Source: Girardia tigrina (lineage: Eukaryota). From it: 57,089 nucleotides of DNA. A program made the translations under genes and the position numbers. Positions within the stretch are counted from its first letter, which is position 1. Each line of letters opens with the position of its first letter. The notes beneath the pieces are model-generated. The model was not told where the DNA came from, did not search any database, and was given only the letters and a program-made list of their open reading frames with translations. Location of the stretch: positions 1 through 57,089 of the forward strand of contig MQRK01217690.1 in NCBI GenBank assembly GCA_001938485.1, read 5' to 3'. Of this stretch, positions 1 to 57,089 are shown piece after piece.

Positions 1-84
1 TGAAAGATATCAAACTGTTAAGCTACACATTTTGACAAAATTTCATTAATATATTTAATACCATTCAAGAGATATAGCCAATTT

Positions 85-285
85 TCACTTCGTCCGGTTA
101 TTTTTGAGCGCTACTGTATCTAAATCATCTTTTATGTAATTGTATACTTTCTTACTTCCTGCATGACATAAAATATTTTGTATATCTTCTATAAAACCTG
201 TTCTCTTCTTCATAGGGATCCAATATTTGTTATCTCTTGTCGTCATGATATTGTTTTTCAGTAGCCATTCTTTTGTCTTTCCCAT
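85..285 (-). pseudogene. Gypsy integrase N-terminal zinc-binding region fragment
   Basis: LCHAGSKKVY resembles LCHAGCQKVY in the element at 37957-38235. Confidence 0.7.
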
Positions 286-294
286 TTTAATATT

Positions 295-996
295 TTATTT
301 AATCTGTTCCATTTCTTCATCATTCGTCTGCCAAATGAACTCTTCTGAATCTTCAGTTAATGCTAGGATTCTAGTTTTAACTTTTCCTTTTTTAGCGTCA
401 TCGTGCATTGTCTGACATTGTACACATAGTTCACATGTATTTCTCGACATTGCGTCTGCATTAGTGTGTTTTTCGCCTTTACGGTATTTCATCCTCATAT
501 CTAGTCCACTAAAGAAGTTTATCCAAGTTTGGAATTGTGGAGTTATTGGGTTCTTTGTTGTCATCATGAATGTGATGGCCTTATGGTCCGTTCTAAGTAG
601 AAACATCTTTCCGTATAAGAAATGTTTGAAGTGTTGGGTAAAGTAATAGATTGTCAATAATTCTTTTCTTGTAATACAGTATTCCAGTTCGTGTTTGTTC
701 ATCTTGTGGGATCCATATGCAATTACTCTTTCCCTTCCGTATGCATCCTTCTGTGCCTGTACTGCCCCGATTGTATCAAAACAGGCATCTGTATCCAGTA
801 TGAACTCCTTTTCGAAATCTGGATATGCTATGATCGGTGTTTTTGTCATTTTATCTTTTAATAACTTAAATGCTTCGTCACATTCCTTTGTCCATGTCAA
901 TTTTTTATCTTTATTTTTTCCACATAGCCCGTCCAATATTTTTGAGTATTTTGCATAATCCTTCAAAAATTTTCTATAAAAGTTCGTTAGGCCCAA
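295..996 (-). pseudogene. Gypsy pol: RT connection and RNase H fragment
   Basis: GLTNFYRKF, FILDTDAC, YCITRKELL, LRTDHKA, NADAMSR motifs. Confidence 0.92.
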
Positions 997-1029
997 GAAA
1001 CTTCTTAAATGTTTAATGCATGAAGGATT

Positions 1030-1488
1030 TTAAAATTTGTCGATTGCTTCAATTTTAGTTTTATCCGTCTCTACACCATCTTTGCTCACGACAAATCCTA
1101 AAAATTTTGTCTTTTCTACCATGAATTGACACTTTTCAGGGTTTATCCGAAGGCCCGTTTCTTTAATCTTTTGAAATATATGTTCGACTCGTCTGAAATG
1201 TTCTTCTTTGTCTTTTTCGAAGATTAGAATATCGTCCAGGTATACAACTGCTTCTTTCCAGTTTAATTCTCTTAAGACTCTTGTCAATAGTTCTTGAAAT
1301 GTCGCTGGGGCAGCTGCAATTCCGATTGGCATTCTTTTAAAACAATATTGACCGTTCTTTGTCGAAAATGCAGTTTCTAATTTTGAATCGTTCTCCAATT
1401 CAACTTGATGATATGCACTCCCCAAGTCGATCGTGCTGAAGTATTTCGCTCCATTTAATGTATTTAGCATTTCTTCTACATTTGGCAT
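1030..1488 (-). pseudogene. Gypsy reverse transcriptase fragment
   Basis: FSTIDLGSAYHQV, MPIGIAAAPATFQ, YLDDILI, KCQF, FLGFVVS. Confidence 0.95.
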
Positions 1489-2436
1489 TGGAAATGCTGG
1501 TCTGATTGTAACTTTATTTAATTGTCAAAAATTAACACATACTCGGATATATCTGTTTGTCTTTTTTCTATACACATTCTAGCGGGAAATTCCACGAAAA
1601 ACTGCATTTTTCAATGATATCATTTTCCTCGTATTTCTGGATAATATCATCTAGTTTTTCCTCAAAGTGTTTTGGCCGTCGGTACGGTTTTACAAATATT
1701 GGTTTTCCTTGCGTTTCAATTTATGCTTAGTTAGTGTGGTCTTTCCTATATCCCATTTGTCCGCCATAAATATCGTTTTATATTCTATTATTAATTTCAT
1801 TAATGGTTCATCTATCTTATCTGCGTATATTTCCTTCATTCTTTTAAGTCTGTCTCCATCAATTAAAGTATCGCGTATTACCAGCAATCCTTCGTTGTAT
1901 CCTGTTTCTTTCTTTAGTTTTATGCTTAATTTATTTAGGAAATCTATTCCAAATCTCTTACCACAAAAAATCCACTGTTTTCTGTATTCTTTCAATCTTA
2001 ATCTTTAGTTGTACTATACCGTAATTTACTAGTTCCGAATCGTTAGCATAGTGTATACGTCTTTTGTCTCCTTTATTTTGGTATTTTTCATATTTTTGAG
2101 TACATTTAATTTAATTACATTGACTCGTGCTCCCGTAGCCAATAGACATCGTACTTTTTATTCTTTATTTGAAATTCTATACTATGTCTCCCTTTCAGTT
2201 CTTCGTATTCTATTTTTAACTTTGATATTTTCATTATATCTGTGCTTCTTTCTTCATCTTTTTCTATGATCAAACTGTCACATTTCTCATTGTGTATTTC
2301 GTTTTCACCATCTAATATACACAATTCTTGAGGAATATTTTCAACAGCATCCCATACACAACATACGTCATCATACAAACAATCATTCATACAGTCAAAC
2401 ATACACATACATTCGTTTCTTAGTGAAGTGCACTGA

Positions 2437-2730
2437 TCACTTTTCCCTGTGACCGTGCCTCCTCGTTTCCATGTTCTTCTCTGAAATCTCATCTAAAGGC
2501 TCATCTCTTTCTTCCTTAAATCCCAAAATATTTGAATATCTCTCAAAGCTTATTAGGAATTCTTCTAATTTTACTTCTGACCCATCGAATGTCTCGGGTC
2601 CCTTGATAACTGGTGTCACGTGGTCGTGTGTCGCCATATTAAGAACATTTAAACAAGTCTCATTTGAATGTTTATGACAATCACAGTTAGAGTCATTATG
2701 ACTATCAGAAAGTCTTTCATCGTTTGTCAT
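2437..2730 (-). pseudogene. Gag N-terminus including a 31-aa extension encoded inside the LTR; internal gag deletion follows
   Basis: ORF starts in the LTR and reads through ATG-GCG at the LTR/PBS junction into PETFDGSEVKLEEFL; near-identical to the gag at 8340-8672. Confidence 0.75.
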
Positions 2731-3120
2731 CCTTCTAATTGGCTTTCTTAATTCTGTTTTTAATCATGATTATTCGAACAATTTTTCTAAATTATTTTTA
2801 AAAATATTTAACCTCTAAAAATATTAATTAAAAAATAATAAGTTTTACCATTTCTCAACAAATCTTAAAATAATAAAAATGTCATCAAATTATTAAAAAT
2901 GCATTTAATTTAAATTTTACTAAAAATTATTAAACTTAATATTAATTGTGAAATTACAAATATGAACTTATGAAATGATTATTTTAATTATGTTCGAATA
3001 GTCAATCACTTTAAATTTAAATAAAAAAATACCAATTTCATCTGGGTGGGAGAATCACCATACCGCAACATACCGCATCCATACATTTACAAATTCAAAC
3101 AATGTAAAATATTCCTCACA
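2637..3120 (-). repeat. 5' LTR of Gypsy family A
   Basis: TGTGAGGAATATT start, TCTCCCACCCAGATG motif, followed by TGGCGAC; alignable to 7846-8338. Confidence 0.88.
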
Positions 3121-4471
3121 TTTTGAAAAAAATCTTACGCCCATGTAGAACTTGGTCCATTTAGGTCCTTTGATTTATCTGAGAAATGATGTGAGATAGT
3201 AGAATTGAATGGTTTCTTATGCTAACTTAAGTTATAAAATATAGATAGATGCTGTAACAATCTTCGTTTGGTTGGCAGTAAATACTTCATTAGAAATCCA
3301 GTAAACTTAGATGATGTAAGTACAATTTACCAGACTAATAAAAATATCTTCAAATACAGTCTAAAATCATATTGTCTGGGCCTCTGAAAACATAAAACAA
3401 ATTCGGCATTCTTACTACTAGTCATGAATATTCCACGTTACATGATAATTAGGATGCAATAAGACAAAACGACCGCGATTCCAATCATGCGTAGCATACT
3501 CATATGATATACACATGGGACTGCTTATCATGGAAGTGACTGTACGTCAATATATTTATAAGTATTTTGAGCCGGACACTAGAGATCATTCAGTCACATT
3601 TAAAAATAAAGAAAATAATGTCTAGACTCAACATATTTAGTCTTATTATAGGAAAAAGAAGACAATATTTAAGATTTTTTTACAAAAATTAATAGAAATT
3701 ATTCAAATTATATAAAATCTAAACGTTTTAAATAATATTTTATAGAATTTTATGTTTCTAAAAGGATCACCGGAAAAACACTGGCTTTCATATGTTTGAA
3801 CAAATATTATGAATAAATAGTGTTTTTAGAAATAAATATTATTTTATGCAAATAATAGATTTGATAATTCTCTCGGGTCAGATAATCATTGGCCCAGAAA
3901 TCATTAGATTAATTAATTTGTGGAGTTAATTAATATTATTTTTAACAATTAATTTTTAATATTTAAACCTAAAATATTGAAAATATTTATATCTAATAGA
4001 AGGTCCATAAAATTCAGATTAAATTCAAATTAAATTTAAGAAAATATAAAATTATATATTATAAAAACGATAATTTTTAACAATTCTTATTGGTATCAAA
4101 CACAATAAGGACAAAAGAAACTTTTTTCCGCAAAAATAAACAAATTATCTGAGAAATTATCAAAAAATAAATAATTGGTTACTGGCAAATAAGGTAAAAC
4201 AACAAAAAATGATAAATAAAATAAATTATCAAATTATAATATAATGTTATAAAATGATATTAACGTTGGATGTATCAAATATAATAACACTAAGCGGCAT
4301 TTATTGAAGATCTATTCATGCTTCCAAAGATAATATTTTGATTCTAGAAGTTATTTTATACTTTTAACAAATGAAATTACTCTTCGTCTGAAAATAATTA
4401 CAAAAAAGTATTTAATTAAAAAGCGATTACATAAATCGTGTTGTGCATTTTACTGATTTAGTTATTGTGTC

Positions 4472-4909
4472 TGTGAGGAATATTTGGAATGTTTGATGTT
4501 TTGTGTTTGAATGTTGTATGTTGATTTGGAAATGTGTCTCTCCTATCCAGATGGATGATTAATATTTAAGTTCATATTATCTAAAAATATGTAATGTTTA
4601 CATTTATTTTTAATTCCAAATAATTTTGAAATTTTAAATAAGTTAATTAATCTTTACAATTTTTAATAAATAAATCAAATTAATATTTTTAATTAATTAT
4701 TATAATTAATAATCATTTTAATTATTATTCAATAAGTTTTAAGTAAATACTTTAATAAAAGATTTATTTCTCCATTTGCTAAAAAAATAAGAAGAATTAA
4801 TTCATTAATCGATTTAGTTTAGAATGCAATCGCTTTGACAAAGATTGTCTTATGGGCAATTCTATGGAAAATTCTAAATTATTGTAAAATCATGTGAATG
4901 TGCTTTATA
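4472..4909 (+). repeat. solo LTR, TGTGAGG group
   Basis: Same start and CTCTCCTATCCAGATGG motif; terminal region homologous to copies at 6435 and 46509. Confidence 0.8.
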
Positions 4910-5344
4910 AATATTTTTCAGAATATAATACTTTAATATTATAGTGCATATTTTCCGTTTTAATAATTAAATACATAGGATTAAACTTAAAAAAACTCTC
5001 GAGTATTATTAAATAACTGAAAATTACTAAAACGTCCCTAAAACTTGGTGAAATATTGAGAAACAATTAAAATTATTACTTTAAATTATTTATTAAAACT
5101 CTATAAAAATTCTTTCTACAAATCTATTAACTCTACAAATGAATTTAGTCAAAAGAACATACAACCTCTGTTCATCAATTATTATATGTATTCTAAGGAA
5201 TAATTTAATTTAACTGTATTTACAAAACTATGAAAAATGTTTTATTTATATAATATTTATATTGTACTCTTAGTATCAAAGTTCAAAGCTTTCTTTACTT
5301 ATGTCTTTATAAAATTAGTCATCATAAAAATAAAAATAATATTT

Positions 5345-5345
<1 letters not shown>

Positions 5346-5388
<43 letters not shown>
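5346..5388. repeat. (AAT)n microsatellite
   Basis: Perfect trinucleotide run. Confidence 0.97.
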
Positions 5389-6559
5389 CAAGTCCCATCT
5401 GTCTTTATTTTGTAGTAGCAGTTTATTTTCTCCTCTTCTTGATAATAACTATAATTATATCATAATATTGTTATTTAATGTTGCAAAACCTGATAAAATT
5501 GCAAGTGAAAAATATTTTAATAATTTACAAATAACAAAAACATAAAATACATTTTCTAATAATAAAAAAAACTAAATTGAAAAATCTTATTAATTATCAT
5601 CATAAATAATGACAAAAAAGTTTAAATGAATAATTTTTGTCACTTAAATGTTGACATAGTCCATAAAACATTTCCTTTAAAAATGACGATTAAAACAAAG
5701 TTTAGTTCTAATTCAATCAGCTAATAGATCATTTACCAATCCTATTTATTTGCTCATCAACCAAGAGACATATCCCATGGCGATGATCATTTTGTTTGCT
5801 TTTTCAATCTATATCATCTTGAATACCAATTAGATTTTCAGATGGGACAGATCTTTGAGTCGGTCTATGTTGGCGACTGAAGATCATGATTGGATAATTG
5901 CCTCTACTCGATTTCGGTAACCGGAATAGAATATTGGCAGTATTTTCCTTTCATGAAAAACTGATTTGGAAAACATCGATATATGTTTTTCTCTTTTTCT
6001 ATGTCTCCAGTGAGAGGAGAATAGAGCAGAAATTTGTCTCAAGTAATTATATTTTAAATTCGTTAGTTTAGTCTTGATTTCATATATAAGGGGGAAATAA
6101 TATATGGTCTTCTTTTACCGTAACATATATCTAAGACAAACAGAAGATTATTTTAGGAAAAAATATAAAATATGTCATTTGATTGATCAAAGGAATTATT
6201 AAGAACACTTATATGATTTCCAATACTTTTATTGACATCACAATTTGAAATGTTTCCAAAACATTCGTAGATAGAGGTTGTTCTCGATTGAAGAATTTAA
6301 ATTATATTTCTAAATCTCTAATTATTCAAACAGATTTAAATTACAATTCCTTACTAAAATATTTTAAAATTATATTCAAAAATATTTTAATTCATTTTAA
6401 GCGCATTATTTACGATTACATATATCTTTACGTTTGTGAGGAATATTTTGAATGTTTGATGTTTTGCGTTTGATTGTTGTATGTTGATTTGGAATTATGT
6501 CTCTCCTACCCAGATGGATGAATAATATTTTAATTTTTAATATTTTAAGTTTTAATTGG

Positions 6560-7210
6560 TGTTTTTAAAATTGAAAAATGATGGCAACTTATGTTTAAAA
6601 ACAAAAACTCTCCATTTATTAAATAAACATTTATTTTTTACGACAAATAATTTCGACGGTACAACTGTCATCGTCAGGTCTGAAGAAAAACATGAGTTTT
6701 AAATGTAAACAAACAATGACTATGTCATCAATTGGTTGTTATGTCATCTAAGCACACTCAATAGGGTTTCTGAGGGACCTATTTGCACATTAATCTTAGG
6801 ATCTAAAGATCTGATATAAAGTGCTTCACAGGTCACCCTCTCCCAATAATTTTTAAAACGAGTAAACAGAATTTTAAAATCATTTATGTCTATATTTTCG
6901 TTCGAATTACAAATTTTTCGGTATTCTGCTACTTTACTTACACTTACATTCCGATCATGATCTTAGATTCTCCTACAGAGATGACGATACGTCTCTCCAA
7001 TATATGTGGCATTACACCCATTAGTTGTAAATTTATATACGAGATCCGAACATAATCCAAATGGGATTGGTGATTTATTACTAAATACATTTTGAATTTA
7101 ATACGTTAGTGATATTATTTTAAAATTAAACACATTATTTACACTTTTTAAAATTGAACGTTTAAATTGACAAATCATTCGGAATAAGGAATGCTTCAAA
7201 CGTATTTTAA
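6560..7210 (-). mobile_element. Penelope-like element (PLE) 3' fragment with decayed GIY-YIG endonuclease; boundaries approximate
   Basis: Minus strand encodes GCNATYIGETYRHL and NYWERVTCEAL, homologous to 23582-23917; hammerhead follows the ORF. Confidence 0.85.
6642..6680 (-). ncRNA. minimal type I hammerhead ribozyme motif
   Basis: gac-CTGACGA-t-gacag(ttgta)ccgtc-GAAA-ttat-TT-gtc; intact core, one stem II mismatch; position typical of a PLE pseudo-LTR. Confidence 0.75.
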
Positions 7211-7599
7211 AGTTAATGGTTTTTCTTTATCATTTTTAATCGGTTTATTAATTAATTTAACAATTGTTTCATTGGTCAAATTTAAAAAAATGATTAGTAA
7301 TAACCATTTTTAATATTTTTATATCATTAATAATCATTTTAATTTTTACCCAATATAATTTTGAATAAATATTTGAACAATTTTTATAATTCTCCATTTG
7401 CTCAGATAATAAGATTAGTATCATTAATTAGTTAGACGGATGCAATCATACATAAGCTTTGACAAAGATTGTCCTGAAGATAATCAAACTTGTTGTAATA
7501 ATAAAAATATTAAAAATCATATTGGTGTTCTTAAAACTGTTATAATCTCCTATTAAAAATTTTTAAATCACTTTCAAATATATTTAAAATATTTTAATT

Positions 7600-7800
7600 A
7601 AAATATATTTATATATTTATTAATTAAAATAAATTAATTTAACTTTAAAGTTGTTATTTACATTTTAAATTGTATAAATAATCCGACAGTTTTAAACATT
7701 TAAAATATCAATCTTCCATCTTCGTGGGAGAAACATAATCCTAAAAACAACATAAAATAAAGACAAACAAAATAAACAAATAAAATAAACAGGTATAAAC
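7600..7800 (-). repeat. LTR fragment of the TGTGAGG group; boundaries approximate
   Basis: Minus strand TCTCCCACGAAGATGG preceded by a TG-rich tract. Confidence 0.5.
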
Positions 7801-7845
7801 TATAATACTTTAATGGAACTTTTGAAAACATTGGCTAAATATGTA

Positions 7846-9180
7846 TGTGAGGAATATTTTAAATTGTTTGAATGTGTAAACGTATGGATGCTGTATGTTG
7901 ATTTAAGTATGTTGAATTTAGAATGGTGATTCTCCCACCCAGATGGAAATTGGTATTTTTTATTTAAATTTAAGGTGATTGACTATTCGAACATAATTAA
8001 AATAATTATTTTATAAGTTCATATCTTTAATTTCAGAATTAAAATTAAGTTTAATATTTTTTGGTAAAATTTAAATTAAATGTATTTTTAATAATTTGAT
8101 GACATTTTTATTATTTTGGGATTTATTGAGAAATGGTAAAATTTATTATTTTTAAATAATATTAATTAATATATTTAAAAAAGACTTAGAACAATTGTTC
8201 GAATAATCATGATTAAAAGAAAAATAAGAAAACCAATTAGAATGATGACAAACGATGAAAGACTTTCTGATAGTCATAATGACTCTAAATGTGATTGTAA
8301 GAAAAAGTCTAATGAGACTTGTCTAAATGTTCTTAATAGGTGACACACGACCACGTGACACCAGTTATCAAGGGACCAGAGACATTCGATGGGTCAGAAG
8401 TAAAATTAGAAGAATTCCTAATAAGCTTTGAGAGATGTTCAAAGATTTTGGGATTTAAGGAAGAAAGAAAAGCAATATTAGTTAGAGCATTCATGACCCC
8501 AGAAGCGATAAACAAATATGAGAAGACACAAGGAGGCAGCTGGGAAATAAGAATGAAAAGTGCATTCTCGAAAGAGAAAAATATTTTAGAGATAATGAAA
8601 GAGCTTGTAGAGATTAGAATCGGGGATAAAAATCCAACAGAAGTATTTAAAAAGATTGATGAACTAGATTGATGAAAAGATTGGAAAAACTAGTTGAGAA
8701 AAAACTAGGAAAAAAGGAACTTTCAGATCTAGCGTACGCCAATGCCATCGAAGATAGAGAAGTAAGAAGAAAAATGACTCTGAGAAATGCCACAAAAGCA
8801 GAAGATATAAAAAATATCCAGGAAAAAATTTACGAATTTGAGCTGAAAGACAGGAATATAAGAGTGGACGCGTACACGACAAAGGAAAATAAAGAATGAA
8901 AGAAAGTAGAATATAGAACAAGAAGACCGAGACCAGGATACGAAGAGAGAAAGATCGAAGAACCAAGAAGAAATTTTAATGCGAGAAGGATCATATGTCG
9001 GGCCTGCCATGAAGAAGGACATGTGAGACGGGAATGCCCAAATGTTAAATGTAATCATTGTAATAAGAAAGGGCATGTAAGAACACAATGTTATGAGAAT
9101 CCAAACAGATTTAGAGATCGCGAACAATCTGGAAGAGAAGATAAAAGGAATAGAAGAAAGGAACGAAAAGAATACACAAA
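7846..9180 (+). mobile_element. Gypsy family A second copy: LTR (7846-8338) plus frameshifted gag, 3' truncated
   Basis: LTR alignable to 3120-2637; gag with tandem CCHC knuckles (CRACHEEGHVRREC, CNHCNKKGHVRTQC). Confidence 0.9.
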
Positions 9181-9224
9181 CACACAGTACAGAATATCCC
9201 ACTCAGAATATTATTGTCTTTAAA

Positions 9225-9390
9225 GTAGATCGCAAGCCGAAGACTACCCTGTGCAGGTCAGCAACACCAAGAAGGTAAGCTTCGGACACTTTAACCTAGA
9301 GGGTGTAAGACCCTCTAGTTTCCACGGAACACTACGTAGAGTTATGTCCGACTGGCTTAACACAGGTTACAAAAGTAACAGGTCTGCACA
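9225..9390 (+). ncRNA. unclassified structured RNA candidate
   Basis: GC-rich island with nested complementary helices (see findings); no family recognised. Confidence 0.4.
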
Positions 9391-11949
9391 TAATACATAT
9401 TAATTTATAAAGGTTTGTGAATAGAAAATAATGTTTTATTCAGAAATTTGTTAAAAAAACAGACATTTGTATTAAAATAAAATTTGGAAATATGTTTAAT
9501 CTTAAGTTCAATTCATATACGAGTTCGTCAAATATGTCCGAACCTAACAAATGAATTTAAATATTAAACGTAAAATTAAATTAAATTAGTGTCAGATAAT
9601 GAAGGATCAGGGTAGGAGCGATACCATCTCAATTTAACACAGAAAAACATAATATATTAAAAACTTTTCTCACAATGATGAATGATTTCTTTCTCACTAG
9701 ATGCTAGAATGAAAACCTCACGGAAAAATCGATATACGAATTATTTTATTAAGTCTATGTAATCGGTTCAGATAATATTTCTGAAATTTATTTTTATTTA
9801 TTTATAAGTTTAATAATTTAAGTCAAATTAAACTAAACTTTGTCCTTTAGAAATGTCTGTAAAATCACAAAATTTTGTTTACATATTATAATATTTTTCC
9901 ATCAATTTTTTATTTCATGATTTTTGCCATTTATTATTATTATTTTATTTATATAAATATTTTTCTATTTTTTTCTATTTCTTTAGGGAAAAAGAAGACA
10001 AAAACACAAATTTTACAAAAATTTTGACAAATTATTTTTTTAAGTATAAAGTTCGTCTAATCAGTCAAAAAATGTTTACAGAAATCATAAATCTGGTTAA
10101 TTTTGTATAAATTAATGAGTTATGACAGATATTCGATGTATTTGTAAAATTAAACAAAACAAATCTTTCATTTTTTGTTGATTTTTATTCAAAAAATTAA
10201 TGAAAAAATGTATATATTATATAAAAAGCATTTTGTGCTTAAATATTTTTAAAAAAAAGACAAAAAAAATGAAAAATAAATGGAAATTTTACAATTGAAA
10301 ATGAAGCAAAACAGGAAAAGAATTAGAGCAACGTTTCTAAAATCTTTTTTTGTTTGACTGAAATCTTTCAAAATTATTATTTTTTTCCTTCTTGCATTAG
10401 ACTCTCCTCTTCCTAAACCTGTTATATGCTTCAAATATCAATTATTTCTAAATTAATTATCTTTTTCAGACTAATTTGCCATTATTTTATTGAATAAATT
10501 AATCTTCATATCCTGCATTTATAAGCGTATTAAAAATTTAAATTTAGAGATTATTGTGATCAGAATATTTTTTTATTCTATTTTTAAAATAACGAATTGA
10601 TTTGTAAGTTTTTTTTGTTCTTAAAAAAAATTGTCTTGAAAAAAATATATTTTGACAAACTTGTTTATTGATTTTGTTTTAATTTTCTGATAGGAGGAAT
10701 ATTTTCAATATGGTCAATTAATTAAGTTTTTTAATTAAGATTTTTTTCGACATTCATAAGAGGACAGTTTTATAAGTTTTTGGTAAATATTTTGAAGAGA
10801 AAAATTTTTTTTAGATTATTATAATTGAAATTCGTAAATAACTTTTTTTTTATAAATTGTTTCAGTTGATTTTAAAACAACATATTTGATTTATAAATTT
10901 GTGTTCGACAATTAAAATAATAATAAAAAAGGAAATAGGAACGACTTGTTCCGGAACGGGAATATTAAAAATTTAAATTAAATTAAATAAAAGAACTAGA
11001 AAAATATTTTTATTAATAAAAATCGATTTTGAAAATTTGTAAAAGAAATTGATTAAAAAATTTTGTTTTTATTAAATAAAATTATATTAATAAATCATTG
11101 CAAAAACTTTTGTTCATATCGACTTGGAATGGAATTTGGTTATGATGTGTTTTGATAAAAATAATTATTTTTGACTTTCGTTTTTATTTTATAAAAAATT
11201 TAATTTGATATTAAATTCACGTTATGATCAACGGAAGGAATAGAACTTATCAGTCATCGTCAATCTTATTTCGTGATTTTTTCAATATTTATTTTACTCT
11301 TTCGGATTTCGATGAGACTTTGAATTCGATTTTGTATCTGAAAATCAATTTGACTTTGGATGGATTTGGAGAGGAGTTTCAATAGTGTCGAGTTTACGAA
11401 TGATAAGTGGCGAAGTTGATTTTTTGTTGGTTCGTGAATGAAACCAGGCAAATGTTTCCGCTCTGTCTTCGCATTTTAATTTAATCTCTGAATCCATTCC
11501 GTACTATCTCCGAGAAAAACAGAACTCTATGGGCCCGGGTGATCTTAGACAGCGTTTCAAAGGCAACCAACAACTTTACAATAACCTTTGCCTTAGTTCT
11601 TATAATTGTTTTTTTATTATTTTTTTGTCGAATAAAAATTATTTTATTCACATCTCTTATAATTTGGTGGATTAAGTATATCTTCAAGTGTCACGTAAAC
11701 TGGTCAAAATGGGTAATAATTTAACAATAATATAAGAAAAATAATCTGTAAAATAAGAAGGGATTCAGACAATTATTTATTGTCGAATTTATTACTGATA
11801 ATTAGTCATATGGTGAAGTACTACTAATGTTGAACTTTAACCATAATCAACAAACGATTGTAAGTAGAAAAAAGGAGCAATCGTGCATTAACAAATAGAT
11901 CTTGACTGTCTACGACTGCTTTTTGTGAAGTACGTATGTCAATCACAAA

Positions 11950-12570
11950 AGAAATATTCGATGAATTTAAAATAACATTGAAAATAGAATTTGTACCTCG
12001 CAATTCAAACTAGGATGACAAATTAAGTATCATACCGAATTTCCTAAAAAAAGTGTATGTTGCACTAAAACGACATTTTGAATAGAAAAATTTCGTGAAC
12101 TCTTTTGAAAATGTCACATGGGCGTGAAAAGAATAAAATTTCTTTATAAAGAGGAAATTATCTAAGGAAATTTTTACGAATTTAATTTCAAAATGTTAAC
12201 AATGTCAGTCAATTGATCAAGCAATGGTGAAATGAGAAAAGGGAAATTTATAAGTAAATGATAATTGGTATAGATGTAACATGGATATAACAAAATATAA
12301 TGGAAAGAAGTACTGATTTTTAATTGACTGTGGACCATCATGATTCGAAATTTGAAGGGAATTTCGAGATGAAAGTGGGATTCAATTATTCAGTCAGTAA
12401 ATGTAGTATTTTTTGAACGAGGAGCTTCTTCCAAATTGAAAGCCAGTAATTATTTTACATTTTACGCAAAAGATTTTATTGAGCTGGCAGGTGTTTAGAA
12501 AGTTAGATTGATATATCGTGCGAGAAGCCGGCCAAGTTTTAACGGTATTGTAGATGGAAACTTTTGAGGT
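11950..12570 (+). pseudogene. heavily decayed retroelement integrase fragment; boundaries approximate
   Basis: MDITKYNGKKY..LIDCGPS motif and ERG/NG patterns read across stops and frameshifts. Confidence 0.55.
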
Positions 12571-13489
12571 AGACCGAGTGTACGATAGTGATTCGTTTGA
12601 TTTAAAATTGACTAGATTTGGTTAGTGAAAATTAAAACTTATCACTTTTAAAAAAATGTATTCGGTTAACCAAAATCTAATAAACTGAATTAATCAAAAG
12701 AAGTATTTTTCTTTGATGAATTCAATTGTTTAGTTTAAAAAAATTATTAAAAAAACAATTGGTTAAACAAAACTCAATTGCAATTCAGTAAACTTTAATA
12801 TTCAAGCACAACTTAACTTCAGACAAAAAATACGTCAACGTTTAACCCAAAAAAATATAACTTTATACCGTACTGATATCAAAGCATACGCCAACTACAG
12901 TCGTAAATATGATAAAAGGATTCTTGAGTACTTGACTTGAATAATAAAATGATTATGATTCAGTAGTCGATTAGTAGAGTCAAAAACACTGGATCGTGTA
13001 GGATAAATACAAATTGTCAGAGCCAAATTTTAACGTCGTCGTCAAGTAATTAATTATTAATTAAGTAATTAAATTTTAAATTGTCATTCTAATTATTGAA
13101 TATTGATTTTTTTTAAATTTCAATTTTGGTCAATATTCATTTTAATTATTTATAATTTCTTTTATTATTTTCTTACCTTTCCACATCTTTGACAATCTGG
13201 AGCCTCACTAAGACATCTCCTAGACACAAATCAAACACAAAGAGATGTTGACACACAATAAAAAAATAAAAGTATAAAAGTATAAAAAAATAAGAACACA
13301 TGCAATAAAAAAAATAAAATATAAAAGTAAATATACAAAAATACAATACAATAACTGAGTAACTCTGGTACAAGATATAAGGAAATTTGAATTTAGAAAT
13401 TAAGAAATTAAATTTAAGTTAAATATAAGTTAAATTAAATTAAATTAGATTCAGTTGAACTTATATTACTGTTTAACTTAATTGTAGCT

Positions 13490-13930
13490 TTGTCAAACCC
13501 AAAAATAATGTGTCCCTACAGAAACCATCGAACAATTAAGACAATCGCCGCATTATCAAAAATAACAATACAAAAAGTTTTATTGTGGCACAATAATACA
13601 CCAACAGAAAATAAAGAACGGCTGATTTGGATGATATACAAGGTGAAGTTTAATGGACGTAAGAGACGTAAGAGAAACATATCGTTTTCTCAAATGGCAA
13701 TTGATAGCTGCCAATGGTTGGTTTGCGAGAATGAGATTGATTGCATTTAGTGCATTTTTCTTAATTTTAGGGAAAAGGTGAAATAAAATTATTTTCATCC
13801 AATAATTTATTGGATAAATTTTATTAATTTTCGGCAAGTTTCCGTATAGTGTACTTTCTTAGTGCATTTTGTGACCAGATGATGAGATTATTATTATCTC
13901 GAAACGCATCGTCTTATTTTTATCCCTATT
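13490..13930 (+). mobile_element. probable Penelope-like 3' end remnant (second family)
   Basis: Hammerhead motif at the end; flanks (TTCCGTATA, TCGTCTTATTTTTATC) shared with the copy near 54810-54900; weak ORF similarity only. Confidence 0.45.
13873..13913 (+). ncRNA. minimal type I hammerhead motif, U4A core variant
   Basis: gac-CAGATGA-t-gagat(tattatt)atctc-GAAA-cgca-TC-gtc. Confidence 0.7.
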
Positions 13931-13949
13931 ACATAGATTTTACTTTAAA

Positions 13950-13952
<3 letters not shown>

Positions 13953-13982
<30 letters not shown>
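13953..13982. repeat. (TA)n microsatellite
   Basis: Direct observation. Confidence 0.97.
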
Positions 13983-13983
<1 letters not shown>

Positions 13984-14589
13984 TGTTTTGGGTTTTTTGG
14001 TGAACTATAAATTTTTTTAATTTTTTATATTGAAAATCATATAAAAATTGAAAATCAAATTAAAAAAAATTGAAAGTCTAATTTAAATTAATGTTTATCA
14101 GTTCAAAATCAAAATGGAAAATAAATATATTTACAAAACATTAATTTTCAGAAATCTATGTTAAACAATATTTTATAGATAATGTTTTACTAATTAAAAT
14201 GGATTAAAATTTTTGATGACATTAATTTACAAAATATTAAAGAATACTTTTATAAAATTAAGTTTAAAAAAATCATAAAATTTTATTGAAATTAATTGTA
14301 AACTGAAATTTATTTTGAAAAAATAATTTATAACTAAATGTTTTAAAAAATTAAAATTATTAATAAAAATTATTTTGGAACTTAATTTTTTAAGATTAGA
14401 TTTCCAATTAAAATATATTTTAAAGATCTAAAATCATATTTCATATAATTTATGCAAAACTTAATAATATAACACTAACGTATATCGATCATTATATTTA
14501 AATTTTTAAAATCTGGTTTATGTAACTGAAATATTGTTTGTATAATGAAAGTTGTAATAGAAATAAAAATTTAGTCTTAGTCACAATCC

Positions 14590-14888
14590 ATATATATATA
14601 TATATATATATNNNNNNNNNNNNNNNNNNNNNNNNNNNNNNNNNNNNNNNNNNNNNNNNNNNNNNNNNNNNNNNNNNNNNNNNNNNNNNNNNNNNNNNNN
14701 NNNNNNNNNNNNNNNNNNNNNNNNNNNNNNNNNNNNNNNNNNNNNNNNNNNNNNNNNNNNNNNNNNNNNNNNNNNNNNNNNNNNNNNNNNNNNNNNNNNN
14801 NNNNNNNNNNNNNNNNNNNNNNNNNNNNNNNNNNNNNNNNNNNNNNNNNNNNNNNNNNNNNNNNNNNNNNNNNNNNNNNNNNNNNNNN

Positions 14889-14948
<60 letters not shown>
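14590..14948. repeat. (TA)n microsatellite spanning an assembly gap
   Basis: TA runs on both sides of an N block. Confidence 0.95.
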
Positions 14949-14950
<2 letters not shown>

Positions 14951-15669
14951 AAAATATAATTTTTCTAAGATTCTTTCTCATTAAATGAATGATATTAAAA
15001 TATAATAGCTGCGCCATTTAAAGATATTTAGTTTCAAGTGTTTCACTAATACATTGATGGGCAATGATAGGGTTTCAGATTTCACTCTGGTATTTATATT
15101 CACAAACTATATTTAAATTATCTCACGTCGTTTCGTCTTATTTTTCATTTAGAAATGATTTATATTGTTAATTTATCATTTTTCCAATCCTACTTTGCTC
15201 TTTCCTGATTTTTTTCTGTAAATATCAGAAAATATAAAATCCTTTAAGAACCATTTACACATTTCAGTGAAAAGGAAATTTATTGTTTATAGGAGTGATG
15301 ATTTTTTTGCTGATAACATTTATCTAAACAACACAAAGTCACATTATATTCAATTTTCTAGAAATATTTGTCCATGTCAAGAAATTGAAAAAAAATATAT
15401 TATAAAAAGTTTTGCGATTAATTTTTCAGCTAAGAAGCATAGATATGATAATAGCCTTTAGAGATTTAAAAATCGGACTTTATTTAGTAGTAAAATGTAA
15501 AAAATACTGTACGATTATTAAAATAAATCATTGAGTTTCGAATAAGAGGTTGTACAGAGTGTGGAAGCTATTTGAGAACATATTATTTCCGTTGGAAAAA
15601 TGAATTGATAAAATTATATATTAAAGTTTTATATATATGAATATAAACATCAAGAACTACATCATTCAA

Positions 15670-16062
15670 TGAAACCAAAATCAGCGGCAGTAACAGCTTT
15701 TATTCGCTGTTCAAAGCAACTGCTGGATATAATGATATGGGTCTTTGGCAAGTTTACCAATATAACCACTACAACAACTCTGAAAGCTGAAACAGTGTTG
15801 CGGGGATGCCTATTGGAATCTTTCTCAACTAAGCCTCACACATAAAATCAAGTGGATTAATATCTGGCGATCTGCGATGAGGCCAAACGTTAGGTGTGCC
15901 GTTGTCCTGAAAACTCTGAGGCATTCATTCCGGATGTATAAGATGATGCTTAGTCATGTTATGACAACTATGATTAACATATCGGTGCAAACAATGGTAT
16001 TGACTATGGTACCTGAAGTATAAAAATGGGGAGGTATCACATCTCATTCACTAATAACCACA
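15670..16062 (-). pseudogene. Tc1/mariner (maT/DD37D-like) transposase remnant, target of the BEL insertion
   Basis: WP..RSPDINPLDF at about 15845-15885, followed by a YVxGLVEKDSNRHP-like segment. Confidence 0.65.
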
Positions 16063-16067
16063 CCGAG

Positions 16068-19000
16068 TGTTCGAGTCAAATCAATGAAACGAATTAATTA
16101 TTCAAAGCAATTAGTCAAAAAAAATTTGATTTAATTTTTTTTGATTTGATTTTAAAGAAAAACATTATTAAAAAAAAACATTTATTTGAGAAAATTAATT
16201 AATTTGAATTGAAAAGAATATAATAATTTATTCTGTTGTTTTAATAAATCAATTTTGAAGGTCGTTGATAATAAACATTGAAAAATAAAAGAATTTGATT
16301 GAATATCTAATTGATTTTTTTGTCTATTTCCTTTGAATTTAAAAATCTTCGGATCTAAATAAAATAATTAAAAGGAAATGAAAGTAAACAATTACAAGTC
16401 AACATTTAGTAGCAGATCGTGTTTGAACTTAAATGGGAATCGTCAGCAATTGATTTCGGATGATCGATCGAGAGTATCACCGAACGATTCCTCTTCTGGC
16501 GACTATGTGGAAGATTTGGTGAATTGTTCTTTCCTTGATCGTCTGGGAAGTAAGTCATGTTTTGGCGCTGAAGATCGGCTGTCGATGATGCTTAGTGAGA
16601 GTTGCCGCGATTTATGGACAGACGGAAAGGAAAATAATCGATTTGAAATGGAAGAAATTAAATTAATATTTGTGGATTTCGTTAATAGAGTCGATTCTTT
16701 TAAATGTAATTTGCAATGGGATTACAACGATTGCGTAGCAAGTCTAGCTAATTTAACTGAATCACTAGGAATTCCTTCTAAAAAAATAAATTCGATTTTT
16801 TTTGAAAGTGAGAGAGATTTTCGTGAGATTTATTAAAAAAGGCGATAACGATTATTATAAAACTGGAATCGAGTATAGAAAAGAACTTAATCAAATATCC
16901 AATGATTCAAACCAACTGAAATTGAAAATTACGAGTCTAAACAACTTAACAAATATTACAAGTTTAATTGCCGAAATAAGTAATCAAATAATGAATACAA
17001 ATCTCAAACACTCCCACCAGCTGACCTGATTTAAGCTGACGAGTTTTAAGGACGTTATAGAACAACAAAAGGAATGTAAAAGTGCAATTCTCGAGGGCAG
17101 TTTTGAGAATCTCTTTACAGAATATTCGAATTTTGTGAAGGGTGTAGTTGGCAGCGAAGATCTCAATTGGCCGGAAGATGAGGATGATAAGAAAAAGTTT
17201 GAAGGAAAAGACACAGAATTACAGATATTCATAAAAAACGCTTTTTGTGAAAACAATTGCCTTCGATTTAAAAAATCGAGAAACGATAAAACACATCAAA
17301 GCAAAAATTGAAAACAAGGAGAAAATTCCAGTCAGCTTACAACAATTAATGGTTTGATTGATTACTATTAGAAGATCACAAAATAATAAAGTAAAGTGAT
17401 ATAGCTAAGAATGCTACACTTCATCTTCTGCAATACGCCAATTTAACGAGAGAAATAAATGGGTCCTTTCCAGTGAGGGTAAATAATTTAAAGGACCTTG
17501 AATGTTTCGTAGGATTGTTGGAAGCTATTATTTCTAGATCAGAGAATAATAACAAGGAAGTGGAGATTGAAGGAGGATTATTATACATCACATTGACGGC
17601 AAAATTACCCGAAGTTCTCGTCGAGCGTCGGAAGAGAACTCGCCTTTCTGAAGGAAAACCTCAGAAATTATCAGTTTTAAAGGATTGGCTAATAAATGAG
17701 GTGGAAATAAAGCGGACCGCTGCGGAAGCCGTTCATGGTATCAGCACATTCAATCCCAAACAGCGCTACTTGGTACAAAGCATCAGATTTTAAGCACATT
17801 GACCAAGGTTTACGACCCGATTGGTTTCCTAACAGTATATACTGTATAATGCCGGGGAAAATATTAATACTAAAAATCTGGATGAATGACACCGTTTGGG
17901 ACGTTGAAATTTCAGAACCGTTAAAAATATGAGCCCAGAATTGGGTTGAACTACAAAAGAATCTAGATAAAATTAGTGTCAAAAGAATTTCAATTGAAAA
18001 AGGAGGAAAAATTCAAATCCATGTCTTTTTTGATGCTTCTAAGGATGCTTACGGAGTTAGTTACATCAGAGAGATTGATAAGAATGATGATAACACCAAT
18101 ATATAACACCAAGTATGTCCAACGAAAATAGTTTCGATTCCACCATTGGAATTAATGGCTGCGGTAGTCGGAGTAAAGTTGGAGAGAAAATTAGTCAGCG
18201 CCTTGGGTATAACCATGGATGAAATCCTTTTTTGGACTGACAGCATGGATGTATTGTATTGCATAACAAGATACGGGAAAAAGTTTAGTACATTTATTGC
18301 TAATCGAATTGGTTATATTCAGGAATTTACAAGAGGGAATCAATAGAGATCCGTGCCATCAAAAGAAAATCCGGTCGATATTCTTTCTAGAGGAACAACT
18401 TTCAGAAATGCAAAAATGGTGAAAGAGCCCGAAAATCCTTCAACTTCAGGAAGAAGATTGACCAGAATGACTAAAAGAGTTAAAAACTGAAGTGTGGTTA
18501 GAGAAAAAGGGTGTTGTCTTGAGCACAGTGCATATCGGTGAGAAAAATAATTCCGAGAATTCCGTGGCTAATAATCATCATTCGAAATAGAGAAAATAAG
18601 TCTTGAAAAGAATATCCGAGACACATATGATAGATAGAGTTAAAAAAGTTGAAAATGATCATAAAGAAAGTGAGTTTGAATTAGCAGAAAAAGAAATAAT
18701 AATGGAAGATCAACAGGAATGGTTTAAATCGCAGATACAATTAATTAAGGCATGAAAAACACTTAAAGTAAAGGATTCAATATTAAAAGCAAATCCTATG
18801 ATTGTAGAAGACGGACTGTTGAGAAGCAACAGTAGGATAGTGAAATCTGAGTACCTTCCTTGGAGTTTACGATATCCGATAATACTGTCTAATAAAAGTC
18901 CAATAGCGAAATTGATAGTGGAACATGTTCATCAAGAATATCTTCACTGTGCTGGCATTAATCAACAGTATTATAAATTATCCGAAAGATTTTGGTTCCC

Positions 19001-20608
19001 AAAAATGTGTAAATTTGTAAAAGGATATCAAAAGTTTTGCAAGATCTGTTCGAGAGATCAGCCAAAGGAATGACTCAGATAATGGGTGATATACCGGAAT
19101 TTCGCCTTCGAGAGCCGTTAAGGGCATTTAATAAAATCGGAATTGATTATGCAGGTCCAATATACACTAAACAAGGACGAGGAAGAGCGAAAGAAAAAAG
19201 ATATATCTGATTGATCATTTGTCTCCAAAGTAGGGAAATTCATATTGAATTGGCTAAAGGGTTAGATACTGATGATCATAGGAGAGCTTTAAAAAGATCT
19301 ATTTCCAAAAGAGGGAGACCATCGATGATAATTTCGGATAACAGTGGAAACTTCCGAGGAATAAATGGCGAAATTGTAGAGATTAAACAAGATACTTACA
19401 AGGCCCTAAATGTATTAAATGATGGAGAAATTAGATGGATCTTTAATCCTCCGGAGGCACCCCATTTTGAAGGAATTTTTGAGTTTATGGTGAAATCAAT
19501 CAAAATTGCGCTATTCACCATCCTCGGTACGGCTGAAGTTACAGATGAGAAATTGGAAACAATCTCATAGAAATAGAGGGGATCGTTAATTCTAGACCGT
19601 TGACGAGATCCATGGAAGATCCTAGAGACAATCTGATACTTACGCCAAATCATTTTATCATTGCTGATTATCAAGGAGAATGTGATTTTATGATGACTGG
19701 ATCAGAAAAAAGAAATGTAAATTCCAGATGGAAGCACGTGCAGTATCTCACTATTCAATTTTTGAATAGATGGAAAAAGGAATTAATCATCGAATGGAGG
19801 AACAGAAATAAATGGTTAAAAGAAAATCGAGATCTGAAAGAGAGAGATTTGGTATGGGTTTTAGAGTCAGATGATGGTCGAAGGAATTGGCCTATGGAGA
19901 GAGAGTAGATATTAGAGAGAGTAATATTGGGTACTGAAGAAAAATGTAGAGTAGTGGATGTCAAATTGGATGGAGTTGTAAATAGACGAGCAATCAAGAA
20001 GGTATGTAAAATTGACGATGAGAAACAAATTCCTTGTGAAGAGACTATGCCGATCCAAGAGAATAGTGATGCTGATACGAGTGATGTCGATAACTTTAGT
20101 GGTCAATGCGAGGAGAGTGTGAGTGTTCGAGGCGACTTGAGTGCGAGTGGTTGTTCCGAGGATGGTATGGAAGGATGCGGCGAGGAGGACACTGTCGGGA
20201 CGAGCGAGGAGATGGCGAGCTTAGAGGAACTACGAGATCGGCCTACACTGGAAAATCACTTCGGTTCATGGGGGGAGAATATGTTCGACTAAAATCGATG
20301 AACCGAATTGATTTTTCAAAGAAATTATTCAAAAAAATTTTGATTTAATTTGTTGTGTAAAAAGAAAATCATTATCGTAAAATAACATTTATTTTAGAAA
20401 ATTAATTAATTTGAATTGAAAAGAATATAATAATTTATTCTGCTGTTTTAATTAATCAATTTTGAAGGTTGTTGATAATAAACATTGGAAAATAAAAGAA
20501 TTTGATCGAATATCTAATTGATTTTTTGTCTATTTCCTTTGAATTTAAAAATCTTCGGATTTAAATAGAATAATTAAAAAAATGACTTTAAACAATTACA
20601 AATCAGCA
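16068..20608 (+). mobile_element. BEL/Pao LTR retrotransposon, two LTRs, internally deleted and decayed
   Basis: LTRs 16068-16404 and 20282-20608 (TG...CA), exact TSD CCGAG, PPT GGGGGAGAA; HVFFDASKDAYG, ELMAAVVG, FWTDSMD, GIDYAGP, WIFNPPEAPHFEGIFE and LTPNHF motifs. Confidence 0.95.
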
Positions 20609-20718
20609 CCGAGACAATGATGCTGTAAATTCGGTATAGATGACCTAGGTACCTTCAAAAAAGGCTTGGTCTGTAATGATAATGTCGAATTTTCGATTAA
20701 GTTTAACACTTTATTTAA

Positions 20719-20953
20719 CCCTTAGTAGCCTGATTTACGAAAGTGATTTATTTTTAATATTACTGTGTTTGCCGCGCAAGTAATGTCATAGATAAAATAA
20801 AACAATAATGACTTTTGATTTTTTTTAAATTTCGTTGGAAAGAATATTATACAACAGTAAAATGCGTACAGCCAACCTATAAAAAACTAATAGTAATGTG
20901 AATATTCGGTTTAAAAGATTGGTATCAAAATTGGAACTCTAGGTTATTAAGGG
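20719..20953. mobile_element. piggyBac-like non-autonomous element
   Basis: TTAA|CCCTTAGTAGCCT ... AGGTTATTAAGGG|TTAA. Confidence 0.75.
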
Positions 20954-21869
20954 TTAAGTTGTCATTATAGAATATATTTAACATCGACAATAATTTTCCA
21001 GGTGATATCGACTTTCTGGAATTTAAAAAATAATTTATCACTTAAAACACGAAATTTTCTATATCCCAGTTACTTCTGATTATGGAAAAAATATCTAAAA
21101 TATCGAGGGATATTTGAAGGCCTTATAATGTTCAAATATTAATATACTAAAACAAATAATATAGAAATGTTAGATAACATTTGGCCGTACACAAAACATG
21201 AATTATTGATTGTTATCTTCAAATAAAAAGATGATAAAACTTATTTGAATATCATTAATGGTCTTAAAGCTCTAATTTACCTTCGAAATTAAAATAATTT
21301 AATATTTTTATAATATTTCTTATTGTTTTAATAATCAGTTCTCATAAAGTTTCAAATAAAACAGCTTTCTTCCGAGCTAAATATATTAATGTTCTTGGAG
21401 CATTAAACCTTTCAACGATATAGTATAAACGTATCACTTACTTGAGGAAATACTTTTAGGAAACATTCGTAATTTGTACTTTTTAGAAGTTTGAAATATT
21501 GAACAGTTAAAATTAGTCTTTTTCACAGGAATAAATTACAAAATTGTCGACAAATATGATTCATCTTTTGAACGGCTACTTAATGATTATCGCTTTGATA
21601 CAAATATTTATATGAACTTCCTGAAATTTATATAAACATTCCAATAATTGTCAACAAAATAATAATAATATAATTATTATTATCTAAAAAGACTAATAAT
21701 ATAATTAGTAAGTATTGTTTTGAAAAAATTAATTTATAAATAAAATTTTGTTGGTTATTCATTATACATATGTTTTATTATAAAACTGAAAATTTAAAAT
21801 ACCATAATTATTTTTCGATATCTCTTTGTGGTAAATTACAAGATATTATTTCCTAAAACTTATTAATTT

Positions 21870-22090
21870 CGTTGCTAGCAGCTTACAAGGGCAATCAGCG
21901 ATCTTCGCGTTTCCTCACTTATGTTTCGCATCTTGATTTATCCACTAAAAGCGGAAGTATTAAAATAATTCAACACTAACATCCCCTCGCTTTGAGATTT
22001 GATCAATTTCTGTAGATATCCGTCGTTACCTTAATAAACTCATCTAATCTACGTATCTTTTCTGTGAATTTTCCGTTTTTTTGCCGAAAG
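21870..22090 (-). mobile_element. 3' end fragment of an LTR element (PPT plus LTR start)
   Basis: Minus strand AAAGCGAGGGGA|TGTTAGTG, analogous to GACGAGGGAGA|TGTGAGG at 39080-39097. Confidence 0.4.
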
Positions 22091-22760
22091 CAATGAATAC
22101 ACGATAGAAAAATAATACGTTGCTTTATTCATTGATTTTTAAACTATTAATCAAGATAATTATAGAAATAATAAAAACAGAAAATAATGATAAAATGTCG
22201 AATAAAAGGATAACATTAAATAATTACTTTTGCTATACTGATTTTCAGAAGAACCTTTCAGAAGTTTCATATAACTATCACTAATTATAATAACTTAATA
22301 AAGATAAAATAATTAATGAAATAATAAAAATTTCTTGATAAAGTTATTTATTAATTTTATTAAATATTAATTTTATAAATTAATTTTATTTTTTATATAT
22401 TAATTTTATTAATTTTATTAATTTTATTTTATTCCGTGAAACTGTCAACAATGCGACTTTTAATTTAAGTTATTTTTTAATTTATATCTTTACAATTTTA
22501 AATTCCTTTATTATTATCTCTAACTATAATTTATGCATGACATTTGTTTTGTGTCTGACAATTTTTAAATATTTACTTTGCTATTATTATATGTTCCCTT
22601 TGCTGGTGAGATAGATTGAGAATAATATATACGTGCCCATTAAATTTATTATCATACATGAAATCAAATGTAGCAAACTCTATGTATATATTTCAATGTA
22701 TATTTCTTTTTTAAAGCACTAAGAACAACTTTTTAAAATTCCTTTTAAGAAAATATAATT

Positions 22761-22763
<3 letters not shown>

Positions 22764-22807
<44 letters not shown>
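22764..22807. repeat. (TA)n microsatellite
   Basis: Direct observation. Confidence 0.97.
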
Positions 22808-22811
<4 letters not shown>

Positions 22812-23249
22812 GTGTTAGGTCAAATTGATGAACTAGGCAAGTTTTGCAGAATTCCCTAACTATATGAAAAATTATATATTTAATATTAAAAAAATATCTA
22901 TTTAATATGAAAAAATAGTTCTAATTTATTATACAAAATAGACTCTAAATATAAAATTTTTATTCATAGTTGTTTGGTTCTTGATCAAAATTATAATTCA
23001 TTAACATACAAATTTTATTTCTATAACAATAACAATTATTTAAACAATTTTTTCTTGAGAAACTTTTCTTTTGTTTTCTTTTTTTGGCCAGATTAATTAT
23101 ACATAAAAATACTGGATTATAATACTGATAACTTATTTATTAAAACGTTAATTAAAATTAAATTTATTTTTTGAGTACGTTAATTAAATTATTATGTACA
23201 GGTAGTCGTCGAATTACGACCACGATTGGTTCCGACAGACCTTTTAAAC

Positions 23250-24060
23250 ATTTTAAAATCATTTTCTCCGATTTTCTTTTTACATTTTAAATTATGTTCG
23301 GCAATATTGCTCCCATTATCCAACCGACTATGCTCTTTGATCCGTTTGCAGAGATGACGAGATGTCTCTCCAATGTATGTGGCGTTACACCCATTACATG
23401 TATATTTATAAACAAGATCGGAGCACAAACCGAGAGGAGTGGGAGATTTATTACTGAGGGAGATTTATCGATTCCTTATTCAGATGGTTTTAAACATTTA
23501 AAATCATCAATTTTGAAAAGTTTGATCCCAAATACCATGAATCTAAAAATTATTTCCCAATCATATAAAATTCGTGATATGCTCAGTAATAAATCTCCCA
23601 CTTCTCTCGGTTTGTGCTCCGATCTTGTTTATAAATGTACATGTAATGGGTGTAACGCCACATACATTGGAGAGACTGCTCGTCATCTCTGCAAACGGAT
23701 CAAAGAGCATAGTCGGTTGGATAATGGGAGCAATATTGCCGAACATAATTTAAAATGTAAAAAGAAAATCGGAGAAAATGATTTTAAAATTCTGTGTAAT
23801 CGATTTAAAAATTACTGGGAGAGAGTAACGTGTGAGGCCTTATTAATAAGATCCATGGATCCAAAAATTAATATCAAAGCTTCACACTCAACTTCTCTGT
23901 TAAACATTTTCAAATAGAGCCTTTATTACACGATTGATTGCATAATCACCTTTTTCATATATAAGCTGCAAAAAGCCAGTGTTAATTTAGTCTGAAAATG
24001 GCGGGTAATCCGCCGAAATTAATTACGAAAATAAATTGTGAAAAATGGCGTTCACTTTTT
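23250..24060 (+). mobile_element. Penelope-like element, 5' truncated with an inverted 5' segment
   Basis: GIY-YIG domain LVYKCTCNGCNATYIGETARHLCKRIKEH ending at 23917; 23250-23458 is an inverted copy of 23582-23790; hammerhead and AATAAA downstream. Confidence 0.92.
23986..24030 (+). ncRNA. minimal type I hammerhead motif, G8A core variant
   Basis: tttagt-CTGAAAA-t-ggcgg(gtaat)ccgcc-GAAA-ttaa-TT-acgaaa; palindromic stem III region AATTAATT. Confidence 0.72.
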
Positions 24061-24299
24061 AATAATGAATATAAATTGCCATTATTTTTTAAATTCCTTA
24101 TTTAATTATAATTATGATTTTTATACAAAATACACACATTAATAATTAAAACTAATAAATAAACCAATTTAGAATTTAATGTTATGAGTCACTCAACATA
24201 AATATTCTATTTCATTGTCATTGGGTACAAAGTTATGTTATAATAATCATAAAACAAAAACATTTTTTATTATAAAATCAAAATAAATTTTTATTCGAA

Positions 24300-24540
24300 A
24301 AATTTTATTTGTAAAAATCTCTTTTCATATAAATTTCCATTTCTTGGTCGTATAAATTACGTATAAATTGCGCATAAATTAAGTTTGAATTCTCAAAAAC
24401 TTGTTATTAATATTATTCGTATAAATTTTTTTTGTATAAATTTTTTATAAATTTCCGTTTGTATAGATGTCATTCATATAATTTTCCATTCAAATAAATT
24501 TCAATCGTATAAATGTTTTCGTAGAAATTTCTAGACACGC
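24300..24540. repeat. degenerate short tandem array (TATAAATT-containing units), possibly subterminal repeats of a DNA transposon
   Basis: Recurrent CGTATAAATT-like units ending at CTAGACACG. Confidence 0.4.
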
Positions 24541-25701
24541 TTTTTCGGACACTCAAAAAATAGATGATATTTTTCTTACTTGAAAACGAATGTAATTTTT
24601 TAAATATTCAATCTGAAATATAATATTTAACAGGAATGTTTTATCTGAATAACTTGTAATCCGAAAAAATCATTTGCAATTTTCTGCATATTATATCCGG
24701 ATTTGTATGGTAAATTAGAGAAGCATTTTAAAATTACTTAAAATATTTGTTTGTAATAAATTATTTTATTCGTTGATTTAAATAAGAATAGCAAATTTAA
24801 AATTTATGACTTTCTGTTAAAGTTTTAAAAGTTGTTGTGTTCTTTTGCATTGCTCGGTCTGATTCATGAAGAGTCTAGCTTTCAAAGTCAGTGAAATTAT
24901 TAGCAAAACTGATAAAAAAATCCATTAAATATCAAGAAAAATATAGTTTGACAATTTATAATGAAAATTTTCAATTCAATTTTTACAATTAATGAAAATT
25001 TTCAATTCAGTAGAAAAACCGTATATTTCGATGAAAAAGATGATCTTTTATCTCTAAAATATATCGCAGAATTAAGAGTTCAATTTTTGTTACTGATAGA
25101 TAAGGAGATCCTCTTTATAAGAACTTAAAATAATATAAATATTTTGTCAAATTGTAATAAATGAAATTAATTTTAAATTTCATTATATTTAACTTCCCAG
25201 ACACATATATTATAATTGTTGTGAAAGAGAATATCCAACTAGGAAAAATATATTTGAATTAACAATTTACAATAATGATTATTAAAACAACACACACATT
25301 AAAATACATTAACATTTACATAATTATTCCATACTCACCCTGTTCGATAACTTAATTTCTGTATCTTTTAGGCTTCAGTCGGTCTCGAACTGGATTGCGT
25401 CTCACTCTTGTTTCATTAATATTCCGTCGATCTTCCTCTGGCGTCTGGTCTTCTTCATGTACATCATTTTTGATCATTTTTGATACTTTTTGACATAATT
25501 GTTGTAGCCTTTTCTGATTTTCTCGTGTCATTTTGTGGTGTTCTCAATCTTTTGATATCCATCACATTTCTCTCAATTATTCTTCCACCACTAATCCTTT
25601 TTAATCTGTACGCATGCTTCCCATGTTACCGATCACCGCATATGGCCCTTCGTATCTCGGCATATCGATTCCTTTGATTCGCGGTAGTATTCTAGCCAGC
25701 A

Positions 25702-26726
25702 TTAGATCACCAATTGCCAGAAAACCCCAGAACCTGATGTAGCTGGCTTTTTAATTTCTTGTTTGAACTTGATATGTTGGCTCACCACTTGTAATACTTG
25801 TTGAAGCTCTGTGATATATTTGCAATAGTTTCCATCATTTGCTGGACTCACTTTCTTTTCCGAGTAGAAAATCCTCATTTTCCGACCAAAAATCACCTCG
25901 AAGGGAGAGAATCCAGTGCTTCTATAAATTGTATTTCTTAATCCAATTTCAACAAAGGAGATCGCCTCTTCCCATTTATATCCAGATGACTTCGCTGTTG
26001 CATAAAGCATGTCTTTTGCTGTACCAAATAGTCTCTCAATTACCCCGTCACCTTGAGGATAATATTGTGAGCTCCGAGATTTTCTAATTCCGAGAAGAGC
26101 ACAAAGTTCCTGTACGATCTCGCTCTCAAAAGCAGTCCCTCCATCTGAGTGTATCCTGTCTGGGATTCCAAATTGCACGATTCACTTGTCAAATATGGAT
26201 TTGCATATCGTTTTCGCAGTCATATTTCTCAGCGGTATCAGCATGGGGTATTTTGAAAAGTTATCAATAATTCCCAAGATGTATCTACATCAATTTTTAC
26301 TTTCTGGAAGTGTCCTGTTACATCAATAGATATTGTTCCAAAGGGGTACCCTGCATTTAAGGATCCATGAGCCTTATTTCTGTCTGGTCGTTGATTTTTT
26401 CGGCTCTGACATTCTTTACTTTTTCCTATTCTTATTCTAACATCAAAAAACATACCTGGCCAGTAGAATTTATCCTTTAAAAGAGCTGTTGTTTTGCTGA
26501 CTCCGATGTGTCCATGCAACATATGGGCATGGCCGATGATTTCATCTCTTCTATTTTTTGGTAAAAGAAGTTTATAGTCCACTTTGCGAATAATATATAG
26601 CAAGTCTCCTCTAAATCGCAAGTCCTTCCGATTTCTCCATAGCACCTGGGCTTCTCTTTCTGCATTCTGAAGTTCTCCAGGATATTGATCTTCAACGTAT
26701 TTGTTTTTCATAAGTTTAATTATCAA
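25702..26726 (-). pseudogene. Gypsy integrase (split over two ORFs)
   Basis: HMLHGHIG, FYWPGM, ISIDVTG, IHSDGGTAF, YYPQGDGVIER, TGFSPFEVIFGR. Confidence 0.92.
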
Positions 26727-26765
26727 AACCAGATTATTATCATCCGTCTGACAGACCTCTTCTTC

Positions 26766-27478
26766 TTACATTTCTATCCAACGGCAGTAGACAACAGCTT
26801 TTTTATCATTTTGATTTTCATTGTAATATTTAACATTTCGTTTTGCCTTCCGATTTTCGTGGCTCATTGCACATTGCTGGCATTGCTCTGGCGCTCGGGA
26901 TAGAGCCTCCGCATTCTTATGTTCTTCTCCTTTTCGGTGTTGGATATCCATATCAAAGACACTCAATTCATTGAGCCATGAACTAAATTGACTTGTACTC
27001 GGTGTTTTCCTATTCATCATCCAGCATAGAGCTTTGTGGTCAGTTCTTATACTAAATCTTCTTCNNNNNNNNNNNNNNNNNNNNNNNNTTGTGTATTTAT
27101 AGACACTCAGTAACTCTTTTCGTGTCACACAATAATGTTGTTCTGCTGTAGACAACTTATGCGAAGCGTAGGCTATTACTTTTTCATCACCACTTTGCAC
27201 TTGAGAAAGGACGCATCCAATCGTGTTATTACATGCATCCGTATCCAAAATGAATTGGTCGTAGCTATTCGGAACTGCTAAATTGGCGCAGTCATTAAAC
27301 ATTGTTTCAAATGAAGAAATGCGTCACCCAAACAGGCTGACCATTGCAACGGGTGTAATTTTCTAGTCCTAGCTTTGTTCCAACAGTCTTTACATGTGTC
27401 TTCTAATGGTGCAACAATTTTGGCGTACTCTTTAATATAATTGCGATAGTATCCGCAAAGTCCATGAAATTTTTTCAT
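26766..27478 (-). pseudogene. Gypsy RNase H region
   Basis: FILDTDAC, YCVTRKELL, RTDHKAL, NAEALSR. Confidence 0.9.
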
Positions 27479-27505
27479 TTCTTCTTGAGACTCTGGCTGT
27501 GGCCA

Positions 27506-28402
27506 CTAATGGATGTACTTGATTTTATCATCGTCCATTGAAATTCCATTGGCTGATACTCTATGGCCAAGGTACTTTACATCCCTTGCAAAAAATTGGC
27601 ACTTTGCTGGTTCAATCTTTAGACCGGCTTCTTTGATTTTGGATAATACTTTTCGCAGTCTGACAAAATGCTCCTCTTGTGTCTTCTCAAAAACTATAAT
27701 ATCATCCAAATATATTAAGCATTCCTTCCAGTCTTCTTCCTTTAATATCGCTTTCATAACTCTTTGGAACGTTACCGGCGCTGCCGCTAAGCCCATTGGC
27801 AACCTCAAAAACTCCCAATGTCCTTTTCTAGTACTAAACGCTGTTTTCTTTCTAACACACTCTGCAAGACTTATGTTATAATATCCTGCAGCCAAATCAA
27901 TTGTACAAAAGTGTTTCGCTCCTCCAAAGGTATCAAAATGTTGTTGTGCGTCAGGAATTGGAAATGATGGAACTTTAGTCTTTTGATTTAGTCTCCGATA
28001 ATCTACTGTAAGTCGAATATATCCGTCCTTTTTTGGCACAATGACTATAGGAGCGTTCCACTGTGATAGACCTGGTTGAATAATATTTTTCTGTAGCAAC
28101 TGTTCAACAAACTCATCCACTTTTTCTTGGAGCGCCACCGGAATTCTCCTTGTTTGCTCCTGTATCGGGCCATTATCTTTAAGCTCTATTTTATGCTCAG
28201 CGTTCCGCGCCAAGCCTATATCATATTTAGACCAACTAAATACGTCTCTGAATTCTTTCACTAAACTAATAATATTGTCTCTATTGGTATCATTCACACA
28301 TCTAAATTGGGATAAGAGACACTCACTTTCAGGCGCTTCTCGTGTAACGGAAGCTGTTACAGTCTGAGTCTTATAGGGCGCATACTGCTTCCGACTCCTC
28401 AA
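27506..28402 (-). pseudogene. Gypsy reverse transcriptase
   Basis: SQWNAPIVIVPKKDG, VDYRRLN, YLDDIIV, YLGHRVS. Confidence 0.95.
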
Positions 28403-28413
28403 ACAGTGCCCTT

Positions 28414-29904
28414 TCAGTTTAACTGATTTGTCGGGACTGTCGTATCTGCATTCATCTTCGAAACGAATGGAACGAAAATTGTTCTACTATTAACACCATT
28501 ATTATCGAGATTAATCTTAAACCCAAGACTCTTCATGCTCCGTTTCCAAAGAATTATATCCGGGCTCAATCCATCCACAACAAAGAAATTGCAACTTTTC
28601 CATTTAGTACCCAATTCAACTACCAGGGATACTTCCGCTCGTACAGGCACTGTAAATCCATCTGCACACTTGATTTTTCTGGATGAACGTCTGGTTTTCA
28701 ATGTTTTATCTGAATCTTGCAACTCCATTAGCATGTTTTGCTGATAGCATTCACTTCGGCTCCGGTGTCTAATATGATCTTTTTACTGTTCCCATTGATC
28801 CGACCGTAACACATTGGTTTGTTCTGATCTTTTACTTTATAACTGCTCTTCTTTACTCGAAGATTATTCTGTTCCTTTTGTTTCGGAACTGTTTCTTTCA
28901 CCGCTCTGGCATATGACTTCTTTGCATTTGAAATATGACAAATGCTCGGTTCTTCCGTACCTGTTCCCGTGTCTGTTTCACTTTCATTACTGGATATACT
29001 GGCAGACTCGACCACATGGACATATTTACGTTTTCCGTTTAGACAAAACTTATCTATATGCCCCTTTTTGTTGCATTTTTTGCAAAATCGAGACTTTTTA
29101 CAGCCTCTCAAAATGTGACTGCTGCTCCCACAATTCCAGCATCCACTTGTTTCTTTGACAGGATTTCTCATTCTATTATCGCTTTTCCATAGACTCGATT
29201 GTCTTTCTTGCTGCAGCCCTTTTAACGTTTCCTGCAATGAGGTAATACGTTTGTTCAGTTCTGAAATTTCATCCCGGAGCATTCGAATTTCATCATTCTC
29301 GACCAGCACATATACTGTTGCCGACATCTCCTGAGTTACACGTTCTTTTTTATCATCTCGAATGCTTCATCCAAAGTTTTAGGCTGCAACACTTTTAGTG
29401 CTTTTTGAGCTCTGTCATTCATTAAACCATTTATAAAAACTTGGAGAGTTTTTGGCTCTCTTTCTTCGGAGATCAACTCCGATAATTCTTTAAAACAACG
29501 AATTCTTAATTCTTTCATAAAGTCCTTCGTTGACTGGCCATCCTTCTGTCGAATGCCGAATAGTTTCATCCACGATGAAATATCTAACTTCTTTCGTCTG
29601 AACAGCTTCAAAAAAAGTTTCCTTGAGCCATTCGAAACTCTTTTGGTTTTGGGTGTAACCCTACTGCGACTTCAGAAAACACTGAACATCTTCCTCCAAG
29701 TATTCCATGAAGAAGTCAGCTTGTGTTTCCTCCGATATTTCAAGTTGCCGAAAAATACATCCATGTATTTCAAAAATTGGGTAGCATCGTCCCGTTTTCG
29801 AATGTTTTCGGAGTTTTAGCGGAGTCCTTTTTCCGGATTCTATTCAAAATTACTTCTAGTAATTTCGACTGGTGATCTCCACTATCGGCTTTGATCCTGC
29901 TCAT
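28414..29904 (-). pseudogene. Gypsy gag and aspartic protease (frameshifted)
   Basis: CWNCGSSSHILRGC, CKKCNKKGHIDKFC, ILDTGAEVNAIS; ATG at 29904 inside the PBS-like tract. Confidence 0.88.
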
Positions 29905-30199
29905 GACGCCACTGTTGTGAAAGAGAATATCCAACTAAGAAAAATATATTTGAATTAACAATTTACAATAAGGATTATTAAAACAACACACACATTAAAA
30001 TACATTAATCTTTGCATAATTATTCCACAATAACAATTATACTTTAAAATTTTCTATACATATAGAAATATATTTTATTTATAATATTTAAATTTCATTA
30101 GTTTATTTTATATCCCTTTAAATATTTATCTTTTTTTAAAAAAAATATTAAATTTAATTTTAATTATTAATTTTAAAACTTTTAACTTATCAGATTATT

Positions 30200-30346
30200 A
30201 TCGTTTCGTTATTATTATTTTAACTCTGTAAAATACAAAAAAAATACCAATTTCCATCTGGGTGGGAGAATCACCATTCTAAGTTCAACATACCAGAATC
30301 AACATACAGAATTTATACATTTATACAATTTAAAATATGCCTCAAC
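30200..30346 (-). repeat. LTR fragment of Gypsy family A
   Basis: AAAATACCAATTTCCATCTGGGTGGGAGAATCACCA near-identical to 3026-3060. Confidence 0.8.
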
Positions 30347-32093
30347 TGATTTCCCGTAGAACAACAATTTCCCGCAGAACAACTGATTGGATTAAACGAT
30401 AGTAAGTAACATCGACCAAAGACCACATTGATCACATCCTCTGATGACTGAGGAATTCAAAATAATTTCCAAACATTCAATCTCTTTCAAATGCTCCCAA
30501 TTCTTTGAAACCCCTTTGTTACATATTTCCTTTCTACTATAAACTTATTTTAAATTGATAATTAATTTAAAAAAATAAGAGATAAAATAAAAAAAACAAT
30601 AACTAGAAATTTAAATTAAAAATAAATAAAACGACTAATAAAATTGAATTAAATTACATTTCTATGGATTAACAGCAAATATATATTTTATTTTGAATTA
30701 ACCTTTTTCTATTAAAATCTTTAAAAAAAAGTTTTCAAAATATTTGAAAAAAATTGTAATATGTCGATTTAACAAATATCGAAACTATTGGGACAAATAA
30801 ATTGCAAAATTACGGCTTTACAAAACCCCCAAGGTTTTCAAACTTAATTCTTTTATTACAGATGGAAGAGAGAAAGGAAATTTGCAATGAAAAAAAGCTT
30901 ATCATAGGATAAAATTGATTATTAAAGAATATTAATAAAATTTTATATATTTATATATTTTACCTAATTTAAAAGAAAATGAAATAGAAACTTTTCATAA
31001 TTATGATAATTAAAGTAATAAATTTGAAGTTTTATGAGCATTTGGAGAGTCGACCTTCAAAACTACAAAACTAAAGTAGTTTCAAAAGGATTTGAACATA
31101 TATTTTGCAAAAATATTTTTTTGCTTTTTAAATGAAAACCTAAATAAATTTAATTTGTAATTAAAATTTTATAATTGCTTCAGGACAAAGGAAATATTTT
31201 CTATAATTAATTAAAATGAAAAACAATAATAATTTTGATGATTGAAAATATATCTATATATATATAATATTAAAAAAAAAATATTAATTAATAATATTAA
31301 AAATATTAATAATGATTATGAATAAAAAATAATAATAAATAGGTTACTGTAGTCATTGAAATTAGTAGAAAATATAAAATATAATTATGTCAAGCAAGAG
31401 AAAGAGTCGAGGATAGTATTCCCAGATTAGAAGAAGACAGATAAGACGGGGTCACAGATTAGACAGTTTGCAAGAATTAGTTTCCTGGCTGTTTCGGCCC
31501 GCTAGAATGAAAAGTCGATAAAAAATCGAAATGCCAATATCCCCATAATAATTAGATAAATTTTATCCAGCTATTCATCAACAAGTAATTGAAATTGGGA
31601 ACTATTTATATAAAACGATCTCGAAATATTATATTCAATGAGGGAGAAAAAATAAATTACAAAAAGAACTAAAATGCTCAGGAGATATTTGAAAAATAAA
31701 TTTGGCAAGACAACTTATTGAAACTAGTTAATTTCTTTGAAATATATTATATATTCGAATATAATAATCAAAAATTTACTAGTAATACTATTAATTTTTT
31801 TTAATGAAAAAATATTTTTTTGGCAAAAAAAGTTAACTACAAAGACTGATTATGGTTAAAATTGATTTGGTTTTGAAGATGTTAATTATTTTTTTTGGAA
31901 TTTTTATTCTCTTTTCTCGTAATAAATAATGAGTACGAAAATTAATGGCACCAACTTTAATTTATCCTTGATTTTCATTTTGAGTTCATTTGAGTGACTT
32001 AAATAAATATCAATATTAAAAATATATAAGAATTATTATTATTTTAAAATATATTTTAAAATAATAAATTTCAACGGGTTTTCCGCCGTCCTA

Positions 32094-32887
32094 CAGGGTT
32101 ATGCACAATTATATATACTGTGTGTAAAAATGTATATACTAACATTAATGTTTATTTAAATATACATAATTTTACCATTTTTAAAAATATTTTTTAATAA
32201 ATTTATTCATTTTATTGAAAGAGTAAGTTTTTTACTTTACTAATTTAAAAAATTTCTTAAATTTTTTTTGTAAAAATTTTGTAAAAATTTAATTACATAT
32301 AATGTAAAATAAACATTTTTATTTTTGAGTTCTGACTAAGTACAGTGCTTACTCTCTTATCAGCCAACTCTACTATCCGTCACGTTTTTGGCGGATAAGA
32401 GAGTAAACACTGTATATCGTTCATCTAGTACATGAGCCGTATAATTGTAATCTATGTATATGGGTTGTGTACGGAAACTACTATTATTTAACAGTTACAT
32501 TAAAAATTTAAAAGTAACTTTCCTCCATGATTACATGTATATTAATAACTAATTTTGATTAAATTTCCAAACTTAAAATTTTTTTTAATAATACTGATTT
32601 AAAAAACATCAATAATAGTTTTTACGTATAGATTTTATCTAAAAATAAAAATGCTTATTATATATTTATTAAATTTTTACACAATTTTTACAAAAAAATT
32701 CAATAAATTTTAAATAAAAAAACGTACACTTTCAATTTTATATAAAATGAATAAATTTATTAAAAAATATCTTAAAACTTGGTAAAATTAGGTATATTTT
32801 AAAAATATTATCGTCAGTATATATATTTTGAACACAGTATATTTATATATATTATTGCACACGTATACATAATTGTTCACAATCCTG
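32094..32887. mobile_element. Tc1/mariner-type MITE with long imperfect inverted arms
   Basis: TA|CAGGGTTATGCACAATTAT ... ATAATTGTTCACAATCCTG|TA; internal inverted similarity extends over about 200 bp. Confidence 0.75.
32343..32412. mobile_element. 70-bp pogo/Tigger-type mini-MITE nested in the larger MITE
   Basis: TA|CAGTGCTTACTCTCTTATCAGCCA ... TGGCGGATAAGAGAGTAAACACTG|TA. Confidence 0.8.
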
Positions 32888-32994
32888 TAAAATTAATGAT
32901 TATGAGTAGCTTTACTCCCTATATATGTAAAATGAATTATTATATAATCTATGGCGTAAAATAATTCGAAAGTTTGACGGTAAAATCATCAAAA

Positions 32995-33393
32995 TCACCC
33001 TTGCTCGACTCTCCATTTATCTAAAAACCGTCTCACTGGGATATTTCGATAGACAGCCCCATAATCGGAAAGGAAACGTTTCGGCGGTCCAAATTCGTAG
33101 CATACACAATCTATATGCCAACCTATTTCCTCGGCGGATTCACTACGCAACTTTCTCCAAATACATAATCTTGTTGCTGAATCCACTATGATAAGATAGG
33201 CGACACTGTTAAAATAAGTCACATCGCTGGTAGGTAACATCACAAAGTTGGTACCATAACTTCTAGATTGATAATTGCCCATGTTGATACTCAATTCGTG
33301 GGCTGGACAGATCTTTGAACACTCAACGCATTGCTTGACAACTTCCTTAACATGATCCGACTTTACTGCATTAGTGCCATATTTTTCCCTCAA
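32995..33393 (-). pseudogene. retroelement integrase fragment (zinc finger plus core)
   Basis: VVKQCVECSKI, SDVTYF, YLIIVDS, FGPPKRFLSDYG. Confidence 0.8.
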
Positions 33394-34366
33394 CAGTTCA
33401 CTCGTCCAGTCGACTCCAAAGTAACAGATTCATTAAATATATTTTAAAATGACTTAACTTTTTCTTAAAATTTATATTATTTTTTAAATTATTTATAATT
33501 ATTATTAGTAGTAGTATCAATATAATAAAAAATATTATTATTAATACTAACATTATTGTAATATTAATAAATTTACTTAAAATTTTCTGATATCTGATGG
33601 AAAAGTCTTACAATGGTGTCAAAAGCGGTTTTGCTCCAATGCAGCATCATCTCTTTTAAATTATTTCTGTTTTAATTCTTGTATCTGAAACAAAATAACC
33701 AAGTTGATACATGCAACAGCGAGTTTACCTCTTACGACCCTCAAATATTTTCAGGAATATTTTGTAAACAACTTTGACATGTCCTTCTCGTATTTACATC
33801 AAGCCATTCCATAATGTTGAAGAGAGTGCATTTCTAACCACATTAACATCACCTGGATTTTGGGTGTTCGACTCTCACCAGAAAGACTCGAATCTTCTAA
33901 ACACTTAATTGATCTACCGAAATGTCAAGCAATGACAACTCTCAGAAAAGTGTTTTTCTGAAAACTTACAATAGACACCCTTATAAAGCCTCTGGAAGTT
34001 AATAAATCGTTATGACGGTCTGATTTTGTTGAATACTTTGACGATCGTTTCGAAATCAAACTATTCAGATCATCTACTGTCTCCAAAAACACTTTTTAGC
34101 CCATTAATATTCCAGTGAATTTGAAAAGCTTCTAGAAGTACACTCTCCCATCAAGAAAAAATTCAACATCATTGAGGATATAAAATGACCGAAATATTTG
34201 TTTTTACAACCGTATTTTAGGCTGGCTTTTATAATATTTTAACAATTAAAATGCAAAATCGAAGATGTAGAGTAGAAATTGAATTTTTCTAATATTTTTA
34301 TTTGATTATTCACAGAAATTTGAATGCACTTTGCTTTTTAAAACAATAGTTTGTTATTTATTAGAT

Positions 34367-34440
34367 CAGTGCTTCTTAAACTATATATCACGATCATTTT
34401 TGATCCCACGAAGAAAATGTTTAGGGTTGTGAAGTTTTAA
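34367..34440. mobile_element. single hAT (Buster-like) terminal fragment
   Basis: CAGTGCTTCTTAAACT preceded by TATTAGAT (NNNTANNN); other end not found. Confidence 0.4.
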
Positions 34441-34849
34441 TGTGAGACATGGCTCCAATCTAGTGTTTTCTACTGGAAACGTTCATTTTTGATGAAATTG
34501 TGCAACTAATCAAGTCGAAAAAGGTATGTTATCTCATAAAATGAGCGTCCATATCGAATTCGTCGAGCAACAATGTATCCTTAAAATTATGTTCCATTAT
34601 TGACTTATGCTCGCTACTCAAATATGTCGATCTGATTATTTTCTTTCCTTCGATAAATATCGATGGCTTCATTAGCAATTTTAGAAATTTAACTGAAAGT
34701 TGATTTTTTTAGTAAGACTCGTTATTTAATTTCCAAATTCAACATTCTAATTTTAATATTCCAAATTCAAAATATTCCTCTCACTTTTATAAGATAACCG
34801 AAATTTTCGATTCATTTTGATTGCTATTTTCAGATAATTCTAATTTGCT

Positions 34850-34958
34850 TTTGCGGACTCGATCTAATGTTCCCACAGAGCATCCAAGTTGCTTGGCTAT
34901 TTCATCGTCAAGGTGTCCCAGGAGAAGCAATTGGCAATCTCAGCACGCTTTGCTACCA
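34850..34958 (-). pseudogene. Tc1/mariner-like transposase N-terminal HTH remnant
   Basis: MVAKRAEIA, then after a frameshift GHLDDEIAKQLGCSVGT..RVRK. Confidence 0.45.
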
Positions 34959-35339
34959 TACATTTACAAACAAATTTCTATATATTAAAGATTAATTGAA
35001 AAAAAATGGATATTCATGTTGTAAGGGAAAATTCGGAATGTTGTGAGCTTGATGTTTGTATTTTGTTTAGATTGGTGAATCTCAGACTCAGATGGGATGA
35101 TGTGTTATTGAATAATTATTTAAATCTAATGAGATTAATTTTATAAGATTAATGTTTAAATGCTAATTAATTAAAAAGTTTTATAATTATAAATTCTAAT
35201 AATATTTTTAGTTAAACGATTTTAACTTATTGAATTTAATATAATTTAAAAACTATTATTATTATTTATTTTAAAATTTACTTATTACATTTTTATCCAA
35301 AAAAAATTTAGAAATCAAAGCCTAATATTATTTTATCTC

Positions 35340-38300
35340 TGTGAGGTGTAGTTACATAATCAACCATTTAAAATATGATGTTTGGTGTGTTATGTGTGTT
35401 TGTGAGTTTGATTGACATATGACATAATAATCTCGAATCTTGAATCATTACATCATTGCTAATCCCCATATATAAAGAATGTTGTATGATTTATTCATAG
35501 AATTTTATAACCCAACTTATTTGAATAACACGACTTATAAATAATAACATGGCGACCACGCTGAATACTAGCGAACTTATTCGCATCATTCCACAGCCGA
35601 GAACACTTACTGGTGAGATAGACATTGAAGATTTTCTCACAGAAATGAAGAACTATTTTGATTTAAATCAAATAAGAATGGATCAACGGAATATTTTAAT
35701 CAGAGCCTTTATGGATGCATGAAGAAATTTGAGAAGAATACAGACCCTGAAAACTACGAAGAAAAACTTCGAAAGTTATTCAAAAGTCAACAAATTTAGC
35801 GGAAGACTTGCAGAATGCGTTGTCATATCGGAAAGGATCAGCATCAATTGAAGAATATATTCAACAAGTTGAAAAAAAATGTCGAGAAAATAATGAAACA
35901 TAAGCTAACGTAAACTAAACTAACTACATTTTTGCTTAAATATTGTTTGGATAATGAGAAAATGAAAGACGAAATCACTCGGTTTGAATATACAGAATCA
36001 TTGCTAAAATTAAAAGCCGGGAAAGAAAATATAGAAAATGAAGAACAGAATGGACCAACTCCGACCAAGTATATTAAAGAAATTTTGAAAACAGTGGAAG
36101 CTCGGTCGAAACAGGAAGAGGTATTTTTAATAAATAAGCCAACTTATGCAGCGATAGTGAACAAAAACTATCAAAGCAGTCAACAATTTAATGATAGACA
36201 ACGCAATGAGAATATCAGACCAAGAAATATATCTTATCCCAATAAGAACGGAGGAAATTTAAATTCGGAAACGGAGCCTCGAGTGACAAACATCTCTCAA
36301 TGCTGTGTGAGGAATATTTGGTGTGTGTATGTTTTTGTGTAGTTTTTGCATGTTCAAATGTTGTATGTTGATTTGGGATTGTGCCTCTCCTAACCAGATG
36401 GATTATCAATATTTAATTTTTTANNNNNNNNNNNNNNNNNNNNNNNNNNNNNNNNNNNNNNNNNNNNNNNNNNAATTTTTAGTTTTTATTATTGTACTTT
36501 TTAAATAATTTTAATGATTTTATTTTTGTAAATTTTTAAATAATTAAAATCAAATTAATGTTTAAAAATGACTATAAAAATATTTTATTTCAACCAATCA
36601 AAAATTTAAATTAAATATTTTTTAAATAAAATAATCTTATCAAGTATAGTTCAGATTATAATAGGAGATATTGAAAATTGATTGATGGATCTAAGTGAAA
36701 GCATTACTGTTGATCATCATAAAGATGATAAAAATTGTGAATGTAATAAATGTTCTGTCAAATGTGTGAGTTCTCTTACAACTATGCATGTCAAGAAATG
36801 AGTATTATTCGTCGACAGTGTCCTAATATACAATGTTCTCATTGCCGGGGACAAAGTTATTTAAAAAGACAGTGTTTTCAAAGGCGGAGAGACAACGAGA
36901 GAGGAAACAGTGGAGACTATCGTAATAATACTTTCAGGAGAAATTCGAACTAAAACCAGCCTAATTACTATGCCCGGAGAAAGCCAGAATACTACAATCA
37001 AATAGCTGCTATGGGTTATGAAGACAACCAGAAACCAGATTACTGCGATCGTGAGACAAGTGGTGAAGACTGCCGAAGACAATCAGGAACCGAGATACGA
37101 GCGGAAAATGGGGGTGCTTCGAACATAGGGGAAATGCTCGGGGTGATACAAACGCAGTAAGTAATGATGTATTTGATTCGAGATTTTTGAGATTAGAATG
37201 TGATAGTATGAATGAATGTTATGATGAGAATGATTGTAATTTTGTCGATAAGTATGATGTTTGCATGAATGTTGAAAAGGATAACAATTTTTTCGATAAG
37301 TTTAATGTTCTTTTGAATGATGAAAGAGATGAAAAAAATAATAGAATATGAAATATGTGCGAATTATTTTAATAGAAATGAATTACTAAATAAAGATTAT
37401 TTTATTAATAATGATAATAAATACTTTAAAAATAAAGACTTTATAAGGGAGTGTATAAAGATAGATAAATCAAAAATAATACTGGACAAAAACTAGATAA
37501 GTGACCATTTGATAACGTGATTCTGAATAGCAAATATTTCTACTGTTTATTTGATACGGGTGCTAAAATTAGTGTCATTAGTATGGGGGTACCTCGAAAA
37601 TGTGAAGGGAAATTAGAGAATGACAATAAGTTATTGAAAATTTCATGTGCAAATGGAACCGTGTTAGAAATATTAGGATATTGTGAATTAGAAATAGGAT
37701 ATAAAGAGAAGAATATTAAAAATATTTTCTTTGTTGCTGTTGACATTATTCCCGAAGTAATAATCGGAGTAGATATTTTAGATAAATAATTTGAAACAGC
37801 ACAGTTTCAAAATTGGATAAACTTTTTAAGTAGTCTGAATATCAAATTAGAATATAGGAAAGGGGACAAACATGGCAACGCAGACGCACTATCCCGAATG
37901 AACACCGAACAATGTAAGCAGTGTAATTTAAACCATAAGGATGCAAAAACAGTGAAGTGTCAGACAGACTCCTTACGATGAATCAAGAAAACTTAATTAC
38001 AGAGTTACAACAGAATAGCGCTGAAATTGATGAGATACTAACACGAATTCAAAACAAAGAAGAACACGAGTTTGTTTTCAAAGATGGACTGATAATGAAA
38101 AATAATAAAATATTTGTTCTAAAAGAAAAACAGAAAGATTTCATTACTTTATACCATAAAATATTGTGCCATGCTGGATGTCAAAAAGTGTACAAATTTT
38201 TGTACAACAATTATATTATGAATAAATTTGAATAAACAGTAAAAGATACTATTAAAAGGTGTGTAATTTGTCAAAAAGGGAAAGTTTTCACACAGAAAAC

Positions 38301-39267
38301 CAAAGAAATTAACTATAAATTAACAGCTACAGAACAATTTGAATCAGTATATATAGATTTTTGTGGACCTTTGAAATCCACACTGTCGGGAAAAAATATA
38401 TCATGGCTATTATCGACCAATTTAGTAAATATGTGGTATTAAAAGCGGTTAATAACCAAGACAAGAAAATATTAGTTAAAATATTGACAGAACATTAGAT
38501 ATTGAAGTTTGGCAGTCCAAAAATTGTGCATGTTGATAATGGTAAATCATTTTTGTCATCAATGTTTACAAATTTAGGAAATAAATATAACTTCATCATA
38601 CAATACTCGAGCCCATACCACCATCAAGCCAACGGACAAGTAGAAAGACAATTTCGAACAATTCGAGACTGGATATTTTGCTGTGTAGAAGATAAGTTAT
38701 TTAGAGACTGGGAAGAGTGTTTACCCTACATTGAATTTACAATGAACGCAACAGCTCAAAAAACATTAATGTTAAGCCCCTCGGAGATTATTGATCGATT
38801 TGAGTTTTTTTAAGCAAGATGATGCAATAATGAGGGCGAAAAACAAATATATCAAATCAATAAAAATAAATCAGGAAAACAATAAGAATGTGAAAACGGA
38901 TAGACAATTTAATGTTGGAGATTTAGTAAATGTGAAAAATGATAATAGGAAAAAAACAGGAAAAGCGTCATGACGGTCCTTATACAATAATAACTAAACT
39001 TCATGATAGGAGCTATATATTAAAAAAAATATGATGGATCAGAAATTATCAGAAACGTGGAATGGCTTGCGCCATATTGGACGAGGGAGATGTGAGGTGT
39101 AGTTAAATAATCAACAATTTAAAATATGATGCTTGGTGTGTTTGTGAGTTTGATTGACATATGACATAATATATCTCGAATCATTACATCATTGCCAATC
39201 CCCATATATGTTGTATGATTTATTAATAGAATTTGTTAACCCGACTTATGACTTATAAATAATAACA
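35340..39267 (+). mobile_element. Ty3/Gypsy element (family B), two LTRs, lacking RT and most of RNase H
   Basis: LTRs 35340-35549 and 39091-39267, exact TSD ATCTC, PBS-like TGGCGACC, PPT GACGAGGGAGA; gag, LFDTGAKISVI protease, integrase (YIDFCGP, VHVDNG, YHHQANGQVER). Confidence 0.93.
36306..36780 (+). repeat. solo LTR (TGTGAGG group) inserted in the gag zinc knuckle; contains a gap
   Basis: TGTGAGGAATATT...CTTACA; removing it rejoins QC-YACQEM. Confidence 0.82.
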
Positions 39268-40431
39268 ATCTCAATAATTAAATCAAAAATTTGAATATAG
39301 ATACAAAAATATAAAAATCAAGAACGATTCTTTCCTCGGATTTTGCAATTGAAATTGAGTCTGTTTGTGTTGTTAATAAATATTTTCAAGCAAATTGTGA
39401 TGTTACTAATACGTAAATCTCTAAATCAAATATAAATAAATTATGACATATCAGCTTAAGTTCCTCAAATCTAGTGTCAAAATCCATTATCAAGACTTAA
39501 ATAACACCCGGTATATATAGTATTGCATATAAAGTATTGCACTGAAAAGTCAACTCTAAAACTAATTAGCTTCATTAACTGAAAATGTAATCGCATTTAA
39601 TCAAATTCCAGATATGACAGACATATTTATCAAAATTACAGAAAAAAATACTTATCAAAAATATAAATAATGTAAATCAATATGTTTAAAACTTGAATAG
39701 TTGCTTGTATGAAGAGATCGTTACGGTTATTACTAATATTCTTCCAATTTTTGATACGAAAATATAAAATTAAAAAGAAAGCTCGATTTTCATTTTAATC
39801 TGTAATTTTTAAATTTTATATTTTGCAATATAATAACCAAAAACTATTTTATAAAAAATACAGAAACGCACTTATAATACTGATAAAAAAATAATAAATA
39901 TATTTATATTGAATTAATTTATTATTCATTTTAAATTACATTTTTGTTAATATTTGTTGTGTACTTTTATTATTCTTGTATTATTTCATGACACTGAAAC
40001 ACAACTAATAAAGTGTTTGTTATAATTTTGAGAAATACGATTGGTTAAAATAATATTAATACCCAATCAGTTTAATTGAATATTTTATTTAAAGATACTT
40101 TTATCAAAAATATTTTATTGTAATGTGTTAGAACTTTTTTTAATGTTTTTTCTGTATATTGAAGACAAATTCATAACTTCTTATGTTTTGGATTATTAAG
40201 TAAGGTAATAATTCTATTCGTTTATGATTAGACATAATTAATTATATTTTAATATTGTTTTAAACTTATTATTCATTTTATTTTAAATATTATATATAAT
40301 AAAATATTTTACTAATGAACATTTTAGTATTTTTTTAAAGTGCTAAATATAAATTTAAACGTAGTAAAATGTCAAACAAAGTAAAAAATTTTATCATTTA
40401 TGTAAAATAAATAATAATAATTTAGTTTATA

Positions 40432-40437
<6 letters not shown>

Positions 40438-40482
<45 letters not shown>

Positions 40483-40532
40483 NNNNNNNNNNNNNNNNNN
40501 NNNNNNNNNNNNNNNNNNNNNNNNNNNNNNNN

Positions 40533-40578
<46 letters not shown>
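40438..40578. repeat. (TA)n microsatellite spanning a gap
   Basis: Direct observation. Confidence 0.95.
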
Positions 40579-40582
<4 letters not shown>

Positions 40583-43500
40583 AAATTTTAATATTTATTG
40601 CTTAAAACTCAAAAATTATAATATTAGACAAAATGTTATAATTATTTCATTTTATCTATTATAATAATTGTTAAAAAATATTAATATTATTTTCTCGAAA
40701 ACATATTTTATTATGTTATAGTTAAAATCAACATTTTGTAAAAAATATGACAATATATTTAAAAGAAATGATTTAATTAAAAAAAATCAGAGATTATTTA
40801 GTAATAATATTAAAATTACTTTTATGTATAGAAGAAAACAAAATTTTTATTTCTAAAATTATTTTCTAAAAAAATAAATAACAAAAAACGATTGTAAATA
40901 AAAAACAAGTTTCATTTTTCAATTTGAAAAGAAATGTCCAAAGAAATTCGGATTTTAGCTTTTGTAAAATTTCATTTGAACATAAAATTCTAATAAATAA
41001 TCAAATTGAATTTCCTCAAAGAATTATTATTTTTTGTTAATTAATCCCAAAAAAAATAAATAACTAATTTAATTTTTTTTATTTTTTTTCGATAACACAA
41101 TAAAAAATCAATCAATTCATCATATATTATTATTTTTTTATTATTAGTATAATAATAATAAATATAATAAGAATAATTATTATTAATATTTTTAATTTAT
41201 AAAGTGAGTCATTTCTTTCCACTACAATTATCTTTGAGTTGGCAGAGCCAAAGTTTCTTCATCACCGACTTTTTTTCAATTTTTAAAGAAATTCCAATAA
41301 AATATTTAGTAAAATCTAATTTTCAATTGATATTTTCCTAAAAATAGGATTTTAGAACGAATTTTATTTTTAATAAATAATAAAACCAGTATTATATTAA
41401 TGAAATAAATTGAAAAGTAAAGATAAATAAATACAAATATATGAAATTTATTTTTATAAAATATTAAAAAAAACATTAATCATAATTTCAATTTTTAAAA
41501 TAATGATGTTTTTCAGAAATTATGATTTATATATTTATTTCTTTACGTGAAAAATATAGCCACATTTTACTGTAAAATATAAAAAAATAAAAAAGTAAAA
41601 ATGAAAGAATAGCTATAAATAAATACAAGGGATACATTATGAGTGGATACGTTTATTAAAAATTAGATCATCTAAGTTTGTGACAAGAAAATAATAATTA
41701 ATGTCTTTTAAATGATGGGTACCACAGGGTACGAGCCACTTTTGAGATCCATTAGTTTTTAACAAAATATTTATCTTATCATTCAGAAATGTTCGCTCAG
41801 TTTCGTTAAGGTTCCGATATTATTACCTATAATTATTACCTATAATTAAATAATTATTACTTAAAATATCTTCTAAATTAAAAGTTTCAACATGTTCAAA
41901 GTTCGTAACCCCTTGAAAATAACAAAAGTTTCTATCACATGTTTGTTTGAAAACTTTTTCAATAACATATTTTTATACAAATAACAAAGATTTGTCTTTA
42001 TTTTATAATTTGTTTGCTTGTACCAAAGGAACTTATTCATCTAAAACTTGAACCTTAATGGAAGTTTGGAACATGTTCTTTAGTCATCTTTGATTTATTC
42101 CATTCTTGCAGCAATATGATTAAAACCTCATTTTAAAATGTTTTAATTTTATGAACCTTAATCTATCAGACAAATTCCTTTTACATTTTGTTAATGACAT
42201 TAAATTAATGTTATTATTTATTAAAATTAATAACTTTCAAAGAAATTTTAATTTGAAAATGTATTAAATTTATTTTTGAATTATTTTGATAATTTAAATT
42301 ATTTTTTAACATGTTTAATGATTATTAATGTATAAATTTTAATATTTGTGTAATATAATTATGAAGATTTTGTTAATTTTCATTCTGCTGATTGAGATTT
42401 TAAAAATTAATAATATTAAATAGATTTACAAAATATTAATTCTAGATAACAAATTAAATATAAAATTATAAAAATTGAATTAATTTTTTAAATGATTTCA
42501 AATTAAATTAGAGAAAAAGATTTTTAATGAAAGTAAAATATTATTTCTAATTTTAAAAATTAGGATTTATTTTTAAAGAAGAACTAAATTTAGTTTTATT
42601 TATTTGGTTAAAATTTTTATAATTTAAAATTAAAGACGGGTAATTATGATTTTAAAAAATCTAAATAATTTTGTAAAATTAATAGAATTTTTTGGGGTAA
42701 ATTAAAAATAAAAATAAAAAATAAAATCGGGGAAATAAATATTAATTTAAAAAAAAGAAGCGGAAAATTTTTTCAAATTTGTGTTTCATAAAATTACGTT
42801 TTTGCCTAATTTATAATTATTATTTTCTTATCAATTAATTCTAATATTGATCTAACTAACAATAATGAAATACAGAATAAAGATCTAACACAAATAACTT
42901 AATAATTACAATAGAAAATAAAATTATTTATTTTTATGAAATGTATAAAAAGATAGAAATAGTTTTCAAAATATGATTACAAAAATCTTTTTTGGATTTT
43001 TTAAAAAATATTTAGAATATTTTTGTTTTAATTTAATTAACTTATAACTAACAATTATCTGTCTTTTGATAGAAAAAAAATATTAATGAATTATTAATTT
43101 GAGAGGAAAGAAATTTAAAGAAAACAAATATTCAAAGAATACAGTTTTCTTTTTCATATAAATTAAACAAAAAATAATTGATAAATTATTCGATTTGAGA
43201 ATTACCATATTAATAATTATTTACAAGAGGAATTTCCTATTAATTAATTTTTTTTAATATTAAAAGCGATGTCGATTTAGCTTCAAAGGTAAAATACCTT
43301 TTTGAAGATACAATTTTGTCTTTTTTCTATCGGGATTAATCAGTGTTTTAATCAATTTAAATTAAAAACAAATTAATTTTAATTTAATAACTAATGATTT
43401 TTATGTCTATGTCCGGGTGGTTGTATTAATTTTTTTTAAATTGAAATTTCTCTCAATATTTAAACTAATTTCGTTTGTTAATAGATTTTATTTTTATTAA

Positions 43501-44178
43501 TATTTTCTCTTAGGAATTTCAAAGAAATTTGAAGAATTTTTTTTTAAAAAATATTTTTCATTAATTTCGAAACATTTTTTTTCTAATATTAAAAAATGAT
43601 TTTTTATTATGGGAAAATTAGGAATTAATTTGAATAATTTTTTATGAATTTATATCAACTTTTGAAGACAGGTAATGAAATTTGATGAAGGGAAACTGAA
43701 ATTGAAAAGTCAAATTAATAAAAGTAATTAGCAAATAAATTATTTTATTAAAAAAGTTTTTCTTAATTTTTGAAAATATATTTTAATTTTTCCATCTGAA
43801 ATGATAATTTTAAGTCAAATTTTAAAAGCATTAGGAAAACGTTTTTTTAAAGTTTATTTCTCAAATTTTCCTTTGTTAAAGAAAGTTTTAAAAAATTTTA
43901 AATTTCTTTTAATTGTTTCTCATCATTAAAGATTTCGGATTCTTTGAATTGTTTCAATGTTTTATAAATGTCTTTAATGATATTTGCTTTAGTTTCCTTT
44001 TTTTAAAAATGTTTACTTATAAAAGAATCGATAAAGTTAGTTATAAAATGTTTATTTTTTCTTGTCCTTTAAAGCAGTTTATTAACTTCGATTTAAAAAA
44101 ACAGAAAAAAATTAAAATGTATTTTAGTAATCTTAAGTTTCATTTAAAAATGATAGATTATTTTTTTCTGTTTGTTAT

Positions 44179-45112
44179 TGTTAGCAACATGACAATTTGC
44201 GTGAAAACATTCATTAACAACACAAAAGGACGCATTTTTACAACAATTATTAGTAACGCTTTCTTTAGTAAGCATCTTTTGCAATGGAGATATATTTTGT
44301 ATATTTATTCTAATCTTGATTAAAGAAAAAATTAAAAAGTTAATAATCTTTAATTTCTCAAAATTTTATGGGGTAAAAATATATAAAGTAAATTTTAAAA
44401 TAAACAATAGCTTTTTTAATTACAGTCTACTTCGGCTAATTCGAACCACCAGCTAAACCGAACAAAGAAAAAATCTCTTAATTTTTCTAATATACTTAGC
44501 GCTGGCTAAACCGAAAAACAGACAAAACCGAAAACCGAAAGACTTTATGAGAATGGGCGCAATAGATACCTTGTACTTTTATTCTTCTATTCCGAACAGT
44601 ATAATAATTGCATAATATATATTGCTTACTTTAAATCATTACTTTTTAAGTATTTTTCAAGTCAATAGTCATTTTTTTTATTTCTAATAAACATGCATAA
44701 AAAATTTGGTACTAAACTTACTTTTTTATTATGGGGAGCAACCTTTGTTAAGTCTATTAGGCCAATTTTTATGTCAATTCGAACAGTTATTCGGATTACT
44801 CGATTTCCGGCTAAACCCAACGTTTTTTGTGCATTTTGGGTGTTCGGATTACCTGGAGCAGAATGTATATTAAATGTAAGAATTTAAATTATTTACTGAA
44901 AATTATTATTAAAATTTCAAATTGAAAAACCTTTAATTAATAATTTTATTTATTTTTAGTATTTATTTAATGTATTTATTATTTATTTATAGTATTTAAA
45001 GATTAATCTCATTAGACTTAAATAATTAATCAATAACATATCAATCCCATCTGAGTAAGATCTAAACATCATACAAAGAACAAACTCACAACATTCACAA
45101 TTTACTCTCACA
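44179..45112 (-). repeat. solo LTR (TGTGAGAG variant) interrupted by a MITE
   Basis: TG...CA ends, flanks GTTAT/TTTAT, ACTCAGATGGGAT motif, homologous to 35020/39411. Confidence 0.78.
44423..44865. mobile_element. pogo/Tigger-type MITE
   Basis: TA|CAGTCTACTTCGGCTAATTCGAAC ... GTTCGGATTACCTGGAGCAGAATG|TA, with subterminal CCGAA/TTCGG repeats. Confidence 0.7.
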
Positions 45113-45779
45113 TTTATCAAGGTTGATAAATAATCATTTTAAAACGAATATTATTAATTCAAATTAAATCAGTCGCGTTCGTACTTTTCAAAAGGTAACA
45201 ACGAAAGTCGGTTTCAATCTCTAGAGATACCGTTCCATTTCTCCTAAACTGAAGTGAACATTTACAATTTCTGATTAATCTCAATTAATTCCAAGTTGAT
45301 TGTTTAATAGTTCACAGTAGTTTTAGTATATTTATCAATCAATATCTAATTTCTCTATCTAATATACAATACTCCACCAATATATTTACTCAGTACATTC
45401 GAAAATTTAATTATGCTCTAAATCCAGATTTATTTTTTCCGATAACTTTATCTATCTGGAATCGTTATTCTTATTTATTAAACGTATATTCACTAGTCAT
45501 CTAACTAAAAAAAAGAACCATTTATTTGGACCAAACTTATGCTGTTGGTGGACAGTTATTCCGATTGTACTATTCAAAAATTTAAAATTTTATTAAAATC
45601 TTTCTCCGTGTCTCACTTTCTTGTTGTAGTGTTATCTATTCTTCTGATTTTTTATCTTAGTTAATTATATTATATTTATTACTTCAAAATTCTTAGTTTA
45701 TTTAATTATTTATATTATTAAAAGGAACCTTTTAAATCACTGTTTTGATTTATCAGGTCTCTTTATATTTTTAGTCTCA

Positions 45780-46250
45780 TTATAGTTAAATCAAAACATC
45801 TTTAGACAATTAAAAAAATATACTAAAATTAAAACTGAAGCAGGAAATGGATGGAAAGAAAAAAATAAATCAACTCATATTCTTATGTAAGCTCTGTTTA
45901 TCCAAACTTAGTTTTATTTCATAATCATCAAAATAAATTTTTATTTCCTTGAAACTATTCATACCTTGCATTTTGGTACAAAAAAACATCATATTTTTCA
46001 AAGATCTACTAAAAAAGGTACAAGATTGTTATATAAGGTAACAAGAATGTCACAGAAAGCATATTTTGCCTATTCATAAATAGGCAAAATCCAATTTTTG
46101 GAAAGATCCCTTTAGATATAGCATCTCCAGTTATAATAAAATATGTAATCTTAAAATAACAAGGTGAAAAGGAACTGTTATTATGTTTTCCTAAAAGGAA
46201 AATAGCCCAATAACTCTAATTCATAACAATGCGCATCTTTCATAAACCTT
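45780..46250 (+). pseudogene. very decayed integrase-like remnant
   Basis: ETIHTLHFGTKK and downstream QECH- and LDIA-like pieces. Confidence 0.3.
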
Positions 46251-46508
46251 TTATATGCTACTTTCAACTTCTTTGGAAGAATGATGTTTTCTTTTCTTCA
46301 AATGTATATTCATTCCTTCTAATCTTTTCTGACTAATGTGTTTAATTTTCAACTTTCTGCAGAATGTTAACTGCAAATTCTATTTCTTTGACTTAACATT
46401 AAGTTTAATTATTGCAGAATTTGAATTTTATATTTCAAAAGGCTGGTTAGAAATATTGAGAATTATTGATCTTGAATATTTGTTGTTGAACAGAAGCGAT
46501 ACACATGT

Positions 46509-46952
46509 TGTGAGGAATATTTTGATTGGTTGATGTTTTGTGTTTAAATGTTGTGTGTTGATTTGGGATTGTGCCTCTCCTACTCAGACGGATGATTAAT
46601 ATTTTAATTCCTATAATCTGAAATTATGTAATGTTTATATTTATTTCTAATTTAAAATAATTTCGAATTTTTTTAATAAGTTTTAACATTTTATTTACTT
46701 TTAATCTTTAAATAATACAATTGAATTATTTTTTTTCAATAATTAATAATCATTTTAATTTTTAACTAATAAAATTTTGAATAAGTATTTTAACAATTTA
46801 TGTAAATCTCAATTTGCTCAGATTATAAGATTAAAGTCATTAATTAGTTAGACGGATGCAATTGTGCGAAAGTTTTGACAAAGAATGTTCTGAGAACAAT
46901 CAAACTTGTAATATTAATAAAAATATTAAGTCATGTTGGTGTTCTTCTTACA
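46509..46952 (+). repeat. solo LTR, TGTGAGG group
   Basis: TGTGAGGAATATT...CTTACA; CTCTCCTACTCAGACGG motif. Confidence 0.85.
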
Positions 46953-47306
46953 TATGAACTTTGCTCTCTACTAGAAAAGGATTCACGAAAATGTTAACAA
47001 TAGTGTTCAAATGTGTTATAGTCCAGCGTTTCTCAAAGTCCATGACAACGCGATCACAGAAATTAATGGGCAATGACTTCGAGACCTCCCCATGCTTGAT
47101 TTTCAAATTTTTGCATTAATATTTAGACAAAATGATTTTTATATACATAATATTAAAAATAAAAAGTTAAGCATGTGCTACATACATTAATTAAGTATTA
47201 AAACTAAAGAAGTTAATCCAAATTTTTATTTTGACAATACTTAATATAGTAATAATACATTCACATTTTTTATTTATATTTTAAGTCCTAGTGGTTTTTA
47301 TGTTGT

Positions 47307-47654
47307 TCATACTCTAACTAATTTACCTACTCTTCTTTCTATCGAATTAGTCAAACTAATTCTCATATTCGGCGCTACATTAACAAGCCTATTTCGATAC
47401 TTTGTTTTTAGGGCTACTAACGCAGGAAATCCAGCTTCTGCTAAATATGTAGTAGAAAAAGGAAGCAATATTTTTATAGCCTTTTCGCTTAACGCTGAGA
47501 ATTCTTCCTGAACATCCAACCAAAATTTGGTCAAACTTCTTTGTTTAAATAGCAATTCTAAACATTTGTCTGTTGATAATTCAATTAAATGCTCTTCATC
47601 TAATGAAGACAGAATATTTTTTTTGCATTGCATGAATGTATTCTGTATCCACAA
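47307..47654 (-). pseudogene. hAT transposase C-terminal dimerization domain
   Basis: KFWLDVQEEF..LSEKAIKILLPFSTTYLAEAGF..KTKYRNRL. Confidence 0.9.
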
Positions 47655-47671
47655 TGTGTATATATATTATA

Positions 47672-49898
47672 CAGCGTAAGCTGCTTACTAGGACCACATT
47701 TGTCCAAAGTAAAACTGGTCCCATTAACCGAATGGTACCTTAAAGCGAAGTGTTTTTATTTTTAACAATTTGTTTCTTAAAACTTTGAAAATGCTAAATG
47801 TAATCACATATTAATCCATATTACTTGAAGCCACGTGAAAAATCAAAAAACATGTTTAATTAGAAATCTAGAAAAAAGTGAATAAAATTTATTTTAAACA
47901 ATATCAAAAATAGGCCTAGCACTAACGAAACTCTGCTACTCAATTGTTTGGAAGAAGTCAGTCAACTTTAATTGTTTTCTTTTATTGCTGGCTACTTGAG
48001 ACACAGACTGATGCACCAGCTCCAGAGCACCATTGGTTCCAGCGTTACCTTTGTTCTGAGCAAAGAAAAGTTTCAACTTCTCAACACATTGTAATGCTTC
48101 GTTAACGGAAAAGTGCCGCTTTTCTTCTTCTGAGCCACTACTTTCGTTAATATCGAAGACTTCATGTTCAGTAAGTCGATTTTGAATAATTCCTTGAACT
48201 ATTTCTTCTTCCATGACAGCTTTTCGACACTGAAGATTCACATCGACATCACAATAGCTTTTAAATTCCTGGCTATCCATTCCAACGTCAATGCCGTTGA
48301 ACTCATTGAGGAGTTCAGTAAGGAGAAATCCATCATCAGATGATTCTTTGCAAAAAGTGAATCCAGCTTTTGCAAAGCAATTTGCAATCGTTTCATATAT
48401 TATAGTCTTTCAACTGGATGCAAGTATCTGCAGTGCTGTCAAGAGGTTGAGTTTTCGAGACAGATCAATCGCATTGAAGTTTTCCGTTGGAGCCGCATCG
48501 AACTCTCAAACAATTTTCTGAAGAACGAGCTTGTGGTAAATTGTTTTCAAATTCTTGATGATCCCTTGATCCATCGATTGGATAATAGAAGTTGTGTTGT
48601 CCGGGAGAAAGTGCAGCTTAATGTTTGAACAATTCTCAACATTTGGATGAGCTGAACAGTTATTAAGAAATAGAAGTACCTTTCGTTTCTCTCTGTGAAG
48701 GTGCGAATCCCAGTTTATCAGCCACTCTCTGAATATCACTGAGGTCATCCATGCATTTTGATTATGTTATATTTTGATTATTCCACGGGAAGTTGGTTAA
48801 CCCCTTTAAATCATCGCGAGTTTTTACTCTTACCAATGACAAGTAAAGGGCGACAATCAGATCCAGTCATGTTGGCGCACAAATGAACAGTGATACGATC
48901 AATTGCCTCTTTTGATCCAGCCAGTGCTTCAAAACGAAAAGTGAAGGTTCAATCTGGCGTGGCTCTGTAGTAAATGCTTGTTTCATCAGCATTTTAAACG
49001 TCTTCTGGAGCAAATGAGTTAAAAATTTGAGGGATAATATTGTTGACCCATGATGTGGTTTCTGGAACATCAGCGTCTTTCTTTTCACCATGAGCAACTT
49101 TATAGCAGATGCCATTGTGGTTTCTCCATCTACTGAGCCATTCATCAGTTGTTTTGAATTCGACTTTTCCATTCGATCAGCCAGGTCTTTCGCTTTTGTA
49201 AGCAGAAATGGTGCAGAGATCGAAATGTCTCGATATCTGGCCTCCCGAAACCACTGCAAGAGAGCTTCATCCACTTCAGTGTCTTTAGATTCTCGCCGAC
49301 GCTTTCTCTGAGGTCCCCCAGCTGTTCCTTCTATTTTTTGGCGTTGTTATTGCAATCGAAGAATTGTTGACTTAGATATATTTAAAGCAGATGCTAATTG
49401 ACGTTGGCTAAATTTTGGAAACTCATCCATTTTGCGAATAAGAGAGAGTTTATATTTCTGTGAAATTGTCGAGGCATTTGGATAAAATAGATCACTTGGT
49501 ACAGTTGAGCAGCAACAAAAAAAGATACCGGGTTACAAATGATAAAAATCCAGTTTTTTTGTGGTGATGTGTATCTAAATTTAAAAAAATTAAGTTTTTT
49601 AACATAATTATCCGACTTTCCCTTATCTAAATTTGAAATGTCGATCCACACAGTATTGAGTGAATTTAAACAAATTTTATTTTTAAACAAAAAATTATTA
49701 ACTATTAAAAAATTATTAATTAAAGAAATATTTGGCTGTTGTTTGTGTACTCAGTGGTCCTATTAACCGGATTTTGTCGGTCCTATAATACGATTAATTT
49801 TACATTATTTACATAGGAAATGATTCGGTCCTACAGAATTTGGTCCTATTTGGCCACTGATCCCATTAACCAGTGGTTTCATTAAGCGGCTTCCACAG
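47672..49898 (-). mobile_element. Tigger/pogo DNA transposon, full length, decayed transposase (about 49440-47936)
   Basis: TA TSD, about 26-bp degenerate TIRs; CENP-B HTH (DEALLQWF), LFLNNCSAHP, QSMDQGII, C-terminal PIP-box-like KQLKLTDFF. Confidence 0.92.
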
Positions 49899-50482
49899 TA
49901 TTAGAATTTAATTTTTCATTGTCACGCAACCATTTTATACTACCCGCGACCACATTTGTGGTCGCGAACCCCTGTTTGAGAATCGTTGTTATAATCTGCC
50001 TTTTAAACTCTTTTAGGACTTCTTAAAATTATCTAAAGATTATGTAGTTATTCATTATTAAGGTAAATACTCCATTTGTCTGATGTCAGTCTCAATAATT
50101 TACCATATCAAAACTTTCTGAAAAAGCACTTGCAATTATTATATTTTAATTTATATTATTAGGTGTATAACTTAGTTTTATGGATTTTTTTTGCGGAACA
50201 GACAAGTTTATTTATATGACATAATAAGTTTTATTCTAATCAAAATATTTTCCATCGTTAATTATGACTTTCGACCATCTTTCAGGCAAATTATGAATTC
50301 CATCGAAAAAAAAGTTTTGGTCTTTTGATGCGATCCATTGTTCCAGCAATTTTTTTATATGTTCCTGGTTTCTGAAGTGCTGGTCCCGAAGAGCGCTTTG
50401 CATTGATCGGAATAGATGATAATCTGATAGGGCACAATCTGGTGAATAGGCAGCATGCGGTAGAATTTCCCATTTAAGTGCT

Positions 50483-51591
50483 GGACAGGAAACCATGTCT
50501 CCACGATATTTTAGGCTGAGAATAATTATTTCTCATTTTACAAGTTGGTTGAAATGTGCCTTTCATTTTATTGAGCAAAACAATGAGCGGAATTCCATCT
50601 CGTTTACGCAATTCAAATTTACAAGAGTCTTCACTAACACATACAGTCTTAGTATCACTGGAAATTGTTAAATCAATTTTTACGGAATTATTTTGGTCAT
50701 TAGAATCTTTTGTATTCTCAGAATGATAATTACGGTTTTCAAAATCATCGTCACTGATACTGGATGCCATTTTATTATTCAAGTTTTCCATTATTTCGTC
50801 TTCTGTCATATTTTTATATTTATCACAATTTTTTGTCGATTTTTCTTCAATTTTATTATTTTTTTTGCCTTTTATTAATTTTCAATAATCACTTTTAATT
50901 CGAATGTTAATAATAATCAAAAAACAAATTTGAGAGAACCGAATTTTTTTTATTTTTACGAAAACTTAACATTAATCGGAATTGATTTAATTGTGACAAC
51001 ATTTCATTTTAAAAAAAATTACACACTACACACATACTTAAACCAATCACATTCCACATTAAACAAAACATGCATACACACTTACATGCAATCCCAAGGT
51101 TCATTCAATCAAATTACATTACATAATCACACAAACAAAGATACATCAACTTACTTACCAGGCAGACATTAACCGCAATCAGAACAAAACAAAAATGAGG
51201 CTCACCATTCATAATTTACATTTTAGATTCCAAAATGACCAATATTTACAACGACCATTTGACGTTTCTGATGGAAAGTTTTTTTGATGAATTGATTAAA
51301 TTTGTAAACATGAATATCAATTGTTGTAAGATAGAAAATTTGGTAATTTTCTTAATGTCTCATATAAAACTTGAAAAATTGAACAACAATGACATTTATT
51401 CGCATCTATTTGATGATGAAAATTNNNNNNNNNNNNNNNNNNNNNNNNNNNNNNNNNNNNNNNNNNNNNNNNNNTATTTATTTATTTAATTTCTTTTATT
51501 TACTTAGTTAATTAAAATATGATTTATTTAATTATTTTAATTTCTGAAACTGGCAAAAAAATGTTCGGTCAAATTGACAATTCTCCGCTCC
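50483..51591. mobile_element. unclassified insertion inside the mariner ORF
   Basis: Flanked by direct repeat AAGTGCT (50476-50482, 51592-51598); ends GGA...TCC; contains an N gap. Confidence 0.65.
51151..51218 (+). pseudogene. possible U1 snRNA-derived fragment
   Basis: TACTTACC.GGC, TTAACCG..ATCA and TGAGGCT..CCATT in U1 order, compared with a remembered metazoan U1 sequence. Confidence 0.35.
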
Positions 51592-52747
51592 AAGTGCTTC
51601 CAACGGGTTTTTTACTTGTTTTGCGACATGTGGCCGAGCATTGTCATGGAGCAAAATCACTGTGTACTGTTTGTTGGCTGGAATAGGACGTTTTTCCTTC
51701 AATGCATCGTTCAATTTCAATAACTGTTGTTGGTAACGTTCTGCATTAACAGTTTCATTCGAATTCAGCAGCTCATAGTACAGTACACCTTTCTGATCCG
51801 ACCAAATGCACAACATAACATTGCTTCCATGAATGTTTCTTTTTGCTGTTGACGTGGACGGTTCGCCGGGATGAACCCACGATTTCTTGCGTTTAGAGTT
51901 AATTTAATAAATCCATTTTTCATCTCCAGTTACAATATTATGCAAAAACGACCATCTTCGTTGTCTTGTAAGCAATAAATTGAATATCAGTAATCAACTT
52001 TCAATGTTGAGTTGATTCAATTCATGTGGTATCCATTTTCCTTCTTTTTGAATCATTTTCATAGAATGTAGACGTTTACTTATGGCTGCTTGAGTAACAT
52101 TTAACTGTTTTGCAGGATCTTTCTCTATTTGAGTAGAATCTTCCTTCAGTAATGATTCCAAATCTTCATCTTCAAATCTTTTTGGTTGAACGGAACGCTC
52201 TTTGTCATTTACGTCGAAATCTCCACTTTTGAAACGTTTATACCAGTTCTCGCAAGTCTGTTGAGTTGATGCATGTTGACCATAAGTTTCTTCAAAGAGC
52301 CGAAAACTGTCTGCAGCTTTTTTCTTTTGATTAAAGCAAAACAGTAGTGCTTCCCCCAAATGCTGTTTTGTTGGTATGAAAGTTCTCATACTAAAACGTG
52401 ATTAAAAATATGTTTATGAAGCATTTAAGGTCAATGACCTACTTAATTTTAATGCCTCGATTTCAGCACTTTAAAAATCAGTACGTACGACTGTAAAATA
52501 ATGCTTATTATACAAAGGTTACACCATCTCTGAGAAAATCCAAAAAACTAAGTTATACACCTAATACTTTATAAATTTTTCAATGCTTCAATGTCGTAAT
52601 GCATCAGATACAATGCATTAATGGTTTAATCATAAGTTGCAAAAGGATCTACGTATTCTATTAATGATAAATTCATAAAAATTCTTTTTATTTAATATTA
52701 TTTAGGTTTTTAATTTACTAAATAATTTCCTATTATTATTTCAGGTA

Positions 52748-54307
52748 ATGAGCTCAATTACATTTTCCAAAGCATTTTTGCTATACGCTCAATGTATTCT
52801 GGTTTCAAGTGCATATAATTCAAATGCTGAATATAGTCATGAAAGCAAAAAACCAATATGTCCTCCAGTTTGTAATCAAATGGCTTGTGCTATGGGTATC
52901 CTTACTTGTTCAGAAGCTGGTTTATCCGAAATACCAAAACGACTTCCACCAGGAACAACTAAAATCTTATTGATAAATCAAGACTTTTCTGAAGCTGGAA
53001 CTCTTTCTCATTATAATCTTAGTGAATATAGTTCATACAAACATAATATAACAAAAATTACTATTCAAAATTGTTCCCTATTAGCAATTAAACCAGGAGC
53101 CTTTTCAAAAATCATACTTCTTCAAACATTAGATCTTTCTTTTAATAAAATTTCGTCAATAGAACCCTTTACTTTTCTAGATTTAAAGTTAAAGTTTTTG
53201 AGACTTGATGGAAACGAAAAACTGAAGCTAAATGTAGATTCTTTTAAAGGTCTTGAAGTTTTGTCTCTATCATTAATCGGTTGTCAATTAACACATTTGC
53301 CTTTTTCAATTCTAGAACCGATCTCTTACAATTTAACAAGACTTATGTTGACCCGAAATCATTTTACGACGCTTGAATCAAAATATGAAACCTTATTCCA
53401 ACAATTAACAGTTTTCGGGTTGGCCGACAACCGATTTGACTGCAGTCAATGTTCACTACTTTGGATGACAAATAGTATGAAGTCGAGATTTTATAGAAAT
53501 CAAGACAAAGATTCTCAAACCATGATATATCCTCGATGTTATCATCCTTATAAGTTGAAAGATAAACCAATCCACACTCTTACAATATCCGATTTTCAAT
53601 GTCCGAAACCGTCCATTGAAAAGATAAGCATCTTCATCCTTCCAAACAATACTGCCCAATTGATATGTACAGCATCCGATTTACAATCCACTGTTATTTG
53701 GAGTAAAATTATCGGATCAAGAAAACGTTTTTCTCCTCAAAGACAAAAAATTGACCTGTCGGAATCGTCTCACACCAATATATTACATATTGATCAAAAT
53801 CAAGATGTGGATATATTTTTGTGCACAGTGACAAGTCTCATTGGTAATTCTTCTAGTACCAGACTACAAATATCATGGCCGAAATATAAAATGCATTTAC
53901 AAACATATAATAATACTAAAAAGTCTCCTTGGAATGAACCTTACACCCCGATTCCTGAAGAAAAGTACTCAAAAAATTATTTTTTCCAACCGCAATTTTC
54001 TTTAATTGAAATGATTTCCGGTGTCGTCGGTACGTTCATAGCAACGTTAATCGTATTTATAACCATGCTACGGTGTATTTTCTATCGGATTAGACTTTTT
54101 TCGAAAAATTCTCAACTAAGAGACCATCAGTTAAGTCTAACGAATTCGAAAAAAGACAAAAGAAAACAATACATGACATATGAACCCCCAATCTATTCTG
54201 ATAGTCAAACCTATGACATTCCAAATTTGCCTGTAAATCAGTCAACCCTTGGACATTTTATCGATTTTAAAACTCAACAAACATTGTACGGGGAGAAAAA
54301 CCAATGA
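52748..54307 (+). CDS. LRR and Ig-domain type I transmembrane protein (LIG-like), 519 aa
   Basis: Signal peptide; LRRNT CPPVC..C..C; LRRs such as LQTLDLSFNKISSI; LRRCT NRFDC..C..RC..C; Ig-like LICTA..W..FLC; TM ISGVVGTFIATLIVFITML; Tyr-containing tail; acceptor-like TTTCAG 3 nt upstream of the ATG. Confidence 0.92.
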   Translation: MSSITFSKAFLLYAQCILVSSAYNSNAEYSHESKKPICPPVCNQMACAMGILTCSEAGLSEIPKRLPPGTTKILLINQDFSEAGTLSHYNLSEYSSYKHNITKITIQNCSLLAIKPGAFSKIILLQTLDLSFNKISSIEPFTFLDLKLKFLRLDGNEKLKLNVDSFKGLEVLSLSLIGCQLTHLPFSILEPISYNLTRLMLTRNHFTTLESKYETLFQQLTVFGLADNRFDCSQCSLLWMTNSMKSRFYRNQDKDSQTMIYPRCYHPYKLKDKPIHTLTISDFQCPKPSIEKISIFILPNNTAQLICTASDLQSTVIWSKIIGSRKRFSPQRQKIDLSESSHTNILHIDQNQDVDIFLCTVTSLIGNSSSTRLQISWPKYKMHLQTYNNTKKSPWNEPYTPIPEEKYSKNYFFQPQFSLIEMISGVVGTFIATLIVFITMLRCIFYRIRLFSKNSQLRDHQLSLTNSKKDKRKQYMTYEPPIYSDSQTYDIPNLPVNQSTLGHFIDFKTQQTLYGEKNQ

Positions 54308-54824
54308 AGAAGACAAAAGTTTATACGAGATTTCTTGGGGTTTTTTTCTTAATTCACTGAAAACGAAAAATTATCATTTGTAGTTTCGAAACATTTATCA
54401 TTAAAATTCCTTTGAGTTCTAAATTATAAAATTGATCTTTTTTATTTAATGTAAAATAATGGGAGAGTTTTTTGGTGAAAAAAATATCTAAAATTTGACA
54501 GTTTTGTCACTTATTAATTTTTTATATCATATTCGAAAGTATAATCAAACTTTTAATTGGGAAATTGTTTTGCTTTTATAAGACGAAAAAAAACAACAAC
54601 ATAATTGTCTTTTAATTAAATTTAATTCCAAATAAACTCTTGAAGAATTTATTAATTTCTTTTTCTTTTTCAATGGAAAATAATTATTTATTGAAAATTT
54701 ATAATTTTGAGAATTTAATTTTTAATAGTGTTTATTTTTTCCAAAAACTAATAATTATTAATTGTCATAATTCTTTTATTAAAATTAATTAATAATTAAT
54801 TTTACTTACTAGAGATAAAAATAA

Positions 54825-54862
54825 GACGACTCATTTCCAGATAACAATCTCATCATCAAGTC
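54825..54862 (-). ncRNA. degenerate minimal hammerhead motif (same family as 13873)
   Basis: gac-TTGATGA-t-gagat(tgtt)atctg-GAAA-tgag-TC-gtc-ttatttttatc. Confidence 0.55.
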
Positions 54863-55059
54863 AATTCACATAATGTATTAAATTAACATATATACGGAAC
54901 TATGCAATAAATAAAAAATTTCTTATAAAGATTTTATTTTACGATGTTTATATTTTGACGAAAAAATCAATAACTTTGTGAACGATTCCTGAAGAATGAA
55001 AACGTTCAAAATGTATGTTTTCGGTGTGGGATTGTCTTCCACTGACCGAATGTGTTTAC

Positions 55060-57089
55060 AAAATTTTATTATCATAAAACAATTAGAAAATTAGGGTCAC
55101 AGAGGACCACAGAGAAAAGGCCGTTTTAGACTACATCGTCTTTTAAACGTCCAGTGATTGAATTCGTTCCAGGATTGAGTTGGTAGGCGTATCCTTGGAG
55201 CAGGGATTGTAGCAGAGAATGTTGTGCTTCGCCCAAGTTGATGCGCAGTGTTTGATGTTGGAGATTACACATCTTCTCCTGAGACTATTGATTGCGGTTT
55301 CGGATAACTTCAAATCCCCTAGTACGTCGTTGTTCTTTTCCGACCAGAATCCGAGACATCCTACGACAATAGTCCCAAGTTTAATGTTCCATCCTCGGTA
55401 TTTGGCTTTAGCTTCTTTTTCCAGGGGCTCATACTTGGTTTCTTTGAGTTCTCTTGTAGATTTGAGGTTTTCAGTCTCGTCATACGAAGTTTTGATATCA
55501 AGTAGCCATAGAGTTCTTCCTCCTGTGTTTTTGGCTTGGATATCTATTCTTTTGGTTGAAGTTGAGAAGTCGCTTTGTTCATCATTCTTGATTTCGTAGT
55601 AGGGCATTTCGAAATCAATAGCTTCGATAACAAGGTCAACTACTGCATTGTGTCGTGCTACATGTTCATGTTGCAGCGACACAGAACATGCATTTGTGTT
55701 TCGGCATATTGTCGACATGCTCTACAGAGTGTATGTTCCCTTGATTTCCCTGGTTTAAAGTTGACAGGCATGTTTCCTGTTCGAGCTTGATGGATGAATC
55801 GCCATTCTGTTGCAGTGAGGCTTCCATCATGTAATACCTGGCTGGATATTTTGTTTTTGCTCTGAGCATCAGCCGATCTACCAGCATTTGCTTGTCTTGA
55901 CCAATCCACAAATTTCTGGTGACGATATAGTCTGTGAAATTGGAAGGATAGAGTTTTCTTGTTTGCGGCAGATATTGTCAGCGATTCTTTGGATGATTTG
56001 ATATTTAAACATATGCCTAGATGGTGGTCATGGAGAAAGCGTGTTTGTATACCAATCTTGTCCAAGTATCTAATGTTGTTTCTTACTTTTGTCCACCAAG
56101 ATTCGATTCCATTTTCTCAATCACCTTCATTTAGCCAATCCATCATTTCATTGGTAGTTCTGTCTGGATTGTTCTTTTTCTTTTTGTTCTTTTTTGTTTT
56201 TTTAAGTGTATTGTTGAGATTGATCAGTGTCAATTCGGCTACCTTTAAATCTTCACAGGTTAGTTCCTGAACGCCTGGATGATTGATTGTATGGCATATT
56301 CATCGCGGGTTTCAACGAGTCCGAGTCCGCCATATTCTTTCCCAGCATAGAGATAGTCATTGGAGGCTGTTGGCTGAAGTCCGCATATAGACTTTATGAT
56401 CTTTCTGATTTCTATGTCAAGACCGTAGTCAAAGACTTTGTTCTTGACGTCTGCATGACCATATTTGGGAAGTTCTCTATTCGTAATATTGTAATTTCGG
56501 AATGAGAATATCAGGCGGGAATGAATGAAGACTTTGTATGCGTCTAATTTTTGCCACGAGTCAAGAGATGAGCTGGCAATCTTTTTCATATCGTTGACGA
56601 TACCCCTGAATAGTTCGGTGGGTGAACTTTTTGTTTTTCTTGTAAAGTCTACCCCCAGGTATCTATATCCCTTCTCGTCGTCCACTATCGGGATTTCTTC
56701 TTTATAGATGAAGATTTTTTCATTCGCCTTTGTCGTTGATAGATAGCCGGATTTACTCGGGTTAAATGTCATTGATGTCCAGGAAGCCCATTTGAAGGCA
56801 CTGTTGACCATTTCTTGGAGGCCTTCATTGGTGTTGGAGATCAGGACAATATCGTCGGCATAGGCTAGACATGAAATTTTGATGTCTCTGATCGTGATCC
56901 CAGAGTCTGAGGAGTTGTAAATCTCTGTTAAGATTGGATCAATACCGATGTTGAAGAGTAACATTGATAATGGGCATCCCTGTCGAACCCCTCTGTTAAT
57001 TGGTATAGCTTGAATTGAGCGGTCATTACAGGAATATTCGGATGTGTTGTCCGTGTAGATCTGACGTATTAGGTCACAGGATTTGGAGT
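55060..57089 (-). mobile_element. non-LTR retrotransposon with restriction-like endonuclease (NeSL/R2/R4 group), 3' part, frameshifted
   Basis: RT GVRQGCPLSMLLFNI, LAYADD, YRYLG; CCHC CRAC..ETQMHVLCRC; RHNAVV; RID..LDIK endonuclease-like motif; AATAAA near 55066-55071. Confidence 0.92.

Follow-up and report, generated by a model that had tools for sequence, protein, structure and literature searches.

A gag-phased open frame in the 5′ LTRs of tRNA-Arg-primed Ty3/gypsy elements of Girardia tigrina

In the tRNA-Arg-primed Ty3/gypsy elements of Girardia tigrina, the gag reading frame starts with an ATG that lies within the 5′ LTR and continues through AATAAA, the LTR end and the primer-binding site (PBS) without a stop. 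Because it does so, Gag is probably translated from the LTR ATG, a reading to which we assign a probability of roughly 0.8 from sequence. The elements were first noticed in the window, the whole 57,089-nt stretch of contig MQRK01217690.1 (Table 1), where a preliminary description had emphasized a fixed-length, Cys-rich leader. The leader frame is real, whereas the fixed length and the Cys richness are local traits only. Our data support an LTR-encoded, gag-phased leader that is kept through selection on its frame rather than on its residues.

Frame and length of the leader

The genome yielded 700-1,900 first-look candidates per query family, and target duplications of 5 bp back the LTR ends in 11 of the 15 family-C LTRs with both ends. 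Among 150 scorable 5′ LTRs from five families, chosen by their gag body alone, 98 carry the ATG with an open gag-phase frame, as against 10 and 0 with an opening in the other two frames. Every family contributes (B, 17/26; F, 10/22; G, 20/28; D′, 37/47; C, 14/27), and family E has such a frame in 0/27 copies. Shuffled tails are open at 4-12% per lineage, as against 8/8 lineage representatives, which are related and non-independent, an enrichment that the preliminary description had anticipated. The leader lengths, 97, 94, 88, 85, 79, 76 and 67 nt, are all 3n + 1. The leader also displays codon periodicity: across 167 codons from these related lineages, T occupies the third position 98 times, versus 41 for the first and 27 for the second. 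The sequence upstream of the leader shows no such periodicity (p 0.95), nor does E/E2 (p 0.81).

Frameshifts shared by at least two copies number 0 in the leader and 11 in the 60 nt upstream, with private ones at 16 and 32 (Fisher p 0.026); the upstream control is homopolymer-rich, so its indel count is inflated. We detected no amino-acid selection in the leader, where shared variants stand at 35 nonsynonymous to 9 synonymous versus 97:31 for private ones (p 0.68), compared with 9:25 and 118:71 in gag (p 1e-4). The earlier proposal of selection on length and frame, not sequence, thus stands for the frame and for the indifference to residue identity and finds no support for length.

Although the LTR ends had been called poorly alignable, the tails align gap-free from the LTR end, with nucleotide identities of 35-77% per codon position and amino-acid identities of 19-45%. 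They are homologous and lie on one branch, so that their shared length is largely inheritance; it may have been altered by whole codons. Lengths range over 67-97 nt within the genome and 3-38 residues in relatives, which lends no support to length selection, and in the family of the 8242 and 2637 copies 94 is commoner than 97 as the ATG position (25 vs 15 of 30).

All eight stretches singled out in the window are present and translate as quoted. The ATG lies 97 nt before the LTR end at 7440-7536 (+), 8242-8338 (+) and 44275-44179 (-). At 2730-2637 (-) the leader has 94 nt, and the spare A of the LTR with the TG of the PBS puts the gag ATG in frame, as had been seen at 2637. The 36685-36780 copy has 96 nt in a family whose norm is 97 (29/29 other loci aligned at 97). 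Decay was rightly noted at 4823-4909, a family-B LTR with its ATG at 4824 and a broken frame, and also at 39315-39411, although the latter is of an 85-nt type beginning at 39327.

The 46856 copy, previously taken for a 97-nt in-frame leader, resembles instead a 95-nt out-of-frame variant. Its LTR end fits better at 46950 (target duplication 4/5 bases) than at 46952 (3/5), so that a frame shift probably affects the reading of its final codons. This frame-breaking variant is widespread (31/100 among the B2 ends listed, from 155 matches) and unclustered on a star-like tree (18 changes vs 18.7 shuffled). It also occurs on LTRs that a PBS follows, so an element can do without the frame in cis. A pair of 95-nt LTRs sharing a contig was considered as a short non-autonomous element and proved to be a local duplication.

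Table 1. LTRs, leaders and associated features in the window
Feature	Position	Strand	Remarks
Decayed pol (RT, RNase H) of the family-A element with the 2637 leader	295..2492	-	Pfam RVT_1 E 2.4e-32; RT_RNaseH_2 E 9.4e-31
LTR/PBS junction	2625..2637	-	LTR last A and TG of tRNA-Arg-type PBS give second in-frame ATG
5′ LTR, family A	2637..3120	-	begins TGTGAGG at 3120; PBS and gag downstream
LTR-encoded Gag leader, family A	2637..2730	-	31 codons + 1 base; gag-phase; matches family pattern
Decayed family-B LTR	4472..4909	+	leader ATG at 4824; frame broken
Leader of family-B2 LTR remnant	7440..7536	+	97 nt; AATAAA 7500-7505
5′ LTR, family A	7846..8338	+	leader 8242-8338; tandem ATGs at -97 and -94; junction ATG broken; gag remnant downstream
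Family-E 5′ LTR and PBS, control	35340..35561 (LTR 35340-35549)	+	junction ATG present, LTR leader absent
Family-C LTR	36306..36780	+	within gag of a family-E element; AATAAA 36745-36750
Leader of the 36306 family-C LTR	36685-36780	+	1 base below family norm
Decayed 85-nt type D leader	39327..39411	+	frame open, ATG absent
Leader of family-D LTR remnant	44179..44275	-	97 nt
Solo LTR, family B2, 95-nt out-of-frame variant	46509..46950	+	ATG at 46856

LTR signals within and around the leader

The invariant Asn-Lys of the leader is AATAAA read in frame at -37 (-40 in one family); AATAAA also lies at -37 in families H and J. AATAAA lies 25-55 nt from the LTR end in 138/150 copies as well as in 16/17 E2 copies, which have no long leader. 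The N-terminal extension of Gag would be short and probably disordered, and part of its coding sequence would double as predicted poly(A) signals, with Asn-Lys and much of the Cys likely deriving from AATAAA and from U/UG-rich elements read in frame. The junction ATG is created by the last A of the LTR and the TG of the PBS, in leaderless families as well, and so its presence calls for no separate selection; the second Met would be a by-product of these two elements. Out-of-frame ATGs between the LTR ATG and the junction ATG in 5/6 representatives argue against efficient leaky scanning, and the first ATG is presumably the main start.

Transcription would begin shortly upstream of the LTR ATG. 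A CAAT-type motif lies 12-16 nt ahead of this ATG in 5/6 families. No common TATA was found among the Cys families, and a TATA box in family H was discarded, as one copy has it and three others do not. We likewise rejected a conserved RNA structure that would span the leader and the PBS (z -1.3 to +0.45 in 7/7). In family C, a short in-frame ORF stops two codons ahead of the leader ATG. Overlapping contigs from two metatranscriptome runs of one study span the leader and the gag start, with the limit that contigs cannot mark RNA ends. A scan of metagenome contigs for the pattern gave 137 matches and 0 confirmed cases.

Relatives and rival readings

A leader of 31-32 residues is present in five public gag proteins that are unbroken and share 54-94% identity with the query. 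Of more remote public relatives, 42/52 are extended at the N terminus by 3-38 residues (chance about 0.25), the LTR/PBS junction being placed mostly from a peptide signature rather than DNA; only 2/42 of these leaders hold two or more Cys. Among other PBS-picked tails in the genome, an in-frame ATG precedes any stop in 7/13, compared with 1/26 in the other frames. A Q-x-x-I-T-D/E motif recurs in 4/42 remote leaders (shuffled mean 0.015; 0/5000 shuffles reach 4), and the strict form Q..[ILM]..[FY][FY] in 2/42 (2/5000 shuffles), the motif having been noticed post hoc, after the leaders were inspected. We label it PIP-like after the PIP consensus, Q-x-x-[ILM]-x-x-[FY]-[FY]. It is present in P0007, P0009 and the family-H copies L474/L494 and L490, and absent from the Cys-rich query families.

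That the leader is a functional docking module, with a PCNA-binding motif in sister lineages that was lost or replaced in the Cys-rich ones, is a tentative reading that we consider rather unlikely. Beyond the recurrence of the motif, it draws on the long separate branches of the motif proteins beside the Cys group and on family H of this genome, the sole motif family read as DNA, which has QRLITDFF in its LTR tail (ATG at -76) with the second Phe codon at the invariant-Cys column. Against it, the motif was spotted after the fact, the query families do not have it, an RNA signal could reside in these bases, which are U-rich, and family-H tails are readable at only 4/9 loci (two FF, one FI, one degraded). 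A complex prediction of the family-H leader with host PCNA, entered as two exon products in separate chains, scored 0.03 (mark 0.34), with controls not folded, and speaks neither for nor against this reading; no full-length PCNA protein was found at the strict search cut-off. A metal-binding or lipidated Cys/His leader of fixed, selected length, serving as an alternative Gag isoform, seems very improbable. Cys does make up 20/167 leader residues, TG at codon positions 1-2 exceeds expectation (20 vs 8.8), and no Cys-group leader has fewer than three Cys/His. The enrichment of TG is, however, just as high at positions 2-3 (5 vs 2.3), and E2 keeps the TGTGTT run ahead of AATAAA without a long leader. 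Only one Cys column is invariant across five lineages, four shared changes remove a Cys and Cys spacing varies, so that we found no metal-binding motif of three to four ligands at conserved spacing; the leader, at 22-32 residues, is modeled with low confidence (pLDDT 35-38 vs 71-93 for the capsid). The earlier view that Cys/His/Asn richness is the point of the feature is thus not supported.

We give equally little credence to an untranslated stretch, in which promoter and poly(A) elements account for the ATG and the Cys codons, and either transcription starts downstream or the frame is merely left over from the past. AATAAA does account for the invariant residues, and the CAAT-type motif, the spread of the 95-nt variant and the undetected amino-acid selection fit this view, which leaves unexplained the gag-phase periodicity, seven 3n + 1 lengths, 0 versus 11 shared frameshifts and the extensions in 42/52 relatives. 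Slightly better placed, and still improbable, is cis or trans splicing onto an AG that lies just ahead of the ATG, after which the leader would be translated all the same. Families A, B, D, F, G, H, I and J have an AG no more than 10 nt ahead of the ATG, which in B, H and I comes after a stretch of pyrimidines, and one AT-rich LTR bin is uncovered in both metatranscriptome runs. Yet those runs contain no splice joint, family C has no such AG, AG is common, and a gap in contig cover proves nothing.

Translation of Gag from the LTR ATG remains our preferred reading. A broader proposal is speculative and a little more doubtful than the docking module itself. In it, the R/U5 end of the LTR would encode, throughout this Ty3/gypsy clade, an exchangeable N terminus of Gag that carries host-docking motifs, with the PIP box replaced in the Cys-rich lineages of the window. 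If it were true, every solo LTR would carry promoter, start codon and motif together, and the PIP box of several lineages would link Gag, or the particle as it enters, with DNA under replication in dividing cells; if the PIP-like motif does bind PCNA, the connection of a Ty3/gypsy capsid protein with the replication fork would become concrete and open to testing. Since annotation pipelines seek gag between the LTRs, they would miss the first 3-38 residues of Gag in this clade. The overlap of a poly(A)-type signal, an integration end, a primer site and a protein in about 100 bases would make a clean case of dual coding, for which lineages with leaders of differing length or none are natural controls.

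Comparison with known elements

The pol of these elements has the Ty3/gypsy order, with Pfam RT followed by RNase H at 1524-295 (-) of the window and, at locus L397, integrase-like frames after RT by motif reading. Gag is of the capsid type with a zinc knuckle. Its best fold matches are the dArc1, PNMA2 and Ty3 capsids (E 5.5e-3 at best; none reached 0.001), and its atlas label is Retrotrans_gag (0.93); a Pfam search of the query Gag gave no family, and PF00098 was found on 2/5 relatives. LTRs, target duplications and a tRNA PBS are all present, the tRNA 3′ end complementary to the PBS having 20 genomic matches, with 1/3 loci called tRNA-Arg by ARAGORN.

The arrangement had been thought undescribed, but a gag that begins inside the 5′ LTR is already stated for Ty1 (PMC3522557), and the 98/150 copies with an open gag-phase frame from an LTR ATG are Ty1-like in this respect. 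Our literature search, with subscription papers, Repbase/Dfam entries and supplements outside its scope, returned no description of this clade's leader; the passages covered from PMC12801592, PMC4202319, PMC11410931, PMC7175516, PMC3681743, PMC5408680, PMC3061985 and PMC9503155 hold nothing about it. With Ty3/gypsy (Metaviridae, tRNA-Arg primer) our elements share the RT-RNase H-integrase order, the Arc/Ty3-like capsid fold, CCHC knuckles, the 5-bp target duplication and a polypurine tract. They differ from Ty3, whose PBS is partly adjacent to the 5′ UTR (PMC4974528), in having the PBS inside gag and, in most families, LTRs that end TG..TA.

Unlike Ty1, a Ty1/copia element, the present ones are Ty3/gypsy with a tRNA-Arg-type PBS, a second in-frame ATG from the LTR/PBS junction and a leader that spans AATAAA. 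The LTR-encoded gag start of Ty1 adds about 13 codons, compared with 3-38 residues by lineage in this clade. The glyco-Gag of murine leukaemia virus, a minor membrane isoform, is likewise a Gag extended N-terminally from an upstream in-frame start, but it uses a CUG outside the LTR, whereas here the start is an LTR ATG, probably the main one, and the leader is hydrophilic. PIP boxes in LINE-1 ORF2p and in pogo-type transposases also place Q-x-x-hydrophobic-x-x-aromatic-aromatic on a mobile-element protein; the motif described here differs in being LTR-encoded and on Gag, with putative binding.

Elements and LTR families in the window

The window has a GC content of 28% and is crowded with decayed transposons. 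The flagged stretches form the 3′ ends of 430–500-nt LTRs that start TGTGAGG and end TA or CA; TGGCGAC and then gag directly follow the 5′ LTR copies, and 5-bp target duplications are seen at solo copies (11 of the 15 family-C LTRs for which both ends are present). Pfam scores reverse transcriptase and RNase H in the element's pol. The structures nearest to the modelled Gag are Arc/Ty3 capsids, with no match at E 0.001. A tRNA 3′ end able to pair with the PBS has 20 genomic matches, and one of three loci tested was called tRNA-Arg. From these features, the elements read as tRNA-Arg-type Ty3/gypsy. LTR families were defined by searching the genome (1.43 Gb, 255,254 contigs) with the window's LTR tails, using the 40 best of 732–1,860 candidates per query and 30 loci each.

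Features of the window, with LTR copies grouped by family
Position	Strand	Feature	Remarks
8242; 2637		Family A LTR copies	
7440; 46856; 4823		Family B LTR copies	
36685		Family C LTR copy	LTR 36306-36780, within family-E gag
44179; 39315		Family D LTR copies	
2115-2492	-	Pol-frame start before protease	Cys/Asp/Glu-rich, TGTATG-type repeats
16068-20608	+	BEL/Pao-like element remnant	Paired LTRs; label by motif reading
23250-23790		209-nt inverted repeat	Within Penelope-like endonuclease remnant
25217-30344	-	Second, unrelated Ty3/gypsy element	Spacer between LTR end and PBS, leader ATG absent; 5′ LTR begins much as family-A LTRs do (88% over 94 nt), possibly a chimera
35020-39411		Nested insertions	Family-E element (35340-39267, duplication ATCTC) interrupts D-type LTR
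36765-36772		GTGAGT, splice-donor-like	In family-C leader
~37170-37330	+	Pol-frame start before protease	As at 2115-2492
47936-48409	-	Transposase remnant, presumably Tigger/pogo-like	Ends in QLKLTDFF, also PIP-like
52706-54307	+	Intronless 533-codon frame	Leucine-rich repeats (Pfam LRR_8 E 2.2e-13); probably encodes a host membrane protein

The gag frame at the LTR end

The leader, which runs from an ATG inside the LTR to the LTR end, is present in all five unbroken public gag proteins. For an unbiased sample, we searched the genome with gag bodies alone, added extra loci and then read the upstream sequence; 150 of 170 loci were scorable once N-containing, too short and duplicate ones were dropped. 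An ATG at the family position with an open frame was found in 98 of the 150, and the gag frame is open in 114, versus 10 and 0 for the other two frames. The leaderless control, family E, gave 0/27. Family A (23/28) was excluded from the totals because its query contained the leader. Shuffled sequences keep an open frame in 4–12% of cases per lineage. Despite this rate, we count the leader lineages as one origin because they form a single branch against E/E2, the lineages with no long leader (support 100/100); the leader would thus have been maintained as gag diverged to 49–86% identity.

Frameshifts common to at least two copies number 0 in the leader versus 11 upstream, and private ones 16 versus 32 (p 0.026; 20 of 138 copies removed for truncation); with family A counted in, an initial tally of shared ones was 0 versus 10. 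One family-C subtype carries a compensated +1/−1 change adjoining the ATG, seen in copies from the genome as well as in each of the four sequencing runs. Thymine occupies codon position 3 in 98 of 167 leader codons (41 at position 1, 27 at position 2), a periodicity absent from the 90 nt upstream and from E/E2; its scarcity at position 2 would mean that hydrophobic residues are avoided. Selection on residue identity is not detectable in the leader (nonsynonymous:synonymous 35:9 shared vs 97:31 private, p 0.68); the same comparison over the first 50 gag codons gives 9:25 vs 118:71 (p 1e-4).

The preliminary description had proposed a micro-ORF of fixed length, 97 nt, selected for length and frame rather than sequence. 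Its quoted translations are all correct when re-read, and selection on frame rather than residues agrees with the counts, but length varies by lineage (97, 94, 88, 85, 79, 76 and 67 nt). The 97-nt spacing holds as the family-C norm, although the window's own family-C copy is 1 base short; in family A the ATG lies mostly at −94, and the copy at 46856 carries a variant 2 bases shorter, its LTR probably ending at 46950.

Such shortening recurs in subfamily B2, where 31 of the 100 ends listed (from 155 matches) are 2 bases short and 4 are 1 base short. In the former the ATG frame hits a stop one base ahead of the junction ATG, the second start formed by the LTR's last A and the TG of the PBS; these ends are also found preceding a PBS, and short ends are scattered on a star-like tree of 56 rows. 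Their Gag may be supplied in trans, translation may restart at the junction ATG, or the variant may have arisen repeatedly. The junction ATG exists because an LTR ending in A abuts TGG, and leaderless families also have it. In 5/6 representatives the interval from the first start to the second contains out-of-frame ATGs, so scanning ribosomes that skipped the first would mostly miss the second. We put the probability of translation from the LTR ATG at roughly 0.8.

Signals and motifs within the leader

AATAAA encodes the invariant Asn-Lys of the leader and begins at −37 (family A, −40) in 138/150 copies; E2 has AATAAA at −48 in 16/17. We take it to be the poly(A) signal, flanked by U/UG-rich elements. 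Five lineages share a single unchanging Cys codon, 9 nt ahead of AATAAA; the remaining cysteines vary (2–5 per leader). TG exceeds expectation 2.3-fold at codon positions 1-2, 2.2-fold at 2-3 and 1.3-fold at 3-1, which leaves room for some selection on leader cysteines. The structure model gives the leader a pLDDT of 35–38, and no RNA fold stands out over it. A metal-binding role, as first suggested, appears very improbable.

The Cys/Asp/Glu-rich pol start with its TGTATG-type repeats (also at genomic loci L392 and L395) is common to leader-bearing and leaderless families, and the LTR shows a comparable TG richness over its first 100 nt. Family-C leaders carry GTGAGT some 16 nt upstream of the LTR end (also at locus L062), through which young solo LTRs could splice promoter and leader into host exons; the RNA contigs examined contain no splice joint there.

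Leaders of the nearest non-Cys relatives among ranked public gag-related proteins read QRQITDFF (P0007), QSKITDYF (P0009), QRLITEFI (P0008) and QTLITDHF (P0047), a motif similar to the PCNA-binding (PIP) consensus. The motif occurs in 4/42 remote leaders against a shuffled mean of 0.015, for a pattern chosen after being seen. In family H of the same genome (9 loci), the LTR tail encodes QRLITDFF, the ATG lies at −76 and AATAAA starts at −37; of four readable tails, two end FF, one FI and one is degraded. These tails differ synonymously at the Ile and Asp codons, and the second Phe codon sits in the invariant-Cys column. Docking of PCNA by sister-lineage leaders is a tentative reading that we consider rather doubtful. 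The genome has at least two PCNA-like loci; the second PCNA exon (loci L487, L488) is GC-rich within the AT-rich genome.

Wider clade, transcripts and precedent

A profile search returned 313 proteins at E 0.001. Across ranks P0006–P0100, 52 have the junction peptide signature and 42 of these are extended by 3–38 residues (median 15), with at least two Cys in 2 of the 42; in shuffled tails, the chance of meeting an in-frame ATG upstream ahead of any stop is ~0.25. PBS-picked tails of other families in the same genome have an in-frame ATG in 7/13 (other frames 1/26), and E2 has one at −10. The junction was read as DNA only for relatives in the same genome (types P0006, P0010, P0061, P0075 and P0079). 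In a tree of 50 proteins, a weak branch (support 60) separates the Cys group from the rest, and leaderless proteins occur in scattered positions that force at least four changes. The leader is spread far more widely, and varies more, than the preliminary description held. Family I (L463–L467, L471) has a 25-residue LTR leader starting MKTLFDFGF, with AATAAA at −28; its gag-phase frame stays open further upstream in most copies.

Contigs from four sequencing runs (two metatranscriptomes from a single study, and two of uncertain type from one sample) cover LTR, junction and gag in pieces, none across the whole stretch and with DNA possibly present; the contigs of these four runs show no transcript start, end or splice joint.

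The open-access papers searched do not describe the leader of this clade. Ty1 gag starts within the 5′ LTR (PMC3522557) and the Ty1 PBS lies in GAG (PMC4974528). The LTR-encoded Gag N terminus seen here appears real, as a new form of the Ty1-type arrangement within Ty3/gypsy.
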